Below are positions 1 to 64,000 of a stretch of DNA of 64,000 nt, piece after piece. Source of the DNA: a virus; the IMG/VR virus record IMGVR_UViG_3300023178_001963; one strand, 5' to 3'. Under the pieces are notes generated by a model. That model was not told the DNA's origin, did no database searches, and saw only the letters and a program-made list of their open reading frames with translations. The translations under genes were made by a program, and so were the position numbers. How positions within the stretch are numbered: the stretch's first letter is position 1; every line of letters starts with the position of its first letter.

Positions 1-1227
1 CTGCAGTGGAATGATAGAAAAGGTGAACTAGAACTTATTGCTAAAACTGTTATGCGTAAGAAAAATTTTAAAACATCTAATAAAGAATTCCCAGTGGAAT
101 CTCAGTTAAATGAAAATCCATTAGTTGCGGTAGCAATGAGAATATTAGCAAAAAAAGGAATTAAGATTGCTAAACATGTCATTCAAGGCATTATCAAAAA
201 TTCACCGCCCGGTGCTAGCCCAGAACAAATAGCAGCAACTATTGCTAAAGGTGTCGCAGCAGGTGGCGCCGCTACCGCAATAGCAAAGAAAACTAAAGAT
301 ACGTTAGATAATAAAGAAATAGCACAAGAACAACAATCTATAGGCTCTAAGATTAACTTCCCAGGAATGCAGGGCAAAACAGTGACGCCTACTGCCACAC
401 AAGCTCCAAAGCCGCAACCTAAAAAACCCAGAAATAGATTTGATAAGATTGTAAACTGGGCAAAAGGACTATTTGATGAAGATTTAAATGAAGACTTAGG
501 TTCTATACCTCCACTACCAGAACTTATTATTATGGCCGTGGCAGCACAAACTACTGTTGCTTCATTGAAATCTATGTTTAAAGTTGCTATCAAAACAGGT
601 AAAGGACTAAAGTCTCTGCGTAAGCTACAAAAAGCAGCACTACGTGGTGGTGAAAAAGCAGCAGACTTTGTTCTTGGGGAGGCGACACGTGAAGAATTAC
701 TTTTACAGATAAGAAGCAGACAAGAAAAAGAATTTTATAAAGCAGCAATACAAGCGTTACGACATCTAGTAAATACAGATAAATCAAAGCAAAGTATAGG
801 CGGGTATGCTTTTGATATAGCACGTGCTTTTAATGGTGTTAAAGCAAAAGAGCTAGTAGATATGTACAAAGCACAGTATGAAAGTATACAAGAGTTTGAA
901 GCGAAACAATCTAATCCATTAGTAGTGCTAGATATAGTTTCTGACAGAAGTGATAACAAGCCATTCCCAGTTAAGTTCTATGATGGTAATACTATTAACG
1001 TGAAGCCGAAAGAAGCAAAACGTTTTATGGACAAGTATTATAGAATGGAACCAGAACAGCGAGATATTGTACATAAGTATATAAAAACAAAAAAAGGTTT
1101 CATGCAGGCCATTAAAAATTTAAATATCACTGAAGGTTGGAGTAACAAGTACAAAAAGTCAATAGATTGCAATAACCCAAAAGGTTTTTCACAAAAAGCG
1201 CATTGTGCTGGAAGAAAGAAGAAGTAA
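1..1227 (+). CDS. 5'-truncated hypothetical protein, putative internal head/virion protein
   Basis: Frame is open from base 1 (LQWNDRKGELELIAKTV-MRKK...), so the ORF begins before the window. Repeated LNE/IQE/ITE motifs; C-terminal EGWSNKYKKSIDCNNPKGFSQKAHCAGRKKK module typical of large marine myovirus proteins. Confidence 0.55.
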   Translation: MQWNDRKGELELIAKTVMRKKNFKTSNKEFPVESQLNENPLVAVAMRILAKKGIKIAKHVIQGIIKNSPPGASPEQIAATIAKGVAAGGAATAIAKKTKDTLDNKEIAQEQQSIGSKINFPGMQGKTVTPTATQAPKPQPKKPRNRFDKIVNWAKGLFDEDLNEDLGSIPPLPELIIMAVAAQTTVASLKSMFKVAIKTGKGLKSLRKLQKAALRGGEKAADFVLGEATREELLLQIRSRQEKEFYKAAIQALRHLVNTDKSKQSIGGYAFDIARAFNGVKAKELVDMYKAQYESIQEFEAKQSNPLVVLDIVSDRSDNKPFPVKFYDGNTINVKPKEAKRFMDKYYRMEPEQRDIVHKYIKTKKGFMQAIKNLNITEGWSNKYKKSIDCNNPKGFSQKAHCAGRKKK

Positions 1228-2529
1228 ATGCGTTTCAGTGAAATAGAAAATATCAACGAAGGATATAAATTACAGTTAGAACGTGATGCTGATATGTATG
1301 TTCTACATATTACAGACAACGATACAGGTAAGCGCACAGAAGTTCGTGGTAAAAGCGGATACGAAAGCGGCAATTATGATGCCGATGACAAACTACATCA
1401 ATTACTAGATAAAATTGGCAAAGCATCAAACATTTCAGACTTAATGAACGGTGAAGTTGTAGGTATCAATCCTAAACACCCAGACGGTGCAAATGCAAAG
1501 AAACATACTGACATAGCGTTTAATGAGGATGTTAGTGTCCCTGAAAATGTTTTTCATATGAAAAACAGATTACTAAAAGTCAAAAAGATAACAGACGCTA
1601 TGGGCAACCGACCAATAATGTTTAGAAGTTTTGTATATGACGCAGAACCTGTTGCAAAAATTATTAAAAAAGTAACCAATGATACCGGCAGAAAAATAAA
1701 AACAGGAAGTAATCAAAAACAACAAGAAGTCTTGCAAAAACTTGGTATTGAAAATCCAACATTTGCAGCCATTGCATCAGGAAAGTATGCAAACGTTAAT
1801 AGAAACTCTCTTGAAGATATGGAAGTTTCTGGAATGCAAAATATTTTTATACCATTAAGTAATGAGATGTATTATAGTGACACAATTGAAGACCTGGGAA
1901 TGGGACGTAGTAAAGGCGGTAGAAATATTTCATTACCAAGTGACTTTGATGTAGATAAAGCAGTGGCTACCTATAAAAAAGGATGGCCGCCTGCTGGATT
2001 TGATAATGAAATAATTGTAGATACCAATGAATATTATCTTTTAAATCTGAGAACTTTCTTATTAGAACTAACAAGCCCAGAAATAAAAAGCCAGATTGGC
2101 CGTTTAAAAAGCATGTATGGTAAGTCATATGAACGCAAAGCAGAAGAAAATCATATTAATGATATTTTAAAAGATTTGTTCAAAACAAAAATAACCACAT
2201 ACGGCGATATATCACGCTGGATCGAATCTGTTGCTGTTCCTTTTGTAGATATGTTAGCAGCCAACAGAGGCGAACCTACAAAGAATACATATACTGATTA
2301 TGACGATGACGATGATAGTTGGCTCGATTCATTGGATGATATTGGCAAACCTGGATTTGCTGAAAACTTTGCTGACTTTACAGCATTCAACGAAGCAGCC
2401 GGAGTTGGTCGTGTTGTAAAAGGTGTAAATACAACTGTTGATGTAGGACCAAATGAAATCATCAAGCAAGTTAAAAAATACGGAAATGATGTCAATAAAG
2501 ACGGATTCCCAACAAAGCATTTAAGATAA
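1228..2529 (+). CDS. hypothetical protein, putative internal head protein
   Basis: 433 aa ORF; starts MRFSEIENINE; AFNE motifs; C-terminal EAAGVGRVVKGVNTTVDV module. Confidence 0.5.
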   Translation: MRFSEIENINEGYKLQLERDADMYVLHITDNDTGKRTEVRGKSGYESGNYDADDKLHQLLDKIGKASNISDLMNGEVVGINPKHPDGANAKKHTDIAFNEDVSVPENVFHMKNRLLKVKKITDAMGNRPIMFRSFVYDAEPVAKIIKKVTNDTGRKIKTGSNQKQQEVLQKLGIENPTFAAIASGKYANVNRNSLEDMEVSGMQNIFIPLSNEMYYSDTIEDLGMGRSKGGRNISLPSDFDVDKAVATYKKGWPPAGFDNEIIVDTNEYYLLNLRTFLLELTSPEIKSQIGRLKSMYGKSYERKAEENHINDILKDLFKTKITTYGDISRWIESVAVPFVDMLAANRGEPTKNTYTDYDDDDDSWLDSLDDIGKPGFAENFADFTAFNEAAGVGRVVKGVNTTVDVGPNEIIKQVKKYGNDVNKDGFPTKHLR

Positions 2530-2553
2530 AACTACACATATTTTACTTAAATG

Positions 2554-2560
2554 ATAAATA
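2554..2560 (+). promoter_or_regulatory. T4-like late promoter core ATAAATA
   Basis: GATAAATA 5 nt upstream of ATG 2566; resembles T4 late consensus TATAAATA. Confidence 0.6.
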
Positions 2561-2565
2561 CTATT

Positions 2566-2769
2566 ATGAAAATAAACGAGATCATAAATGAAACGTTTGC
2601 CGGATCCTTTGCATCGGTTTCTATGCCAATGACACCTGGTACAAAAAAGTCTGATGCTGAACGTTCAGTATATGGTAGAAAGAAAAAAAATTATAAGATG
2701 GGTTATACATCAGATGTAGGTAATCTAGTATATAATAAACCTGTTAAAAGTAAAATGATTAAAAGATAA
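2566..2769 (+). CDS. small hypothetical protein (putative virion internal protein)
   Basis: MKINEIINETFAGSFASV...; start moved from 2551 to 2566 to sit after the late promoter. Confidence 0.55.
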   Translation: MKINEIINETFAGSFASVSMPMTPGTKKSDAERSVYGRKKKNYKMGYTSDVGNLVYNKPVKSKMIKR

Positions 2770-2780
2770 GGTAGAATAAA

Positions 2781-4451
2781 ATGAAACTGTCACAACTAAT
2801 CGAATCTTTTGTAATCTCTAATGACGAATTTGAAGATTACCTAAATAGAGCAACAGAACAACTAGCACAAGAGTTGTCATCTGGTAAGAACGCACGTGAT
2901 GCGATACATGACTTATCAGTAGAATTCAGTAACCAACATAACAAAGCATATGATGCTTATGTTCGTATGTCAGACTCACTAACAGCGAGAATGCATACAC
3001 TAGAACTAGATAGTCCTGCCGATATGATGAACGAGCCAATGGCAGATATGAGTGTTGCTAATGAACCAGAAATGATGACAGACCCAATGGGTGATATGGA
3101 AATGGACACACCAGCAGATAGCGAAATGCCAAGTGACAGTGACATGGAAGATTATGCTGCGGTGATGGACAACGAACCAGAAGTAGAAGAATCTGTAAAC
3201 GAAGCAGAAGAAAGACCATATGTTTGTGTACATGCTAAAAAGGGTAAGCACGAATGCCACGCTAAAACATCTTATGAAGCAGCTAAGAAAGCAGCTAAAG
3301 CGTGGGGGTTAAAATCAACAGCAGGAATTGATGCGCACCTAGCAATTGAAGAAGGTCGCATGAGCGATCAAGTCATTCATGATTCAGAAACAATGTCGAA
3401 AGAAGAATTTGCTAAAAAACACGGCAAAGAACTAGCAGACGAAATGTATGAAGGTGCAATGGATGTTGTCAAGGGTGCAGGCAAGAAAATTAAAAAAGCA
3501 GGTAAAAAGGTTGGCAAATTCTTTGGTCACGGTGAACACCCAGCATTTGATGAGTTTGAAGGTGTCTTTGATGAGAGCGAAAAACTTGATGCTTCAAAAT
3601 ACCATTGTAAAGATTGTGGATGCCAAATGCATAACTGTGAGCCAGATTGTGACTGCGAACATGACTCACATGATGAAACAGGTTCATGGTGGCGTGATGA
3701 AAATGGTAATGGTGTTCCTGATATGATGGAAGACGGTGGAAAGCCAGGCACATGGTGTGCTATTTGTGGTGGACACCCATGTCATTGTCCAGATGATGAA
3801 ATTTCAGAAAGCATGGATGTAATCAATCAAATAGTAGCAGACAAGCAAGCTGGTAAACTACATGGTATGACAGTTGATATGTTTACAGCATCAGCAATTA
3901 AACAAGTTTATGACGCAGTAAATGATGACAACAAAGCAAAGCTAGACGACCTAATGTCATCTAAAGAAGGTGTTGTTAAAGCAGCAGGTCTTGCTATGAA
4001 AATGATGAAAGAAGGAATCAACGAAGAAAAACTTGATGAAATTCTTCCAGCGATTGCAGGAATGGCAGCACGTTTAGCGATAGGTGGTGCTGTAAGAGGA
4101 GCAATAGGCGGGGCAGCAAAAGGTGTCGGTGGTGTTATAAAAAACACTATGACAAAAGGTAAAGACAAATACGCTTATCAGCCACAAGCGGTAGCAAATA
4201 AAATGATGACAGATGCGACTAGAATTGAGTTCTCAGAATATAACGAGTTCTACAAAGCATTAGACGCAGCAGCAAAAGCAGGCAAAAAAGCAGGTGACAG
4301 TATTGAAGTTGGTGGTAAAACTATCAAACTAAAATCAAACCCAAAACAAATGCATCAACTATCAGATTCAGATATGGATAAGATAGAATTACTAGCACAG
4401 CGTTTGAATGAAAAGGGCTGTGGGTCACACAAATCTAAAAATAAGTATTGA
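2781..4451 (+). CDS. acidic modular hypothetical protein, putative internal head protein with Cys/His-rich modules
   Basis: 556 aa; AAGG SD; many x-x-E motifs (LIE, VNE, IEE, MYE, ISE, INE, LDE, LNE); CxxC clusters. Confidence 0.55.
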   Translation: MKLSQLIESFVISNDEFEDYLNRATEQLAQELSSGKNARDAIHDLSVEFSNQHNKAYDAYVRMSDSLTARMHTLELDSPADMMNEPMADMSVANEPEMMTDPMGDMEMDTPADSEMPSDSDMEDYAAVMDNEPEVEESVNEAEERPYVCVHAKKGKHECHAKTSYEAAKKAAKAWGLKSTAGIDAHLAIEEGRMSDQVIHDSETMSKEEFAKKHGKELADEMYEGAMDVVKGAGKKIKKAGKKVGKFFGHGEHPAFDEFEGVFDESEKLDASKYHCKDCGCQMHNCEPDCDCEHDSHDETGSWWRDENGNGVPDMMEDGGKPGTWCAICGGHPCHCPDDEISESMDVINQIVADKQAGKLHGMTVDMFTASAIKQVYDAVNDDNKAKLDDLMSSKEGVVKAAGLAMKMMKEGINEEKLDEILPAIAGMAARLAIGGAVRGAIGGAAKGVGGVIKNTMTKGKDKYAYQPQAVANKMMTDATRIEFSEYNEFYKALDAAAKAGKKAGDSIEVGGKTIKLKSNPKQMHQLSDSDMDKIELLAQRLNEKGCGSHKSKNKY

Positions 4452-4476
4452 CATTAATACGCCTCTGTGTTATCTT
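4448..4476 (+). promoter_or_regulatory. sigma70-type promoter
   Basis: TTGACA(4448)-17 nt-TATCTT(4471) with TG extension. Confidence 0.55.
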
Positions 4477-4508
4477 AAAGGGGACTCAATTCTGAGTTCC
4501 CTTTTTTT
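4477..4508 (+). terminator. Rho-independent terminator
   Basis: AAAGGGGACTCA-ATTC-TGAGTTCCCTTT hairpin followed by a T run. Confidence 0.75.
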
Positions 4509-4530
4509 ATGATCTTATGAGGAGAATAAC

Positions 4531-4791
4531 ATGTCATTAGATAATATTTCAAGCGAAGAAAAAGCAAAACTAAAACAGCTTGTAGACGAGGGATGTTCAG
4601 TTCTACAAGAAGTGGATGACCTTAAAGGTGGTCTGCGGGATACTGTAAAAGCTATCGCAGAAGAACTTGACATCAAACCTTCAGTTCTAAATAAAGCAAT
4701 TTCAATCGCACACAAAGCACGCCTACAAGAGGCGAAACAAGACTTTGATGATGTAGAAACTGTATTAGAAACTGTAGGACGCACATTGTAA
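4531..4791 (+). CDS. dsDNA-binding protein, T4 DsbA / GapR (DUF2312)-like
   Basis: 86 aa helical protein KLKQLVDEG...EVDDLKGGLRDTVKAIAEELDIKPSVLNKAISIAHK; GAGGAG SD. Confidence 0.55.
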   Translation: MSLDNISSEEKAKLKQLVDEGCSVLQEVDDLKGGLRDTVKAIAEELDIKPSVLNKAISIAHKARLQEAKQDFDDVETVLETVGRTL

Positions 4792-7587
4792 ATGAGTTAT
4801 GTAGACGCATACTACGATAAAAATAAAGACATCGTAAATGTTGTTGAACGCCGTGACGGGAAGCGGGTATATCAGGACTTCCCGGCTTGGCGTACATTCT
4901 ATGTGCGTGACGATAGAGGACAACATACTTCTATTCACGGTGAGAAAGTTCGTCAAATCAAAGTAAAAAGAACTAAAGATATGCATAAAGAACTGCGTAT
5001 CAATAGCGACAAAAAGATTTACGAAAGCGACATTAAGCCAGAAGTTCGTTGTTTAGCAGAGAACTATCTTGGTAAAGACTCGCCGAAACTGAATGTAGCG
5101 TTTTTCGATATCGAGGTAGACTTTGATGCGGACAAAGGATTTGCTCCGCCCGAAGATCCATTCATGCCAATCACAGCGATTACAACACATCTACAATGGC
5201 TAGATCAACTTGTAACGTTTGTAATTCCACCTGTTCATATGCGTGACGGTGAAGGACTAGAAGAAGCACAGCGACTATGTGATAAATTTGAGAATACATT
5301 CTTGTATCTCTCAGAAGCGGATATGTTAAATGACTTCTTAGCGTTGATTGACGATGCTGATGTCCTCAGTGGTTGGAACAGTGAAGGTTTCGATATTCCA
5401 TACACTGTTAGACGTATCACACGTGTTCTCAGTAAGTCGCATACTCGTAAACTTTGTTTGTGGGATTTGCTTCCTAAAGAAAAATACATGATTAAGTATG
5501 GTAAAGAACAAGTCAGTTATAACTTGTTTGGTCGTATTCACCTCGACTACCTAGAACTTTATCGCAAGTATACATATCATGAAATGCATTCTTATTCACT
5601 TGATGCTATCGGTGAGTATGAACTTGGTGAGCGCAAGATTGCGTATGAAGGCACACTTGACCAACTATATAACCAGGACTTCTATAAGTTTGTCGAATAT
5701 AACAGACAAGACGTTGCCCTACTTGATAACTTAGACAAGAAACTACGTTTCATTGACTTGGCTAACGAGATTGCGCACGATAATACTGTGAATATTCAGA
5801 CAACTATGGGTGCTGTTGCTGTTACTGAACAAGCAATTATCAACGAGGCGCACAGACGTGGTATGGTTGTTCCTGATCGTAAAAAACGTAGTTGGGATGT
5901 CGAGGATGATGATTATGAACCCACTGCTGAAGAAGAAGAAGCAGCAGAAGCACAAAAAGCAGCGGGTGCGTTTGTTGCTAATCCACAGATTGGCATTCAA
6001 AAGTGGGTAGCGGGTATTGATATTAACTCACTTTATCCATCTATCATTCGTGCGTTAAACATGAGTCCTGAAACTATTACAGCGCAACTACGTCCTGATT
6101 ATACAGACGAAATGATACAGTCTCGTATTCGAAAAGGACGTGGTGGTACTAATAAAGGTTTCGGTGCAGCGCAAGCATGGGAAGATACATTCTCTACAGA
6201 AGAATTTCGTTTTATGAATGAAAAAGATAAGACGAATATGATGCACCTAGATATGGAAAATGGCGAACACCACGAACTTACTGGTGCTGAAATGTACGAC
6301 TTAGTTTATAACTCAGGACTGCCTTGGGCTATGAGTGCGAACGGAACTGTGTTCAAACAAGATATTCAAGGTATCATTCCTAGTTTGCTAGAACGTTGGT
6401 ACGCCGAACGTAAAGTTCTACAAGCAAATAAAAAGAAAGCACAAGAAGGTGGTGACGCAGAAGAAATCGCATTCTGGGATAAACGTCAGCTAGTGAAAAA
6501 GATTAACTTGAACTCCCTATATGGTGCGATTCTTAATCAGGGTTGTCGTTTCTACGACAAGCGCATCGGTCAGTCAACTACTCTGTCTGGTCGTTGTATT
6601 ACACGACATATGGGAAGCAAGACTAATGAGATTATCGATGGGACTTACGACTATAAAGGTCGCTCAGTAATCTATGGTGACACAGACTCTATCTACTATT
6701 CAATGTATCCGACATTTCAGAAAGAGATTGATAACGGTGAGATTGAATGGGACAAAGAGATTGCGTTAACAATGTATGACGAAATCGCTAATCAAGTGAA
6801 CGCAAGTTTTCCAGACTTTATGAAAGACTTCTTTAACTGTCCTCGCAAGCAAGGTGAGATTATCGCAGCAGGTCGTGAAAACTTAGCAACAATGGCTATC
6901 TTTATTAAGAAGAAACGCTATGCTATGTTAATTTACGATGATGATGGTGTGCGCCGTGATGTAGATGGTAAACCCGGTAAAGTGAAAGCTATGGGTCTTG
7001 ACTTGAAGCGAAGCGATACTCCAGACTATATGCAGAAGTTCTTAATGGATGTTCTTGTTAAAGTTCTGACAGGCGGTAACCAAGATAATGTCGTTGATAT
7101 GGTCAAAGACTTTAAGAAAGACTTCCGTGAAAAGCCTGGCTGGGAGAAAGGTACTCCTAAGCGGGTAAACAACTTGACAAAGTTTAAGAACGATGTTGCG
7201 AAGTTTAAGAAAGCACAGAATGCAGACTTCAAACTACGCAGTTCAGAAGACAAGTTGAAAAAGCCACATCTTCCAGGACATGTTAGCGCAGCCTTGAATT
7301 GGAATACTCTGCGTGATATGAACAGCGACAGATATTCACTTGAGATTGTAGACGGTATGAAAACTATCGTATGCAAACTAAAAGACAACCCAATGAAAAT
7401 GACTAGTGTTGCGTATCCGATTGATGAAACACGCATCCCACAATGGTTCCAAGAACTTCCGTTCGACCATGACTTGATGGAAACAACAATCATTGATAAA
7501 AAGATTGACAACTTGATTGGTGTTCTAAAGTGGGATTTGAGCGCAGCAAGCACTAGTGAGCAATTTGACAACTTATTTGATTTCTAA
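4792..7587 (+). CDS. family B DNA polymerase (T4 gp43-like)
   Basis: Exo motifs FFDIEV, GWNSEGFDIPY, YNRQDV; Pol motifs DINSLYPS, KINLNSLYG, YGDTDS, KKRYA. Confidence 0.97.
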   Translation: MSYVDAYYDKNKDIVNVVERRDGKRVYQDFPAWRTFYVRDDRGQHTSIHGEKVRQIKVKRTKDMHKELRINSDKKIYESDIKPEVRCLAENYLGKDSPKLNVAFFDIEVDFDADKGFAPPEDPFMPITAITTHLQWLDQLVTFVIPPVHMRDGEGLEEAQRLCDKFENTFLYLSEADMLNDFLALIDDADVLSGWNSEGFDIPYTVRRITRVLSKSHTRKLCLWDLLPKEKYMIKYGKEQVSYNLFGRIHLDYLELYRKYTYHEMHSYSLDAIGEYELGERKIAYEGTLDQLYNQDFYKFVEYNRQDVALLDNLDKKLRFIDLANEIAHDNTVNIQTTMGAVAVTEQAIINEAHRRGMVVPDRKKRSWDVEDDDYEPTAEEEEAAEAQKAAGAFVANPQIGIQKWVAGIDINSLYPSIIRALNMSPETITAQLRPDYTDEMIQSRIRKGRGGTNKGFGAAQAWEDTFSTEEFRFMNEKDKTNMMHLDMENGEHHELTGAEMYDLVYNSGLPWAMSANGTVFKQDIQGIIPSLLERWYAERKVLQANKKKAQEGGDAEEIAFWDKRQLVKKINLNSLYGAILNQGCRFYDKRIGQSTTLSGRCITRHMGSKTNEIIDGTYDYKGRSVIYGDTDSIYYSMYPTFQKEIDNGEIEWDKEIALTMYDEIANQVNASFPDFMKDFFNCPRKQGEIIAAGRENLATMAIFIKKKRYAMLIYDDDGVRRDVDGKPGKVKAMGLDLKRSDTPDYMQKFLMDVLVKVLTGGNQDNVVDMVKDFKKDFREKPGWEKGTPKRVNNLTKFKNDVAKFKKAQNADFKLRSSEDKLKKPHLPGHVSAALNWNTLRDMNSDRYSLEIVDGMKTIVCKLKDNPMKMTSVAYPIDETRIPQWFQELPFDHDLMETTIIDKKIDNLIGVLKWDLSAASTSEQFDNLFDF

Positions 7588-8162
7588 TGGCAAAAAAGAC
7601 ACACTTAGAACTAGTACAAAACTTAGGTAGGAACGCAGCATCAGACGAGTGCTATACACCACCTGATAGTGTTGAACCTTTATTGAAGTACTTAGACAAA
7701 GATGCGACTTACTACGAAGCAACAAGTGGTAAGTCAGGTCTTATTGTAGAAGGGTTTACCAAATTCGGTTACAAGATTGAACCAAGTAACGGTAAAGATT
7801 TCTTTGAATGCGCACCAAGTGATGTGTATGATGGAGTAATCACAAACCCGCCCTACTCACTAAAAGATAAGTTTATCCGACATTGCTATGATTTGGGTAA
7901 ACCTTTTGCTCTATTCTTACCAGTAGCAAGTTTTCAAGGCTCTGCCCGTGGTAAGATGTTTATGGAGTATGGTATGTCAGCATTAGTGTACAACAATCGT
8001 GTTGACTTCACTGGAGGAGGATCCCCACCATTCGGCAACGCTTGGTTCATACATGGATTTTTGCCTCCTAATACAATATACTGGGTTGACAATCCATCAA
8101 CAGCAAACCCAAGAAAAGAAAAACCTAATGAAACCTCAGTATTTGATGATTTATTTGAATAA
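7587..8162 (+). CDS. DNA N6-adenine methyltransferase
   Basis: DECYTP motif X, EATSGKSG motif I-like, TNPPYS catalytic motif IV. Confidence 0.75.
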   Translation: MAKKTHLELVQNLGRNAASDECYTPPDSVEPLLKYLDKDATYYEATSGKSGLIVEGFTKFGYKIEPSNGKDFFECAPSDVYDGVITNPPYSLKDKFIRHCYDLGKPFALFLPVASFQGSARGKMFMEYGMSALVYNNRVDFTGGGSPPFGNAWFIHGFLPPNTIYWVDNPSTANPRKEKPNETSVFDDLFE

Positions 8163-8247
8163 AACAGTAGGCGAACACCAATTCAACTCTTGACGAAACA
8201 CTAGTAACTATGATAGATTCGAATCACTATACATAGAAAGGTATAAA

Positions 8248-8865
8248 ATGGCACGTAAACCAAAACACAAGGAACTTGACTTATATGACTACTCAGGTGT
8301 TATAACTGGATCCATTAAAATAGAAACAAACAACGAAGATAAAATCGGTAGACACCTTGAGGAAGTGATTGCTAACCAATGTGATGCGAAACTAGACCTG
8401 TTTGACGAACCTGATTTACCAGAAGTGGGCGTAGGTATAAAAACCGGAAACTATAATGTAAAACAAACTACAGTAGGAACAATTTCACATAATAGATTTT
8501 CTGATATGAGTGAGGATCAGCGATATGAATGGTTTAAAAAACATACTGAACATTGGCATTATGTGGATCGCTATGATGAATTAGGATTAACTGGTGGTTC
8601 TTATAATATCAACGCAGCCGAAGGTTCTCATGGCGGTGAGCTATACAAAGAACAGTTTGAACAAATCTGTAGAAAAATAGATAACACATCTAAGGTGGAT
8701 CTAGATACTGACCCACGTAACTGGCCAAGATTGACATCAGACGATAAAGGGATGTGGGGAGAATACAATAAAAACACTGGATCTTGGAGAATTAGAATCA
8801 GTAAAAAAAATCGTAGAACGATAGAAAAAAGAGATAATACATTTGACAAACACTTTAATATGTGA
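8248..8865 (+). CDS. hypothetical protein, possible PD-(D/E)xK-like nuclease
   Basis: IGRHLEE...EPDLPEVGVGIKT resembles a restriction-type core but lacks the canonical E/D before K; GAAAGG SD. Confidence 0.35.
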   Translation: MARKPKHKELDLYDYSGVITGSIKIETNNEDKIGRHLEEVIANQCDAKLDLFDEPDLPEVGVGIKTGNYNVKQTTVGTISHNRFSDMSEDQRYEWFKKHTEHWHYVDRYDELGLTGGSYNINAAEGSHGGELYKEQFEQICRKIDNTSKVDLDTDPRNWPRLTSDDKGMWGEYNKNTGSWRIRISKKNRRTIEKRDNTFDKHFNM

Positions 8866-8871
8866 TATAGT
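8843..8871 (+). promoter_or_regulatory. sigma70-type promoter
   Basis: TTGACA(8843)-17-TATAGT(8866), TG extension, then AGGAG SD. Confidence 0.65.
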
Positions 8872-8896
8872 AAGAGTAATAATATAGGAGAACGCA

Positions 8897-9652
8897 ATGC
8901 GTGACATTTTAAAAGATATTGTGAAACACACACATTCGCTTGGTATCATTCAAGCAGTAAAAGTAACAACAGATGATGAAGCAACAACACTAGATGCGAT
9001 GGATGACGACCGCACAGTTGTTCTTCGTGCTAAACTACATAATCGTGTTCCTGACTTTGCAGGTAAGTTCGGTCTAGGTCGTCTCGGTGTTCTATCTGGT
9101 TATCTAGGATATGAAAGCCGTAACAATGAAGGTGAAGCAGTAACAACACATGTTGAGATTGGTCGTCAAGAACGTAATGGTGAAGAAGTTCCAACAGAAT
9201 TCAACTTCACTATTCCAGGCATTATGAATGCTAACTATCGTGTAATCGTGTCAGAACTAGTTGATGCTCAGATTAAAACAGCAAACTTCAAAGGGGCGAA
9301 GTGGGATGTAGAAATCATGCCGACACAGCAAGCGGTCAAAGACTTGCAACAGACAGCAGCTATTCTATCAGCATACGATCCTCTATTCACAGTTCGTACA
9401 GTAGATGGGGATCTACAGTTCACAATCGGCGATGCGTCAACAGATAAAGCAGACTTGACATTCGCACGTAATGTAAATGGTGAACTAAAGTCAGGTTGGT
9501 CATTCCCACTATCAACAGTTCTAACTATTCTGAAACTAGGTGACACATCAACAATGAGCATCAAAATCTCAGATCAAGGTGCTATGATGATTCAAGTAGA
9601 TTCAGGCATCGGTATGTATGAATACATTCTACCAGCTAAATCAGGAAATTAA
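8897..9652 (+). CDS. DNA polymerase sliding clamp (gp45-like)
   Basis: 251 aa, size and alternating beta/alpha pattern of a clamp, C-terminal YEYILPA; located in the replication cluster. Confidence 0.65.
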   Translation: MRDILKDIVKHTHSLGIIQAVKVTTDDEATTLDAMDDDRTVVLRAKLHNRVPDFAGKFGLGRLGVLSGYLGYESRNNEGEAVTTHVEIGRQERNGEEVPTEFNFTIPGIMNANYRVIVSELVDAQIKTANFKGAKWDVEIMPTQQAVKDLQQTAAILSAYDPLFTVRTVDGDLQFTIGDASTDKADLTFARNVNGELKSGWSFPLSTVLTILKLGDTSTMSIKISDQGAMMIQVDSGIGMYEYILPAKSGN

Positions 9653-9655
9653 TTA

Positions 9656-11212
9656 ATGAAAGATTTGGGTAAAGATAACCTAAACGCAGGATACGCTATC
9701 TTTCTACCTGCGATATCAAACTTTTATGTTCGTAAAATTTCTCAGCATTACGCAGATGCTACTGATATGTTCCCACCTGAACGTATACCTGATGGATTTG
9801 AACATAAATTAGATGGTTTGAATATCTTTGATAAGGATAAAGGCTATGTATATTATTCACATGGTCTTTATTCTGCTGGACATGCTAACTTAGATTTAGA
9901 AGGATCAAAGATTGATGATGGTATGGTTGTCAATCGTGACCGTGAAACAACAGTTCTAGTAGGAGATAGTGGCGGGTATCAGATTGGTACTGGTGCTTGG
10001 AAACTAGACTGGAACAAATTCTATGATAGTGAAGGTAGTTGGCATGAAGCAAGACACGGTATTATGGTATGGTTAGAAGAATATTGTGACTATTCTATGA
10101 CACTTGATATTCCAGGTTGGGCGTGTTTGCCTCAATACCGTGATAAAAACGGTATTCAAAATTGGGAAGAATGCGTTGAAAAAACTATCTTTAACCATGA
10201 ATATTTCATTAATAACCGCACACCGGGCAAAACAAAGTTCTTAAACACTCTACATGGTTCTAACTGGGATACTAGTGAGAAGTGGTATGAGCGTGTTAAA
10301 CATTTTAATGATAAGAAAGTGTTTGGTGATAGAGCATTTGAAGGTTACGCTATGGCGGGCGACCATGCTGGTGATGCGGAATTATTATTACGTAGACTAA
10401 TTCGTTTACGTGATGATGGTCTTCTTGGACAAGAAGATCAATCTGATGTTTGGATTCACACTCTTGGTATCAGCGTTCTCCCTTGGGGTGCTATGTTAAC
10501 AGCAATCCAACGACAACTAAGAGAACATGTTAATCCAAATATCACAATCTCTTTTGATGCTGCCTCTCCCTATATAACCGCATCAAAAGGATTGGCGTAC
10601 GACTATCCCGACTTGAATGCGAATGCTTGGAGTTACAAAAATAAACAGTTGAAGTGGCGACAAGATTTGAGTAATGACAATCAACCTTGGATGTTTGAGG
10701 GTGAGATTGGATCACGCTTGACCATGCGTGATGTGAATTACATGCGACCTGGGGATCTAAATCGCAACAATAAGGAAGCAAAATCAAGTTGGGATAGTCT
10801 ATCGTACATTTTAATTCAAGCACATAATGCCGAATATCATATTCGTGGTATGCAAGATGCTATTCGCAGATTTGACCATGAGTATGAAATGGTACGAGAC
10901 AAAATTGATATTCGCAGTATGAACTTAGGCAAAACAAATGTTTTGTCAGAAGTTGTACCAGATAAGGTGCTATACTTTGCTAAGTTTGTAGAAGAACTAT
11001 TTGTCTCTGATAACCCGATGCAAATGCTTACTGATTACAAAGCATTCTTGCGTAAATGTGAAGGCTCACGTGTTCAAAATATTTCAACAACCCCCGACTT
11101 CATGGAGTTCGAAGATGCTTCTGTGAAAACTGAAGAGTTTGTAGAAGCGGTAAAGGGTAAAAAGAAAAAAGAATATGAGGAGCCGTTGGCAGTAGCCGAT
11201 TTATTTGGATAG
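9656..11212 (+). CDS. TGT/DpdA-like 7-deazaguanine transglycosylase (DNA modification)
   Basis: TGT-family motifs VGDSGGYQ, MTLDIP, WIHTLG, SFDAASP, HN; neighbours folE/queE. Confidence 0.75.
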   Translation: MKDLGKDNLNAGYAIFLPAISNFYVRKISQHYADATDMFPPERIPDGFEHKLDGLNIFDKDKGYVYYSHGLYSAGHANLDLEGSKIDDGMVVNRDRETTVLVGDSGGYQIGTGAWKLDWNKFYDSEGSWHEARHGIMVWLEEYCDYSMTLDIPGWACLPQYRDKNGIQNWEECVEKTIFNHEYFINNRTPGKTKFLNTLHGSNWDTSEKWYERVKHFNDKKVFGDRAFEGYAMAGDHAGDAELLLRRLIRLRDDGLLGQEDQSDVWIHTLGISVLPWGAMLTAIQRQLREHVNPNITISFDAASPYITASKGLAYDYPDLNANAWSYKNKQLKWRQDLSNDNQPWMFEGEIGSRLTMRDVNYMRPGDLNRNNKEAKSSWDSLSYILIQAHNAEYHIRGMQDAIRRFDHEYEMVRDKIDIRSMNLGKTNVLSEVVPDKVLYFAKFVEELFVSDNPMQMLTDYKAFLRKCEGSRVQNISTTPDFMEFEDASVKTEEFVEAVKGKKKKEYEEPLAVADLFG

Positions 11213-11220
11213 GAGTAATA

Positions 11221-11400
11221 ATGACACCCGAAAAAAAGTTAACTAGATTAGAAACTTTAAGAAAAAAGCACAGAGAACTTGACACTCGAATAAAAAAAGA
11301 CTATAATCTAAAGTTAGATGTGTCTCAGATGAAATCTGAAAAACTAAGAATGAAAACTGAAATCTACGCTTTAGAGAGGGAGTTAGGAGTTAATGGGTAG
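11221..11400 (+). CDS. small coiled-coil protein, DUF465/YdcH-like
   Basis: Read manually (59 aa): MTPEKKLTRLETLRKKHRELDTRIKK...MKSEKLRMKTEIYALE; AGGAG SD. Confidence 0.6.
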   Translation: MTPEKKLTRLETLRKKHRELDTRIKKDYNLKLDVSQMKSEKLRMKTEIYALERELGVNG

Positions 11401-11848
11401 TTATTACACTTATATGTTAAATGAAAGTAGAAAAGCAAACATGGCAGATGATATTTTAAAACAAAAACAAAACGCAAAACGTTGGATTTGGGTGACATTT
11501 CAGAAAGAAGGCATTCACAAATATCCAGCAGCACTAGAAGATCCTGCCCTAGCGACAGGTGACGAATATGATGTGTCTTTTCTAGGATACCCACATCGTC
11601 ACAAGTTTCATTTTCGTGTAGCAATCAGTGTTGTACACAATGACCGTGATATTGAATTCATTCAGTTTCAGCGTTGGTTAGAAAATCTATATAAAGATGA
11701 TGTTATTCAACTTGATTATAAATCATGTGAAATGATGTCTGATGATTTGTTTGACCAGATTTCAGCGAAGTATCCAGGACGTGATGTTAAGATTGAAATC
11801 TCGGAAGATGGAGAAAACGGAGCATTTATTGAATATGTCAGTGATTAA
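11393..11848 (+). CDS. QueD-like T-fold protein (DpdL-like)
   Basis: EGIHKYP, LGYPHRHKF (LxxxHRHxF), DIEFIQF, SCEMM, SEDGENG; start may be 11441. Confidence 0.7.
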   Translation: MGSYYTYMLNESRKANMADDILKQKQNAKRWIWVTFQKEGIHKYPAALEDPALATGDEYDVSFLGYPHRHKFHFRVAISVVHNDRDIEFIQFQRWLENLYKDDVIQLDYKSCEMMSDDLFDQISAKYPGRDVKIEISEDGENGAFIEYVSD

Positions 11849-12386
11849 TCATATTTCATCATCAGCAATACAAAATATGGTACGTGTCGTACCAAACCAT
11901 CCTCGTCCTGGTGTTCAGTATCAGGACATGGCAAGTATATTTCAACACCCAGAAGGCTTAAAATTAGTTGTAAATGTATTTAAAGATATTATTACAGTAC
12001 AACAGTTAGAGTTTGATAGAATTGTTGGACTAGACGCACGTGGCTTCCCAATGGCAGGTGCGGTAAGTGCTATGACAGGTAAACCTTTTGCTATGGCACG
12101 TAAAAAAGGTAAACTTCCGGGAGAGACTATTTTTACCGAATATGAGTTAGAATACGGTATGGACGAGCTACACCTACAATCAGATTCAGTGTTAGAAGGC
12201 GACCGTGTTCTTGTTATCGATGATGTAATTGCAACTGGTGGAACACTAGAAGCAGCTACATCATTGATAAACAGATTTAATGCTGAGACTATTGGTATTC
12301 TCAGTATTATGGATCTTACCTTTTTAGGTGGATCAGATAAGTTGAGTTCACAAGGATATAAAGTGTTCTCAATTTTAAGTGAGTAA
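11835..12386 (+). CDS. apt: adenine phosphoribosyltransferase-like type I PRTase
   Basis: HPRPGVQYQD, GLDARGF, ARKKGKLPG, YELEYG, PRPP loop VLVIDDVIATGGT. Confidence 0.85.
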   Translation: MSVINHISSSAIQNMVRVVPNHPRPGVQYQDMASIFQHPEGLKLVVNVFKDIITVQQLEFDRIVGLDARGFPMAGAVSAMTGKPFAMARKKGKLPGETIFTEYELEYGMDELHLQSDSVLEGDRVLVIDDVIATGGTLEAATSLINRFNAETIGILSIMDLTFLGGSDKLSSQGYKVFSILSE

Positions 12387-12406
12387 TCTAAACGATAGGA
12401 AGTACT

Positions 12407-13474
12407 ATGCTATATCTTATAGACTTGGAGAGTGTTGAATCCCGCTATACCAAACAATGGAAAACACATCTTCCCACATTGTTTAGAAGCAATGGTATTG
12501 ATGTAACTGTGATTGAAGGTCCAACTGATATCCCGGCTGCCACTACACCTGGTGCTTTCTTAAACTTTGGTGGTACAAATATCTATAAGAGCGCACAGTT
12601 AGAACAGATTGCGAAGCTGTTCTGTGAAGGTAAAATCAAAGATGGTGATTACTTTCTCTATACTGATGCGTGGAATCCCACTGTTATCCAGTTGAAATAC
12701 ATGGCAGAATTACTTGGGATAAAACTCCGCATCGGTGGCATGTGGCATGCTGGTAGCTACGATCCACAAGACTTTCTAGGACGTTTAATTGGAGATGCCT
12801 CATGGGTTCGTAAAGCGGAAATGAGTATGTATGATTGTTATGATGATAACTTTTTTGCTACTCGATTTCATATTGATTTGTTTACAAATACATTTTGGGA
12901 TGATGACCGTGATATTGACAGGCAACTACTTCACTCTATAAGACAAGTAGGATGGCCCATGGAATACATTGAAAGTGATTTAAGTGATTATAAAAATATG
13001 GAAAAAGAAAACATAATTCTATTTCCACATCGTATAGCACCTGAAAAGCAGCCGGAAGTTTTTGACTATCTAGCTGAACAAATGCCAGAATACAAATGGA
13101 TAAAATGTCAGGAAGAAAATCTCTCCAAAGAAGATTATCACAAATTGCTTGGTAAAGCAAAACTAGTGTTTAGTGCCAACTTACAAGAAACACTTGGTAT
13201 ATCTGTATACGAAGGTCTTGTAGTTGGTGCTATTCCTATGGTACCTGATAGACTATCGTACTCTGAAATGTGGAGTGATATGTTTAAATATCCAAGTGAA
13301 TGGACTACTAGTTTAGAATCAACTAAGAAGAATATTGAAAATATCAAAGCATATGTTCGTATGCAAATGAGTAAGAATGAAGACATGCAATTTGCTATGT
13401 CACAAGAGAATGAAAAAGTTAAAAAGTTTTATTATGGGAATGAGTTAGTAAAGAAATTAAAAGAATATGCTTAA
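12407..13474 (+). CDS. GT-B fold glycosyltransferase (GT4-like)
   Basis: FPHRIAPEKQPE and QETLGISVYEG (ExxGxxxxE) motifs. Confidence 0.75.
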   Translation: MLYLIDLESVESRYTKQWKTHLPTLFRSNGIDVTVIEGPTDIPAATTPGAFLNFGGTNIYKSAQLEQIAKLFCEGKIKDGDYFLYTDAWNPTVIQLKYMAELLGIKLRIGGMWHAGSYDPQDFLGRLIGDASWVRKAEMSMYDCYDDNFFATRFHIDLFTNTFWDDDRDIDRQLLHSIRQVGWPMEYIESDLSDYKNMEKENIILFPHRIAPEKQPEVFDYLAEQMPEYKWIKCQEENLSKEDYHKLLGKAKLVFSANLQETLGISVYEGLVVGAIPMVPDRLSYSEMWSDMFKYPSEWTTSLESTKKNIENIKAYVRMQMSKNEDMQFAMSQENEKVKKFYYGNELVKKLKEYA

Positions 13475-14012
13475 AAAACTTATAATACTTATCACAGCTA
13501 TAGTACTAGTACTAGCAGGGTTTTATCTTGCTAAATGGATGTATGTACCTGAACTTACAGTTGAAGAGCAAGTTGATGCTTTAATAGAGCGTAAACTGAA
13601 ATCAACAGGTCAGTGGGTAGAACCAAGCGAAGATGAATTGCAGGCTGCTAGTGGTGAACAAGTATTTAAGAAAGTACCAGAAGATGTTTCTATATACAAA
13701 ACAACATATTATACTTTTGAACAACCTTTTTTAACTAACCTAAAAGGGTCAAAAAACTTTATACAGTTTGAATTAGGAGTTTCTACTCAATACGAAGAAT
13801 GGGTAATAGAAAATGTGGAACGACATGAACTTGCGCTACGTTCAGTTGTTCTATCTGTAGCTAACGATTTCACCATAGATGAACTACAAGGTAAAGCTGG
13901 AAGAGAGCGACTATCTTTAGAAATGATGAAAGCAATAAATAAGAAGCTAGAAAAACTCGAAAGATTTGGCGGAGTAGAAGACGTATACTTTACATCTTTT
14001 TCTCTGCAATAG
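13467..14012 (+). CDS. fliL: flagellar basal body-associated protein FliL
   Basis: N-terminal TM helix; FLTNL...FIQFEL...LRSVVL...ELQGKAGRERL...VEDVYFTSFSLQ, typical FliL C-terminal domain. Confidence 0.85.
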   Translation: MLKKLIILITAIVLVLAGFYLAKWMYVPELTVEEQVDALIERKLKSTGQWVEPSEDELQAASGEQVFKKVPEDVSIYKTTYYTFEQPFLTNLKGSKNFIQFELGVSTQYEEWVIENVERHELALRSVVLSVANDFTIDELQGKAGRERLSLEMMKAINKKLEKLERFGGVEDVYFTSFSLQ

Positions 14013-14051
14013 ATTTGTAGCCAACAGACACACACAATAAGGATTATTATT

Positions 14052-14603
14052 ATGATTGAAGGATTTAAACCACCTTGTGTGGTATTTCAGACTCGTATAC
14101 GGGACGAGTCAATAGAAGGACCAAACCCATTTCGTTGGGAACAGGTCACAAGTGACAGTTTATTTCAAAATCGTCGTGTAGTATTGTTTAGCTTGCCCGG
14201 TGCTTTTACACCAACATGCTCAACATATCAACTTCCTGGATTTGAAGAGAACTATAACCGTATCAAGCTGGCAGATGTTGACGAAGTATATTGTATTTCA
14301 GTCAATGATGCGTTTGTTATGAATGCTTGGGCAAAGCAGCAAGACATTAAAAATGTAAAAGTAATTCCAGATGGATCTGGTAACTTTACACGTTATATGG
14401 GTATGCTTATTGGTAAAAACCATTTAGGTTTTGGCATGCGTTCATGGCGTTATATGTGCGTTATCAATAATGGAGTTATTGAAAAATGGTGGCAAGAACC
14501 AGGTATCAATAATGACGGTGATGATGATGATCCATATATCAATACGACACCAGAAAACATGGTTGACTATTTAGAAAACAAATTAACAATTGAAAATGAT
14601 TAA
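14052..14603 (+). CDS. peroxiredoxin (Prx5/PGdx-type redoxin)
   Basis: LPGAFTPTCS, SVNDAFVMNAW, PDGSGNFT, GMRSWRY. Confidence 0.92.
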   Translation: MIEGFKPPCVVFQTRIRDESIEGPNPFRWEQVTSDSLFQNRRVVLFSLPGAFTPTCSTYQLPGFEENYNRIKLADVDEVYCISVNDAFVMNAWAKQQDIKNVKVIPDGSGNFTRYMGMLIGKNHLGFGMRSWRYMCVINNGVIEKWWQEPGINNDGDDDDPYINTTPENMVDYLENKLTIEND

Positions 14604-14609
14604 TTTGAC

Positions 14610-14654
14610 TTGACAACAGATCCCACTTATAGTATTATGTATTATAAGTGGGAT
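14610..14654 (+). promoter_or_regulatory. sigma70 promoter overlapped by a 12-bp inverted repeat
   Basis: TTGACA(14610)-17-TATTAT(14633); ATCCCACTTATA (14620-14631) / TATAAGTGGGAT (14643-14654). Confidence 0.6.
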
Positions 14655-14681
14655 TACCACATTTAAAAAGGAACTAAGTGC

Positions 14682-15380
14682 ATGAGAAATACTTCCTCAA
14701 TTAAAGAACAGTTAGAAATAGCTGGTATTCGTCACTGGGCAGGTGACAACATTTCAGAAGTCCTGATGGACGGAGATAAAGATATTATTATCAAAGAAGC
14801 AACAGTAGCATTCGAAGGTGTTTTAGATGCTCTATTGATCGATAGACACACTGATCCTAACTCAATGGATACAGCAAGACGTTTAGCAAAAATGTATGTA
14901 AATGAAATTATGAGCGGACGTTATGATCCGGCTCCTAGTTGTACAGCGTTTCCAAATGAACCAGATAATATCACAAATGAAAAGTATGATGGTATGTTAG
15001 TTGTACGCAGTGAGCTAAAATCAATGTGTTCGCATCATCATCAACCTGTTTCAGGTGTGGCATACATCGGTATCATTGCTGCTGATAAATTAATCGGATT
15101 ATCCAAATATACACGTATCGCTCAATGGTGCGCAATGCGTGGAACACTACAAGAAGAACTTGCTATGGATATCAATCGTGAAATTCGCAAAGCAACAGGC
15201 TCAGAAGATGTGGGTGTTTACATTCAAGCAACACATGGTTGCTGTGAGAACCGTGGTATTCGTGCGCACAGTTCACTAACACAAACTACGGTTCTAAAAG
15301 GTTCATTCTTTGAAAACGACCATGTAAAGAAAGAATTTATGGACAATATTAAGTTACAACAAGAGTTTGCACCAAGATGA
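14682..15380 (+). CDS. folE: GTP cyclohydrolase I
   Basis: TARRLAKMY, SMCSHHHQP, IGLSKYTRI, LQEEL, ATHGCCENRG. Confidence 0.93.
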   Translation: MRNTSSIKEQLEIAGIRHWAGDNISEVLMDGDKDIIIKEATVAFEGVLDALLIDRHTDPNSMDTARRLAKMYVNEIMSGRYDPAPSCTAFPNEPDNITNEKYDGMLVVRSELKSMCSHHHQPVSGVAYIGIIAADKLIGLSKYTRIAQWCAMRGTLQEELAMDINREIRKATGSEDVGVYIQATHGCCENRGIRAHSSLTQTTVLKGSFFENDHVKKEFMDNIKLQQEFAPR

Positions 15381-16270
15381 AGTTGAGATATTCAGAAGCA
15401 TTTTATAGTGTACAAGGTGAAGGCAAGTATGTAGGAGTACCTAGTGTATTCCTGCGTACTTTTGGTTGTAACTTTCGTTGTATGAACTTTGGGCTACCTA
15501 AGGACAAAGATCGCTGGGAACAACACGCAGAAGGTAATCGTTATAATCCAGAAGTAAAAGACTTAATAAATAACCGAGTACACGAAACAGCGGAAAAGTT
15601 TGAAGACTTGCCTATTATTCATACAGGTTGTGATACATACGCAAGTATCTATCCAGAGTTCAAGCACTTTAACAAACTGGCAACCGTAGATGAAGTTGTA
15701 GAACATCTTATCAGTTTATTACCAGAAGGTAAGTGGACACAAGACAATGGACAAGACATACATCTTATTCTTACAGGCGGCGAACCGTTGCTTGCTTGGC
15801 AACGTCTGTATGTAGAATTATTTGAACATCCAAAAATGGCGGACTTAAAGAATGTTACATTTGAAACAAACACTACACAAGTATTACATGATGATCTACT
15901 CGAATATATCAACAACAATGACAGAATTGAATGGACATTTAGCTGCTCTCCAAAACTTTCCGTCAGCGGAGAAACTTGGGAAACAGCTATCAAACCTAAC
16001 GTCTTGCTTGATTATTACCGTTGCAGCAATGCTTCTGTCTATCTTAAATTTGTTGTTGCTGATATGGATGATGTCGATGAAGTTGGTAGAGCTGTTAGTG
16101 AATATCGTTCTGCAGGTGTGGAGTGTCCTGTATATCTTATGCCGCTCGGTGGTAGGTCGGAAGGTTACGACCTCACAGTACAAGAGGTGGCGAAGCTCTG
16201 TATGGAACAAGGGTGGCGCTTCACACCTAGACTCCACATCAGCCTATTCGGAAATGCCTGGGGAACTTAA
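15377..16270 (+). CDS. queE: 7-carboxy-7-deazaguanine synthase (radical SAM)
   Basis: EAFYSVQGEG...VFLRTFGCNFRC, GCDTY, TGGEPL, FETN, SPKL, RFTPRLH. Confidence 0.9.
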   Translation: MKLRYSEAFYSVQGEGKYVGVPSVFLRTFGCNFRCMNFGLPKDKDRWEQHAEGNRYNPEVKDLINNRVHETAEKFEDLPIIHTGCDTYASIYPEFKHFNKLATVDEVVEHLISLLPEGKWTQDNGQDIHLILTGGEPLLAWQRLYVELFEHPKMADLKNVTFETNTTQVLHDDLLEYINNNDRIEWTFSCSPKLSVSGETWETAIKPNVLLDYYRCSNASVYLKFVVADMDDVDEVGRAVSEYRSAGVECPVYLMPLGGRSEGYDLTVQEVAKLCMEQGWRFTPRLHISLFGNAWGT

Positions 16271-16336
16271 AAAGAACGAAAAGTATCTGCGTGGTATTCA
16301 CACAGAAGAACAATACGAAAAACTAAGGAAACATTT

Positions 16337-17416
16337 ATGAACAACTATATTTTTACGAGCGAAAGTGTTAGCGATGGACACCCAGATAAGGTTGCAGACC
16401 AAATCTCTGATGCCCTAGTTGATGCTGGGTTGAAGAATGGTGACGAAACTACACGTGTCGCTATCGAAACACTTGTAACTACCAATCATGTAACATTGGC
16501 GGGCGAAGTAAAAAACTTTAACGTATCTAAGGAAGAAGTTGAAGAAATCGTGCGCAACAAAGTTCGTGAGATTGGTTATGAACAAGATGGATTTCATTGG
16601 GAAAATCTAAAGATTTACAATGAAGTTCACGCACAAAGTGCTGATATCGCACTAGGCACAGACGATTTTGGTGCTGGAGATCAGGGTATTATGTTTGGAT
16701 ACGCATGTAACGACAATGACGCATATATGCCAGCACCAATCTATTACGCACATAATATCTTACACAAACTAAAAACAATGCGTGGTGATGTTCTAGGACC
16801 TGATGCTAAGTCACAGGTTAGTGTTGAATATGAAGGTGGTCAAGTAAAACGTATTGACCAAGTAGTTGTATCAACACAACACACCGAAGGAAATATGAGT
16901 CAAGCACAGGCTCTATCACGTGAAGCCGCACGTGATGTCTTAGGAGATTTAATTGATGATGAAACTATATGGCATCTTAACCCTACTGGTAACTTTGTTA
17001 TTGGTGGGCCCGATGGAGACGCTGGTGTCACCGGAAGGAAAATTATCGTTGATACTTATGGTGGCTATGCTCCCCATGGTGGTGGGGCTTTTTCTGGAAA
17101 AGACCCCACCAAAGTCGATAGATCAGCAGCGTACATGGCACGATGGTTAGCAAAGAATGTAGTAGCAGATGATATGGCAGATTGGTGCCAGATTCAGTTA
17201 TCATATGCTATTGGTGTTAAAGAGCCGACATCAATCTATGTAGATAGTAATGGACACAATCGTTCAATTCAAAAGTTTATTGAGAATAATATTGACTTGA
17301 CACCATTGGGTATTATCCGTCGCTTTGATATGTATAACTTCCATGAATATAGTAAGAACTGTGTTTATGGTCATTTTGGTAACAAGGATGTTCCTTGGGA
17401 AGGGATTGGTTGGTAA
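16337..17416 (+). CDS. metK: S-adenosylmethionine synthetase
   Basis: FTSESVSDGHPDK, GAGDQG, GGPDGDAGVTGRKII, GGGAFSGKDPTKVDRS. Confidence 0.97.
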   Translation: MNNYIFTSESVSDGHPDKVADQISDALVDAGLKNGDETTRVAIETLVTTNHVTLAGEVKNFNVSKEEVEEIVRNKVREIGYEQDGFHWENLKIYNEVHAQSADIALGTDDFGAGDQGIMFGYACNDNDAYMPAPIYYAHNILHKLKTMRGDVLGPDAKSQVSVEYEGGQVKRIDQVVVSTQHTEGNMSQAQALSREAARDVLGDLIDDETIWHLNPTGNFVIGGPDGDAGVTGRKIIVDTYGGYAPHGGGAFSGKDPTKVDRSAAYMARWLAKNVVADDMADWCQIQLSYAIGVKEPTSIYVDSNGHNRSIQKFIENNIDLTPLGIIRRFDMYNFHEYSKNCVYGHFGNKDVPWEGIGW

Positions 17417-17874
17417 TGAACTTATTCAAAAATATATTTGGTGATAAACGAAGTAGAGAAAAGTTTAGAGCGGAAAACATCAAAGATGAAACGCAAAGAA
17501 AACTAAAACTATTAGAGATAGAAAAAAAGTATAATGAAATTACAGAAAACGAATACAACAAAAGTGTTGCTACTGTAAATAAAGAGCCCTATGTACGTGT
17601 TCTTAATTTAGAAATGGATGAGAATTCTCCAGGAAGTGGATACTTCGAATTAGACTTTAATGAAGAGTTTGTTGAATATCTAGCAAATAGCGGATATGAA
17701 GGTGTTGAACCAGATCAGATTGTAGACTCGTGGTTCAATGATTTATGTCAGAATATTGTAATGGAGGGTCTAGAGGATAGCGATGGAGTAACACGAAGCG
17801 TAGACTCTAGTAGCAAAGAAGGTCTTATCATTCAACGTCTAAAGACTGATGAAGATACCGCAGAATATTCTTGA
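17416..17874 (+). CDS. conserved phage hypothetical protein
   Basis: EPYVRVL...GYFELDFNEEFV; ATG overlaps the metK stop. Confidence 0.6.
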   Translation: MNLFKNIFGDKRSREKFRAENIKDETQRKLKLLEIEKKYNEITENEYNKSVATVNKEPYVRVLNLEMDENSPGSGYFELDFNEEFVEYLANSGYEGVEPDQIVDSWFNDLCQNIVMEGLEDSDGVTRSVDSSSKEGLIIQRLKTDEDTAEYS

Positions 17875-17899
17875 CTTTTACTTACAAATAGAGTAGCAT
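17871..17899 (+). promoter_or_regulatory. sigma70-type promoter
   Basis: TTGACT-17-TAGCAT upstream of the RNase H gene. Confidence 0.45.
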
Positions 17900-17925
17900 A
17901 GAATCAACTAATATAGAGGACTATT

Positions 17926-18927
17926 ATGGCTACATTCATTCTTGTTGATAGTTTCAACATGTATCATCGTGCGAAACACGTTGGTATGCGCGGCGCAGAT
18001 ATCGATATGAAAATCGGACTAGCATTTCATATTATGATGTCTAGCGTTAAAATGTGTTATCAGAAGTTTAACGCAGACCACGCAGTGTTTTGTTTAGAAG
18101 GCCGTTCATGGCGTAAAGACTATTACACTCCATACAAAGCACAACGTAAACTAGCACAGCAGGCAAAATCTGTACGTGAGCAAGAAGAAGACGCTATCAT
18201 GTTTGATGCGTATGACAACATGGTTGAGTTCTTGTCAGAGAAGACTAATGTAACTATGTTGCGTAATCCTAATGCAGAAGCAGATGATATGATTGCTCTA
18301 TTCATTGCTTCACACCCCGACGATAATCACATCATTGTATCAAGCGATAGTGATTATCAACAACTTATCTCAGAGAACGTGACTATCTATGATGGTGTAC
18401 AAAACCGTATCATCAACAAAGATGGTTTCTTTAAAGACGATAAGCATATGACGCCCATCAAAGATAAGAAGACTAAAGAAGTTCTTCCTGCTCCTGATCC
18501 ACAGTGGTTATTGTTTGAAAAGTGTATTCGTGGTGACACATCAGATAACATCTTTTCCGCATACCCTGGATGTCGTAAGAAAGGCACTAAAAATAAAGTA
18601 GGTATGATTGAAGCGTATGAAGATAGAACTACAGGTGGCTTTAATTGGAATAATTTTATGCTACAGCGTTGGACTGATCATAACGGCGAAGAACATGTTG
18701 TAAGAGAAGACTATGAGCGCAATCGCACTCTTATTGACTTAACAGCGCAGCCCGAAGAACTAAAAGTATCATTCATCGAAACTATTGCAGAAGCAAGTAA
18801 GCCGAAGAATATTCAAGGTGTAGGCATTAACTTCCTTAAATGGTGTGGGTATTGGGATCTACAGAACTTAGCAAAAGCACCTGATGAAATGGCTGCTATT
18901 CTAAACAAAGGTTATCCACATGGATAA
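17926..18927 (+). CDS. rnh: T4 RNase H-like 5'-3' exonuclease (FEN family)
   Basis: ILVDSFN, SWRKDYYTPYKAQR, EADD, SSDSDYQQL, GDTSDNI. Confidence 0.88.
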   Translation: MATFILVDSFNMYHRAKHVGMRGADIDMKIGLAFHIMMSSVKMCYQKFNADHAVFCLEGRSWRKDYYTPYKAQRKLAQQAKSVREQEEDAIMFDAYDNMVEFLSEKTNVTMLRNPNAEADDMIALFIASHPDDNHIIVSSDSDYQQLISENVTIYDGVQNRIINKDGFFKDDKHMTPIKDKKTKEVLPAPDPQWLLFEKCIRGDTSDNIFSAYPGCRKKGTKNKVGMIEAYEDRTTGGFNWNNFMLQRWTDHNGEEHVVREDYERNRTLIDLTAQPEELKVSFIETIAEASKPKNIQGVGINFLKWCGYWDLQNLAKAPDEMAAILNKGYPHG

Positions 18928-19555
18928 ATGGCATGATTTTAAAGAGTTTTATAATCATTTAATCAGAGAAGTATATCACGAACCTGATAGCTTTTTAACT
19001 ACAGATGTTGTAGATAAAATGTTACCGGGATTTCTTAAACTCTTACCAAAAGATGCTAGTATACTTGATTTAGGATGCGGTGCGGGATATGCACTAACTA
19101 AAATGCGAGAGTTAGGGTATGAAAACGTAGAAGGACTTACATTAGATCCACAAGACACTAAGATAGTAGAAGAACGTGGATTTAAGGTAAATAACTTAGA
19201 TTTCAACTTTACTGGTTGGGAAAACAAATGGGATGCTGTTTGGATGCGACATGTTTTAGAGCATTCACCTTTCCCATTTTTTACTATATACCAATTAAAT
19301 AAAATGATGAAAATTGGTGGAATAATTTATATTGAAATGCCAAAGCCAGGTACAGATAGAAATTTAGAACACTGGCCAAATCATTACTCTATTATGGGTA
19401 GAGAAATGTATTTGAGTCTATTTAAAAGATGTGGGTTTGAATACGGTGAAGGTGCAGAAATAGATTTAGAGTTAAATCTACCCGAAGACAAAAAAGCAAA
19501 AGAAACATATGATTGGTATCTATTTCAAAAAACAAAGGATATAGTTATTGAGTGA
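18920..19555 (+). CDS. class I SAM-dependent methyltransferase
   Basis: ILDLGCGAG, WMRHVLEH. Confidence 0.85.
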   Translation: MDKWHDFKEFYNHLIREVYHEPDSFLTTDVVDKMLPGFLKLLPKDASILDLGCGAGYALTKMRELGYENVEGLTLDPQDTKIVEERGFKVNNLDFNFTGWENKWDAVWMRHVLEHSPFPFFTIYQLNKMMKIGGIIYIEMPKPGTDRNLEHWPNHYSIMGREMYLSLFKRCGFEYGEGAEIDLELNLPEDKKAKETYDWYLFQKTKDIVIE

Positions 19556-20303
19556 AGAAGTATATATATTTGATGTTGACGGTACATTAACTCCTAGTCG
19601 TGGACAAATGGATTCAGAATTTAAAAAGGTGTTTTTAGAATTCTGTAGTAAAAACGAAGTGTATCTGGCAACTGGCAGTGATGCTCCTAAAACTATTGAA
19701 CAAGTTGGAGATGATGTATTTAATGCTGTAGCACGTTCATACAACTGTTCAGGTAATTCTGTATGGGAAAAGGGCGTTAACATATATAATAATGACTGGA
19801 AACTTCCTGAACGTCCATGGAAATACTTAGAAAGTGTTCTGATGTACAATCGCTTTATGCCTAAGACAGGATGGCATTTTGATGAACGTCCAGGACTACT
19901 AAACTTTTCTATCGTAGGGCGCAAAGCAAAACCACACCAGCGCAAAGCATATGTAGAATATGATATTCAAAACAAAGACAGAGAGACTATAGCAAGAGAA
20001 TTCAATACTGAATTTTCAGAAGAATATAATGTAGTCGCCCAAGTAGCAGGAGAAACTGGTCTTGATATCATGCCTATAGGAAAGGGCAAACAACAAATCT
20101 TAAATGATTTCTCTGAAGATACAAAGATACTCTTTGTGGGAGATAAAACAATGGAGGGCGGAAACGATTATGATATCGCAAAAGCAGTTAAAGCACGTTC
20201 TCCGGGCGGTAATTCATTCGCATACGGTAATGGAAAAGTATATCAAGTAGACTCATGGGAAGATACTAGATATATTATAGAAAAATGTACACAATCGAAA
20301 TAG
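19548..20303 (+). CDS. HAD-IIB phosphomannomutase-like enzyme
   Basis: FDVDGTLTPSR, TGSD, ERPGLLNFSIVGR, GDKTMEGGNDYDI as in eukaryote-type PMM. Confidence 0.82.
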   Translation: MSEEVYIFDVDGTLTPSRGQMDSEFKKVFLEFCSKNEVYLATGSDAPKTIEQVGDDVFNAVARSYNCSGNSVWEKGVNIYNNDWKLPERPWKYLESVLMYNRFMPKTGWHFDERPGLLNFSIVGRKAKPHQRKAYVEYDIQNKDRETIAREFNTEFSEEYNVVAQVAGETGLDIMPIGKGKQQILNDFSEDTKILFVGDKTMEGGNDYDIAKAVKARSPGGNSFAYGNGKVYQVDSWEDTRYIIEKCTQSK

Positions 20304-20764
20304 TAAAAGATAAATTTTGGATACTTGAAGATTCAGGGATAAAACTTGGTATTATACGTAAGACCAGGTCTTCTGACTTTGAAGTTATCACTAAGGATGC
20401 TGGCATAGAGACAGTTACCCAGGATGCTCTTACTTCAAAGTATGGAAGTAAGATACTAGAATCTAAAAAAGTAAAGAAAATAGAAAGTGTAGATTACGGG
20501 AAAGATATAGATGAAGTTGAAGGATACCCTAGCAAACACCGTTCATATAATAAATCCACAGATGAAAAAGGTATACCAGTATACACAAAAACAGAAAAAT
20601 CAAAAGTTGTTTATGCTGCTGGCTATTACGGTCTTGCTTTTCCTGGTGCTGGATGGAAGAATGCCTATTGTGTAAAGCGTGAAACACTTGATAACTATGA
20701 GTATATAGGTCCGTTTAAAACAAAAACGCACTTAGAAGCAGAAATATCTAGGATATCGAAATGA
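20285..20764 (+). CDS. hypothetical protein
   Basis: 159 aa ORF in operon; YAAGYY, YIGPFKT. Confidence 0.6.
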   Translation: MYTIEIVKDKFWILEDSGIKLGIIRKTRSSDFEVITKDAGIETVTQDALTSKYGSKILESKKVKKIESVDYGKDIDEVEGYPSKHRSYNKSTDEKGIPVYTKTEKSKVVYAAGYYGLAFPGAGWKNAYCVKRETLDNYEYIGPFKTKTHLEAEISRISK

Positions 20765-20949
20765 GCTACGCAAGTATAAAAAATTTCTTAACACAAGTAA
20801 ATCGTGCTTCAGTTAAAAAAGAAGCACAACTACGTATGAACATAGAAGACGCTGTTAAATTACAGACCGAACTAACAATGCTATTACTTGAGTTGAAAGA
20901 GGCTAATAAAGAGCCTGATGATATAACATATGATGGAGGAAAATTCTAA
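20761..20949 (+). CDS. hypothetical protein
   Basis: 62 aa, ATGA overlap with the upstream stop. Confidence 0.55.
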   Translation: MSYASIKNFLTQVNRASVKKEAQLRMNIEDAVKLQTELTMLLLELKEANKEPDDITYDGGKF

Positions 20950-21230
20950 TGTTAGACTACGCAGCAGTAATGGTTGTTGGACATTTTGTAGTGTCTGTAT
21001 TTCAAGTACCACTTGGACAACCAGTGTGGCAGTTTATCCCACACAAATCAATGGAAGAATGCCGTGAAGAAGTTCAATACAATATTCTACCACAAGAGGG
21101 TTACCCATTAAGTTTAGAGTACAAAATGTACAAAACAGCACAATGTGTAACACGTGAAGAATTCTTATTACAAATGCAACGACAACAAGAAAAGCAACAA
21201 CAAAAACAAGATGTTCCTGAAATAAAGTAA
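20949..21230 (+). CDS. hypothetical protein
   Basis: 93 aa, hydrophobic N-terminus, SMEEC...AQCV pair. Confidence 0.5.
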   Translation: MLDYAAVMVVGHFVVSVFQVPLGQPVWQFIPHKSMEECREEVQYNILPQEGYPLSLEYKMYKTAQCVTREEFLLQMQRQQEKQQQKQDVPEIK

Positions 21231-21237
21231 TAAAAAG

Positions 21238-21245
21238 TATAAATA
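21238..21245 (+). promoter_or_regulatory. T4-like late promoter TATAAATA
   Basis: Exact T4 late consensus in an intergenic gap. Confidence 0.6.
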
Positions 21246-21283
21246 CTAAATCAACATTTTGTTGATTAACAAGGAACATTTTA

Positions 21284-22150
21284 ATGAACTTTATAAAAAA
21301 AGCGGCTAATTTTCTTGCCGAAGCGATTAGAGGTTTATGGATATATAGACTTGTACGTTCAGTTATAAAAAATCCAATATATTTAATATTGGTAATTCTA
21401 GTTGGTGCCTTATCAGCAAATCAAATAAACATATACTATGATAAGTTTATTGTAGAATACAAACGATTGAACACAGAAAAGAAAGAAAAAGAAGAGAACC
21501 CATTAGATCATTTAAAGTTCGAAAAGATTGACGATTTTCTATACACATTAACAGGTCAAGTTGGAGATGGCGATTGTGATAAAATATCACCACAAATGCC
21601 TGAAAACTTCACCCTTATACTAGAAAGCCCAGGAGGTAATCTAGCAGAAGGATCATGTCTAGCAGCACATATCAAACTACGTAATGTTGTTACTGTTGTA
21701 CGTGATACACCTATTTTAAATTCAGAAGGTAAAGTTGTTTATACACCCGGTAAAGTGGGTGAAGAACTGGAGATAGACTACATGAAAGATAAGACAGTTT
21801 GTGCTTCAGCATGTGGTCTAATGTTTTTGGGAGGAGACAAAAGATATCTCATTGGTAATGTTTGGTTTGGTATTCACGGGCCCGGCACTCCAGAAGAGTT
21901 TATCAGTAGAATGCACCCTAGACAAGCAGAGTCAGGTGCATATAGAACAGCATCAAATTTACTTGGACTATTGGAAAGTTTAGGGGTAAAAGACCCACAA
22001 GTAAGAAAACTGTTCATACAAATTCCCAATCAAACTATGTATTGGCTACATCCTAGAGATTTCAACTCTAAACCAGGACTTATCGAATTAGCCACTAATT
22101 ATAATAATTTTTGGGGATTGACTACAGCAAACCCAGTGGGTGGATTATAA
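21284..22150 (+). CDS. membrane-anchored ClpP/crotonase-like serine protease-fold protein
   Basis: TM segment, LESPGGNL, CASACGLMFLGG, FGIHGP. Confidence 0.65.
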   Translation: MNFIKKAANFLAEAIRGLWIYRLVRSVIKNPIYLILVILVGALSANQINIYYDKFIVEYKRLNTEKKEKEENPLDHLKFEKIDDFLYTLTGQVGDGDCDKISPQMPENFTLILESPGGNLAEGSCLAAHIKLRNVVTVVRDTPILNSEGKVVYTPGKVGEELEIDYMKDKTVCASACGLMFLGGDKRYLIGNVWFGIHGPGTPEEFISRMHPRQAESGAYRTASNLLGLLESLGVKDPQVRKLFIQIPNQTMYWLHPRDFNSKPGLIELATNYNNFWGLTTANPVGGL

Positions 22151-22168
22151 TTAGCGGAGGATTAAAAA

Positions 22169-23203
22169 ATGCTAAAGAGTTTCTTTTGGACACCCAAGTA
22201 TGTCCTATACGCTTGGCTAATGTTAGCTTGGCTACTTTTTATAGGTTGGTATAATGTTCAAATACTAGTTTATTATAACGCATGGAACCGTGAGTTCTAT
22301 GATGCTATTCAAACTCTACAAGAAGAAAGATTTTGGGATCTATTTTGGGGATTCAATATTGCACGTTTATGGGATTTTATAACATTCGGTATGGATGAAA
22401 AAACAACAGTACCTAGTTTCTTAGAAATATTAATTATATATGTACCAATGGCAACATATGCTACTTGGCAAACACAGCGTTATACATTTGCTTGGCGTGA
22501 AGCTAATACACACTACTATTTGGAACGTTGGGAGAAATCAACAGCGAAGATTGAAGGTGGTTCACAGCGTATTCAAGAAGACTTAATGATTTTCGGTAAG
22601 ACACTACAATCATTATTTACGGGTTTTGTAAACAAGATATTCATTCTTGCTGCGTTTATTCCAGTACTATGGCAATTGAGTGAAGGTCTACCTATCTGGA
22701 ACGGACAGATTATTCCAGGTTTTCTAGTATGGGCAGCACTAACATTAAGTATCGGTGGCACTCTGCTATCATTCTTACTAGGTATTAAACTACCAGGCCT
22801 GGAATACAAAAACCAAGTTGTAGAAGCGAAGTTTCGTAAGAAACTAGTACACAGTGAAGATGATTTTAAAGAGCGCATGACCGAAGACTTGTTCCCAATG
22901 TTTGCATCAGTTAAGCGTAACTACTATCGTCTGTTCAACTACTATATGGGCTTTGGTGTATGGCAAACAGGCTTCTCACTGATTGCTGGTAACGTTGCTA
23001 TTATTGTTCTAGCACCAAGTTACTTTGCTCAGTTAATTACGTTTGGTGTTCTTATTCAGGTGCTTAACGCATTCGGTAGAGTTGAGGGTGCGCTGACATA
23101 CTTCATTGATAGATGGACAACAATTGTTGACTTCCAATCAGTTATTAAACGTCTGCGTGAATTCAATAAAGTATTAGACGAAGCAGAAGCACAAGAAGCA
23201 TAA
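22169..23203 (+). CDS. sbmA: SbmA/BacA-like peptide transporter
   Basis: MLKSFF, NAWNREFYDAIQ, WREA, IEGGSQRIQED, LPGLEYKNQVVEAKFRKKLV, multiple TM helices. Confidence 0.88.
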   Translation: MLKSFFWTPKYVLYAWLMLAWLLFIGWYNVQILVYYNAWNREFYDAIQTLQEERFWDLFWGFNIARLWDFITFGMDEKTTVPSFLEILIIYVPMATYATWQTQRYTFAWREANTHYYLERWEKSTAKIEGGSQRIQEDLMIFGKTLQSLFTGFVNKIFILAAFIPVLWQLSEGLPIWNGQIIPGFLVWAALTLSIGGTLLSFLLGIKLPGLEYKNQVVEAKFRKKLVHSEDDFKERMTEDLFPMFASVKRNYYRLFNYYMGFGVWQTGFSLIAGNVAIIVLAPSYFAQLITFGVLIQVLNAFGRVEGALTYFIDRWTTIVDFQSVIKRLREFNKVLDEAEAQEA

Positions 23204-23223
23204 TATTAATGATGGCATTTTAG

Positions 23224-23230
23224 ATAAATA
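23224..23230 (+). promoter_or_regulatory. T4-like late promoter core ATAAATA
   Basis: GATAAATA upstream of a structural-type gene. Confidence 0.55.
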
Positions 23231-23260
23231 CATATAACAGTTTGTATTTGGGAGACGATC

Positions 23261-24082
23261 ATGCCATCATATTCAATTCAATTTCGTAGAGGTACAGCTA
23301 CAGACCACTCAGCATTTACTGGTGAGTTAGCAGAAATTACAATTGACATTACTAGTAACCGTGTTGTCTTACATGACGGCCAAACACCAGGCGGTATTCC
23401 ACTTGCTAAAGTATCTGATTTGCCAATTGATGTTGGTGATTTGAGCGATGACTTATCGCATATTGCAGCGGCTAATACCCCTCCAGGTAATGATATTGTC
23501 TTTGCAGTTGAAAAGACTGGTGAAGGTGCAGTAGCAGGCACAGGTCCAAACGGTATAAGTACTGGTAATAACAGCCTTTACGCATACTTTGATAACTATA
23601 ACTTTGCTGCTGTTAATAATGCACCACTATCAGAAGGTAAAAAATATTTTGAAGTACAGGGTATCTCTGCAGCCATGCAAATTAAATGGGGAATCGTAAG
23701 AGAAAATGGGTATGGTGATTTCGCTGGCGGTTATGGTTGGCATTTAGAGTATGGTACTGGAAATTACATTTATCAAAAGGGGGGATATATATATTCTGCT
23801 TCATCCGGTAATATTTCAATGCTTACAAACTCTCTTGGTGGAGGAGGAGTTACTCAAATCGCATACGATACTTCAACTAGTGAAGTCTGGATGAAACACT
23901 CTACCGGATCTTGGTATCCAAGTGATCCAGGAGCAGGTGGATCAGGCATGTCTCTTCCTGGTTCTGGCAATATTAGATTTTTTGTAAGTTCAGACAATAA
24001 TGATAATGGACATGTCGAAGTTGTAACATTTGTAGGTAGTTCTATAACGGAGACTATACCTAATGGATTCAGTTCACATTAA
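23261..24082 (+). CDS. virion fibre/decoration protein (Mtd/hyaluronidase N-terminal-like domain plus SPRY/lectin-like domain)
   Basis: IQFRRGT...FTGELAEITID...VVLHDGQTPGG; GKKYFEV; Gly/Ser-rich beta content. Confidence 0.65.
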   Translation: MPSYSIQFRRGTATDHSAFTGELAEITIDITSNRVVLHDGQTPGGIPLAKVSDLPIDVGDLSDDLSHIAAANTPPGNDIVFAVEKTGEGAVAGTGPNGISTGNNSLYAYFDNYNFAAVNNAPLSEGKKYFEVQGISAAMQIKWGIVRENGYGDFAGGYGWHLEYGTGNYIYQKGGYIYSASSGNISMLTNSLGGGGVTQIAYDTSTSEVWMKHSTGSWYPSDPGAGGSGMSLPGSGNIRFFVSSDNNDNGHVEVVTFVGSSITETIPNGFSSH

Positions 24083-24109
24083 AAAATTATTAGATAATTT
24101 AACAAAAAT

Positions 24110-24137
24110 AAAGGGCGCAAAAGCGTCCTTTTTCTTT
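24110..24137 (+). terminator. Rho-independent terminator
   Basis: AAGGGCGC-AAAA-GCGTCCTT then T-rich tail. Confidence 0.7.
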
Positions 24138-24199
24138 GCAGTGACACTTTTTATGTACAAATATGATAAATATATACAGAGTTAATAAGGAGGTTGAGA

Positions 24200-24490
24200 A
24201 TGGCAAGACCTAAACCAACCATAATTTTAGAATATACAGATTCTAAAACATATAGAAGTGAACAAGTTCTGAAGGCGGAAGCAGTGTATGCTGTATTCTA
24301 CAAAGGTGAGGCTATTAACTTGCGCTCCCTAAACAGCCTTGTAAACTTCCCGGGACCTAAGTATAAGAAGTGTTCTTTTTCCAATCCCGGACACGCTATT
24401 AACTTAGCAGAAAGACTAAATGACTTATTCAAGTGTGATGACTTTGAAGTTTATATATTAACAAAAGGCGACAAACTAGATTTGAAATGA
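24200..24490 (+). CDS. conserved phage hypothetical protein
   Basis: MARPKPTIILE...GPKYKKCSFSNPGHA; AAGGAGG SD; ATAAATA at 24166. Confidence 0.65.
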   Translation: MARPKPTIILEYTDSKTYRSEQVLKAEAVYAVFYKGEAINLRSLNSLVNFPGPKYKKCSFSNPGHAINLAERLNDLFKCDDFEVYILTKGDKLDLK

Positions 24491-24855
24491 CCAAGACTGA
24501 ATTAATAAAGTATTTGAATGATAATACTAAAGGCAGGAAAGCTGGCAGGAAAGAGTTTAAAATAAACGATATCTTTATTAGTTCATCACAAAATAATAAA
24601 AACTTCAGACTAACACGTTTCGGAAAAGATGTATTAGTAAAGCATTTCAGCGAATATGAAATCAAACTCGCAACTGAACTTAAGCAAGAAACAGGCAATC
24701 AAATAATGAACTTAGATAGATATATGGTTTCCCCATACTATCTGAGTCGTGGCAAACTAGTCATATTTGAAGAGTCACTAGCAGCAGAATTCATGCTATT
24801 AGGAAATGACTTTGACTTATGGATAGAAAATAAAAAATTCACTTCAAAAACTTGA
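24487..24855 (+). CDS. hypothetical protein
   Basis: 122 aa, FRLTRFG, LDRYMVSPYY. Confidence 0.6.
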   Translation: MTKTELIKYLNDNTKGRKAGRKEFKINDIFISSSQNNKNFRLTRFGKDVLVKHFSEYEIKLATELKQETGNQIMNLDRYMVSPYYLSRGKLVIFEESLAAEFMLLGNDFDLWIENKKFTSKT

Positions 24856-24891
24856 CATAACTTACGAATCACGTTATATTAATATAGTAAT
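24852..24891 (+). promoter_or_regulatory. early promoter with CGAATC spacer motif
   Basis: TTGACA(24852)..CGAATC(24865)-4nt-TATATT(24875)-6nt-GTAAT. Confidence 0.8.
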
Positions 24892-24904
24892 AAGGAGATA
24901 AGTT

Positions 24905-25090
24905 ATGGATAAAATCTACTTGATAATTGATAACGCATCTAACAAGCTAGTCGCTAAAGAAAGCGATTACGGTAATGCTTGTGAGCTTGCTTGTGCCCTA
25001 GACGAAATCTCCTGGGATGAAAACGGACACGGTCGTAATCTTTCTATTATTTTAGAAAGCAGTTTTGATATTTCAAAACTTGACAACTAA
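24905..25090 (+). CDS. small hypothetical early protein
   Basis: 61 aa after AAGGAG SD. Confidence 0.55.
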   Translation: MDKIYLIIDNASNKLVAKESDYGNACELACALDEISWDENGHGRNLSIILESSFDISKLDN

Positions 25091-25118
25091 GCGAATCGTG
25101 TTATACTTATTAAGTAAT
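25080..25118 (+). promoter_or_regulatory. early promoter with CGAATC spacer motif
   Basis: TTGACA(25080)..CGAATC(25092)-4nt-TATACT(25102)-6nt-GTAAT. Confidence 0.8.
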
Positions 25119-25140
25119 CAATAGAGAGAAAGGTTCTCAA

Positions 25141-26268
25141 ATGTCTCAAGTTTCACTAAATGATATGGATGTTCGTCTAGTTCGTCCTAGTGATATTCGT
25201 GCAGAAATCAACTACGCTATGAATCGTAAGCGTCCGGTCTTCATCTGGGGTCCTCCCGGTATTGGTAAGTCTGAGATTGTTGATTCAATCACACAAGAGC
25301 GTTCAGGCTACATGATTGACATGCGGCTTGCGCTAATGGAACCCACTGACTTGCGTGGTATTCCTGTTCCTAACACTAACACAGGCTTGATGGAGTGGCT
25401 TCCTCCTGCTGATTTGCCTACTCAAGAATTAGCAGATCAATTCGAATGCGTTGTTCTGTTTCTTGATGAAATGAATCAGGCTCCTCAGTCTGTACAAGCT
25501 GCTGCTTATCAGCTAATTCTTAATCGTCGGTTGGGTAACTATCGTCTTCCTGACAATGTTCTAATCGTTGCTGCTGGCAATCGTGAAAGTGATCGTGGCG
25601 TTGCGTATCGTATGCCTAGCCCGCTTGCTAATCGTTTTGTTCATCTTGAAATGACTACTGATTTTGAAGATTGGCAGACTTGGGCATTACAAAACAATAT
25701 CGATCCTGAGGTCGTAGGTTATGTAACTGCTAACAAGATGGATCTTATGAACTTTGATCCTCGCACTGCGTCACGGGCGTTTGCTACTCCTCGTTCATGG
25801 ACTTTTGTTTCTCAGATGCTTCCTCAAGAAGGTGAGCAAATCTCAGACAGTCGTTTACATGATTTGATTGCAGGTACTGTTGGTGATGGTATCGCAACTA
25901 AGTTCATGGCACACCGAGCAATTGCTGGTAAACTGCCTAATCCGACAGATATCTTGTCAGGTAAAGTAAAGACACTGGGTTCAGAAGCAAGCGAAATTTC
26001 TGCGATGTTCTCATTAACTGCTTCACTTTGTTATGAGTTGAAGGACTTTGTTGATCGTAATGGTAAAGAGAAAATGGACGAGTTGTACAAAATGGCTGAC
26101 AACTTCTTCAACTTTATGATGGATAACTTTGAAACAGAAATGACCGTACTTGGTGGTCGTACTGCACTGAAAGTTTACAAACTTCCTCTTGAACCTCGCA
26201 AAGTTCCCTGCATTGAAAAGTTCTTTAAGAAGTATGGCAAACTAATCATTGATGCACACAACGCATAA
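25141..26268 (+). CDS. MoxR-like AAA+ ATPase
   Basis: Walker A GPPGIGKS, Walker B LFLDEMN, AAGNR, PLANRF, TPRSW. Confidence 0.9.
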   Translation: MSQVSLNDMDVRLVRPSDIRAEINYAMNRKRPVFIWGPPGIGKSEIVDSITQERSGYMIDMRLALMEPTDLRGIPVPNTNTGLMEWLPPADLPTQELADQFECVVLFLDEMNQAPQSVQAAAYQLILNRRLGNYRLPDNVLIVAAGNRESDRGVAYRMPSPLANRFVHLEMTTDFEDWQTWALQNNIDPEVVGYVTANKMDLMNFDPRTASRAFATPRSWTFVSQMLPQEGEQISDSRLHDLIAGTVGDGIATKFMAHRAIAGKLPNPTDILSGKVKTLGSEASEISAMFSLTASLCYELKDFVDRNGKEKMDELYKMADNFFNFMMDNFETEMTVLGGRTALKVYKLPLEPRKVPCIEKFFKKYGKLIIDAHNA

Positions 26269-26287
26269 GGGGAGCATTGCTCCCTTT
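26267..26287 (+). terminator. probable terminator hairpin
   Basis: AAGGGGAGC-ATT-GCTCCCTTT. Confidence 0.55.
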
Positions 26288-26293
26288 AATTAC

Positions 26294-26321
26294 TTGACAC
26301 TATCTAAATATGTGTTATATT
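26294..26321 (+). promoter_or_regulatory. sigma70-type promoter
   Basis: TTGACA(26294)-16-TATATT(26316) with TG extension; no CGAATC. Confidence 0.6.
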
Positions 26322-26352
26322 AGTAGAGTAGTTAGAAAAAAGGACGAATCAC

Positions 26353-27690
26353 ATGCAAGTCAAACCTCATGAAATTAAATCAGAAGATGATTTTAACGCA
26401 GTACTTGATGATATTCTGAAAGAAAACGGTATCGAAGTAGACGAAGATTCTGCTGAACCTGTAGTATTCGAATACACTGATTTAGAAGTCAAAGAAATGA
26501 TTGTATCGGGTCGTGTGAGAATGCTAATCAAACACCCGTTCTTTGGTACACTTGCTACTCGTCTTAAACTAGTCGAGGCTGAATGGCTTCCTACTGCTGC
26601 TGTTGACGGCAAGCATTTCTACTACAATTGTGACTTCTTTCGTACTCTAACACCTGAGGAAATCGACTTCGTTGTAGGACACGAGGTCTTTCACTGTGTA
26701 TATGATCACTGCGGTGTAGGTGGTCGTCTTATGGACTTTACTGAAGAAAAGCGTGATCCTAAACTGTGGAACATTGCTGCTGACTACAAAGTTAATCAGG
26801 CTACAGTAGAAGCGAAAATCGGTACTATGCCTAAGTCTGCGCTGTATGATCGTAAATACTACAAGTCTTATACAGAAGAAATTTACGCAGACCTACTAGA
26901 ACAAAAAGAACAAGGTAAAGATTTCTCTAACACTGAAACACTTGATGAACACATGTTTGGTGATGGTGAAGGTCAAGGTAGCGACGGTGAAAATGATCCT
27001 ACTGGACGCAATGCTCCTATCAAAATTTCTAAAGAAGAAGCTAAAGCAATCAAGGATCAGATGAAACAAGCTGTTCTACAGGCTGCACAGTCTGCGGGTT
27101 CTGGCAATCTTCCCGGTGATATCAAGCGTATCATTAAAGATATGACTGAACCTAAAATGGACTGGCGTGAACATCTTAATCTTTCAATGCAGTCTGCACT
27201 AAAATCAGATTTTACTTGGATGCGTCAATCTCGTAAGTCACGTTCACTAGGTATCTATCTACCAGGTATGGATAATGAGTATCAAGTTGAGGCTGCTATC
27301 GGTATTGATGTTTCAGGTTCTATTTCACATGACATGATTCGTGACTTTCTAGGTGAAATCTACGGCATCATGCAACAGTTTCAAGATTTTCGTCTCCGTA
27401 TTTGGACTTTTGATACACAAGTATACGCAGATTCATTTAAAGAATTCACTCCTATGAATGCTGAGGAAATCAAAGAATACGAAATTATCGGCTGTGGTGG
27501 TACTGACTTTGAATGTAATTGGAACTTCATGGAAGAAAACGATATTCAACCTGACAAGTTCATCATGTTCACAGATGGTTATCCGTTTGGTTCATGGGGT
27601 AATCCAAACTATTGTGACACATTGTTTGTTATTCATGGATCAGATCATATCATCCCACCGTTTGGAGAGCATACTTACTACTCCAAATAA
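26353..27690 (+). CDS. DUF2201-type metallopeptidase-VWA protein
   Basis: TAAVDG, HEVFH (HExxH), WNIAADY, MIDAS DVSGS, GGTDF, FTDG. Confidence 0.85.
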   Translation: MQVKPHEIKSEDDFNAVLDDILKENGIEVDEDSAEPVVFEYTDLEVKEMIVSGRVRMLIKHPFFGTLATRLKLVEAEWLPTAAVDGKHFYYNCDFFRTLTPEEIDFVVGHEVFHCVYDHCGVGGRLMDFTEEKRDPKLWNIAADYKVNQATVEAKIGTMPKSALYDRKYYKSYTEEIYADLLEQKEQGKDFSNTETLDEHMFGDGEGQGSDGENDPTGRNAPIKISKEEAKAIKDQMKQAVLQAAQSAGSGNLPGDIKRIIKDMTEPKMDWREHLNLSMQSALKSDFTWMRQSRKSRSLGIYLPGMDNEYQVEAAIGIDVSGSISHDMIRDFLGEIYGIMQQFQDFRLRIWTFDTQVYADSFKEFTPMNAEEIKEYEIIGCGGTDFECNWNFMEENDIQPDKFIMFTDGYPFGSWGNPNYCDTLFVIHGSDHIIPPFGEHTYYSK

Positions 27691-27693
27691 AGA

Positions 27694-27700
27694 ATAAATA
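27694..27700 (+). promoter_or_regulatory. T4-like late promoter core ATAAATA
   Basis: 5 nt before ATG 27706. Confidence 0.55.
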
Positions 27701-27705
27701 ACTAT

Positions 27706-28248
27706 ATGAGTAATGACACCTTATTGCTAAATGCCAATGGGTCACCACTCAGTGTGACTCCGCTTTCCACGCTAACGTGGCAGGAAAGTATCAAACTCAT
27801 TTGGCTCGATAAAATCAATGTATTAGAATGGCATGATGAATGGGAAGTACATAGTGTTAACCATACACTACAAGTACCATCTGTTGTATCTGTAAAAGAA
27901 TATGTGCCACAGACAGGTGCAGTGAACTTTACAAGAAACAATATTTTTATACGTGATAAATGGACATGTCAGTACTGTCATACCCAGTTTAAAAACTCAG
28001 AATTAACATTAGACCATGTACTACCAAAATCAAAAGGTGGTAAAACAACATGGGAAAATATTGTAACAGCATGTAAAAAATGCAATCACAGTAAAGGAAA
28101 TAAAACACATATTCTTCCAAAGAAAATGCCTAGTAAACCAAACTTCTATCAATTGTATAATAATAAAAACTTTATGATACATATTAGATATGAGATTTGG
28201 TTAAAATACCTAAACTGGCCAGAAGAATATGTACAAATGGCAGTGTAA
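27706..28248 (+). CDS. HNH endonuclease
   Basis: RDKWTCQYC...TLDHVLPKSKGG...WENIVTACKKCNHSKG. Confidence 0.9.
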   Translation: MSNDTLLLNANGSPLSVTPLSTLTWQESIKLIWLDKINVLEWHDEWEVHSVNHTLQVPSVVSVKEYVPQTGAVNFTRNNIFIRDKWTCQYCHTQFKNSELTLDHVLPKSKGGKTTWENIVTACKKCNHSKGNKTHILPKKMPSKPNFYQLYNNKNFMIHIRYEIWLKYLNWPEEYVQMAV

Positions 28249-28254
28249 AAACAC

Positions 28255-28283
28255 TTGACACTCATCCCAAAATAAGATATAAT
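28255..28283 (+). promoter_or_regulatory. consensus sigma70 promoter
   Basis: TTGACA(28255)-17-TATAAT(28278); downstream TATGAATAA/TTATTCATA hairpin. Confidence 0.75.
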
Positions 28284-28349
28284 AGTAGGTATGAATAACT
28301 GTTTATTCATATTATATATAATATGACATAAGAAATAAAGGAGTTTTAA

Positions 28350-28601
28350 ATGTCAGAAGAAACCCAAGCTGTAGAAGAGGCAGCTACAACAGAACAACCT
28401 AGCGTCACAGTAAATGACCTAGCGAATGTTTATGCTATTATCGATCTAGCATCAAAACGAGGAGCATTTCAAGCATCAGAACTTTCTGCTGTAGGTAATG
28501 TTGCTAACAGAGTTAAAGCATTTGTTGACTTTGTACAAGCACAAAACGCAGAAAATGCTGAAGCAGAAGGCGAAGCAACTGAAGAGGCTTCGGAGTCATA
28601 A
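28350..28601 (+). CDS. conserved phage hypothetical protein
   Basis: IIDLASKRGAFQASELSAVG; AAGGAG SD. Confidence 0.65.
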   Translation: MSEETQAVEEAATTEQPSVTVNDLANVYAIIDLASKRGAFQASELSAVGNVANRVKAFVDFVQAQNAENAEAEGEATEEASES

Positions 28602-29240
28602 ATGGCTAAGTTTCTTAAACATGTAGGTAGACATGATGGAACTGGACAACGTTTAAGTACAGTGTTCATGCAACTACCTGATGAAAAAGACTATGCTTTA
28701 GTTGTTTATAGTGATTCATTACCAGATCGATACCATGATGCTTACATGGAAGCTATTGAATCACCAGAAGGGCAAGCAACAAATAACTTGTATGAAGTTC
28801 TTACACGTAAAGTATTTTGGCATGGTACACCTATGCTAGAAACACTTCACAAAGAAGGCCATCTTAAAAAACTTCCAACAAATTCTATTATTATGACACC
28901 TAATTCAAATACTAACGTTAGGCTATCAGAAATTTTAGAACAAATGGATCAGGTTGATTCAGATACCCCGGCGCCAGTAGAAGAGGTACCAGCATCAGCA
29001 CCATCACAGGTAGATGCTAATGTAGAAGATTCAAAAAAGGACGAAAATCGTGCTATTGCTCAAAATCTAATGGTTCAAGCTAATTTACTTGAACAGGATG
29101 CAATCGCAAAACGTGAAGAAGCATACAAATATGATCCTTCATTGCGTCCATCTGAAGCAAAGCCTAAGGTTCGTGTAACAACAAAAGCAAAAACAGACGC
29201 ACCAAAGAAACGTGGTCGTCCAAAGAAGTCGGAGGCTTAA
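28602..29240 (+). CDS. hypothetical protein
   Basis: LKHVG start; C-terminal AT-hook-like KKRGRPKK. Confidence 0.6.
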   Translation: MAKFLKHVGRHDGTGQRLSTVFMQLPDEKDYALVVYSDSLPDRYHDAYMEAIESPEGQATNNLYEVLTRKVFWHGTPMLETLHKEGHLKKLPTNSIIMTPNSNTNVRLSEILEQMDQVDSDTPAPVEEVPASAPSQVDANVEDSKKDENRAIAQNLMVQANLLEQDAIAKREEAYKYDPSLRPSEAKPKVRVTTKAKTDAPKKRGRPKKSEA

Positions 29241-29513
29241 ATGTCAAGTAAGCGTAGTAGTATATTAAGTAGAATTGAACAGGAGCGTATACGCCAGGCA
29301 GATATCCCTGGTAGTGAATGGGATGCTAAAAACAAACCAAATGATTGGATTGCAATCGCTTCTTATTATCTTGTACAAGAAACTAAACGTGCTACTATGC
29401 TTACTCCTCCATCCACAACCGATTTTGAAAGTGAACTTATTAAGTCGGCAGCAGTTATTCTAGCAGCGTTAGAACACGTTGAAGTAATGAAAGAAAATGG
29501 TGATCTAAGCTGA
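29241..29513 (+). CDS. hypothetical protein, possibly MazG-like helical fold
   Basis: ERIRQ...W...DW...ELIKSAAVILAALE pattern. Confidence 0.4.
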   Translation: MSSKRSSILSRIEQERIRQADIPGSEWDAKNKPNDWIAIASYYLVQETKRATMLTPPSTTDFESELIKSAAVILAALEHVEVMKENGDLS

Positions 29514-29830
29514 TGAAGTTTGATAGAGAAAATGAGTTTGATAGAATTATGGAAGAAATACTTCCTCTTAGTATACCAGCATCATATGTAAAAACTATCG
29601 TAGTTAAAATGAGAAATGGTTCGGTAATCTATCTATCGGGAGAAGAGTTACTAAATCCGCTCCCAATGTCAGGAGACTTTAGTTGGTCAGAAGTTGCTAA
29701 AAACTTTGAAGCAATTGATGATGTTGAAGTATTAGTAGACATACCAGAATTACGTGATAGCGTAATTAAAAATGTTAAAAATATTTTAAAGAAACATTTT
29801 GACAGTTATAAAGGCGATGATAATGATTAG
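29513..29830 (+). CDS. hypothetical protein
   Basis: 105 aa, coupled start/stop. Confidence 0.55.
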   Translation: MKFDRENEFDRIMEEILPLSIPASYVKTIVVKMRNGSVIYLSGEELLNPLPMSGDFSWSEVAKNFEAIDDVEVLVDIPELRDSVIKNVKNILKKHFDSYKGDDND

Positions 29831-30335
29831 TATGTTGTTGTCTGTTGACAAGAACAACGGTATAGGATATAAAAATGGGATGCCATGGCCTATCAGTGAT
29901 TCATACCAACACTACTTAAATTCAACATTAAAAGATAATGTTGTTATTATGGGATCTAAATCTTGGCAAAGATTTAGATCAATCCCAAAGACACAATCAT
30001 ATGTAATAACAACAAAAGATATATCCAACTTCCCTGGAGTATTCGATTGCTATGATTATACGGCACATACTATGCGTGATATATTAGATGCGATTGATTT
30101 TAGACATCCAGGCAAATCTAAAATAATAGTTGGCGGAGCAACATTATTCGAACAATGTCATAATATGTGTGATATAATTTATTATTGTAAAGTACAAGGT
30201 TCCTATAAATGTGACAGAACATTAGATACTGGTAACTATTTTCATGGATACAGAAAAGAGTACGAAAGAGTATTATACGGTAATAGACACAATCCAACAG
30301 TTAACGCAGAAAGATGGAGTAGAAAAAAAGTATGA
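29823..30335 (+). CDS. dihydrofolate reductase (divergent)
   Basis: VDKNNGIGYKNGMPW, VIMGSKSW, IVGGATLF, CD; immediately upstream of thyA. Confidence 0.8.
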   Translation: MISMLLSVDKNNGIGYKNGMPWPISDSYQHYLNSTLKDNVVIMGSKSWQRFRSIPKTQSYVITTKDISNFPGVFDCYDYTAHTMRDILDAIDFRHPGKSKIIVGGATLFEQCHNMCDIIYYCKVQGSYKCDRTLDTGNYFHGYRKEYERVLYGNRHNPTVNAERWSRKKV

Positions 30336-31213
30336 ACACTTCTGAAGAAATGTATTTAGACTTACTTCACACAGTGATGGAAAAAGGCGAAGAACGTGAC
30401 AAGGAGCGAACTGGCGTAGGCACAAAATCTATTTTTATGTCAATGCTAAACTTTGATTTTAAAGATGGATTCCCACTTTTAACTACAAAGAAAGTCCCAT
30501 TCAAATCTGTACTAAGTGAACTGCTTTGGTTCATTGAAGGATCCACAGATGAACGCAGATTAGCAGAAATACATTATGGTACAACATCTGGTAACATAAT
30601 GGACAAAAAAACTATCTGGACAGCCAATGCTGATAATCAAGGTAAAGAATTAGGTTACATCAATACAGCATTAACAAAGCATCTAGGACCTGTGTACGGA
30701 AAGCAATGGAGACGCTGGGAGAAGCCAGAGGGCGGGCATATAGATCAACTAGCTAACTTGATTGAGAATATAAAAACCAATCCACAATCACGTAGACATA
30801 TTCTTTCTGCTTGGAATGTAGCAGATATCGACAAGATGGCATTACCACCATGTCACACATTCTCACAATTTTATGTTAATAATAATGGAGAACTAAGCTG
30901 CAATCTGTATCAACGTAGTGCTGATTTATTCTTGGGCGTGCCGTTCAACATTGCGTCATACTCACTATTAACACATATGATTGCACAAGTATGTGAACTT
31001 AAAGTGGGAGAGTTTTTTCACACTATCGGTGATGCTCACATTTATATGAACCATATAGATGCGGTTAAGGAGCAATTAGAAAGAGAACCAAATGATTATC
31101 CAAATTTGGTAATCAATCCAGATATTAAATCAATTGACGATTTCAAAATGAATGATTTTGAAATTAAAGACTATAACAGTCATGGGACTATCAAAGCGGA
31201 TATGGCAGTATGA
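30332..31213 (+). CDS. thyA: thymidylate synthase
   Basis: RTGVGT, FPLLTTKK, ELLWF, LGPVYGKQWR, MALPPCH, YQRSADLFLGVPFNIASY, GDAHIY. Confidence 0.97.
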   Translation: MNTSEEMYLDLLHTVMEKGEERDKERTGVGTKSIFMSMLNFDFKDGFPLLTTKKVPFKSVLSELLWFIEGSTDERRLAEIHYGTTSGNIMDKKTIWTANADNQGKELGYINTALTKHLGPVYGKQWRRWEKPEGGHIDQLANLIENIKTNPQSRRHILSAWNVADIDKMALPPCHTFSQFYVNNNGELSCNLYQRSADLFLGVPFNIASYSLLTHMIAQVCELKVGEFFHTIGDAHIYMNHIDAVKEQLEREPNDYPNLVINPDIKSIDDFKMNDFEIKDYNSHGTIKADMAV

Positions 31214-31839
31214 GTTTTGACTTCTTAACATTAACAGCATATGGTGATCAAATAGAATTAAAGCCAACTATAGATGGAAAGAAGTTTGTTCGCTGGTCAG
31301 AAGACAACTTCAAGTATGTTAGATATAATCCAAGACACGATGTTAATCGTTGGGGGTTAAGTATAACTAGTTTAGATGGTGGGCTTAGTGGTGTACCAGA
31401 TTTAGATAGCCTACATCAATATAATATAGAAAACAATACTAGTCATGCTGAAACAGACTTTGATGTAGTCACACCAGTTTACGAACAATATAAAGAACTT
31501 CAACAAATTATTGAACCATGGAAAAATTACATGTTTCGTTCACATGTAATCAGATTAGGCCCGGGAGGTTTTTTCCCACCACACCGTGACACATATCATT
31601 ATGATATCAATACTTTTAGATTAATTGTTCCATTACACAATTGTAACCCACCAAATGTTTTCTTCAACTTAGAAGAAAACGCAATGCATTGGGAACAGGG
31701 ACGTATGTACTTTCTTAATACAACTAAAGTACATACCCTTTTTAATGCTAGTTTTGATAATAGTTACTGGATTGTTTTTAACATAAAATGTAATAAAGAT
31801 TCGGTAAACGCTGTTTTGAGAAACTTAAAACAAAATTAG
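31210..31839 (+). CDS. 2OG-Fe(II) oxygenase (AspH-like)
   Basis: FFPPHRD (HxD), HTLFN distal His, jelly-roll pattern. Confidence 0.7.
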   Translation: MSFDFLTLTAYGDQIELKPTIDGKKFVRWSEDNFKYVRYNPRHDVNRWGLSITSLDGGLSGVPDLDSLHQYNIENNTSHAETDFDVVTPVYEQYKELQQIIEPWKNYMFRSHVIRLGPGGFFPPHRDTYHYDINTFRLIVPLHNCNPPNVFFNLEENAMHWEQGRMYFLNTTKVHTLFNASFDNSYWIVFNIKCNKDSVNAVLRNLKQN

Positions 31840-32948
31840 ACTTTTCTCTTTGGTATTTTACTATCGGCTGAACTTACACAACTTTTGCTAATACAAGGCA
31901 TCGGTTTATCAAATAGTTTAAATCCACTCTCAATATATCCTAATGGTTGATCTGCACAACTATATGAACGTTTGATGGATCCGTCAGGTTCACGTATAAT
32001 AATTCCTTGATATCCACTGTTACAACTCCATCCTTCAAAATTATTAAAGTTAAAAGCATTGAAACGTTCTGCTTGGTCCATATACCACTTCTTACCTTTT
32101 GAATCAGTGAACTCTACCTGCATATGCCATGGAACGCTTTTATCATTTTCACCAATAGCGTACTGTGGCATTTCAAATGTAGGCTTCGGTCTACCCTCCC
32201 ATTTTCTTTTTACTTCAGTATAAGCCATTTGAGGCATACCATTCCACAAACGCTTCATTTGTTCTTCTGTATATCCTTCAACAACTTTTGACGCTGTTGG
32301 GTCACTTTGGGGTTTGAGGGTAACGTTGATTCCTTGCTCGTGGAAGAAAAGAGCATTTTCCCAATCTTTTTCAAACCACTCGGGAACCATGACCATGTTG
32401 ATTGTAATCTGTACATCGTGTTCCTGACACAGGATTAATTTGTCTGCAAATTCCTGCATCTTCTCCTTCGTGTCTAAATGCTCTGTATGTAAACTTGCTG
32501 TAATACTTGCTCTATGAAAAGGTTTCGCTCTTTCCACATAATCCTCAAACCACTTAAGTGGGCGAGAACAATTACTAGTCATATGTATACTAGTATAGTT
32601 AGTATTAGGAACATCATCAGCCAAATGGCCCAGTATGTCCAAGTATCCAGGGTGGAAGGTAGGCTCGCCCCCACTAAGACTAAAGTGAAAACTATTAAAT
32701 CCATTATCACGTGCTTGCCTCTTTATTTCATCTACTGTTGCTAGACACAACTCTGTTGGTCTGTGATCTTTTCTGTCACTTCTGGCATAGGGCCAGCAAT
32801 AACTACATCTATAGTTACAGAAGCGTCCAAGTAACCATGACACTGTAAATAAGTCACGGTAAAGTAATGTACGCTGTCCTACTTGTACTAAATCATCAAA
32901 AGGTATTTTAGTAAAGTCATACTCACTCCATTTTAAGTCTTCACTCAT
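31836..32948 (-). CDS. radical SAM protein
   Basis: CNYRCSYC, SGGEPT, C-terminal Cys cluster; start likely MSEDLK at 32948. Confidence 0.88.
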   Translation of the reverse strand: MSEDLKWSEYDFTKIPFDDLVQVGQRTLLYRDLFTVSWLLGRFCNYRCSYCWPYARSDRKDHRPTELCLATVDEIKRQARDNGFNSFHFSLSGGEPTFHPGYLDILGHLADDVPNTNYTSIHMTSNCSRPLKWFEDYVERAKPFHRASITASLHTEHLDTKEKMQEFADKLILCQEHDVQITINMVMVPEWFEKDWENALFFHEQGINVTLKPQSDPTASKVVEGYTEEQMKRLWNGMPQMAYTEVKRKWEGRPKPTFEMPQYAIGENDKSVPWHMQVEFTDSKGKKWYMDQAERFNAFNFNNFEGWSCNSGYQGIIIREPDGSIKRSYSCADQPLGYIESGFKLFDKPMPCISKSCVSSADSKIPKRKV

Positions 32949-33571
32949 AGTCGTCCAAATCCCCATTGTCTTTCTTCACACCACCAACAATAACCACACT
33001 GTTCTACTGTAGGATCAATGTCTGGTAGATGTTTCATCGTGTCATCCATCCATTCACAACTACTAGTTAACTCAAACAAATCTAATAAGTTATGTTTTCT
33101 ATATAAATTAGCAATACCACGTTTATCTATATTAGCAAATGGTAATCTAACTTTACCATCAAACAGAATTTCAGGGCGATTACCGTCTGGTGTTCTATCA
33201 TCTACTGGACCATCTTTACTAATGAAACTCTCAACGACATCTGCCGGCGGATTAGCTGTAGCACCATTATAAAAACAACTTATAGTATTACTATCTAATA
33301 ATGAACTAAGATCCTCGTTCAAGTTTTCTAATGTCTGATGTGGTATATGTCTTAATCTATGGTCATAGTTTGTAAATCCAGTAGCATTGCTACAGTACTC
33401 TATGATAGAAGGAGTTCTTTTTGCATTACGTTCAAATTTATCTGCTGCTGCTACTGTACATATGTACATTTTATTTTTATGTACAGACATCAGTAAGTAC
33501 AATAGAAGTGCGCTATCTGCACCTCCACTGACTGATACTCCTATAGGTTCATTCGGTGTTTCTATAATCAT
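32945..33571 (-). CDS. QueC-like PP-loop ATP pyrophosphatase
   Basis: VSVSGGADSALL, PFANIDK, SSC...CGYCWWCEER. Confidence 0.72.
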   Translation of the reverse strand: MIIETPNEPIGVSVSGGADSALLLYLLMSVHKNKMYICTVAAADKFERNAKRTPSIIEYCSNATGFTNYDHRLRHIPHQTLENLNEDLSSLLDSNTISCFYNGATANPPADVVESFISKDGPVDDRTPDGNRPEILFDGKVRLPFANIDKRGIANLYRKHNLLDLFELTSSCEWMDDTMKHLPDIDPTVEQCGYCWWCEERQWGFGRL

Positions 33572-34521
33572 AATTCTTCTTTTATAAATGTATCACGCTT
33601 CATTTGCTTACATACTTGCATACAGCGAGGAACAGGATTATCCCCATCCCAACTATCAATAATGCCCTTCCACACTTTACTGTTTATGGCATCTTCAATA
33701 CTTGCGTTTTCTAAATTTATCGTATTTTTATAATCGTTTTCTTCTAGTAGTGTTTCAAATTCATCTTTGTGAATACCTGTTACATTATATTCCATCATTT
33801 TACTATTTAAATGACAACAAGGTATTACGTTACCAGTATGATTAATAAAGATACGCTTTTGATTTCCATATTTACAACTCACATATGGTATCTCTACTGC
33901 GTTATCTATGTCTTCAGTCTTTGCCGCTTTCACACCTTTAGTGTCTTTACGATGACTAATAATAGTTTTAAAATTTTTAAACCCTTCGTCAGATGCTTTT
34001 TGTTTTGCTTCTTCCATCTGATGTTCGTTATGTTCAAAAACAATGAACTGCCAATTACTTCGACCACCTGCTGCGTTAAATGCTTTATAGTTTTGTTCTA
34101 CTTTTTTAAAGCTACTGCCTTCTCTATAAACTTCACTTAGTTCATCACTTCCATCGATTCCCCAGGTAACTGCGTGGCTCTCTGGTAGTAGTCCTGCTAA
34201 GTCTGTCCACCATTGTGGGTGACGCAAACTGCCATTAGTAGCAATGTTAATATGCGCACCCCAATCAGCAAAGTGTCTTATGATATCAAAGAATTGTGGG
34301 TGCGATGTGGGTTCGTCTACACTGCCACAAAAATTTATAATCTTAATACTTGGAAACATATCTTTTTGAAATCGTTCACGTATTGTATCAATTGTAATAT
34401 ATTCTTTGTTTAATATTTTATCAGCATGTTTAGATATAACTCTAAAACATCCTTTACATTGGATGTTACAAAAACTTGTTAGTTCTATATCTAACCATTC
34501 TATTGTTTTCATATCCCACAT
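33568..34521 (-). CDS. radical SAM/SPASM-twitch protein
   Basis: CNIQCKGC, ATNG, GNVIPCC, C-terminal CMQVC. Confidence 0.88.
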   Translation of the reverse strand: MWDMKTIEWLDIELTSFCNIQCKGCFRVISKHADKILNKEYITIDTIRERFQKDMFPSIKIINFCGSVDEPTSHPQFFDIIRHFADWGAHINIATNGSLRHPQWWTDLAGLLPESHAVTWGIDGSDELSEVYREGSSFKKVEQNYKAFNAAGGRSNWQFIVFEHNEHQMEEAKQKASDEGFKNFKTIISHRKDTKGVKAAKTEDIDNAVEIPYVSCKYGNQKRIFINHTGNVIPCCHLNSKMMEYNVTGIHKDEFETLLEENDYKNTINLENASIEDAINSKVWKGIIDSWDGDNPVPRCMQVCKQMKRDTFIKEEL

Positions 34522-34533
34522 TATGTATTCTCT

Positions 34534-35163
34534 TTATATTACATATGTTTTTATAGATTTACTATGAGAAACTATATTTCTAAAAACAGTACCATCATCA
34601 TTTAGTACAGTATTCCACGTATGTTCTTTATTAGGAAAACCTATACCCAATTGATAGTGTGGTTTTGAAAAAAATTCAATATCTGTTTCGCCTGTAACTT
34701 CTGTTACTAATTCAGCAATATCTTTTGAATCAAAACATTGATTGTATCCGGTACGGTATCCTAAAGCATTCGCTGCAAATGCTACAGCGCCACTGCTAAT
34801 TCCCATAGCAGTTCTGGCATTTAATAACCATGGATCAAAAAATCCTTGAGTGTTTTTCCAATCTCCAATGCCTTCTTTTTTAAGTTCAAACCAAGTAAAC
34901 ACCACAGGTGCATCAACTTGTGCGTTTCTACCTACAGTTTGTTGATTATCTGGATCTTCTGCCAATTCATAAAATTTACGATTTAAATCTCTATCGGTTG
35001 ATACTACTAATCTGTAAAATTCATCATTAGATTTAGTAGGCATGTTTATTGCTATATCAATTAGCGCATGTACATGTTCTTCTGGAACCGATTGTGTATG
35101 ATCCCAGTTACGTTGGCAATGTTCAGCGTTTTTGCTTGCTTCAATTAATTCATTTACATTCAT
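34534..35163 (-). CDS. nitroreductase-family protein
   Basis: HCQRNW, MPTKSN, AMGISSG...ANALGYRTG, LGIGFP. Confidence 0.65.
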   Translation of the reverse strand: MNVNELIEASKNAEHCQRNWDHTQSVPEEHVHALIDIAINMPTKSNDEFYRLVVSTDRDLNRKFYELAEDPDNQQTVGRNAQVDAPVVFTWFELKKEGIGDWKNTQGFFDPWLLNARTAMGISSGAVAFAANALGYRTGYNQCFDSKDIAELVTEVTGETDIEFFSKPHYQLGIGFPNKEHTWNTVLNDDGTVFRNIVSHSKSIKTYVI

Positions 35164-36374
35164 TTTGTGTTCTCAAATATACTCATGTCTTCAATGTGTT
35201 GAGGTAAAATACTCATTAGTTCATCACGTTCAATACTCTTAGGTGTACACATACCGCATCCACAATGCTTTCCAGGACCTAGAGGGCATGTTATAATAGG
35301 CATTGTTTTATTTTCTATATTAGTACGGAACTCTTCTATAATCTTATCGCATTCTGAAATAGATCCAATTGGACCACGTGTACCATCAAAACGTGCTTGA
35401 CAAGTTTGGTGATGCCAGATAGTATCTGTTTGTTGTTCAATATGTAAAAAGAACCAGTTGACACTACATTGCCAGTTTCGAAACTTAGCAAACTCTAAAA
35501 ATGTGCTTTTACTCCAGCAACCATCTGTACCGCAAGTTTCCATTGTGCGACTACCACAACACGGTCTACCCAACTGTCTAGCAAATTTCTTTTCTTCTGT
35601 TTTTTCGACTTGTACAGCACCAGCTTCGTGTCCTACTTCTGCTTCTGCTTCTTCCGTAGTTTTATCTTTATTAAGTGCTGCATTTTTATCTGCCCAATAA
35701 TCTTTCATCCACTGTAATTGTTCTTCAGTATATTTATGGGCATAACTATTTTTACTATCTTCGTGTTCACCAATCATACGCGGAACGTAACCGATACCAT
35801 CACGTTCGAAACGCATACATAATTCTTTACATTCATCCCAATATTCAGCATGGAACATAACATTAATTTTGATTGGGAATCCTTTTTCAGTTAGATAGTA
35901 AATGTTATTAACAACTTGTTTTTTTAAACTTGAATGTGCTTCCGCATGGTAACTGATAGTCATAAAGCCATAGTTTTCGCAAACACTGTCTGCCATCTTT
36001 TTACCGAAAGCACCGTTACTAGTAATAGTCAAGTTTAGTCTATAATCATCTTTATAATTTTCACGCCATGTTTGCTGTAGCCATTCGCCAAACTCTAAAA
36101 AGTTTGGATTGTTTGTAGGTTCACCACCAGTAAAATTGATGTTTATACCTTTATTTTTTTTATAAGGCATCATTAAATTTGCGTAATCAAAAATAAATCT
36201 GCCAGTCTTTTTTAAAGTTTCTAAATTAGCATGTGGTGAAAAGTTATCGTGTCTATGTGGTGGACAATATGTACAGTCATAGTTACAACGTCTACCCACA
36301 TCCCACGTTACAGTAAGATTGTCACCATCCAGCAAATTGATTGCTGTAAAATCAGTGTATTCTAAATCTTTCAT
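35160..36374 (-). CDS. radical SAM protein
   Basis: CNYDCTYC, FTGGEPT, TSNG, multiple C-terminal Cys (CGCGMC). Confidence 0.88.
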   Translation of the reverse strand: MKDLEYTDFTAINLLDGDNLTVTWDVGRRCNYDCTYCPPHRHDNFSPHANLETLKKTGRFIFDYANLMMPYKKNKGININFTGGEPTNNPNFLEFGEWLQQTWRENYKDDYRLNLTITSNGAFGKKMADSVCENYGFMTISYHAEAHSSLKKQVVNNIYYLTEKGFPIKINVMFHAEYWDECKELCMRFERDGIGYVPRMIGEHEDSKNSYAHKYTEEQLQWMKDYWADKNAALNKDKTTEEAEAEVGHEAGAVQVEKTEEKKFARQLGRPCCGSRTMETCGTDGCWSKSTFLEFAKFRNWQCSVNWFFLHIEQQTDTIWHHQTCQARFDGTRGPIGSISECDKIIEEFRTNIENKTMPIITCPLGPGKHCGCGMCTPKSIERDELMSILPQHIEDMSIFENTK

Positions 36375-37822
36375 TTTATTGGAGTCTCCAAAAATTCTAT
36401 TATGTCCGGATGAATGTAATCATTATAACATTGATTTCTACTCATGTCAAACACTTTTATTTCTTTTAGCATATTCAATCTATGTTGTTCTGTTATTTCT
36501 AAATCTAAGTTTGCTTCTAAGAAAGAAATACCACTTGTCATATTAGTATGATAATAATCATTATTATGACTATAATTTTCTTTGATATTTTTAAATTTTT
36601 CTATCAAGTCTAACTTTATATGTTTAGGTAAAAACTTAACATTTATGTATTTTTCTTCGGGCCAAAGCAAGTCTAAAAAGAATACAGCAAATTCATTTGA
36701 TTTTCTACCATACTCTTTATGTAAACTATAATGAAACTCTACTAAATCCTCTAAGTAATGTGCATTTAGCACACTAAGAACGACATTGAAACTAAAGTTT
36801 TTTATGAATCCATATGGTGTTCTTTTATAATTAATATCTTTGACAGATTCTAAAATATTTCTTAAACTCTTTTCTAATACTGAAAATTTCATAGGGTATC
36901 TTATATATTCATAATTTTTCCCATATCCATCGATACTACAATTTAATACAAGACCGTCAAACTTTTTTAACTTTTCTATATTTTCATTTGAAAACTTAGT
37001 AGCATTAGTATGGAACTCTAACATAATATTTTTTGAGGCTCCAGTTTCAATAGCCGTATCTAAAAACTGTATAAAAGGTTTACTCATAAGAGTTTCACCA
37101 CCAGTTGCTTTTATATGTTTTAAATTATGTATATTGTCTAATATATTTTCCCACTGTTTTCCGTCTTTCCAGTTGTATACTTGGTATTCGCCACCTATGT
37201 ATAATTCTTGATCCGTTCTCTTTTGTTCTTCTAACGATAATTCAGTAAGAGAATTTTCTTTTATGATAGTATCTCTGCGTTTCTGCCAATCAAATCCTTG
37301 AATACCACTTGTGTCCACATTGTTATCGGCAAAATATTGATAGTCTAATCTAAGTTTATTACTTAAACCTGGTTGACACATACGACATCTCAAATTACAG
37401 TTTTCACCAAACGCAAAATCAATAGAACTTAATTTTGGATTTTCTATAAGATCATCTAATTCGTCTTCGTCTGTTATTTTTAATAAGCCAGGAGGCATGC
37501 TGTCTAATCTATAACTATAAACGTCATCTCCATTTCCGTTTTCTTCCATCTTCCAACACGTAGCACATGAAGGATGTCTTCTGTTAGTTAACGCATACTC
37601 TCTTATTTCATTCATCGTCTTGCCATGAAATATTTCTTCTGCGGTAATAGTATCAGGATTAGATATCAGTTCTATGTGGTTATTTAACGGATCAGGCATA
37701 TCAGGACGTATCGAATTACAGCACGGCGCAGCATTCGTAATGCCATACTTGTAATGCCAAGTCTTTAACGCCAGTAATGAAAATGGAAACCAGCAAAAAG
37801 TATTATCTTTAGTTGGTTTCAC
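36371..37822 (-). CDS. radical SAM protein with N-terminal twitch-like Cys module
   Basis: FCWFPF..PCC..CATCW; CNLRCRMC; TGGETL; YEYIRYP. Confidence 0.88.
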   Translation of the reverse strand: MKPTKDNTFCWFPFSLLALKTWHYKYGITNAAPCCNSIRPDMPDPLNNHIELISNPDTITAEEIFHGKTMNEIREYALTNRRHPSCATCWKMEENGNGDDVYSYRLDSMPPGLLKITDEDELDDLIENPKLSSIDFAFGENCNLRCRMCQPGLSNKLRLDYQYFADNNVDTSGIQGFDWQKRRDTIIKENSLTELSLEEQKRTDQELYIGGEYQVYNWKDGKQWENILDNIHNLKHIKATGGETLMSKPFIQFLDTAIETGASKNIMLEFHTNATKFSNENIEKLKKFDGLVLNCSIDGYGKNYEYIRYPMKFSVLEKSLRNILESVKDINYKRTPYGFIKNFSFNVVLSVLNAHYLEDLVEFHYSLHKEYGRKSNEFAVFFLDLLWPEEKYINVKFLPKHIKLDLIEKFKNIKENYSHNNDYYHTNMTSGISFLEANLDLEITEQHRLNMLKEIKVFDMSRNQCYNDYIHPDIIEFLETPIK

Positions 37823-38687
37823 CTAACTTTTCCTTTGCTGTTGCTTTTGCCCATTCACGTTCGGCACACCAATAACAGCCTCTATTAGGATCATCTGATA
37901 ACTGATCGCACGTGGGTAGTGGTGTTTCGCCATGTACATATTTGGTGTGATCCACAAAATCATCTGGGAATATAACTTTATCACCTTCACAACTACGAGT
38001 AGTGTTAAGTAAATCTTCCCAACCACGTCTATAATATTGTGCCATAATAAAGTCTTTGGTGATAAGTTTCCAAGGATGAACCAGTACTGGATCTCTGAAG
38101 GCTGTATCATCTTTTTCAATATATTGTGGACATACGCTGGTAGTTGATAATCTTTCTTCATTCCATACTCTATCCCATGGACCTTTGGTATGATTTACCA
38201 CATCAGGTGCTGGATTATTTGTAATAAAATTATATACAGCATCTAACTTATATGTGTGAACAGCAAAACTATTGAAACTCTGTGTACATTGCCTATCACC
38301 GGTTGTCCCTAGTTTCTCTATAATACCAATAGCGCCTTCTTCTAACTCTGGTGGAATAAAATTCTGAATACGTTCCATACAAACATTTGGGAACATTTCA
38401 CGTATTTTATTATATACTTCTACACTAATAGGTGCTGCCCAAGGTCTATTATTCCAAACTCTTACGTTTGTTAAAAAATAGATTGCTGTGTTGTTTCCAT
38501 GTTTTTCAATTAACTCTGCTAGTATCGCTGTGCCAACAGCACTATCTGCGCCGCCACTAACATTTACACCAACACGTTTCCAAGTCGGATCATACGGATA
38601 TAATGCCTCGTCTACTTGATGTAATACATCAGTACTGATATTGTGCATTTCATAACTTTTATTACTTAAACTAACATCAAATGCCAT
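37809..38687 (-). CDS. QueC-like PP-loop ATP pyrophosphatase
   Basis: VNVSGGADSA, TRSCEG, CD...GCYWCAERE. Confidence 0.7.
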   Translation of the reverse strand: MAFDVSLSNKSYEMHNISTDVLHQVDEALYPYDPTWKRVGVNVSGGADSAVGTAILAELIEKHGNNTAIYFLTNVRVWNNRPWAAPISVEVYNKIREMFPNVCMERIQNFIPPELEEGAIGIIEKLGTTGDRQCTQSFNSFAVHTYKLDAVYNFITNNPAPDVVNHTKGPWDRVWNEERLSTTSVCPQYIEKDDTAFRDPVLVHPWKLITKDFIMAQYYRRGWEDLLNTTRSCEGDKVIFPDDFVDHTKYVHGETPLPTCDQLSDDPNRGCYWCAEREWAKATAKEKLGETN

Positions 38688-40077
38688 CGAATATTCCTTT
38701 CATATCTTTAAATACTTCGTAAAAATTTAAGTTTCTTTGTTTGTCACACAGCATTAAATATTCTTTTAATTCGGGAAGGCGAATACTCCAATCCTCACTC
38801 TCCATAAATTTGAGCATCCCTTCTAATCTATCAATACCATAACTTGCGCTACGCCATTCATCATAATTTACTTTACCCTTGTGCCAGCCAGGAATACCTT
38901 TTTCCCAGTTAGCCTCCCACCATGGATAAAACTCTTCGTATTTTTTTCTACATTTTTCTTTAAATTCAGTAGGTAGAACTTTAACATTTAAATGTGGTGG
39001 ATGGTATACAAAGTGATAATTAATACCACCAGCTCCAAACGGCCACATATTAATCTTTTTAAATCCTTGTTCTAATTTCCAACGAATAAAGTCTGGCAAA
39101 TAGTAGATATTAAGTGCTTGTACAGCACACGCAACTGTAATCTCAACATTATCAGTTGTTTCATTATCTAGTATATGAAAAACTTCTTCAGTACGCTTCC
39201 ACTCACTAGGATAACGAATATAACTATTCATTTCACCAATACTATCTACACTATAATGGAAACGAACTAGTTTAAATTCTTTCCACAAGTCAAATAAGTC
39301 ATCACGCCACTCAACTCCGTTTGAATTATAACGTAGTTCTAAGTTTTTAGCATGACCCTGACGTATGCATTCTTCTAATATCTCATAGTGTTCTTCAATA
39401 ATAAGACTTTCGCCACCAGCAAAATAAATCTGCTGCATATTCGGTATCTGTGAATAGAATTGTTCCCAAAATACTGGATTTTGTTTATGCCAGTTGTAAG
39501 AACTACCATTTGTGCTGCCCTTATCAGCCCATTGCATTGTTTCCTTCAATGAATTATTCTGAACAAGTGGGAATATCTTTGAATGGTCTTTAATCCAACC
39601 TGAACTATCGTGTGGCGAACACATAACACATGCTAACTGACATTTTGTACCAAATCGCAAATCAATATACGTCAACTCTGGTGGGACTTCACCATCTTCA
39701 GTTGTATTATCTAGTAATCTGTCAACATCTACACGTTGACTCCAGTAATTAGTCTCCCACATACGTTTTGAATTGTGTCCAGCAGCCTCTTCTTTAAAAC
39801 ATTTTACACAACTCGGTGGGACTTCACTGTTCATCATCTGTCTGCGTACATTCTTCATGTACTTACTATTCCAAGCAGTTTGAAAATCAGTTACATTCAG
39901 ATTGTTGGGTCTACCTTCATCATCTTTTAGAATACCTACCATACCACCGTGTTCTTTATCATTAGTTGGTCCAACACTGGATGCATTAGCAGTACAACAT
40001 ACACGCATTGAACCATCTGGTCTTGTACTCAGATGTACCCACGGTAAAATACAGAATGTATCACTTTTCTTTGTCAT
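38677..40077 (-). CDS. radical SAM protein with N-terminal twitch-like module
   Basis: FCILPW..RVCC..CVKC; CQLACVMC; FAGGES; YIRYPS. Confidence 0.9.
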   Translation of the reverse strand: MTKKSDTFCILPWVHLSTRPDGSMRVCCTANASSVGPTNDKEHGGMVGILKDDEGRPNNLNVTDFQTAWNSKYMKNVRRQMMNSEVPPSCVKCFKEEAAGHNSKRMWETNYWSQRVDVDRLLDNTTEDGEVPPELTYIDLRFGTKCQLACVMCSPHDSSGWIKDHSKIFPLVQNNSLKETMQWADKGSTNGSSYNWHKQNPVFWEQFYSQIPNMQQIYFAGGESLIIEEHYEILEECIRQGHAKNLELRYNSNGVEWRDDLFDLWKEFKLVRFHYSVDSIGEMNSYIRYPSEWKRTEEVFHILDNETTDNVEITVACAVQALNIYYLPDFIRWKLEQGFKKINMWPFGAGGINYHFVYHPPHLNVKVLPTEFKEKCRKKYEEFYPWWEANWEKGIPGWHKGKVNYDEWRSASYGIDRLEGMLKFMESEDWSIRLPELKEYLMLCDKQRNLNFYEVFKDMKGIFDGI

Positions 40078-41441
40078 AATATATGTCTTTCTATTTGTAT
40101 TATGTCTTTAATATTTTCTTTTCTATGCCTATCCAGTTGTTTTGTATAAGCAATAAATTCATCTTTTAATGTTTGTTCAGCATATTTTATATCATCAGAC
40201 CAATCTAACTCTGGATTATGTATTTCTTTTTTTGATTTGCTATTAACGTATACTAACCCAAGCTCTTTAGCAATACTTAATATTCTAAGTCTGACTTCTT
40301 CGATTTCTTTCCATTTCCATCTATCATTTTCATCATAGTCTTCTATGTTGTCTATGATACTTTTTAGTTTTGTATTAGTTGGCACAAACACATCATAGTA
40401 CCATTCTTTTCTAGCACTCTTATTTATTAAATACATACTTAAGTAATTTGGATCATATAATTTGTTAAGCATCAACTGTACGTTATTCAGCCCTGATGTA
40501 TTTTGTGTTAATTTTTCAATATACCAATCAACTAAGTTACCCAAATCAAATAAGTTATATACTTGAACAACTGTACTAATATTTAAAAGTATGGTATCAC
40601 TATTCAATTCTAGTATTCGATTCATATTTCTACCAATCGTTTCCCAGTCACTTGGATTTCTTATATACTCTTGTACTTTACCAACACCATCAATACTACA
40701 ATCTAATGTTACCTTTTTAAATTGAGGTAGATACTCTAATAATCGTTCTTGTAGATTTGTTAGATTTGTAGTAATCTTTAATCTTATATTTTTTGATGTA
40801 CCATCATCAGTAACTTGTTTTAAAAAATCATACATTTCTTCGTGTAGAGTAGGTTCACCTCCAACAAATGTAATCTCTTCTATATCAACTCTGTTTTTAC
40901 TTATAAAATCCCAAAACTCTTGTGTTGCCCAATTTTCATTTATATCTTTAAAATTACTGTACCAAAGTTTATCACCACTCTGTTCAAACTTAGTATGCTC
41001 TTTTACAATTTGACTGCTAAACTGAGGCCAGCACATACGACATTTTAAATTACATAGATTACCAAGTCTTATGTCATAGTATTTTATTTTTGGATTGTTT
41101 ATTACAGTATCATCAAACTCATTTTTCTGTACCCATTTTTGATTTTCTCTACGTCTTTTGCTGGGATAAATTTCAGAACCAGATGTATAATATTTGTCTT
41201 CCTCATCAAAACATATATCACATTCAGGTAATCTCTCATCATTTAAAATGCGCTGTCTTCTATTTTTCATATGTGTACTATTCCATATTTCATCTACACT
41301 ATGTGTATTGATGTTATATGGAATCCCATCGTTATCACGTATGACATTATGCTTTGATACTTTACAACACAGACGGCAATTACCTTCTGTTGTAGTCGCA
41401 AGATGTATGAAAGGTAGAATACAAAAGTTTTTATGTGACAT
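40074..41441 (-). CDS. radical SAM protein with N-terminal twitch-like module
   Basis: Start MSHKNFCILPF at 41441; RLCC, CDIC; CNLKCRMC; VGGEPT. Confidence 0.88.
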   Translation of the reverse strand: MSHKNFCILPFIHLATTTEGNCRLCCKVSKHNVIRDNDGIPYNINTHSVDEIWNSTHMKNRRQRILNDERLPECDICFDEEDKYYTSGSEIYPSKRRRENQKWVQKNEFDDTVINNPKIKYYDIRLGNLCNLKCRMCWPQFSSQIVKEHTKFEQSGDKLWYSNFKDINENWATQEFWDFISKNRVDIEEITFVGGEPTLHEEMYDFLKQVTDDGTSKNIRLKITTNLTNLQERLLEYLPQFKKVTLDCSIDGVGKVQEYIRNPSDWETIGRNMNRILELNSDTILLNISTVVQVYNLFDLGNLVDWYIEKLTQNTSGLNNVQLMLNKLYDPNYLSMYLINKSARKEWYYDVFVPTNTKLKSIIDNIEDYDENDRWKWKEIEEVRLRILSIAKELGLVYVNSKSKKEIHNPELDWSDDIKYAEQTLKDEFIAYTKQLDRHRKENIKDIIQIERHIL

Positions 41442-41446
41442 GCTTA

Positions 41447-41476
41447 TATTTATCTTATTAACTACGAACATAAATA
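41447..41476. promoter_or_regulatory. divergent pair of late promoters
   Basis: TATTTAT at 41447-41453 (minus-strand ATAAATA) and ATAAATA at 41470-41476, each 5 nt from its ATG. Confidence 0.65.
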
Positions 41477-41481
41477 ACAGT

Positions 41482-42756
41482 ATGAAACACAGAACATATT
41501 GCACTTTCCCATTTGATAGTATTGCACCCAAGTCTTGGTACAAAGGAAAACCACACCGTATAACCCCATGCTGTAATATGAAAACTAATGATGATGACCC
41601 AATGGGAGTATCAGAACTGATATCAGAAGGCAAATCATTAAAAGATATATTTTTAAGTGAACAGTTTGACAATCTACGTTCCGATATTTTAAATGGTATT
41701 AAAAATGAAGCGTGTAACTATTGCTGGAACTTAGAAGACAAAACAGGACATAGTCCTCGTATTACTGCTATAGAGGCAATAGAGAAACCTATCGATACTA
41801 AACTCACTAGAATAGATTCTATGTTAGATGAAAATTGTAATTTACGTTGTCGTATGTGTTCTCCCAGTGTCAGTAACAGTCTAAGACAAGACTACAATAA
41901 GATATTAGAACTTGGCTTACCTTTACCAGAGTATTATAACATAAAAGAAGAAGAAAGTAAAGACGACACAAATGGAACACAAACTTTCTTTGGAATAGGT
42001 GAGCAATATGTAAACGAAATTATAGAATTGTCTGATGAAATAACAGAATTAAAATTTACCGGCGGTGAACCTACTACTAGTAAAATATTCTGGGATATCG
42101 TTGATAATATTAATCCAGAAAATATAAAACTACACCTTACAACAAACGGAACTAAGTTCAACAATAGATTGTTTGAAACAATTAATAAGTTCAATAAAAC
42201 TCACTTTACTATTTCAGTTGATGCGACCCGTAGTACATATGAATATATAAGATATCCATTTAGTTGGAGAAAATTAGAGAAGAACATTGAAGATTTATGT
42301 GAGAATACAGATCCAGAAAAATTAGAAATACACGTGTGTTCTGTTTTAACAATATATAATATGATTAATATTCGTAATCTAGTAGATTGGGTACACCAAC
42401 ATAACTGGTTTGCAGAGCATAAAATTACTTGGAAATGTATACCAGACCCTCATCCATATGAAAGCTGTTTAGATGTCAAATGGGCATCACAAGAGTTATT
42501 AGAAACTGCATGGATGAATATGTGTGTTGCCTTAGAAGATGCTAACTCATATACAAGACCAGCATTGCAAAAGACATGTGCGTATCTCAGAGATTGTATA
42601 GACGCTGAGATGGATGAAGAGATGGTGCTTAAAAAGCGGGCAAAACTAAAACTAGATACGCTAACACTAGATAAAGTAAGAGAACAAGATTACACTGAAA
42701 TGCTATATCCACAAATAGCAGATTTTATTTCAGATATTCAAATGAAGGATCAATAG
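41482..42756 (+). CDS. radical SAM protein with N-terminal twitch-like module
   Basis: Start MKHRTYCTFPF; PCC, CNYCW; CNLRCRMC; TGGEPT; YEYIRYP. Confidence 0.88.
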   Translation: MKHRTYCTFPFDSIAPKSWYKGKPHRITPCCNMKTNDDDPMGVSELISEGKSLKDIFLSEQFDNLRSDILNGIKNEACNYCWNLEDKTGHSPRITAIEAIEKPIDTKLTRIDSMLDENCNLRCRMCSPSVSNSLRQDYNKILELGLPLPEYYNIKEEESKDDTNGTQTFFGIGEQYVNEIIELSDEITELKFTGGEPTTSKIFWDIVDNINPENIKLHLTTNGTKFNNRLFETINKFNKTHFTISVDATRSTYEYIRYPFSWRKLEKNIEDLCENTDPEKLEIHVCSVLTIYNMINIRNLVDWVHQHNWFAEHKITWKCIPDPHPYESCLDVKWASQELLETAWMNMCVALEDANSYTRPALQKTCAYLRDCIDAEMDEEMVLKKRAKLKLDTLTLDKVREQDYTEMLYPQIADFISDIQMKDQ

Positions 42757-43834
42757 ACCAAACATCGATGTTTCTTATTCGACCTATGTCTTCTGTATAC
42801 TTAATTAACTTTTTATGATATTTTACATCATAAGTTTTACCTGTTACAATTTTATAAAGTTCATCACACTTATCTTGTAAATTACTATAGTTGCTTCTTA
42901 TATAGTCTATACCTTCTACAGAACGCTCTCTGGCTCTCTCAGACATTGCCCTGGTACTAAAGTGTTTTGGGTTACTACATTCTAAAAATACTATTTTAGT
43001 TCTAGGCACACGTTCTTTAAATTCAGAGAACCATGGTGCCCAACTACTAAATGATATTAAATTATAAGGTTGTGTAACTATATTGATATTCATATCATCA
43101 CATAATTCTTCTTCGATAGCCGAGTCTATATTTGATTGTATAATATTCCAATCTGCAGGATAACGTATAAATTCAACAATAGGACCAGACGCATCTAAAC
43201 TTAGTGTAACACATAATCTTTTAAATAATGGTTTATATTTGCGTAAGAACGGTAACATGCGTGTAGCATTTGTTGTAACCCACAATTCAACATTACTAGC
43301 GTCATGTTCTGCTATAAAGCTATCTAAAAATTCTATACATTTTGGATCAATTGTAGGTTCACCACCTGCAACTTTAAGAACTCTTAATTTTCCTAAATCT
43401 GCTACTGGAACATTCACTGTACTATTTTGATATCCCGGTGAAACGTCTTTGAAATACTCTTCCATTTCTGGATTAGTTTTAATAAAACTTTCTATCTTAC
43501 TACTGTCTAATGGTGAACACATATTACATTGTAGATTACAATAATTACTTGTGCGTATATCCGCATATACTGGCATAAAACTGTGACCATCCCAATCACT
43601 TGCGAATGATTCACGGTATCGATCAAAACTTTTTCTTAGTGTACTCTTACCATAACGTTCACGTTCCCAACATGTTTCACAGTTAGGCGTTTGTTCTTGT
43701 TCTTCTATATCCTGTACAGCGTCTTTATAATCATACTCCATTGGATCATATGTTGTTCTATATTGACAACACGGAGAGATACGATTATTATTAGTACGAT
43801 AGAATATACCTATATATGGCGCGGCACATTTCAT
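42725..43834 (-). CDS. radical SAM protein
   Basis: CAAPY..PCC..CETCW; CNLQCNMC; AGGEPT. Confidence 0.88.
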   Translation of the reverse strand: MKCAAPYIGIFYRTNNNRISPCCQYRTTYDPMEYDYKDAVQDIEEQEQTPNCETCWERERYGKSTLRKSFDRYRESFASDWDGHSFMPVYADIRTSNYCNLQCNMCSPLDSSKIESFIKTNPEMEEYFKDVSPGYQNSTVNVPVADLGKLRVLKVAGGEPTIDPKCIEFLDSFIAEHDASNVELWVTTNATRMLPFLRKYKPLFKRLCVTLSLDASGPIVEFIRYPADWNIIQSNIDSAIEEELCDDMNINIVTQPYNLISFSSWAPWFSEFKERVPRTKIVFLECSNPKHFSTRAMSERARERSVEGIDYIRSNYSNLQDKCDELYKIVTGKTYDVKYHKKLIKYTEDIGRIRNIDVWSIDPSFEYLK

Positions 43835-44547
43835 ACTAGACCTCTAGGTTTTAAAAAATCCTTTTCGATCCAATCTGCTACTCGTAAACAACCTTCTACT
43901 GTAAAGTGACTAGCTGAATCAGCAGAATATTTTTTAAAGTCATCACCAAACATTGTTTCTATACAATGTATTGGCTCTGCACTGTTATATTGATGTTCTG
44001 CTCCGCTTACACTGTCTTTGTGTTCAAAGCATAAATCTACTTCACGGTTAATTCTATCTGCTAGTGGTTGAAAATTAATCTTATGCTGATGACTATTTAC
44101 ATTTTCAAAATATGATTGTACCCATTCTATATAATCAGGAGCGATACCAGGTAAGTTTGTTAAGTCTTTTGGTCTATTACCCGTAAATATACCATGAGTA
44201 GTTAACCAGGCGCTACTAGCAAATACACAATCTTTTTCTAATAAATCGTTATCAAAGAATGTATAGTTATCTGAACGTTTTACAGTATACTTTTTCCAGT
44301 CAAACACTTCTGGCCATAAAGTAATTCTGAATGGAGTAGTAAGTTGAAATATCACAGCGTCTGGATTCATTTCTTGTAATAATATACTGTATAAGAAATA
44401 TTGAAATTGTACACTACTACCGCCTTTACTCAAATCTATAAAATTTAAGTGTGGATGTCTTTTGCTTAGTTGCCAACTCCAGCTTTCTTCGTATGGAGCT
44501 TTAAACCCTTGTGTGTAGCTACAGCCAAAAACTAATATATCAGGCAT
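43831..44547 (-). CDS. SGNH/GDSL-like protein
   Basis: VFGCSYTQG block I, GGS block II, DSASHF block V. Confidence 0.6.
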   Translation of the reverse strand: MPDILVFGCSYTQGFKAPYEESWSWQLSKRHPHLNFIDLSKGGSSVQFQYFLYSILLQEMNPDAVIFQLTTPFRITLWPEVFDWKKYTVKRSDNYTFFDNDLLEKDCVFASSAWLTTHGIFTGNRPKDLTNLPGIAPDYIEWVQSYFENVNSHQHKINFQPLADRINREVDLCFEHKDSVSGAEHQYNSAEPIHCIETMFGDDFKKYSADSASHFTVEGCLRVADWIEKDFLKPRGLV

Positions 44548-45634
44548 AATTTATCTCATTATGATACGCACGATTTTTGGCACAAGTTCTAATACAACGA
44601 CTAATATGTTTATTATGTCTTGGATCAAAACTGTCTGCTAGTGTCTGTAGATAGTAATCAGTGTTTAATACTTCTTCAATACTATGTTTATTTAAATCGT
44701 TCCAACCTTCAGGGAAAGAACTATACTTATCTAGTATACCATCTTTATTTTTAAAAGCACTATCCCACAAGAAACAACAAGGCCATAGAGTACTATTAGC
44801 ACTTACAAATATTTCTTTATCATGGTAAAACTTACAGTTAATACTATCAACAACTTCTTTTAGTTTTTGTTCATCTATACTCTTTGGTTCTTCTGTATAC
44901 GCTTCAATAAATTTGTCAAGTTCTTTTACAACAGCCACTTTACTGTGTTCTTTAGCACCAGTAGTCGTAATTGTCTTTTCTTCTGTAACAACTTTCTTTT
45001 TTTCATGGTCTTTCTTTTTAATTTTTGCAACCCAATCATGGTAAGTATTTCTCATACCTGTACGAGTGGCAAATCTAAAGTCAAGTTCTTCAGCACGTTT
45101 CTTTGCTGCTTCTACTTCATGTTCATTGTGGTCAAATACGATATAGATCCAACTAGCTTCAGCACGACCACCCGTACTGTGTCCACCATCGCTATATGCC
45201 TGCATATTTCTATCTATAACATCGTAGACTGTATTGACACGATAGATGTAATTTGTTTCCATTCCGTCTACACAGAAATGAACCTTAAGCCTGTCTCGGT
45301 CATACGTACCACCTAGCACACCTAGCTCATACCACCAGTCTGCGCTATTACGCCCACCGTTTGTAGAATAGTGTACATAACCGCCATTTTCTAATAACCA
45401 TTTAGTTATAGCCATACAATCTGGGTTTACAATAGGATCACCCAATACACCGCACAATTTAAATATCTTGTTTTCAATATGTCTACGATCTGGAAACCAA
45501 GTTTTAATTTGTTCAATTGACAGATTTCGCGGTTGTAATATATCTAAGTTTTGTGTTCTAGCACAACCCGGACATGCTGCGTTACAGTCACTAGTAATCT
45601 CTAACTCAACTCTTTTTATTTCATCTATATTCAT
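44540..45634 (-). CDS. radical SAM/SPASM-twitch protein
   Basis: CNAACPGC, CGVLGDP, STNGG, LWPCC, CIRTC. Confidence 0.88.
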   Translation of the reverse strand: MNIDEIKRVELEITSDCNAACPGCARTQNLDILQPRNLSIEQIKTWFPDRRHIENKIFKLCGVLGDPIVNPDCMAITKWLLENGGYVHYSTNGGRNSADWWYELGVLGGTYDRDRLKVHFCVDGMETNYIYRVNTVYDVIDRNMQAYSDGGHSTGGRAEASWIYIVFDHNEHEVEAAKKRAEELDFRFATRTGMRNTYHDWVAKIKKKDHEKKKVVTEEKTITTTGAKEHSKVAVVKELDKFIEAYTEEPKSIDEQKLKEVVDSINCKFYHDKEIFVSANSTLWPCCFLWDSAFKNKDGILDKYSSFPEGWNDLNKHSIEEVLNTDYYLQTLADSFDPRHNKHISRCIRTCAKNRAYHNEINYA

Positions 45635-45659
45635 TGTATTATATACTCACTTAATTATG

Positions 45660-45673
45660 ATAAATATATTTAT
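45660..45673. promoter_or_regulatory. palindromic bidirectional late promoter ATAAATATATTTAT
   Basis: Perfect 14-bp palindrome between divergent radical SAM genes; plus-strand core is 5 nt before ATG 45672. Confidence 0.55.
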
Positions 45674-46997
45674 GCAAAAGTCAATTGATAAAAGATACGA
45701 ACAGCACGTAGAAGTAACAAAAAAGTACGGTAGTAATTTTTGTGCTAGTCCTTGGAATAGTTTCCACGAGGGACCACAAGGATTGGTTAGTACATGCTGT
45801 AAATCAAGGGTTCCAATAGGTTGGAGTACAAAAGAGACATTTGAAGAAATGTACAATAGTGACCACGCTAAAAGTGTACGTGCTGCATTCTTACAAAACA
45901 AAAGACATCCACAATGCAAAGCATGTTGGTTACAAGAACAAAAAGGCGATCCAGCTCTTAACAGAATAATGGGCAATGCTAACGCAGAGTTAGATGATTT
46001 AGAAACTCTAATTAATGCGACAGATGAGGATGGCACACTACATGAGCATAAGCCGTATTGGTTAGATTTTTTATGGACAAATAAATGTAACTTTGCGTGT
46101 TTAGGTTGTACACCGGAACTTAGTACTACTATTAACAACAACTACAAAAAAGAATTTGCTATCTTAAACGGTAATGATCCAGAAAACTATTTTAGTCATA
46201 TGGACAATTGGAAAAATGACGGTAAAAAGAAAGTACAGTATGTACTGGATCATGCTGATACTATAAAAGATATACACTTAAATGGCGGTGAACCATGGTT
46301 AGCTGAAGAAACATATGAATTATTGGATGCTCTTCTAAAACGTGGACTACACAAGAAAATATTCATATGGAGTCATACAAACGGTAGTATTACAAAAAGC
46401 TACAAAGGTGTTGATATTATTTCAGAATACTTAGTACATTGGGGCGATAACGCCAAAGTTATAATGAGTAGTGATGGCCACGGAGAAAAGGGTGAATATA
46501 TTCGTTGGGGATATAAAGACAATAAATGGTTAGAAACCTATAATAAAGTCCGTGATGCAGGTTTAGTACTCAATATACAAACATGTTGGAATGTATATAA
46601 TGCTCTTACAATAGATGAATTAGGCGAATGGTATATAGATAATTGCCCACCAGACGATAATGAAAATAGACTTAAAATTGTTGATGGTAGTTTAACTATA
46701 TGGAATAACTTAACAACATCACCCGACATGCTTTTATACATTCCTGAATTGGCAGAGAAGGCAAAGGATGCCGCCGAAAGATCATTGAAATCAGGTAAAC
46801 ATCCATCATCATGGAAGTATACATTGCCTAGATGGATTGATTGGCTTAATAAAGATGACCCCGAACACACAACTAATACAAAAAATCTTAAATCTTGGTA
46901 TGATGGTACAGTATTAATAGATAATAAACGTAGAACAGATTTGTGTAAAACATTCCCTGAATTAACTCCGCTTTATGATAAAGCAAAGTCTATTTAA
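45672..46997 (+). CDS. radical SAM protein with N-terminal twitch-like module
   Basis: Start MQKSIDK; FCASPW..TCC..CKACW; CNFACLGC; NGGEPW. Confidence 0.88.
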   Translation: MQKSIDKRYEQHVEVTKKYGSNFCASPWNSFHEGPQGLVSTCCKSRVPIGWSTKETFEEMYNSDHAKSVRAAFLQNKRHPQCKACWLQEQKGDPALNRIMGNANAELDDLETLINATDEDGTLHEHKPYWLDFLWTNKCNFACLGCTPELSTTINNNYKKEFAILNGNDPENYFSHMDNWKNDGKKKVQYVLDHADTIKDIHLNGGEPWLAEETYELLDALLKRGLHKKIFIWSHTNGSITKSYKGVDIISEYLVHWGDNAKVIMSSDGHGEKGEYIRWGYKDNKWLETYNKVRDAGLVLNIQTCWNVYNALTIDELGEWYIDNCPPDDNENRLKIVDGSLTIWNNLTTSPDMLLYIPELAEKAKDAAERSLKSGKHPSSWKYTLPRWIDWLNKDDPEHTTNTKNLKSWYDGTVLIDNKRRTDLCKTFPELTPLYDKAKSI

Positions 46998-48075
46998 ATT
47001 GCTCACCAAATGGATCAAATTCACTTCCACATTTCATAGAACATACACCCAGTTTACCATCTGATAAGCTGGGTTTATTCCAACTGTCTACGATACCATC
47101 AAGTAATTTACCGTTCATTACTTCTTCTATAGAATTATCTAGTAAACTGATAGCATCTTTACCTCCAGATGCATCAATATGATCCCAAATTTGTTCTACA
47201 CGATAGTCTTTATGCCACCACTTGTACATACGCCCAGCAGTCCAACAACAAGGCATCAGTAAGCCTTCCGCAGTGACAAAGATTTCTTTCTTTTCAATTG
47301 CTTTACAATTTATACTACACTTATCATAGTAATCACGCATACTGCCGTATGACTTTTCTATTTCTTTTTGTTTTAGAAGTGCTAGATTCTGATTTTCTTC
47401 GCTAGTAGGTTTTTTGATTTCAGTAGTTTTTTCACCTTTACGATTTTGTGCTTGATGTGAATCTTTTTGTGTTTCACCACTTGCTACAATAAATCTACCA
47501 GACTTTTTCTTTTGAAATCTTTCACATCCCCACTCATTAGCAAGTGCTTCAGCTTCTTCTACTTGATGTTCATTGTGAGCAAATATTATATAGTCCCATC
47601 TTGCTCTACCTCCGGCGTCTATGAACGCCTTCATGTTGCGTTCTACGTTAGGCCAGACAACATTCTGCCTGTATAGATGATTAGTGTCACTAAGACCATC
47701 CACGCTGAAAATAACAGTGCCCATTCTACCAAAGACTTGGGCAAGTTCACGCCACCACGTTTCATCTTTTGCTCCTGCATTTGTATTCATTGAGAGCCAC
47801 ATGTCTTTGTTGTGTTCTCTAAAGTATTTAAATATTTCAAGTGTATCTCTAGCAACAATAGGATCTCCTAAGTTGCCACACATATACATAGTATCTAATT
47901 GTTGAATAAATTCAATTGGAAAAATACGCTTACAATCTTCTAAACTTAGTTCAGCATTAGTGATGTGTTTATTATCAGGTCCGCCGTTTTCGTTACGGTC
48001 ACACATAGGACATGCTGCTTGACAACGTTGTGTAACTTCTAAGTGTACCATTTTTATATCATCATAGTTATACAT
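46990..48075 (-). CDS. radical SAM/SPASM-twitch protein
   Basis: CQAACPMC, CGNLGDP, LMPCC, CSMKC. Confidence 0.9.
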   Translation of the reverse strand: MYNYDDIKMVHLEVTQRCQAACPMCDRNENGGPDNKHITNAELSLEDCKRIFPIEFIQQLDTMYMCGNLGDPIVARDTLEIFKYFREHNKDMWLSMNTNAGAKDETWWRELAQVFGRMGTVIFSVDGLSDTNHLYRQNVVWPNVERNMKAFIDAGGRARWDYIIFAHNEHQVEEAEALANEWGCERFQKKKSGRFIVASGETQKDSHQAQNRKGEKTTEIKKPTSEENQNLALLKQKEIEKSYGSMRDYYDKCSINCKAIEKKEIFVTAEGLLMPCCWTAGRMYKWWHKDYRVEQIWDHIDASGGKDAISLLDNSIEEVMNGKLLDGIVDSWNKPSLSDGKLGVCSMKCGSEFDPFGEQFK

Positions 48076-48884
48076 TATGTTAATACTTTCATTATATCAT
48101 CTACTAAGTAATTATCAATTATATTTTTCTGACCGGTAATACCTAAATGACAACCATCATCTGTCCAATGGTTATCTAATATTCCTTCTTTTTTTACAGA
48201 AAAATCAAAAGTATCAAGTGTTTCACAATCATCATATCCAAACCATTCAAAGATTTTAAAAGGCACTTTACTTTTTTCTAATAACTTACGAGAATATAAT
48301 AATAACGATAAATTAGATTGTACAGAATACCAATTTCCGATGTCTCCGACATGACATGACATATATTCTGAATATGTTTCTGTCACCCATTTAAGCAAAT
48401 TATTATTGTTTTCAATCATGTGATATATCATTCCTGCATTTAGCCAAACACCGCCCAAATCTTTATCTATTTTTCCGAAAACATCTTCACCGTTATTTTT
48501 TCCTCTTAGTGTAAAGTAGTTTCTTTTAGTTCTATCATCTCCCCTAGTAAGATTTTCATCAATTATCATTCCAATATTAGATATTGCATACATAAACTTT
48601 TCAATATCTGTTATTAAACCAATTCTATTTGGTACAGTTGCTTGAAAAACTACATAATCTACTCTTTCGTGTTTTAGATGTTGTTCTATCATCATACACT
48701 GTGTAGGTACACTATTACAGAAAAAAGATGTATCATATATATTAAAATCTTTTAATCCTCTTTCTGTCAATGTATCATACAACAAATGACCAAATCTCAA
48801 GTCTAATATATTTGGATCTAGTTCATCGTCTGAATATACTCCTCTAATAAAACTACATCCAACGAGTAGTATATTTTTATTCAT
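48075..48884 (-). CDS. SGNH/GDSL-like protein
   Basis: LVGCSFIRG; DDGCHLG. Confidence 0.5.
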   Translation of the reverse strand: MNKNILLVGCSFIRGVYSDDELDPNILDLRFGHLLYDTLTERGLKDFNIYDTSFFCNSVPTQCMMIEQHLKHERVDYVVFQATVPNRIGLITDIEKFMYAISNIGMIIDENLTRGDDRTKRNYFTLRGKNNGEDVFGKIDKDLGGVWLNAGMIYHMIENNNNLLKWVTETYSEYMSCHVGDIGNWYSVQSNLSLLLYSRKLLEKSKVPFKIFEWFGYDDCETLDTFDFSVKKEGILDNHWTDDGCHLGITGQKNIIDNYLVDDIMKVLT

Positions 48885-50191
48885 TACTTGTAACCTATTT
48901 TCATAAATCTCTTATATTGTGGTAATACTAATTCACCTTCGAATAGAGTTTCTTTCATTTTTACGCTTTTACTAAACTGCTTTAGTGTTTTAAAAGAATT
49001 TACATGTTCTTCAATATCTACAAAATTATTATTCTGAAGTATAATTAATTTTCCATCTGGTATATTATTATACCATTCATCAAAGTTTTCAATATGTTCA
49101 CTACTTGTGTTAATTATAGTATCAGGATTGTCTTTAAGTTTTACAACAGCATCATTTGCAATCGTTTCATAATACATATTACCGATAGAACCGTCGCTAG
49201 GTGCTGGGTTTTTTGACCATTTGAATTTCATAATATCTAATGTACTTGCCTTAAAACGCCAATCTTCTAATAACCATTTCTTATTAAATGTCTCTGCTAT
49301 GTTAGCACAAGTAGGATCAATATCAAAACTTCTTATCTTTTCAATCTTAATTCCGCTTTCAAATAACATTGTAGCAAGCGTACCATACCATCCTGCGCAT
49401 AGGAATACTATTCCTAAATCTACATCTAATTTAGAAACTTCTTCAACTAACCACATCTTACTTTTTATCTGACCTCTACTCAAACAATCAGTATTGATTT
49501 CTATATCATTCAAATAAAAATATTTTAAAGCATCCACAAATTGTACGTCTTTATATCTTTTGATAATATCCCACAATTTGTTGGTATTATCTTCTAAAAG
49601 TAATTTACGCAAATCATGGTCTTCTAATAATCTAAAGACACTATGTAAGTTTTTTTCTAATACTGCTTTTCTTAAATCATCTGTTTTTCTATCATCAGTA
49701 TCTACAAATCTAAAAATACTATGTACATTCTTATCACACACGCTGTTTTTTAAACCAGAATAATAGTCAGGTAATAATCTAAACAAACTATATAAATTGT
49801 CCTCTGCCACCGCCTTTTTTAAATCTTCTAGTTTATTATAATGTTTTTCTTCTTCTAATAGTCTGAAAATACTTCTTATATTTTTTTCAATAACTGCTTT
49901 TCTAAGTTCATCGAACTGCGCAGGTAATAGTCTAAAAATACTGTGTCTATTTTCTTCTACAACTGCTTTACGCAGGTCATCATAATCATCTGGAAGTAAT
50001 CTAAAAATACTATGCAGATTTTCTTCAATAACAGCTTTGCGCAATTCGTCTGCATATAAGTTAGTTTTTTCTAATAGTTTGAATATACTAGACATATCTT
50101 TATCAATATATGCCCGTCTAAGTAGAGGAAATTCTTCTACTTCAGGATATAGTATTTCAAATCTATCTAATAATTCAAAAGTTTCTAACAT
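48884..50191 (-). CDS. methyltransferase-like protein with N-terminal helical repeats
   Basis: SKMWL, FLCAGWYG, IRSFDIDP, INTSSEH; repeats DxLRKAVxExNxHSIFRLL. Confidence 0.6.
   Translation of the reverse strand: MLETFELLDRFEILYPEVEEFPLLRRAYIDKDMSSIFKLLEKTNLYADELRKAVIEENLHSIFRLLPDDYDDLRKAVVEENRHSIFRLLPAQFDELRKAVIEKNIRSIFRLLEEEKHYNKLEDLKKAVAEDNLYSLFRLLPDYYSGLKNSVCDKNVHSIFRFVDTDDRKTDDLRKAVLEKNLHSVFRLLEDHDLRKLLLEDNTNKLWDIIKRYKDVQFVDALKYFYLNDIEINTDCLSRGQIKSKMWLVEEVSKLDVDLGIVFLCAGWYGTLATMLFESGIKIEKIRSFDIDPTCANIAETFNKKWLLEDWRFKASTLDIMKFKWSKNPAPSDGSIGNMYYETIANDAVVKLKDNPDTIINTSSEHIENFDEWYNNIPDGKLIILQNNNFVDIEEHVNSFKTLKQFSKSVKMKETLFEGELVLPQYKRFMKIGYK
49560..50125 (-). repeat. about 8 tandem ~23-aa coding repeats (DDLRKAVxEENxHSIFRLL)
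   Basis: Visible in the translation of 48884..50191. Confidence 0.8.
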
Positions 50192-51132
50192 TATTTGTAT
50201 CCTATTTTCATAAAGTAATATTTTTTATCGACTTGTATAACACCAGTATATACTTCGTAGTTCATTTCAAACTTACGATTGAATGCTTGTGAGCTGGAGA
50301 ATGGTCTTGGTACATCACCAGTTTCACCGACTACAACTACTCTGCGCATATCTGGTATCATATCCCACCATGCTTCATATTTTTCTAAGTAACTAATATT
50401 AGGATTGATCAAAGTTCCAGGTATTTCTTTGAATGGGTTAGATATAGTACCGTCTGGAAGAACAGTAGAGAATACATTTTCATCATAACCAATATTAAAT
50501 ATATCTTGTGTTGTTGCCTTAAATCTCCAATCTTGTAATAATTCATTTGACATCATTTCATCAGCCAAAAACTGTCCAGATCCGTGAATATCAAAAGAAC
50601 GAATATTTTCAAACCTAAGTTTCGTGTCTAGCATCATGGCACCCAGTAACCCCATGCCGCCGCCTAATAGATACACAGTACCGATATACTTTTCTCCAAA
50701 TGAATGGAACAAATGTTGAATAATCCATGTGTTAATTCTAGCACTTTCTTTTGTTAAGAAAGAACCCATATCGACATTGGGGAAGTGATAGATAATCTTT
50801 TTTAATCTATCCGAAAGATTATCTTTATCTTGTGGCGTATAATAAGTTAAAAAGTCCATAGCACTACGATAGTTACCTAATTGTTGAGCAACATTAACTT
50901 GTGAATACTGTTCTACCATTTCTTGGTAATTATAATGTTCTAAAAGCGGAGTACCGATAACTTCAGGAAAATTTTCTGCTATAGTTATTGTAGCTCCTGC
51001 TGCTGCACTCTCTGTTTCATCTTCTATAGTAAGCGTTGGATCTACTCCTACACTATCATATAGGTCTTGATTTGATTTGACTGATGTTTTTCTACGTCTG
51101 TTTTTATCAATCATTCTAATTTTTTTAACCAT
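50191..51132 (-). CDS. methyltransferase-like protein, paralogue of the downstream gene
   Basis: YLLGGGMG, IRSFDI, DWRFKATT, FMKIGYK shared with 48884..50191. Confidence 0.6.
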   Translation of the reverse strand: MVKKIRMIDKNRRRKTSVKSNQDLYDSVGVDPTLTIEDETESAAAGATITIAENFPEVIGTPLLEHYNYQEMVEQYSQVNVAQQLGNYRSAMDFLTYYTPQDKDNLSDRLKKIIYHFPNVDMGSFLTKESARINTWIIQHLFHSFGEKYIGTVYLLGGGMGLLGAMMLDTKLRFENIRSFDIHGSGQFLADEMMSNELLQDWRFKATTQDIFNIGYDENVFSTVLPDGTISNPFKEIPGTLINPNISYLEKYEAWWDMIPDMRRVVVVGETGDVPRPFSSSQAFNRKFEMNYEVYTGVIQVDKKYYFMKIGYK

Positions 51133-52225
51133 TGTTTTCTTCCTTGAACTTTGTTTTTAACCAATCAAAATCATTTATAAGATTTAATTTATCTTGTTGG
51201 TTGTGAAATTTCTCACCATATTGTTTTCCAGAGTTTGCTCCCAATAAAGCAAATTCGCCCATGTGTCTGTCTTTTCCCACAGTACACCAAGTATCTAATC
51301 TAGTATTATTTTCTTCTTCTACACTACGATTAATAATATTACTACTTAGCTTAACACATTCTCTAAAAGCACTCTTCCAAGTATTAAACGGATCAGTGTT
51401 AAATGTAGTATAGTTGGATACTGCATCCATAATTCTGAATTTATCTGATATTGACGTAGTAAAATCTATGTTCCAATGGGTTGCTTGACGTAACAATTTA
51501 GTTGGAAATAGTTTCACGCCGCCATAACCATATTCTAAATCATTGATCGGATTACGAGATTTCCAAACATGTACTGTTTCTCTATCCCATGGATCAGCAT
51601 AATAATCAAATTCAAAATCCTCTACTATCTCAGCGTCTGCATCTACGACATAAAACATATCAGTTTCTACTATCTCAGATGCTACCTTGTGAGCATTAAA
51701 AATACCCTTAACACCACGAACTCTTTTTGCGTCTGGTTCCTTTTCTAAAAGTTTATGGTAATTTTCATCAGCAAAAGGTTCATTATAACTCAAATAAACA
51801 ATATCATATTTTTTATCAACTGTAACATAATGAACATTACTTTTGTGTTCTTTGTAATGTCCTTTTTTAAAATACAAACTGTTATCAAAATCATCTAAGT
51901 CATAATTTTTGTGTATAAGTTTAACCCCAATAGACATTGAATAGTTATTTCTTAGATCCGTATACCAAACATGTGATAACTTATTATCCCAAACTTCAGG
52001 GATCATGTTCCAATTAAAATCATCGTTGACTTGTGTTTCAGGATCAATCACCCACATATATTCTGTATTACTCAACTTTTGTATTTTGGTCACTGCTTCT
52101 TTTATTTGATTGTTATCTGAAATTTTAACCATGCGAACATTAGGCATTTTTTCCCTAATACGTTTGTACTTTGAAAATTCTTCTTTGCAATAATCAAGTG
52201 TTATAAAAAAACAATCGTAAGCCAT
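51125..52225 (-). CDS. glycosyltransferase-like protein with duplicated GT-A-type domain
   Basis: YD(C/I)(F/V)...MWVIDPE / MFYVVDADA, HVW, GVKL repeated twice; WKSAFRECVKL. Confidence 0.6.
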   Translation of the reverse strand: MAYDCFFITLDYCKEEFSKYKRIREKMPNVRMVKISDNNQIKEAVTKIQKLSNTEYMWVIDPETQVNDDFNWNMIPEVWDNKLSHVWYTDLRNNYSMSIGVKLIHKNYDLDDFDNSLYFKKGHYKEHKSNVHYVTVDKKYDIVYLSYNEPFADENYHKLLEKEPDAKRVRGVKGIFNAHKVASEIVETDMFYVVDADAEIVEDFEFDYYADPWDRETVHVWKSRNPINDLEYGYGGVKLFPTKLLRQATHWNIDFTTSISDKFRIMDAVSNYTTFNTDPFNTWKSAFRECVKLSSNIINRSVEEENNTRLDTWCTVGKDRHMGEFALLGANSGKQYGEKFHNQQDKLNLINDFDWLKTKFKEENNG

Positions 52226-52248
52226 AATTATCCATATATCTTTAACGT

Positions 52249-52277
52249 ATTATAACATATTAATCGTCACTTGTAAA
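52249..52277 (-). promoter_or_regulatory. sigma70-type promoter (minus strand)
   Basis: TTTACA-17-TATAAT upstream of ATG 52225. Confidence 0.5.
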
Positions 52278-53795
52278 CACCGAAATACCATAATGTTTGG
52301 CAAAATCTTCAGCATCCTTTTCATCATTTACTATTGGTTGTCCCTTTATGTTTAATGATGTATTGACTAACATCGGACATCCTGTTTCTTTTTTGAACTT
52401 ATATAGTAATTCATATAGCTCAGGATGTTGGTCATGTCTTACAGTCTGTACACGTGATGTTCCGTCTTTGTGAATGATAGCAGGTAATTCATCAGGATAT
52501 TTACATTCAGCAACAAACTGCATATATGGGCTTTCTGTCACATTTTTTGGCATGTAAAAATAATCATTTACGTCTTCTTCTAAAATCATCGGTGCAAAAG
52601 GTCTAAACTTTTGTCTGCGTTTGATTTCATTCATACGGTCTTTAATATCATCACCACGTGGGTCTGCTGTTAATGTACGATTGCCTAGCGCACGTGGACC
52701 GAACTCTGCTCTTCCGTTTGCTATACCAACAATCTCACCACGTAATAATGCTGCTAATGCTTTCTCTACTGGATATGATCCTTTAATCTCATGTCCTAAA
52801 TAAGGTGTTTCCCAATGAATACGATTATTAAAATATTTTTGTGTAGCGCCGATACAAGAACCTGCATCACCTGGGTTAGGCATGATCCATATATTTCTAA
52901 ATGCTGCTGTGATTTTAGAGTTAGCACTACAGTTTAGCGCACAGCCTCCCATAATTATTATGTTTGTACTAAGAGACATATTTCTAGCTGTATATACAAT
53001 ACGCTCCAACATATGTTCATACACCAATTGAGTTGCGGCAGCTATATCAAACAAGTCTTGTTCTTCTTGTAGTTCTTCTAAAAACCAACGACAACCTCTA
53101 TGTAGATTTTCTTTAAATGATATTAATTTGAATACTTCTCCGCTGCGGTCTTCTAACTTAATACCAAAATCATCCATTAAATGTTGTACTAAAGTTTTTC
53201 CATTATGTCTGCGATACGGATCACCATACGCTGCCATACCCATAAGAATGTATTCGTCTTCTTGTGGCTTTAGTCCTAGTCGCTGTGTCATAGCTGAATA
53301 GAAAAGACCTACACTGTTAGGATAATCCTGAGAATATAGTTTTTCCAGTTTGTCTCCTCGACCACGCCAGATACTAAGAGTTTCAAATTCACCTATAGAA
53401 TCAATAACAACGACAGCCGCTTCCGCAAGTTTACTTGTGTAATAACCAGAGGCAGCATGTGTGTAATGATGCGATTGATATTCAATTTTGATACCTGCTA
53501 ACTGTGGGAACTTTTTCTTAATATAACGCTTGGGCATTTCGTCCCAATCAAATACAAAATCCCATTGTTGTGCTGTTGCTTGTCTAAATTTCTTTAGTAG
53601 AGGTTTTTCATACCAAGCAATAACATCTGGTTTACCATACGATAACGCAGCATTTATAATCGCATCATTTAGCAGTGGATCGTTTTTAATCTTACTGTAG
53701 CGTTCACTATGTGAAGCATATAATATGCGACCATCTTCAACAACTGATACTGCCGCATCGTGGTTTAACGCACCGCTAATTCCCATAACTCTCAT
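52260..53795 (-). CDS. carbamoyltransferase (NodU/CmcH/TobZ family)
   Basis: HDAAV, SERYSKIKND, HHYTHAAS, MGGCALNC, PGDAG, EFGPRALGNR, FRPFAP, DGTSRVQTV, NTSLN. Confidence 0.93.
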   Translation of the reverse strand: MRVMGISGALNHDAAVSVVEDGRILYASHSERYSKIKNDPLLNDAIINAALSYGKPDVIAWYEKPLLKKFRQATAQQWDFVFDWDEMPKRYIKKKFPQLAGIKIEYQSHHYTHAASGYYTSKLAEAAVVVIDSIGEFETLSIWRGRGDKLEKLYSQDYPNSVGLFYSAMTQRLGLKPQEDEYILMGMAAYGDPYRRHNGKTLVQHLMDDFGIKLEDRSGEVFKLISFKENLHRGCRWFLEELQEEQDLFDIAAATQLVYEHMLERIVYTARNMSLSTNIIIMGGCALNCSANSKITAAFRNIWIMPNPGDAGSCIGATQKYFNNRIHWETPYLGHEIKGSYPVEKALAALLRGEIVGIANGRAEFGPRALGNRTLTADPRGDDIKDRMNEIKRRQKFRPFAPMILEEDVNDYFYMPKNVTESPYMQFVAECKYPDELPAIIHKDGTSRVQTVRHDQHPELYELLYKFKKETGCPMLVNTSLNIKGQPIVNDEKDAEDFAKHYGISVFTSDD

Positions 53796-53804
53796 AGGTA
53801 ACTC

Positions 53805-53918
53805 CTATTTGTAAATGAAAGGATCTCTCTTACGAAGTTCTTCCATTTTCTTCTTTAGCTGCTTTTTTCTTTTATACTCGACAAAAGGCCAAGTTATGAT
53901 TTCCCAAAGTGTTTTCAT
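53805..53918 (-). CDS. 37-aa basic peptide (MKTLWEIITWPFVEYKRKKQLKKKMEELRKRDPFIYK)
   Basis: Read manually; ATG overlaps the upstream TAA; fills the gap between the SGNH gene and the carbamoyltransferase. Confidence 0.6.
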   Translation of the reverse strand: MKTLWEIITWPFVEYKRKKQLKKKMEELRKRDPFIYK

Positions 53919-54649
53919 TATCCGTTTCCTGATCTTGTTCTTTCTATATCATCAAATAATATTTTTGCCCAACCATTATGTGCTTCTTTGTTTGGATGCA
54001 TATACCTTTCGTCGCCCTCTTTATCATAGTATAACTCATTATCATACATATATGTAAAGAATGTTTGTTGTTCATATAATCTAGTCATATCTATTTGCGC
54101 CATAACATTTGTCATTTCTGTTTGCTCACAAATTTCTGAAAAGATTGTAGGATCAATCAAGTTAGGTGTAAGATTTAGTGAATTAAAAATTACATATTCT
54201 AAATCAGCATTCTTAAAAAAGTTTTGAAGTGTTAAAACATTTATAAGATATTGATGGAAGTCATATGTTGGACTCCAAAAATGCTTCATGTATAAAGAAT
54301 TTAACAATGCCAATTCTTTATTAGTTTCTTCTTCGAGTCTAATGTTACCATGATATTCCGGTGACGGTATATTATGAACTAGTAGATTTTTATCTTCTAT
54401 AAAATGCTCTCTTCTGCTAGGAGCAGTCATACCTATAGCACAAAAAGGCTTCTTACCTTCTTGTAGAAAATCACTCACAGTTTTAATTGTTGTTCTTACA
54501 ATATATGTATTAGAAACGCCTCTGTCTGCTTCTGTGACAGTTTCATCTCTATCAAACCCTAACATCTCTGCTAGTTCATAAGGCCATGCAGTTTCTTTAT
54601 CTGCTAGTCCAGTTCCATATGTAAAGCTACATCCATTTGCGTATAACAT
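53918..54649 (-). CDS. SGNH/GDSL-like protein
   Basis: YANGCSFTYG, GVSN, MHPNKEAH. Confidence 0.65.
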   Translation of the reverse strand: MLYANGCSFTYGTGLADKETAWPYELAEMLGFDRDETVTEADRGVSNTYIVRTTIKTVSDFLQEGKKPFCAIGMTAPSRREHFIEDKNLLVHNIPSPEYHGNIRLEEETNKELALLNSLYMKHFWSPTYDFHQYLINVLTLQNFFKNADLEYVIFNSLNLTPNLIDPTIFSEICEQTEMTNVMAQIDMTRLYEQQTFFTYMYDNELYYDKEGDERYMHPNKEAHNGWAKILFDDIERTRSGNG

Positions 54650-54675
54650 TCAAGTATCCTTTTTAACTTCGTACT

Positions 54676-54682
54676 TATTTAT
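54676..54682 (-). promoter_or_regulatory. late promoter core ATAAATA (minus strand)
   Basis: AGATAAATA upstream of the 54649 start, heading the minus-strand block. Confidence 0.5.
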
Positions 54683-54692
54683 CTTTAAAAAC

Positions 54693-54731
54693 TTGACATA
54701 TCCACGAATCATGCTATATTAATTATGTAAT
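54693..54731 (+). promoter_or_regulatory. early promoter with CGAATC spacer motif
   Basis: TTGACA(54693)..CGAATC(54705)-4nt-TATATT(54715)-6nt-GTAAT. Confidence 0.8.
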
Positions 54732-54750
54732 CAAAGAGAAGGACTTAGTT

Positions 54751-55050
54751 ATGCAAGCAGTAGAACATAAAACATATGAAGCATATGTAGCGTACAATAC
54801 AGCACGTGGTTACGGTTATATTCCCGAAAACTTATACAATGCCATTAAAGAGCAAGAGTTAAGCACATTCAATCAGTTCTATAACGATATGATCTGGACT
54901 GCTACTGAGCCTGCTAACAAGAACAAAGACGGTACTATTAACTGGAACTTTGTTGATAGCGATATGTACATGAAATGGGGAGTGTTGCTTGACGGTGAAC
55001 TGTATACTGAATACTTTGAAAAAGCTGCAGACATTATAGAAGGTAAATAA
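54751..55050 (+). CDS. hypothetical early protein
   Basis: 99 aa; NKDGTINWNFVDSDMY. Confidence 0.6.
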   Translation: MQAVEHKTYEAYVAYNTARGYGYIPENLYNAIKEQELSTFNQFYNDMIWTATEPANKNKDGTINWNFVDSDMYMKWGVLLDGELYTEYFEKAADIIEGK

Positions 55051-55052
55051 AC

Positions 55053-56027
55053 ATGAAAAAATTCGTAGCATTAAGTTTATTAAGTCTTAGTGTATTAGGT
55101 TGTTCGCCTGATACTTCTACCATACAACAAGAAAAGCCAACAGGTGTTAATCAAAATATAGGACAAATACTTATGGCAGATAGCAAGTATGGCAACATAT
55201 TTGTTGAGAGAAATGTTGCCAAAAGTAAAGCATTTAAAATGGTAGAACATCAGGGTGAAATTGCTGCTAGAATACATCTTAGTACCTCTATGGGAGGTGC
55301 ACGTGATGATTGGTATCGTAATGGTGTAGGCGGTTTTGGACAACGTTTTGAATATGGACAACGAAAAGAAACGGCACAGCGTTTTAATAAAGAGATTTGG
55401 ACACGAATTGTTTTTTGGTTACCCAAAGGTACTGTAGCAGACGCACCTGCTACAATCTTTGATTTAAAAGAAATACGAAATAATCAAACATTCGGTCCCC
55501 TATTAAATCTTTCAGTTCGAGGTGAAGGTCTTACTATAAAACATCAGTTTAAAGAAAATGACTGTATTATTGGACGTGACGGTGACGGCGAGAATTCATT
55601 CTGTGATAAGACAGATACAATGGTATTCTTGGGTGGAACACAGCGTTATACTGGACGTTGGGTAGAATATGTAAGCCGTGCTGTTTGGTCAAATGATACT
55701 AATGGTGTATACGATGCTTGGATAGATGGTAGAAAGGTTATCGGTTATCGTGGCAATACATCATTTGGTGCTGATAGAATTGCATTTAAGTTTGGTCTAT
55801 ATCGTATTCGTATGAATGAATTTAATACCGTAAGAGACCTAGAAATATACTTTAGCAAAGTAGGCACAGCAGGTACATGTGAAACATTAGAAATAACAAA
55901 CTGTGACTCATTATATAGAACTCAAAATGTAATGGGATACCCATCAGCTACTAAAGTTTTTGAATTCGAAATGAACCAAAAAACAGATTTCATTAACAGT
56001 GGCGGGCGTGTATTAAAACGGTTTTAA
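55053..56027 (+). CDS. lipoprotein with polysaccharide lyase-like beta-jelly-roll domain
   Basis: Lipobox VLGC; QRFE, GRWVE...WS...GVYDAWIDG, FKFGLYR. Confidence 0.6.
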   Translation: MKKFVALSLLSLSVLGCSPDTSTIQQEKPTGVNQNIGQILMADSKYGNIFVERNVAKSKAFKMVEHQGEIAARIHLSTSMGGARDDWYRNGVGGFGQRFEYGQRKETAQRFNKEIWTRIVFWLPKGTVADAPATIFDLKEIRNNQTFGPLLNLSVRGEGLTIKHQFKENDCIIGRDGDGENSFCDKTDTMVFLGGTQRYTGRWVEYVSRAVWSNDTNGVYDAWIDGRKVIGYRGNTSFGADRIAFKFGLYRIRMNEFNTVRDLEIYFSKVGTAGTCETLEITNCDSLYRTQNVMGYPSATKVFEFEMNQKTDFINSGGRVLKRF

Positions 56028-56030
56028 AAC

Positions 56031-56070
56031 TTGACAGATCCTGCGAATCACTATATATTATATATGTAAT
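56031..56070 (+). promoter_or_regulatory. early promoter with CGAATC spacer motif
   Basis: TTGACA(56031)..CGAATC(56044)-4nt-TATATT(56054)-6nt-GTAAT. Confidence 0.8.
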
Positions 56071-56088
56071 TGAGAGAAAGGTGACAAT

Positions 56089-56340
56089 ATGTTTCGTATC
56101 CCAGCTTTTAACAAATTTGATATGACTTTTGAAGAAGCAAAAGTGACTATGACACATTATGGTCGTGGCGACTTGCTTGAAGGCATGATGGCTATGGATC
56201 GTGTTTGGGAAGAACACTGCGCAAGTTATGGCAGTGACAATGCTCGTTTTGATAGTGACAGTGACTTCTACGAATGGTATGAAGCAGAAGTGAATGCTTA
56301 CAACAAAGTGTTCGAAACAATGAAACCTTTATTCGCATAA
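56089..56340 (+). CDS. hypothetical early protein
   Basis: 83 aa after GAAAGG SD. Confidence 0.6.
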   Translation: MFRIPAFNKFDMTFEEAKVTMTHYGRGDLLEGMMAMDRVWEEHCASYGSDNARFDSDSDFYEWYEAEVNAYNKVFETMKPLFA

Positions 56341-56350
56341 GGAGAGAGAT

Positions 56351-56545
56351 ATGCAGACAATTTATCGGGATTCACCAAACGGAAACGCTTTCTACATCTT
56401 AGGTGTAGCAGTTCAGTTGATGAAAGATTTAGGTTATGCTTCGCAAGATGCCGAAGCTGTGCTTGACGAAATGAAGTCAGGTGACTATGAGGATCTTGTT
56501 TCTGTTTTTAATCAAACATTCTGTGACTATGCGGAGGTAGTGTAA
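56351..56545 (+). CDS. hypothetical early protein
   Basis: PNGNAFYILG...EMKSGDYEDL, small conserved phage-type protein; AAGGAG SD. Confidence 0.6.
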   Translation: MQTIYRDSPNGNAFYILGVAVQLMKDLGYASQDAEAVLDEMKSGDYEDLVSVFNQTFCDYAEVV

Positions 56546-56736
56546 TGAATATAGACTTTAATAAAATTGATAATGTAGAAGTAGCATGTATTGACATGGC
56601 AGACTATCCTGACTTCTGCGATGCGTATATCGAAAGCTGTGACATTGATGGTGTTCCTGCTACTGAGGAAGAACTAGATGCTATCAATGATAATGGTGAC
56701 TTTGTTGCTGAGTGTGTATGGGATGCAATCTACTAA
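56545..56736 (+). CDS. hypothetical acidic early protein
   Basis: IDMADYPDFCDAYIES. Confidence 0.6.
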   Translation: MNIDFNKIDNVEVACIDMADYPDFCDAYIESCDIDGVPATEEELDAINDNGDFVAECVWDAIY

Positions 56737-56739
56737 AAC

Positions 56740-56778
56740 TTGACAAGATAGCGAATCGTGCTATATTAATAGAGTAAT
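56740..56778 (+). promoter_or_regulatory. early promoter with CGAATC spacer motif
   Basis: TTGACA(56740)..CGAATC(56752)-4nt-TATATT(56762)-6nt-GTAAT. Confidence 0.8.
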
Positions 56779-56796
56779 CACAGAGAGGACTTAAAC

Positions 56797-57537
56797 ATGA
56801 TTAATGCTCGTTCATTTGCTGATGAAACTTTAAAACTAAAACCATCAGTTTTCTACGATAATCCTGTTACTAAAACTGAGTTACTTGCGCTTGCTATCGT
56901 TGCTCAAAAGATTAACGGTGAGTATATCAAACGTGGCGGCCATTCGGACTTCATAGAAGATGAAGACGGAAACAGTCAATATGTATTAGTCAAGCAAAGT
57001 AACCGCTTTGTTATGGAAACCATCCAACAGTTAGACGGCGATGCTCTTTCTACTGATGTTATGATAGAAGCTGAAGAAATGATGAAGAATCTAGAACTTG
57101 ACTACATGTTCAAAGTTTTAGGAGATCAATTGAATGACTTTGAAACAAGCATTCAGCAGTTTCTTTCCGATGATGAAGAACTTTCTCCTCGCCATCATAT
57201 TGGTGTTGTTGCTTACATCCCAGCATATGTTGAGCGTGAAGAAACACAGAAGCGTTTGGCAGAACGTTCAGTTGGTTCTGAGCATATCGGTTCTAAAGGT
57301 GATACTGTGTCTACTGAAATTGAAATTATTTCTAAGCGTCCAGCAACAGCATGGGCAGGATATAATATTAATGCTATTACGACTGATGGTAATCGTGTTT
57401 CATTCTTTACTACAAAAGATTATATAGCAAATAAAAAAGGTTCTTTTAAAATTACAGGAAAAGTAAAAGATTTGGGACGTGTTTGGAACAATGAGACAAT
57501 CAAAGAGACTCGACTGAACTACGTTAAGATTGTCTAA
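56797..57537 (+). CDS. hypothetical protein with possible C-terminal OB-fold
   Basis: SEHIGSKGD...DGNRVSFF...ITGKVK...ETRLNYVK. Confidence 0.55.
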   Translation: MINARSFADETLKLKPSVFYDNPVTKTELLALAIVAQKINGEYIKRGGHSDFIEDEDGNSQYVLVKQSNRFVMETIQQLDGDALSTDVMIEAEEMMKNLELDYMFKVLGDQLNDFETSIQQFLSDDEELSPRHHIGVVAYIPAYVEREETQKRLAERSVGSEHIGSKGDTVSTEIEIISKRPATAWAGYNINAITTDGNRVSFFTTKDYIANKKGSFKITGKVKDLGRVWNNETIKETRLNYVKIV

Positions 57538-58519
57538 GAAAGTTATTATACATGTGTTCTCCTACTTTTTTATGAAATATAGGGCTAGGATGGCTGATAA
57601 ATTTCTTATAAAAGTTTTGTTGAAAATTTTCTGGACTGTGAACGTGTTCATTAAAGATTAAATCACTATCTAAAATATCAAGGGATTTACTTATATCAGC
57701 TGGCTGTAAATCCCTTGCAAAACCATATGTATGTGTAGTTATTTTTGGTAAATCTAAAAACCATGGTTCTTCAAAATAATATTTTATGTTATATTCTTTA
57801 CAGATATCTAATATACTATTCTTATAAAAATCGTATCTCAATATTTCATCATAAAAAAACTTTTCTATTTGTTTAAGAGTATAACCGTGTTCCATTTCTT
57901 TGAACCTCTCTACACCCATATTTTTGTTTCTGTTTTTTAAATCATCTAATATAGTCAACATTAAGGGCCTGTAAAAAGTATTACCTTCAAATGTTCTTTT
58001 CTGTTCTGCTCTACCTTCAAAAAAACCAAGCATTATAATATGGCTAGGAGGATGTTCTACAAACTTTACCCAATTCAAAAAAATTCTATAGGCTGTGTTT
58101 ATACCAGTACCACTAAGTCCATAGTTGATAATTTTTTGATCTGTGAAATTTTGTAGAATACTGGTCCATCTTCGACTCTCTGGGACTCCTATCCCTTCAG
58201 TATAGCTACAACCAAAACACCAGATTTCATTTTTAGTATTTTTATCAGTATAGTTGTGTTTGCTTCTAAAATCGTAATTGTTATATTTGTACGTCCAATT
58301 ACAGAATTCTTCTATAGTATAATCATCTATACCAATGGTAAAAAGTTTACTTAATAGTTCTGGTTGTGATTTACTATATTTTTTTACTATTTCGACGGTT
58401 CTATCTTCAGCACAATTGTCATTGCCAAACTTTCCATGGTCAGTAAATTCTTCTACTAACTTACTTTTTATTTCTCTACCGTAAGATGGATAAATTCCAC
58501 GCCCATATAATTCTATCAT
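57524..58519 (-). CDS. SGNH/GDSL-like protein
   Basis: YKYNNYDFR, WCFGCSYTEGIG, NYGLSGTG, ARDL..HPS. Confidence 0.6.
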   Translation of the reverse strand: MIELYGRGIYPSYGREIKSKLVEEFTDHGKFGNDNCAEDRTVEIVKKYSKSQPELLSKLFTIGIDDYTIEEFCNWTYKYNNYDFRSKHNYTDKNTKNEIWCFGCSYTEGIGVPESRRWTSILQNFTDQKIINYGLSGTGINTAYRIFLNWVKFVEHPPSHIIMLGFFEGRAEQKRTFEGNTFYRPLMLTILDDLKNRNKNMGVERFKEMEHGYTLKQIEKFFYDEILRYDFYKNSILDICKEYNIKYYFEEPWFLDLPKITTHTYGFARDLQPADISKSLDILDSDLIFNEHVHSPENFQQNFYKKFISHPSPIFHKKVGEHMYNNFLRQS

Positions 58520-58523
58520 AGGA

Positions 58524-59168
58524 TTATTTATAATGACTATACAATGCCTGTGCTAATTCAAACTCTTCCAATTCATCAATATCGATAGCTTCGAATTGAT
58601 TCATATTAAAATATTCGAACTCCATTGGTATCATGTATTTTGCTTCTCTTAAATCTTTCATCTTACAGACTGTACCTGCATATGGAAACATATATACTGG
58701 ATCTATTCCTTGACTGTATGGATGCCAAAGACCGAATGTAAAATTAATAGGTCTTTTATTAACATCCAAATAATAATGTGAACTATTGTGTACAGCAATA
58801 TGGTTCTTTCCTGTATTCTTATATACATTATATAATTCATCATATCTTTTAAACAGAGGACAACAAACAAATGTATAAATTACATCTTGGTCATCTTCAA
58901 CTGGTACACCGTTATATATCTGTTCTAATACATATGTAAATCTAGTTACATTGTTACAATATTCAGAATCACGTTGAACATACGTGACATTTTCTGTATT
59001 AGATACTTCTGTATCATCTGTGCTAATATAAACGTGTTCTGCTCCGGCTGCAAACAATTGTTCTAGTTTTACATCTACAAGAGATTTACCATCGTAAAAC
59101 TCCATATGATGTTTACCGGGTAATCTTTCACTACTCTTTTTATAATTAGTTACACCTACAAATCCCAT
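58524..59168 (-). CDS. acylneuraminate/KDO-type cytidylyltransferase (NeuA-like)
   Basis: KKSSERLPGKH, ISTDD, CPL, AIDIDELEEFELA. Confidence 0.75.
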   Translation of the reverse strand: MGFVGVTNYKKSSERLPGKHHMEFYDGKSLVDVKLEQLFAAGAEHVYISTDDTEVSNTENVTYVQRDSEYCNNVTRFTYVLEQIYNGVPVEDDQDVIYTFVCCPLFKRYDELYNVYKNTGKNHIAVHNSSHYYLDVNKRPINFTFGLWHPYSQGIDPVYMFPYAGTVCKMKDLREAKYMIPMEFEYFNMNQFEAIDIDELEEFELAQALYSHYK

Positions 59169-59180
59169 ATTATACCTTTC

Positions 59181-60056
59181 TTAAATGAAACATTCTTTCT
59201 TTCCGTAAATGAATGCTTGTTTTATTAAATCTGAATCGTTTGTTACTTTAAATGTTAAATCTGTTGTCATCCTTGGTAATCGTACGGTTACACTTTCACA
59301 TGTATCTGGAAAGTTATCATTACAATATTTTAAAAATTTCACAGCATCAAACTTTGGGTATTCTACATAACCTCTATCATCAGGTTTTTCCCAAGATGAA
59401 TGATAACTGTAAAGATGTAAATGTTTTATTCTTCCTGCTATTCTTTCTATGAAGCCAAGAAGATTTCCTTCATATGATTTTTCTAAATCTTCTAAAGTTG
59501 AAATATACTTGTTTACTTTTAATATGTTAACAGGGATTTCAATTCTACTTTCATCTTTAGGTTTCATTAAGATTATACGCAGAGGCTTATCGATTATTTG
59601 ATGAGATTGGCTTATTGTACTTCCTGGATGAATTGTATTTCTATGAACGTTGCTTAATACAGGAGGCGACTTAACATCTCCTTCTATCAAATCACTACAT
59701 AATACTAGCATACGATAGAATCTTGCGAATAGATTATCAAAGTCTGCTTCATCGTTTTTGTCTATAAGCTGTAAGTCTTTTAAAAAATCTAGACCTTTTA
59801 AAACGCCACTACCATATGGTATACTATGATATTTTTCTGAAAGGTTGCCATCTAACCACAGTTGACTCATGTTATGTTCCCTTGTGTCTATAAAACAATC
59901 TATCAAACTAAATTCTTTTAATACGTCTTTCCAATCTTCGTATGTTGGTTGTGCTATCGTACGCCATGAGTGAGATGGATGAGTCAATAACGCATAGTTT
60001 ACATCATCATCTCTATTATCTAAAAATATCTTTTTAAATAATTCATGTTCATTCAT
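59181..60056 (-). CDS. hypothetical protein
   Basis: 291 aa ORF, IHPG motif. Confidence 0.55.
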   Translation of the reverse strand: MNEHELFKKIFLDNRDDDVNYALLTHPSHSWRTIAQPTYEDWKDVLKEFSLIDCFIDTREHNMSQLWLDGNLSEKYHSIPYGSGVLKGLDFLKDLQLIDKNDEADFDNLFARFYRMLVLCSDLIEGDVKSPPVLSNVHRNTIHPGSTISQSHQIIDKPLRIILMKPKDESRIEIPVNILKVNKYISTLEDLEKSYEGNLLGFIERIAGRIKHLHLYSYHSSWEKPDDRGYVEYPKFDAVKFLKYCNDNFPDTCESVTVRLPRMTTDLTFKVTNDSDLIKQAFIYGKKECFI

Positions 60057-62187
60057 TTATAAATTCAACTCCATCGAACTCTGATACGTTTCCTGTTAGT
60101 TCAAAATACTGTTTATCAAAAGACATATCTTCTCTTTTTAGTTCATGTTCTTCTACTGACCTGTCTTCGTTTTGTGCTACATGCTCAAATTCATACCAGC
60201 ATTTAAAGCTATAGTCGCCGTTGTCATCAACTTCCCACTCTGCTTCGCCTGATAGCATAGTGGCAAGGCTCACACCAAACTCCTGCATATCTAGTTCCGG
60301 ATCCCAAGTCATTTTAAATTTATGTCCACTGAACGCTTGATACATAATCCACATATGTGGTAAGTTTTCATTTGCCAATGTAGCAGCTAAATTATTTTGG
60401 GCGGTATCACCACTAAAAATATTAAAATTTTGATTTGAACGTTGTGGTATGTAATCCTTATATTCTCCGGGATTATTCTGTTCAAATTCTACAAATTTAC
60501 TCATTCCCGGACGACTCTGAGAATTAATTATAGTTCCTTCTGCTTCGTTGATACACATAGACAACCATTGATTCATGTACTTCAATCGTAATGCCCTATG
60601 TAGAATAGTATTCTCATAATTTTCTGTATACCAATTACTCATAAACTTATTATCCCATGGAGTTTCACTCCATTGAATTTTATAGTTTTTCCAGTTCTTG
60701 TTCATATCACTCAGTGGAGCATCACCGCATGTCATGCCCGGCGAGATAACCGTGGCCCAATTTCGTATATTATACAAAACGTGTAAACTATGACACCATT
60801 CAGCAGGTCCTTCAGTTGGGAATCCGACGACCCAGTTAATATGATTTTCTATTCCTGCTATTTTAGCATCACGTAAGTTGTCTTCTATTTCCCAAACTTT
60901 AATTTTCTTTTTCATATCAAGTAGAACCTTTTCACTTCCACTTTCAACTCCAAAACTTAACAAGCTACAACCACTCGCTTTGATTTTATGAAAGAATTCT
61001 AAATCCATACGTCCATCACATCTAGCATAGCTATTCCATCTGATGTCCATACTACGTTCAATTATCTGATCTACTAAATCTCTAAACGCTTTTATATTAC
61101 CATTTACTAAACTATCAACAAACCAAAATCGTCTTGTACCATAAGTATCAATCTGATGCTGCATTTCATCTATAACATTTGTACTTTCACGGGATCTAAA
61201 CTTCCAAAAGTGTGTCTCGGAACAGAAACTACATAGAGCAATACAACCTCTACTAGTTTCAATACTAACACCGCCTTGGTGAGAATATAGAGACAAATCA
61301 TAATCTGAATAATCTGGAAAAGGCATTTGGTTTAAATCAAGTCTGCTATTTGCTCCTCCGAAAACATGAGGACCATCTTCTTTTGAATATTCACTATAGT
61401 TTTCCAAGTAACCCAATAACATTTCTTCGCCTTCACCTATAATTCTAACATCATAGTTTTCTATTATATCTGCCAAAGGATATGGATGTCTTTTATGAGG
61501 ATTGGGTTCTTCATAATCATCTAACCAGTCTTGGAACGCTTCTGGGCCACCTATTAATATTGTGATATCGGGCGCAAGACGCTTTAATTCTTTTATCATA
61601 TACGCACTAGGAACAGTATTTGTAGCATACAAACTGAAGCCAACAAATCTAGCACCATCGTTAATAATACGCTGTACTGTTTCGTCTAATAGTGGAGTTA
61701 ACGCAGGTTTTATTTTAGTATCATAGTTTGGAACAATCCAATGATCCCAGTATATTGCGTCCCATGGATCATAATCTAACTTATCTTTAAGATAATGATA
61801 AGATTCAATATTAGTATCATATACTGTTACTTCATAACCATTTTCTCTCAGCAATGATGATATACGTGCTGCGTTATATGGAGGAAATATAATACCCCAA
61901 CTAGGACAAACAACAAAAGATATTTTATCATTTTTTCTAGGAGGATTTAAACTAGACCAATACTCATATCCAGTATCCTCTCTTTGACTCCAATATGTAT
62001 AATTTTTAGAAACAGAAGAAACAGGATCTGTTCCTAAATGACTGTTGGCATGACGCATTTCTTCTTCATGCTGAATAACAGTTAGAACAATTTGATCTCT
62101 GTCTTCGCTTTTAAAATCATACTTTGGTTTTGACTTTTTTTGAGAGGTCAGCGAGTTTTGTTCTTTGCTTTCGTTTCTCTGCGTCAT
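60049..62187 (-). CDS. cobalamin-binding radical SAM enzyme
   Basis: B12-domain VGFS..ILIGGP..GEGE; ETSRGCIALCSFC; FVDS; FGVESGS; VGFPTE. Confidence 0.85.
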   Translation of the reverse strand: MTQRNESKEQNSLTSQKKSKPKYDFKSEDRDQIVLTVIQHEEEMRHANSHLGTDPVSSVSKNYTYWSQREDTGYEYWSSLNPPRKNDKISFVVCPSWGIIFPPYNAARISSLLRENGYEVTVYDTNIESYHYLKDKLDYDPWDAIYWDHWIVPNYDTKIKPALTPLLDETVQRIINDGARFVGFSLYATNTVPSAYMIKELKRLAPDITILIGGPEAFQDWLDDYEEPNPHKRHPYPLADIIENYDVRIIGEGEEMLLGYLENYSEYSKEDGPHVFGGANSRLDLNQMPFPDYSDYDLSLYSHQGGVSIETSRGCIALCSFCSETHFWKFRSRESTNVIDEMQHQIDTYGTRRFWFVDSLVNGNIKAFRDLVDQIIERSMDIRWNSYARCDGRMDLEFFHKIKASGCSLLSFGVESGSEKVLLDMKKKIKVWEIEDNLRDAKIAGIENHINWVVGFPTEGPAEWCHSLHVLYNIRNWATVISPGMTCGDAPLSDMNKNWKNYKIQWSETPWDNKFMSNWYTENYENTILHRALRLKYMNQWLSMCINEAEGTIINSQSRPGMSKFVEFEQNNPGEYKDYIPQRSNQNFNIFSGDTAQNNLAATLANENLPHMWIMYQAFSGHKFKMTWDPELDMQEFGVSLATMLSGEAEWEVDDNGDYSFKCWYEFEHVAQNEDRSVEEHELKREDMSFDKQYFELTGNVSEFDGVEFINE

Positions 62188-63805
62188 TCATTCTTCCTAT
62201 TGCTGCCGCTAAATCTGGTAGACTTTCTTTCCAGTCTTCTTTTCTTATTTTATCAAGTCTAATTGTGTCTCTTTTAAATTTTTCCCACATATTAGGGTCT
62301 TGTTCTTTTGCCCACATTTGTCCTAACGCTTGCTTTAAAGCAGTTTCAGTAATACCTGCCCATATCATATCATGTTGTGTACAAGTGTCGATTGGCCATC
62401 TTTTCCAGATATGAGTTATAAATCTATTATATAGATCCTCTACTTCTTTTTTAAGATATGTAGGTAAATTTTGTATACAATATTGCTCTGGACCAAATAC
62501 TAAATGTATATGCATTTCATTACTAAGACGCTTAAAGTTTTGTTCTTTTATCCAATACATAAAGTCTGGTACATGAAACACATTCATAATACTAAGAGTT
62601 AAAGTAACTTTAGCTTCTAAATTATCAAGTCTGGGATCAGTATCTAACTCTTTTAGTAATCTTTCAGTCTTACTCCATTTTCCAGGATTTCGTATGTATT
62701 CAAAATGACTATCCATACCATCAAGACTCATCCCTATTACTACTTTTTTGAATTGTGCCCAAAGATCGAAAAAGCTCTTACTACTCGCAGCCATATTACT
62801 ATTATATTCTAACTCTATATTTTTCGATAAACCTTTTTCAACAATCATTTCTAACAATTCTCTATGCTTATGATTGATAGTAGGTTCACCTCCTGTAAAA
62901 TATAATCTTTCTATATACTTTAAGTTTTTTGTAATATCAGTCCATAGTTGTGAACCTTCATACCAACTTTTCATATGAGGTATCTCAACCTGACCTTTAG
63001 AATTTGTTATGATTTCAGCATGTTCTCCGTCTAAATCAATTGTAAATGGTTTATCAGATTTTTTACTGTCTACCATTTCCATATAATCTTTATACCACAA
63101 ATCACTATTTGATGGACCACAAGACCTGCATTTTAAATTACATTTATTACCAAAACGTAGATCCCACCATCTAATAGGAAAATCTTTGTTTTTAATTTTT
63201 CCATCTTTTTTAGTTTTTTCATATGCATTTAGTACTACATCTGGAAAATGTTTATTGGCATATTTTCTTCTTGACATGCCATACGGCACAGCATCTTCTT
63301 CGTCAAAACATAATTTACACGCAGATGGTCTTTTACCTTTCAACATATCACTTCGCAACATCTTCCAAAATTTTGCGTTTCTGTTTCTGCTTATCTTATC
63401 ATTATAATTCAATAACGTACCATCATCTTTTTCAATAAGTCCTACATTAGATGACTCATCCGTGTATATCATTTGACAACAAGCACGAATACTACCATTC
63501 GCATTAGTACCAGCATGGATCCATGGAATAGTACAGAATGAACTTTGGTCTGCTTCTCTTAGTAATTTAGATTCTAATAAATCATTGTAAACCTCACCGA
63601 GTCTATCTTTTACAATATCTATTATATCATCATCTATTATTGGTGATCTAAGTACGCTAAGTAATACATCTTGGTCTTCATCAAATGTTGCTACAATTTC
63701 AAGTACCTCACGTGGACAATCTGGATCTAGAATCATGTCTATACGTTGCTCAGGCGTTCTGTATATGTCTGGATTCAGATCAAATCTACTATCTACATCA
63801 CTCAT
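62117..63805 (-). CDS. radical SAM protein with twitch-like module and N-terminal helical extension
   Basis: FCTIPW..RACC..CKLC; CNLKCRSC; FTGGEPT; FEYIRNP. Confidence 0.9.
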   Translation of the reverse strand: MSDVDSRFDLNPDIYRTPEQRIDMILDPDCPREVLEIVATFDEDQDVLLSVLRSPIIDDDIIDIVKDRLGEVYNDLLESKLLREADQSSFCTIPWIHAGTNANGSIRACCQMIYTDESSNVGLIEKDDGTLLNYNDKISRNRNAKFWKMLRSDMLKGKRPSACKLCFDEEDAVPYGMSRRKYANKHFPDVVLNAYEKTKKDGKIKNKDFPIRWWDLRFGNKCNLKCRSCGPSNSDLWYKDYMEMVDSKKSDKPFTIDLDGEHAEIITNSKGQVEIPHMKSWYEGSQLWTDITKNLKYIERLYFTGGEPTINHKHRELLEMIVEKGLSKNIELEYNSNMAASSKSFFDLWAQFKKVVIGMSLDGMDSHFEYIRNPGKWSKTERLLKELDTDPRLDNLEAKVTLTLSIMNVFHVPDFMYWIKEQNFKRLSNEMHIHLVFGPEQYCIQNLPTYLKKEVEDLYNRFITHIWKRWPIDTCTQHDMIWAGITETALKQALGQMWAKEQDPNMWEKFKRDTIRLDKIRKEDWKESLPDLAAAIGRMNDAEKRKQRTKLADLSKKVKTKV

Positions 63806-63807
63806 TC

Positions 63808-63999
63808 TTACTGTTCCTTAAAAAATTCTATTTCGTTATCACTATATTTTACAAGACTACTAGCATCATTTATATCTCTGATTGGTACCAAACTAAGAGT
63901 ACCTTTCATTCTTCCATTTGCACCATTGGTATGCCATTGTGGTATGTTTAAAATTCTATCTCTTAGTTTTTGCGCTCTATCTAAAAATCCTGGAGGGGT
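63808..63999 (-). CDS. 3' end of a CDS running off the window
   Basis: Open frame ...PPGFLDRAQKLRDRILNIPQW...IEFFKEQ* ending just upstream of the 63805 start. Confidence 0.5.
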   Translation of the reverse strand, partial: TPPGFLDRAQKLRDRILNIPQWHTNGANGRMKGTLSLVPIRDINDASSLVKYSDNEIEFFKEQ

Positions 64000-64000
64000 C

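Follow-up and report, generated by a model that had tools for sequence, protein, structure and literature searches.

GcrA-dependent promoters of bacteria and CtrA control of phage genes

GcrA and CcrM form the textbook epigenetic cell-cycle module of the Alphaproteobacteria, whose abundance in the sea exceeds that of any other bacteria. The GcrA consensus is TGATTCG, or more broadly YGAKTCK (PMC4647560), and all seven bases of the site are contacted in the crystal structure, where GcrA reaches N7 of the box G (PMC5887438). In target promoters, these sites are narrowly centred on -20 (PMC4647560), and box centres of -20 ± 1, alternatively -30 ± 2 or +2 to +30, have been described (PMC9976885). 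The non-template strand of the Caulobacter PcsM/GcrA cryo-EM scaffold reads TTGACA-N6-CG(m6A)ATC-N5-TATAAT. Control of phage genes through CtrA boxes has been reported for phages of Alphaproteobacteria, and a scan for GcrA sites in phage genomes in the same work gave no positional signal (PMC9437464). In the literature searched, no report of a phage promoter class built on GcrA sites was found. Herein, a 64,000-nt stretch of the IMG/VR record IMGVR_UViG_3300023178_001963 (the window) was analysed together with related viral genomes.

Five boxed promoters in the window

Five plus-strand promoters of the window share the layout AAAAC-TTGACA-N6/7-CGAATC-N4-TATAyT-N6-GTAAT, in letter-for-letter agreement with a preliminary description that had placed them at 24852, 25080, 54693, 56031 and 56740. 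P1 (24847..24891) combines AAAAC, the -35 hexamer TTGACA at 24852-57, N7, the box CGAATC at 24865-70 (CGAATC-A, 24865-71), N4, the -10 hexamer TATATT at 24875-80, N6 and GTAAT at 24887-91, with a presumed start at G 24887. In P2 (25075..25118), the -35 hexamer (25080-85), N6 and the box CGAATC at 25092-97 (CGAATC-G, 25092-98) precede GTGT, which supplies the TG of an extended -10, then TATACT at 25102-07 and GTAAT at 25114-18, the putative start being G 25114. P3 (54688..54731) carries its -35 at 54693-98, N6, CGAATC at 54705-10 (CGAATC-A, 54705-11), ATGC, TATATT at 54715-20 and GTAAT at 54727-31 (probable start G 54727). P4 (56026..56070) consists of the -35 at 56031-36, N7, CGAATC at 56044-49 (CGAATC-A, 56044-50), ACTA, TATATT at 56054-59 and GTAAT at 56066-70, with G 56066 as its likely start, and P5 (56735..56778) of the -35 at 56740-45, N6, CGAATC at 56752-57 (CGAATC-G, 56752-58), GTGC, TATATT at 56762-67 and GTAAT at 56774-78, where transcription would begin at G 56774.

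The spacing from box to -10 hexamer is exactly 4 nt in 5/5 promoters, as had been claimed, and the gap from -35 to box is 6 nt in P2, P3 and P5 and 7 nt in P1 and P4. On the template strand the box reads TGATTCG in P1, P3 and P4 and CGATTCG in P2 and P5, the two variants already noticed on the bottom strand. All five have the sigma70-type elements (TTGACA, a 16-17 bp spacer and TATAyT), match 11/12 consensus positions and are the best-scoring sigma70-like sites of their regions; transcription would start 7 nt after the -10. The pattern TTGACA-N6-8-CGAATC occurs 5 times in the window against 0.03 expected, and 0/100 shuffles gave 5. GANTC itself is depleted across window and genome, and the promoter sites are therefore conspicuous against the background. 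The spacers of the promoters at 4448, 8843, 14610, 26294 and 28255 are free of GANTC, as previously stated. A further class made of box and -10 without TTGACA was considered and yielded only chance-like sites.

The promoters recur as cassettes, which often begin at the preceding stop codon, and no convincing stem-loop terminators were found adjoining them in the P1-P5 regions. All genes behind them lie on the plus strand. P1 precedes a 61-aa acidic ORF of no family (24905..25090), P2 a MoxR-like AAA+ ATPase (phrog_1297; 25141..26268), and P3 (genes at 54751..56027) a 99-aa acidic ORF (54751-55050) and a 324-aa polysaccharide-lyase-like protein (55053-56027). Three small acidic ORFs of 83, 64 and 63 aa follow P4 (56089..56736), and P5 is followed by a 246-aa protein (phrog_2319, function not assigned; 56797..57537). 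The ORFs downstream of boxed promoters are acidic and not DNA-binding-like; the promoter type and these small acidic ORFs suggest early expression.

Conservation of the promoter class across the clade

The same promoter class was found in more than 111 IMG/VR stretches; 111 loci (L001-L111) were fetched for comparison, and three genomes (G000, G001 and G002) served as references. In two near-complete relatives of ~342 kb, the boxed class numbers about 13-25 per genome, on one strand only. Exact pattern matches amount to 11 in the complete G001 and 25 in G002, again on a single strand, with 0 in a reversed-pattern control. Among 190 unique sites selected regardless of the box, 145 hold GANTC at the exact place, and 144/145 of these fit YGAKTCK, AGAATC-A and CGATTC-G variants included. 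The top strand of the 145 boxed instances reads GAATC in 143 and GATTC in 2, with conserved flanks; one box of G001 is TGATTC-G, and the commonest form is TGATTCG on the template strand. Furthermore, promoters of the class combine a consensus -35 with a spacer of 16 or 17 bp, a frequent extended -10 and the conserved transcript start RTARTCA.

Comparison of orthologous promoters separates the box from its surroundings. The box is retained as [C/A]GA[A/T]TC-R and the bases adjoining the -35 have diverged; the N6/7 beside the -35 has an information content of about 0, and the maximum falls in the box. For instance, the promoters ahead of the MoxR gene (P2 and its orthologues in G001 and G002) have ACTAAG, GAATCA and ATACAG as N6 and CGAATC, AGAATC and CGAATC as box. 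Sigma70 promoters that lack the box but have hexamers just as good occur in the same genomes. Among box-less promoters, GANTC at +1 to +35 was seen in 3/66 cases, equal to the background rate. The box is thus a real, selected cis-element, and by sequence comparison the five window sites belong to a conserved class of strong promoters of the sigma70 type that runs through a clade of uncultured marine phages of ~340 kb. For 20 of the 111 loci, only ~1-10% of the length could be aligned to the three reference genomes (mostly at ~90% identity), which is consistent with their sharing little beyond the promoter repeat.

Correspondence with GcrA sites and a proposed mechanism

Counted from the presumed start, the box CGAATC-R occupies -22 to -16 of the non-template strand, the template reading YGATTCG, and its GAATC core lies at -21 to -17 (centre -19), compared with -22 to -18 in PcsM. 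The YGAKTCK match proposed earlier extends from the window (5/5 boxes, all YGATTCG on the template) to the clade (144/145) and is accompanied by matches in position, strand and -10 registration (PMC4647560, PMC9976885). Like the PcsM-type GcrA/CcrM promoters of Caulobacter (PMC4647560, PMC5887438, PMC9976885), the phage elements combine a sigma70 core promoter with a GANTC in YGAKTCK flanks, in the top-ranked forms TGATTCG and CGATTCG. They share with the PcsM scaffold the strand, a box centre within -20 ± 1 and 6 bases between -35 and box, but stand one base nearer the -10 (N4 against N5). In addition, the phage hexamers are near consensus whereas those of Caulobacter are weaker, and the element is a class signature used 13-25 times per genome, on a phage genome for which GcrA dependence and methylation are predicted. 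The constant N4 between box and -10, with N6 or N7 to the -35, is the pattern that a reader anchored on sigma domain 2 should give.

On balance, reading by host GcrA appears to be the best explanation of the element. Since the seven-letter word of GcrA stands at a fixed spot in the strongest host-type promoters, the phage probably borrows host GcrA to start infection. The host would be an alphaproteobacterium whose GcrA travels with the sigma70 RNA polymerase, attached to sigma domain 2. Within the spacer, the DNA-binding domain of GcrA would contact the GANTC box in its m6A-methylated form, docking on the side that faces away from the polymerase, and docked GcrA would stabilise polymerase binding and open-complex formation. 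Incoming methylated DNA could then yield the first phage transcripts with host proteins only, and these would encode small acidic proteins, the MoxR ATPase and others. In this mechanism we infer the start site, the early timing, the host class, the methylation of the box and GcrA as its reader.

If true, this would be the first virus to begin infection with the help of a sigma cofactor that reads methylation, through a promoter class built on the best GcrA site and retained throughout a widely distributed clade of giant marine phages. Infection success would be linked to the cell-cycle and methylation state of the host, and for uncultured phages the element would mark the host from sequence alone.

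Candidate readers and writers of the box

In a homologue search of six genomes (G000-G005), no GcrA (PF07750), CcrM-type (PF01555) or MotA DNA-binding domain was detected, and MotCF (PF09158) had no match in G000-G002. A phage-borne GcrA, which the preliminary description had offered as an alternative, accordingly drops out for these genomes, and any reader of this kind would have to be host-borne. Two weak PF01555 matches in G001 belong instead to a radical-SAM enzyme and a sugar C-methyltransferase-like protein.

A reader other than GcrA is possible but unlikely. The box might be bound by a phage protein that enters together with the DNA or is synthesised very early, or by a host factor if the host is not an alphaproteobacterium; such a reader could activate the class or later shut it off, the GcrA match being coincidental. 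In T4, the phage factors MotA and AsiA retarget sigma70, and the MotA box at about -30 of middle promoters replaces the -35. The present class resembles that system as a presumed temporal class of a T4-related phage, marked by an extra box at a fixed position beside a sigma70 -10. This precedent, the lack of the class in cultured alphaproteobacterial phages and the large share of clade genes without known function (most of them) all leave room for such a factor. Here, by contrast, the box spans -22 to -16 and no MotA-like DNA-binding domain was found, and the -35 is a perfect TTGACA, so that sigma region 4 would be used normally. Moreover, coincidence would have to account at once for the 7-mer, the strand it is on and where it lies, the ORFs downstream of the promoters are acidic and, on logical grounds, a newly made phage protein cannot serve the first promoters on injected DNA.

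The only recognisable DNA methyltransferase of the window (7587..8162, plus strand; 191 aa, motif IV NPPY, phrog_799) falls outside the CcrM/HinfI family PF01555, to which we take the GANTC methylases CcrM and M.HinfI to belong. It is conserved in G001 and G002 (67-72% identity), adjoins polymerase and clamp genes, and is a possible writer of the GANTC mark. The phage also encodes a SAM synthetase and a GTP cyclohydrolase I. If its guanines were replaced by 7-deazaguanine, the N7 contact of GcrA with the box G would be lost, and this would speak against reading by GcrA, as does the presence of the phage's own NPPY methyltransferase.

A more speculative extension would give the phage its own epigenetic licence, which we consider rather improbable. 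The methyltransferase, tethered to the clamp and supplied by the phage SAM synthetase, would write m6A on the few GANTC sites that the phage has retained, and packaged DNA would therefore arrive pre-marked. Host GcrA-RNA polymerase would fire the boxed promoters at once and unmarked or half-marked replicating copies would go silent, giving an early-to-late switch tied to the host cell-cycle stage.

Methylation might also act without GcrA, as in phage and transposon promoters that are sensitive to Dam (GATC) methylation (P1 cre, Mu mom, IS10), where the site usually overlaps the -10, the -35 or a repressor site and no sigma-bound reader takes part. There too an adenine-methylation site in a promoter couples expression to replication and methylation state, although both site and writer differ from those considered here. 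A mark written by the NPPY enzyme and sensed directly by RNA polymerase or DNA structure would separate parental from newly replicated DNA. The conservation of this enzyme beside the polymerase and clamp genes, the phage SAM synthetase and the methylatable A on both strands of GANTC are in keeping with such a switch, but the family of the enzyme and the strand bias of 143 to 2 with conserved flanks, which favours an asymmetric protein reader over a symmetric mark alone, make it improbable. Equally improbable is a box without any trans-acting reader, either an intrinsic spacer element that tunes how strong the promoter is or a frozen piece of a promoter cassette that recombination has carried between early regions, as in the T4-type modules that pair a repeated early promoter with a stem-loop terminator: the cassette-like repeats and the 20 poorly aligning loci fit it, but the terminators are missing, equally good hexamers occur without the box, copying alone is insufficient where flanking spacer bases are randomised and the box is kept, and we know of no sequence-specific 7-bp RNA polymerase contact at -22 to -16.

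GANTC avoidance and clues to the host

GANTC is avoided in the clade genomes, with an observed/expected ratio of 0.64-0.67; it ranks 1-2 in depletion among 16 gapped palindromes in G000-G002, and among 5-mers GAATC is depleted most in G000 and G002 and second most in G001. None of 8 non-alphaproteobacterial phages has so low a GANTC ratio (0.82-1.22), and 10 cultured alphaproteobacterial phages span a range that includes it (0.09-0.95); the two groups differ significantly (Mann-Whitney p = 0.0007, 10 vs 8 phages). In alphaproteobacterial genomes, GANTC is depleted at least 2-fold (PMC3973325), and the coding DNA of the clade gives 0.49-0.54. Such avoidance, as a separate line of evidence, fits a grouping of the clade with phages of CcrM-bearing Alphaproteobacteria, and it could equally stem from a HinfI/TfiI-type restriction system, an origin that would take it away from the GcrA reading; in G001, GCAGC is wholly purged as well. 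Outside promoters, avoidance was only marginally stronger for GcrA-type flanks (0.54 vs 0.65), too little to discriminate.

The alphaproteobacterial host proposed in the preliminary description is a candidate: GANTC avoidance resembles that in phages of CcrM-bearing hosts, but the boxed class is absent from 10/10 cultured alphaproteobacterial phages, Phosso showing at most a weak excess, which counts against GcrA. CtrA boxes (TTAA-N7-TTAA) showed neither an excess over other spacings nor clusters and so supply no second mark. The clade shares with the CtrA-box phages (PMC9437464) the putative wiring of promoters to a host cell-cycle regulator, but differs from them in regulator and site.

Further searches were of limited use for the host. 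The promoter word gave only 4 single matches, at chance level, in 185,579 bacterial genomes, short-promoter BLAST returned chance matches only, and no cultured phage matched in a near-identity search. The best 120 SAM synthetase matches listed were all clade phage copies without taxonomy, and a FliL-like protein could be placed only to the phylum Pseudomonadota. The closest cultured DNA polymerases are those of Sinorhizobium and Agrobacterium jumbo phages, and low G+C is no obstacle to an alphaproteobacterial host, because Atu_ph07 is 37% G+C.

Conservation of the boxed promoter class

The five promoters whose -35 hexamers start at 24852, 25080, 54693, 56031 and 56740 agree letter for letter with the preliminary description, which had claimed a CGAATC box (a GANTC-type word) at a fixed place in their spacers. 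Each reads AAAAC, TTGACA, 6 or 7 variable bases, CGAATC, 4 bases, TATATT or TATACT, 6 bases and GTAAT, and downstream of each GTAAT lie a short purine-rich leader, a Shine-Dalgarno sequence and an ATG. In the window, TTGACA-N6-8-CGAATC was observed 5 times against 0.03 expected, and in a regional ranking of sigma70-like sites the five boxed promoters were the best. The accompanying claim that other sigma70 promoters lack the box holds for those named (4448, 8843, 14610, 26294 and 28255), as no GANTC was found in their spacers. The probable transcription start is the conserved G located seven bases past the -10 hexamer, which would put GAATC at -21 to -17.

The predicted 5' end, (G/A)TA(A/G)TCA (24887-24893, 25114-25120, 54727-54733, 56066-56072 and 56774-56780), is kept in the window and in two relatives, G001 and G002; it is followed by an AGAGAGG-type leader, and its conservation exceeds the need of a start site. 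A DUF2201/VWA-peptidase gene has an additional CGAATCA (26345-26351, + strand) after its Shine-Dalgarno sequence and before its ATG. This copy sits at about +19 relative to the box-less promoter at 26294 and is kept in G002. Among box-less promoters overall, a downstream GANTC occurs in 3/66, with no enrichment.

The pattern AAACTTGACA-N6/7-CGAATC-N4-TATA recurs in more than 111 IMG/VR stretches at the least, the majority from two lineages. Their representatives are G001 (342,607 bp, with terminal repeats and 100% complete) and G002 (342,181 bp, 92% complete), in both of which conserved genes are ~70-80% identical to those of the window. Exact TTGACA-N5-8-CGAATC sites number 11 in G001 and 25 in G002, all on one strand, and a reversed-pattern control gave 0 matches in these genomes. 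Defining the class solely by its -35, -10 and transcript start, with no constraint on the box, yielded 190 unique instances; GANTC stands at the exact position in 145 (143 GAATC and 2 GATTC) and is displaced by one base in about 10 more. The boxed fraction in unbiased whole genomes is 5/8, 13/17 and 23/31. Information content peaks within the box, and in the bases separating it from the -35 it is close to zero. In orthologous promoters of the MoxR ATPase, the variable stretch reads ACTAAG, GAATCA and ATACAG while the box reads CGAATC, AGAATC and CGAATC; because the spacer diverged and the box was kept, common descent or cassette copying alone is insufficient. On this comparative evidence, the box is under selection.

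Two variants of the class were observed. A boxed sub-class in G002 (e.g., reverse-complement 114714, 199951 and 329997) has a 17-bp spacer, no extended -10 and the hexamers TATAAC, TATAAA or TATACA, without the usual T at -7; weak by E. coli rules, these may be the most activator-dependent promoters. In four boxed promoters (G001 80842, 169063 and 337736; G002 reverse-complement 303172), a second GANTC stands right behind the -35 hexamer, as in TTGACA-GATTCG-AGAATC, at about 10 times chance.

Candidate readers of the box

GcrA, the alphaproteobacterial sigma70-RNAP cofactor that reads methylated GANTC, recognizes TGATTCG or, more broadly, YGAKTCK (Haakonsen et al., PMC4647560), and a crystal structure shows contacts to all seven bases of TGATTCG (PMC5887438). 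Its sites lie at -20 +/- 1 and -30 +/- 2, and the cryo-EM scaffold, built on the Caulobacter promoter PcsM, carries on the non-template strand TTGACA, six bases, CG(m6A)ATC, five bases and TATAAT (Wu et al., PMC9976885). The phage promoters share the word and the strand, with the box six or seven bases past the -35; they differ in that the box is four bases from the -10, one closer, which is within the published window. The template strand reads TGATTCG or CGATTCG, both of which fit YGAKTCK as previously claimed, as do the variants AGAATC-A and CGATTC-G in the relatives and TGATTC-G in G001. Overall, 144/145 boxes fit, compared with about one quarter for random GANTC. The distance from the box is constant to the -10 and variable to the -35, as expected of a reader anchored, like GcrA, on sigma domain 2. 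In every sequence-level comparison the boxed promoters thus resemble GcrA-activated spacer-box promoters, and they would work like them; they fit neither T4 MotA-type middle promoters nor promoter/stem-loop cassettes.

A phage-encoded GcrA, previously proposed as an alternative reader, is not borne out: neither GcrA (PF07750) nor a CcrM/HinfI-type methylase (PF01555) was found in the window's record or five relatives, complete genome included. Two weak PF01555 matches proved to be a radical-SAM enzyme and a sugar-methyltransferase-like protein. No MotA DNA-binding domain was found either. Apart from one uncharacterised protein, a lyase-like protein and a MoxR-like ATPase, the products encoded right behind boxed promoters are short and strongly acidic, a profile typical of early takeover genes and unlike that of DNA binders. 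Promoters that fire first on injected DNA must then have as their reader a protein of the host, one brought in by the virion, or RNA polymerase itself. Small ORFs at 24905-25090, 56089-56736 and 28350-28601 are strongly acidic (e.g., 18 D+E vs 1 K+R in 63 aa) and resemble DNA-mimic or anti-defence early proteins.

We lean towards GcrA as the reader of the boxed promoters. Several results weigh on the other side, and a different reader, while rather unlikely, has the best claim among the alternatives. The boxed class was found in 0/10 cultured alphaproteobacterial phages, the Sinorhizobium phage Phosso having no more than a few similar sites; outside promoters, depletion of GANTC with GcrA-type flanks is just slightly stronger than that of other GANTC (0.54 vs 0.65), which counts against GcrA; and no CtrA-box signal was detected. 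The phage encodes GTP cyclohydrolase I and a phosphoribosyltransferase, the remainder of the 7-deazaguanine pathway having no Pfam confirmation, and its guanines may be modified, which would disturb the GcrA contact with N7 of the box G (PMC5887438). GcrA boxes in phage promoters were not described anywhere in the literature searched, and a study applying GcrA site models to phage genomes obtained no signal (PMC9437464).

A methylation switch written by the phage and operating without GcrA is improbable. The one DNA methyltransferase found, an N6-adenine methyltransferase-like protein of 191 aa (7587-8162, + strand; motif IV NPPY; phrog_799, 1.8e-32) encoded directly after the DNA polymerase gene, is 67-72% identical within the clade (G001, G002). 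None of the cultured comparators encodes it, and its best cultured match is in marine podophage Lau218 (51%). The strong strand asymmetry of the box favours an asymmetric protein reader over a symmetric mark alone. That the box has no reader at all is equally improbable, set beside its retention in diverging spacers.

GANTC avoidance and the host

The window matches an IMG/VR record (90,395 bp, 35% G+C, judged 25% complete) except at 24 positions, and no near-identical cultured phage was found. Its DNA polymerase is T4-like, closest among cultured phages to the jumbo phages Phosso (47.7%) and Atu_ph07 of Agrobacterium (45.7%), followed by jumbo phages of Xanthomonas, Vibrio, Erwinia and E. coli (~41-42%). 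A complete S-adenosylmethionine synthetase with all three MetK domains (16337-17416, + strand) has metagenomic matches whose best 120 listed are all 83-98% identical, so that the clade is large and widespread. The promoter word gave four chance-level matches only in 185,579 bacterial genomes.

In the clade, GANTC reaches 0.54-0.56 of the count expected from base composition and 0.64-0.67 of that expected under a third-order Markov model, which places it first or second among 16 gapped palindromes by depletion. No 5-mer is more depleted than GAATC/GATTC in the window's record and G002, and in G001 it comes second. The ratio is 0.49-0.54 in coding and 0.83-1.13 in intergenic DNA, a difference that stems mainly from the promoter boxes. 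According to Gonzalez et al. (PMC3973325), GANTC is depleted at least 2-fold, with relative intergenic enrichment, in CcrM-bearing Alphaproteobacteria, and CcrM is also present in SAR11. Calibration by the same statistic gave 0.09-0.95 for 10 cultured alphaproteobacterial phages (seven ranked 1-3) and 0.82-1.22 for 8 phages of other hosts, groups that differ (one-sided Mann-Whitney p = 0.0007) in samples that are small and related. The clade ratio is below every non-alphaproteobacterial control (n=8), and since Atu_ph07 has 37% G+C, low G+C is no objection to an alphaproteobacterial host. The host signal is genuine, though modest; the same avoidance would be seen if a different host carried a restriction system for GANTC or GAWTC. 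GCAGC/GCTGC is fully absent from G001 (0 observed vs 203 expected), and AGCTC, AGATC and CATCC likewise show strong depletion there, clearly the signature of classic restriction-site avoidance specific to that lineage.

A FliL (flagellar basal-body-associated) domain protein of 181 aa (13467-14012, + strand; 7e-18) hints at a flagellated host, which would argue against non-motile SAR11; its atlas neighbours place it to the phylum Pseudomonadota only. Pelagibacter phage HTVC008M (NC_020484.1) has only 43 GANTC left in 147 kb (observed/expected 0.10-0.18), all with G before or C after, every GANTC without such a flank having been purged, and HTVC019P retains only 6 sites. The pattern suggests that some agent with 7-bp specificity exerts this selection in SAR11.

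Follow-up and report, generated by a model that had tools for sequence, protein, structure and literature searches.

A predicted radical-SAM sugar-tailoring operon behind the particle genes of an uncultured jumbo phage

The window analyzed here is a stretch of 64,000 nucleotides from the IMG/VR virus record IMGVR_UViG_3300023178_001963, and its second half is occupied by a long island of genes for predicted tailoring enzymes. A first-pass annotation of the sequence had described a cluster of about 32 kb at 31210-63805 with 13 radical-SAM genes, interleaved with two QueC-like enzymes, a nitroreductase, a 2OG-Fe oxygenase, four SGNH-like proteins, two methyltransferase-like paralogues, a glycosyltransferase, a carbamoyltransferase and a cytidylyltransferase. 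This observation was confirmed, and the island proved to be larger than described. It runs about 5.9 kb past the end of the window, to position 86331 of the phage contig (G000:C1, from the genome record G000), where two more radical-SAM genes, three more glycosyltransferases and two genes without assigned function lie next to fibre-like genes. In total, the island spans about 39 kb and encodes 15 radical-SAM enzymes and four glycosyltransferases (Table 1). The plus-strand genes at 54751-57537 are an unrelated insert. No clear membrane-spanning proteins were detected and the predicted pI was acidic throughout.

Table 1. Genes and features of the island. Positions are those of the window unless marked G000:C1; products are predicted from sequence.
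Coordinates	Strand	Predicted product	Supporting evidence
31210..31839	+	AspH-family 2OG-Fe(II) oxygenase (accessory)	PF05118, E 4e-6, over cut-off; same family recurs in related loci
31836..32966	-	R1, core radical-SAM enzyme (WxLGRxCNYxCSYC type, C-terminal Cys set)	PF04055; 72-89% identity in phage loci, 59-68% in 12/251 Bdellovibrionota genomes
32945..33571	-	QueC-like PP-loop ATPase 1 (accessory)	PF06508, 23.2 bits; invariant SGGxDS and Zn-site Cys
33568..34521	-	R2, radical-SAM with C-terminal twitch (HNEH type)	PF04055 and PF13186
34534..35163	-	Nitroreductase-like (accessory)	PF00881, E 4e-4, below cut-off
35160..36374	-	R3, semi-core radical-SAM, paralogue of R1	PF04055; orthologue in 27/42 full-flank loci
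36371..37822	-	R4, N-twitch radical-SAM	NF033640, 234 bits
37809..38687	-	QueC-like PP-loop ATPase 2 (accessory)	Paralogue of 32945, E 2.5e-6; motifs
38677..40077	-	R5, core N-twitch radical-SAM	NF033640, 412 bits; 294 IMG/VR relatives, best 80 at 79-89%; about 60% in Bdellovibrionota
40074..41441	-	R6, N-twitch radical-SAM	NF033640, 314 bits; AF2 pLDDT 86, only generic Foldseek hits; late-type GATAAATA 13 nt upstream
41482..42756	+	R7, N-twitch radical-SAM	NF033640, 210 bits
42725..43834	-	R8, N-twitch radical-SAM	NF033640, 190 bits
43831..44547	-	SGNH-like 1	GCSY..H motif only; no Pfam hit
44540..45634	-	R9, semi-core C-twitch radical-SAM	Paralogue of R11, E 6e-41; 27/42 loci
45672..46997	+	R10, N-twitch radical-SAM	NF033640, 229 bits; late-type GATAAATA 13 nt upstream
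46990..48075	-	R11, core C-twitch radical-SAM (HNEH type)	PF04055; 40/42 loci; 42-47% in Bdellovibrionota
48075..48884	-	SGNH-like 2	Motif only
48884..50191	-	MT1, core methyltransferase-like protein with at least six helical repeats of variable number	38/42 loci; fused to GT2-GT1 in some relatives; fold not shown, only weak hits
50191..51132	-	MT2, methyltransferase-like paralogue	E 2e-17 to MT1
51125..52225	-	GT1, core GT-A-fold glycosyltransferase of an unnamed family (invariant DxD)	AF2 pLDDT 91; best Z 11.9, rmsd 2.6 over 138 aa to B4GALNT1
52260..53795	-	NodU/TobZ-type carbamoyltransferase (accessory)	PF02543 and PF16861; fails the NodU cut-off
53918..54649	-	SGNH-like 3 (DUF6071)	Motif; late-type GATAAATA 34 nt upstream
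54751-57537	+	Unrelated insert
57524..58519	-	SGNH-like 4	Motif; TATAAATA 13 nt upstream
58524..59168	-	NeuA-like cytidylyltransferase (accessory)	PF02348, over cut-off
59181..60056	-	Unknown protein inside the operon	No family hit
60049..62187	-	R12, cobalamin-binding radical-SAM	PF02310 and PF04055; no NCBIfam cut-off reached
62117..63805	-	R13, N-twitch radical-SAM	NF033640, 332 bits
63808..64000	-	3' end of R14
G000:C1 80271-81665 and 81640-82647		R14 and R15 (R1-type radical-SAM)
G000:C1 82656-83633		GT2, GT1 paralogue
G000:C1 83635-84219		194-aa unknown
G000:C1 84216-85073 and 85070-85939		GT3 and GT4, GT8-like pair	GT3 family not found in 5 GT1-carrying Bdellovibrionota genomes
G000:C1 85939-86331		130-aa head gene
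G000:C1 86386 (-35 box)		Perfect TTGACA-17-TATAAT promoter, followed by structural/fibre-like genes

All 13 of the radical-SAM genes listed initially are open and carry the CxxxCxxC motif. Eleven of them passed the Pfam model PF04055, whereas R9 and R10 scored under the cut-off; however, R10 passed NF033640 and R9 is a paralogue of R11. The motif cannot be explained by chance, since it is present in 15 of 32 ORFs of 200 aa or more inside the island, as compared to 0 of 36 elsewhere on the contig. Of the 13 enzymes, seven have the N-terminal twitch Cys set and three the C-terminal PCC..CxxxC set, while the R1/R3 type has another Cys set and R12 is of the B12-binding type. The carbamoyltransferase, the cytidylyltransferase, the oxygenase and one QueC-like gene, the latter marginally, passed Pfam. 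The second QueC-like gene, the four SGNH-like genes and the two methyltransferase-like genes rest on motifs and paralogy only. We also considered whether the contig could be a cellular region or a chimera, or the paralogues pseudogenes, either of which had been named beforehand as grounds for rejection. Both were ruled out: the sequence is a virus record with conserved synteny, its PolB is 41-48% identical to those of Phosso, Atu_ph07 and related jumbo phages, and all frames are open.

Comparison with NCBIfam models showed that R4, R5, R6, R7, R8, R10 and R13 exceed the 170-bit cut-off of NF033640 (N_Twi_rSAM, twitch domain-containing radical SAM protein) over nearly the full profile, with the N-terminal twitch Cys set before CxxxCxxC. 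The other eight enzymes (R1, R2, R3, R9, R11, R12, R14 and R15) scored 51 bits or less. NF033640 is a catalogued but uncharacterised family and no paper naming it was found in the literature searched; the other eight enzymes, the GT family and the operon have no family entry. No equivalog cut-off for viperin, MoaA or RiPP SPASM maturases was reached, the best scores being 55.7 of 180 bits for viperin and 40.9 of 284 bits for MoaA. The predicted structure of R6 matched radical-SAM folds, and the top Foldseek hits were anSME, CteB-type, SkfB and SuiB, with BlsE also among the hits, but these matches were generic with TM scores of 0.35 or less.

The predicted structure of GT1 has a GT-A fold with DxD, although nucleotidyltransferases scored almost as high, so that the subfamily is unassigned. 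For GT3/GT4, similarity to GT8/glycogenin-like enzymes extended over about 100 N-terminal residues (E 7e-7), with an invariant DxD and a C-terminal HMK motif. The carbamoyltransferase scored 153 bits against a cut-off of 1000 bits for NodU (NF041651). The QueC-like genes gave a single marginal Pfam pass and no NCBIfam hit. The complete 383-kb relative (G001) has folE/queE but no match to this QueC-like family, and bacterial copies sit beside radical-SAM genes; a role as missing parts of the folE/queE cassette is thus disfavoured. The head gene showed a weak resemblance to the DUF4376 tail-fibre chaperone (Atlas 0.89; hhalign probability 5-19% and E 0.001-0.007 on the same motif), but 0 of 145 members hit the Pfam model PF14301, and a Vam3 hit for the same gene is probably a helical chance match. 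A complex prediction with three copies each of the fibre-like protein and the head protein gave no support for an interaction, but no verdict against it either. Searches against PHROGs returned nothing for GT1 or for the methyltransferase-like, SGNH-like and QueC-like genes, and searches against solved structures were empty or weak for GT1, MT1, the 194-aa gene and a 518-aa gene at 9656.

The island is not special to this phage, but widespread in aquatic jumbo phages. At least 294 IMG/VR stretches encode a relative of R5, and the relatives keep one order: the GT8 pair, the GT-A pair, the methyltransferase-like protein and three core radical-SAM enzymes (R1, R5 and R11), plus highly variable accessory enzymes, located directly behind fibre/structural genes. 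GT2, GT1 and MT1 are fused in some relatives. A conserved 74-aa gene between MT1 and R11 occurs in 33 of 42 full-flank loci; it has no Atlas family and was not found on this contig. A total of 490 radical-SAM proteins fell into 106 clusters at 42% identity, with 5-19 paralogues per phage. The accessory genes of the viral loci include GDP-mannose dehydratase, DegT aminotransferase, UDP-glucose dehydrogenase, TylF and an NDP-sugar C-methyltransferase. The phage also encodes MetK, ErpA and an IscA-type carrier. The cultured phage RsoM2USA has a minimal copy in the same position behind fibre/structural genes.

The GT-A/radical-SAM core is also found in about 5% of the sampled Bdellovibrionota chromosomes, where R1, R5, R11, GT1/GT2 and MT1 have orthologues and each genome shows 4-25 NF033640 matches. 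The GT1 family occurs in 11 of the 12 genomes that have R1 and in 15 of 251 genomes overall, although these genomes are not independent. In contrast, the GT3 family was not found in the five GT1-carrying genomes tested. The bacterial loci lie among housekeeping genes, often beside membrane proteins, and glycosyltransferase PF00535 is the top neighbour family of the cellular homologues (11 of 139 genes). Phage R1 forms its own clade, in a tree whose outgroup branches are too long to give the direction of transfer.

The first-pass annotation had interpreted the genes as a likely biosynthetic cluster that may build a decorated glycan or adduct on virion proteins or DNA, or remodel the host surface, with late-type promoters taken to favour a virion target. 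We find this interpretation partly supported. A sugar-centred tailoring cluster in a virus is supported by the glycosyltransferase folds, the GT-GT-methyltransferase fusions, the NDP-sugar accessory genes and the glycosyltransferase-rich cellular neighbourhoods. However, the argument from late promoters is weak, since late-type motifs precede only four internal genes (R6, R10 and SGNH-like 3 and 4), whereas the operon head carries a sigma70-type promoter that is conserved in 17 of 21 loci, suggesting that expression is probably early.

Our preferred explanation is a cytoplasmic pathway that builds and edits a glycan, the most likely product being a decorated glycan on virion fibre proteins. 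In this view, the GT8/glycogenin-like pair, with two small partner proteins, would prime a sugar on a phage protein. The GT-A pair would then extend the chain, and the methyltransferase-like protein would cap or O-methylate it. By analogy with twitch enzymes of the BtrN/NeoN/BlsE type, the three conserved radical-SAM enzymes would oxidise, epimerise, dehydrate or decarboxylate sugars or NDP-sugars in the shared core. Exchangeable paralogues and acyl, carbamoyl, amide, hydroxyl and methyl enzymes would vary the structure between phages, as O-antigen loci do. The enzymes would be made early from a host-type promoter and act later on assembling particles. Of these elements, the predicted GT-A fold, the fusions, the gene order and the variability of the accessory genes come from the analysis itself, whereas the priming step, all enzymatic activities including Fe-S-dependent reductive SAM cleavage, the substrates and products, the timing of expression and the presence of a glycan on any virion protein are inferred. 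We consider sugar-centred chemistry likely (about 0.85), but the virion target remains tentative (about 0.45). The fixed position behind fibre genes and the lack of the GT3 family in the five bacterial genomes, which fits a phage-specific acceptor, agree with a virion target, whereas the early-type promoter and the presence of the core in bacteria that have no virion do not.

Among the alternatives, a host-directed glycoconjugate is doubtful but comes closest. Early enzymes may glycosylate host proteins or alter cytoplasmic envelope-sugar precursors, and thereby change the surface of the infected cell (superinfection exclusion, predator evasion) or disable a defence. The sigma70-type head promoter, the location of the same core among housekeeping genes in Bdellovibrionota, and the fact that GT8 folds include protein-modifying enzymes are consistent with this hypothesis. 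On the other hand, no flippase, membrane transferase or signal-bearing protein was recognised in the phage island, and its constant position behind fibre genes also speaks against it. Hypermodification of DNA or tRNA, in which the glycosyltransferases add sugars to a modified base that the radical-SAM enzymes sculpt, is less likely still. Phage GT-A enzymes glycosylate 5hmC (bioRxiv 10.1101/2023.12.21.572611), a radical-SAM enzyme edits modified thymidine (PMC8989533), and the early promoter would fit. RsoM2USA also carries a separate dCMP-hydroxymethylase-like gene, RsoM2USA_10, with the L143D and N177D marks, which could give its glycosyltransferases a DNA acceptor. However, known routes to DNA glyco-hypermodification are disfavoured here. 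The ThyA adjacent to the island is canonical and keeps L143, D169 and N177, whereas T-even/RB69-type cytosine hypermodification calls for a ThyA homologue with N177D (and L143D/E or D169N). No second copy was found in G000, which is only about 25% complete, or in the records G002 and G003, and no ThyA-family match was found in the complete G001, which has 14 radical-SAM matches. A search for Tet_JBP (PF12851) gave no match in five records, G001 included, although without a positive control. Palindromes are strongly avoided (CGCG 0.10, TGCA 0.51, AGCT 0.54 and GATC 0.60 of expected), and all island enzymes are acidic, although so are the PolB and RNase H of the phage.

Modification of a peptide, such as the 74-aa protein, or direct cross-linking of virion proteins in a RiPP-like system appears improbable. 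The peptide maturases among the R6 fold matches and the conservation of the 74-aa gene speak for it, but the matches are generic, no maturase model reached its cut-off, the gene was not found on this contig, and no protease or exporter was recognised in the island. A free small molecule (aminoglycoside-like, nucleoside-like or a cofactor) made in the infected cell is about equally improbable. The inventory overlaps with antibiotic sugar clusters in the carbamoyltransferase, the amidinotransferase-like gene, DegT and the B12 radical-SAM enzyme, but hypervariable accessory content around a fixed glycosyltransferase core, tightly linked to structural genes, fits a displayed structure better.

Several known systems resemble the island in part. 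Virus-encoded virion glycosylation (chlorovirus PBCV-1 A064R; mycobacteriophage capsid/tail glycans, cited in PMC12619734) shares the soluble GT-A enzymes and the location of glycosyltransferase genes next to structural genes, and A064R is a GT-GT-methyltransferase fusion. PBCV-1 and STIV glycosyltransferases appeared among the fold matches, although the match is generic. No such system is known to use radical-SAM tailoring or 5-19 paralogues. Phage DNA hypermodification clusters (5mYOX/TET or ThyA-type with a glycosyltransferase; 5-hmU thymidine pathways) may likewise contain GT-A enzymes, a carbamoyltransferase and radical-SAM enzymes, but no hydroxymethylase or TET was seen here or in the complete relative, the island lies by structural genes, and restriction-site avoidance persists. 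The twitch radical-SAM sugar enzymes of aminoglycoside/nucleoside clusters (BtrN, NeoN, BlsE) share the auxiliary Cys domain and similar companion enzymes, but the twitch domain is N-terminal in seven of the phage enzymes, identity is about 20% and no orthology was shown. The multi-radical-SAM loci of Bdellovibrionota are themselves undescribed. Literature searches, in which subscription journals were mostly not covered, found no description of the system or study of its product, and PMC8504454, PMC12619734 and bioRxiv 10.64898/2026.10.24.761521 contain no mention of radical SAM.

A more far-reaching hypothesis, which we regard as possible but less probable than not, is that a widespread clade of aquatic jumbo phages shares a radical-chemistry glycan pathway with predatory Bdellovibrionota, adds a GT8 priming module to graft the glycan on its virion fibres, and diversifies it with more than 100 exchangeable radical-SAM lineages. 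This would amount to an O-antigen-like variable coat for viruses, made by a wholly uncharacterised enzyme family.

Radical-SAM enzymes are costly, requiring SAM, Fe-S and here also cobalamin, yet these phages keep 5-19 of them and several add MetK or Fe-S carriers, so the product must matter for fitness. The minimal copy in the cultured phage RsoM2USA makes the question of its nature directly testable. The island gives the first functional context for NF033640 and for an unnamed GT-A family, along with a large pool of untested radical chemistry, and it would extend virion glycosylation from simple sugars to heavily tailored, variable glycans.

The cluster of radical-SAM genes proposed by the first-pass annotation is confirmed by our analysis. 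The window occupies positions 16464-80463 of the contig (G000:C1) of a 90-kb virus record with an estimated completeness of 25%. The family-B polymerase is most similar to those of Sinorhizobium phage Phosso (48%), Agrobacterium phage Atu_ph07 (46%) and enterobacterial jumbo phages of 350-380 kb (41%). All 13 of the ORFs listed in the annotation are open and carry the CxxxCxxC motif, and 11 of them pass PF04055. The motif was identified in 15 of 32 long ORFs inside the island, as compared to 0 of 36 outside it. The island also continues beyond the end of the window, where we observed two more radical-SAM genes, a paralogue of GT1 (a predicted GT-A-fold glycosyltransferase), a 194-aa unknown, two GT8-like genes and a 130-aa gene at the head of the operon, followed by virion structural and fibre-like genes. 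In total, the island covers about 39 kb and contains 15 radical-SAM enzymes (R1 to R15) and 4 glycosyltransferases (GT1 to GT4).

The radical-SAM enzymes were divided into four groups of old paralogues with 20-35% identity. Seven enzymes have an N-terminal twitch domain and pass NF033640, and three have a C-terminal twitch domain. Another four share a WxxGxxCNxxCxYC-type core and displayed only sub-threshold scores to viperin and MoaA, whereas one binds cobalamin, as inferred from its sequence. An AF2 model of R6 (pLDDT 86) matched only generic radical-SAM folds at TM scores of 0.35 or less, and thus no substrate follows from the structure. GT1 and its paralogue GT2 showed no family hit, but are modelled as a GT-A fold with an invariant DxD (pLDDT 91; Z 11.9 to B4GALNT1). 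The profile of GT3, one of the two GT8-like proteins, hits glycogenin with an E-value of 7e-7. The methyltransferase-like proteins, including MT1, and the SGNH-like proteins were assigned on motifs only. The coordinates of additional features observed during the analysis are listed below.

Coordinates of features in the window, elsewhere on its contig and in related loci
Sequence	Position	Strand	Feature	Observation
Window	9656-17416		Separate cassette with folE, queE, a QueD-like gene, APRT, a glycosyltransferase-like gene (12407) and metK	Headed by a 518-aa unknown conserved in relatives (39-82%); possibly a deazaguanine pathway without QueC
Window	25141-27690		MoxR-type AAA ATPase and VWA-domain partner	Conserved in relatives
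Window	48884-50191		MT1	Helical repeat of ~23 aa whose number varies between relatives; possible chain-length ruler or scaffold
Window	53805-53918	-	37-aa microprotein ending in DPFIYK	Just upstream of the carbamoyltransferase; a similar ORF occurs in locus L091
Window	54751-57537	+	Insert of plus-strand genes with sigma70-type promoters	Includes a polysaccharide-lyase-like protein with a lipoprotein-like N-terminus (55053-56027, PF14099)
L172 (G000:C1, upstream of the window)	6318-7484		HscB-like, IscA-type and ErpA genes in a row	Phage-borne Fe-S delivery, inferred from the genes
L202 (RsoM2USA_5, _6, _8, _10)	618-3998		ThyA homologue with L143D/N177D beside a dNMP-kinase-like, an amidinotransferase-like and a deaminase-like gene	Likely cytosine-modification locus in a cultured phage, annotated only as hypothetical
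L001 (a full-flank locus)	1091-1315		74-aa protein between MT1 and R11	Highly conserved, also in 32 other full-flank loci; missing from this contig and from the other MT2-carrying loci examined (L017-L019, L030)

We analyzed the distribution of the island by a search of IMG/VR, in which R5 alone retrieved 294 relatives, the best 80 of which showed 79-89% identity. The loci of these relatives keep one order, namely fibre-like gene, head gene, GT4, GT3, unknown, GT2, GT1, MT1, a 74-aa gene, R11, (R9), R5, (R3) and R1. Of 42 full-flank loci, which were selected on R5, R11 was identified in 40, MT1 in 38 and R1 in 30, with 5-13 radical-SAM genes per 21 kb. The gene content between the core genes is hypervariable, with 490 proteins in 106 clusters, and the accessory genes include NDP-sugar enzymes as well as O- and C-methyltransferases. 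In several loci, GT2, GT1 and MT1 are fused. A complete 383-kb relative contains 14 PF04055 matches and another contains 19. Among isolates, only Ralstonia phage RsoM2USA matched GT1 and GT3. This phage has the order head-GT4-GT3-unknown-GT2-rSAM-GT1-MT directly after the tail sheath, tube and a fibre-like gene, in addition to a second site with SGNH, rSAM and carbamoyltransferase genes.

In GTDB, the best homologues were mostly found in Bdellovibrionota, with 4-25 NF033640 matches per genome in the five genomes tested. Orthologues of R1 (59-68%) were identified in 12 of 251 sampled genomes and the GT1 family in 15, of which 11 were in common. These loci are located among housekeeping genes on long contigs, and five of the Bdellovibrionota radical-SAM loci (L149, L154, L157, L187 and L188) repeatedly include a pair of a ~300-aa membrane protein and a ~160-aa protein that was not seen in the phage loci. 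The phage R1 sequences form one clade (100/99) apart from the bacterial sequences, so the bacterial loci are not mis-binned phage, although the tree does not resolve the direction of transfer. PF00535 glycosyltransferases were the commonest neighbours of the cellular homologues (11 of 139). The GT3 family was not found in five genomes that carry GT1. Thus, the system looks like a shared glycan-editing core plus a GT8 module that has so far been seen only in phages.

The motif GATAAATA, which is similar to the T4 late promoter, occurs 10 times on the contig, in each case 13-40 nt before an ATG. Inside the island it precedes R10, R6 and SGNH-like 3, and TATAAATA precedes SGNH-like 4. The head of the operon instead displays a perfect TTGACA-17-TATAAT promoter. 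A similar promoter was observed in 17 of 21 loci, some of which are near-duplicates, with no late motif within 110 nt. Judging from these motifs, the main operon is thus probably early. The first-pass annotation had argued that late-type promoters favour a virion target, and this reason is removed by our result, which does not exclude the virion as such. Its broader interpretation, a tailoring cluster that may modify the virion or DNA or remodel the host surface, is only partly supported.

A virion glycan, which remains a tentative reading, is suggested by the fixed position of the island behind fibre-like genes from soil to marine phages, the GT8 module that was not found in the bacteria tested, the apparently soluble enzymes, the GT-GT-MTase fusions, which resemble A064R of chloroviruses, and a variability like that of O-antigens. 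The head gene weakly resembles DUF4376, the tail-fibre chaperone domain (PMC10579305), but this similarity is no more than a lead. A host-directed product, which would be less likely, fits the early promoter and the bacterial copies. Several results speak against the known routes to DNA modification. The ThyA is canonical by the diagnostic residues of PMC13326640, and a search of the complete relative returned no ThyA-family or TET match, although the TET search had no positive control. Palindromes are also strongly avoided, with CGCG at 0.10 of the expected frequency on the whole contig and several 6-mer palindromes absent, and GAATC/GATTC is at 0.61, a pattern that may point to the restriction/methylation systems of the host. 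A caveat is that RsoM2USA has a separate dCMP-hydroxymethylase-like gene.

The phage also carries MetK, ErpA, an IscA-type carrier and an HscB-like gene. Fe-S carriers were again identified in two relatives and MetK in two, whereas neither was found in RsoM2USA. This is consistent with a supply of cofactors for the enzymes of the island.

Taken together, the cluster is real, intact and widespread, and it is undescribed as far as the searchable literature shows. Our analysis directly supports the genes, the families, the modelled folds, the synteny, the co-occurrence and the promoter motifs, whereas all of the chemistry and the target are inferred from these. The cluster is a member of NF033640 in part and of no characterised pathway and, on this inference, it works like a locus in which a glycan is built and tailored.
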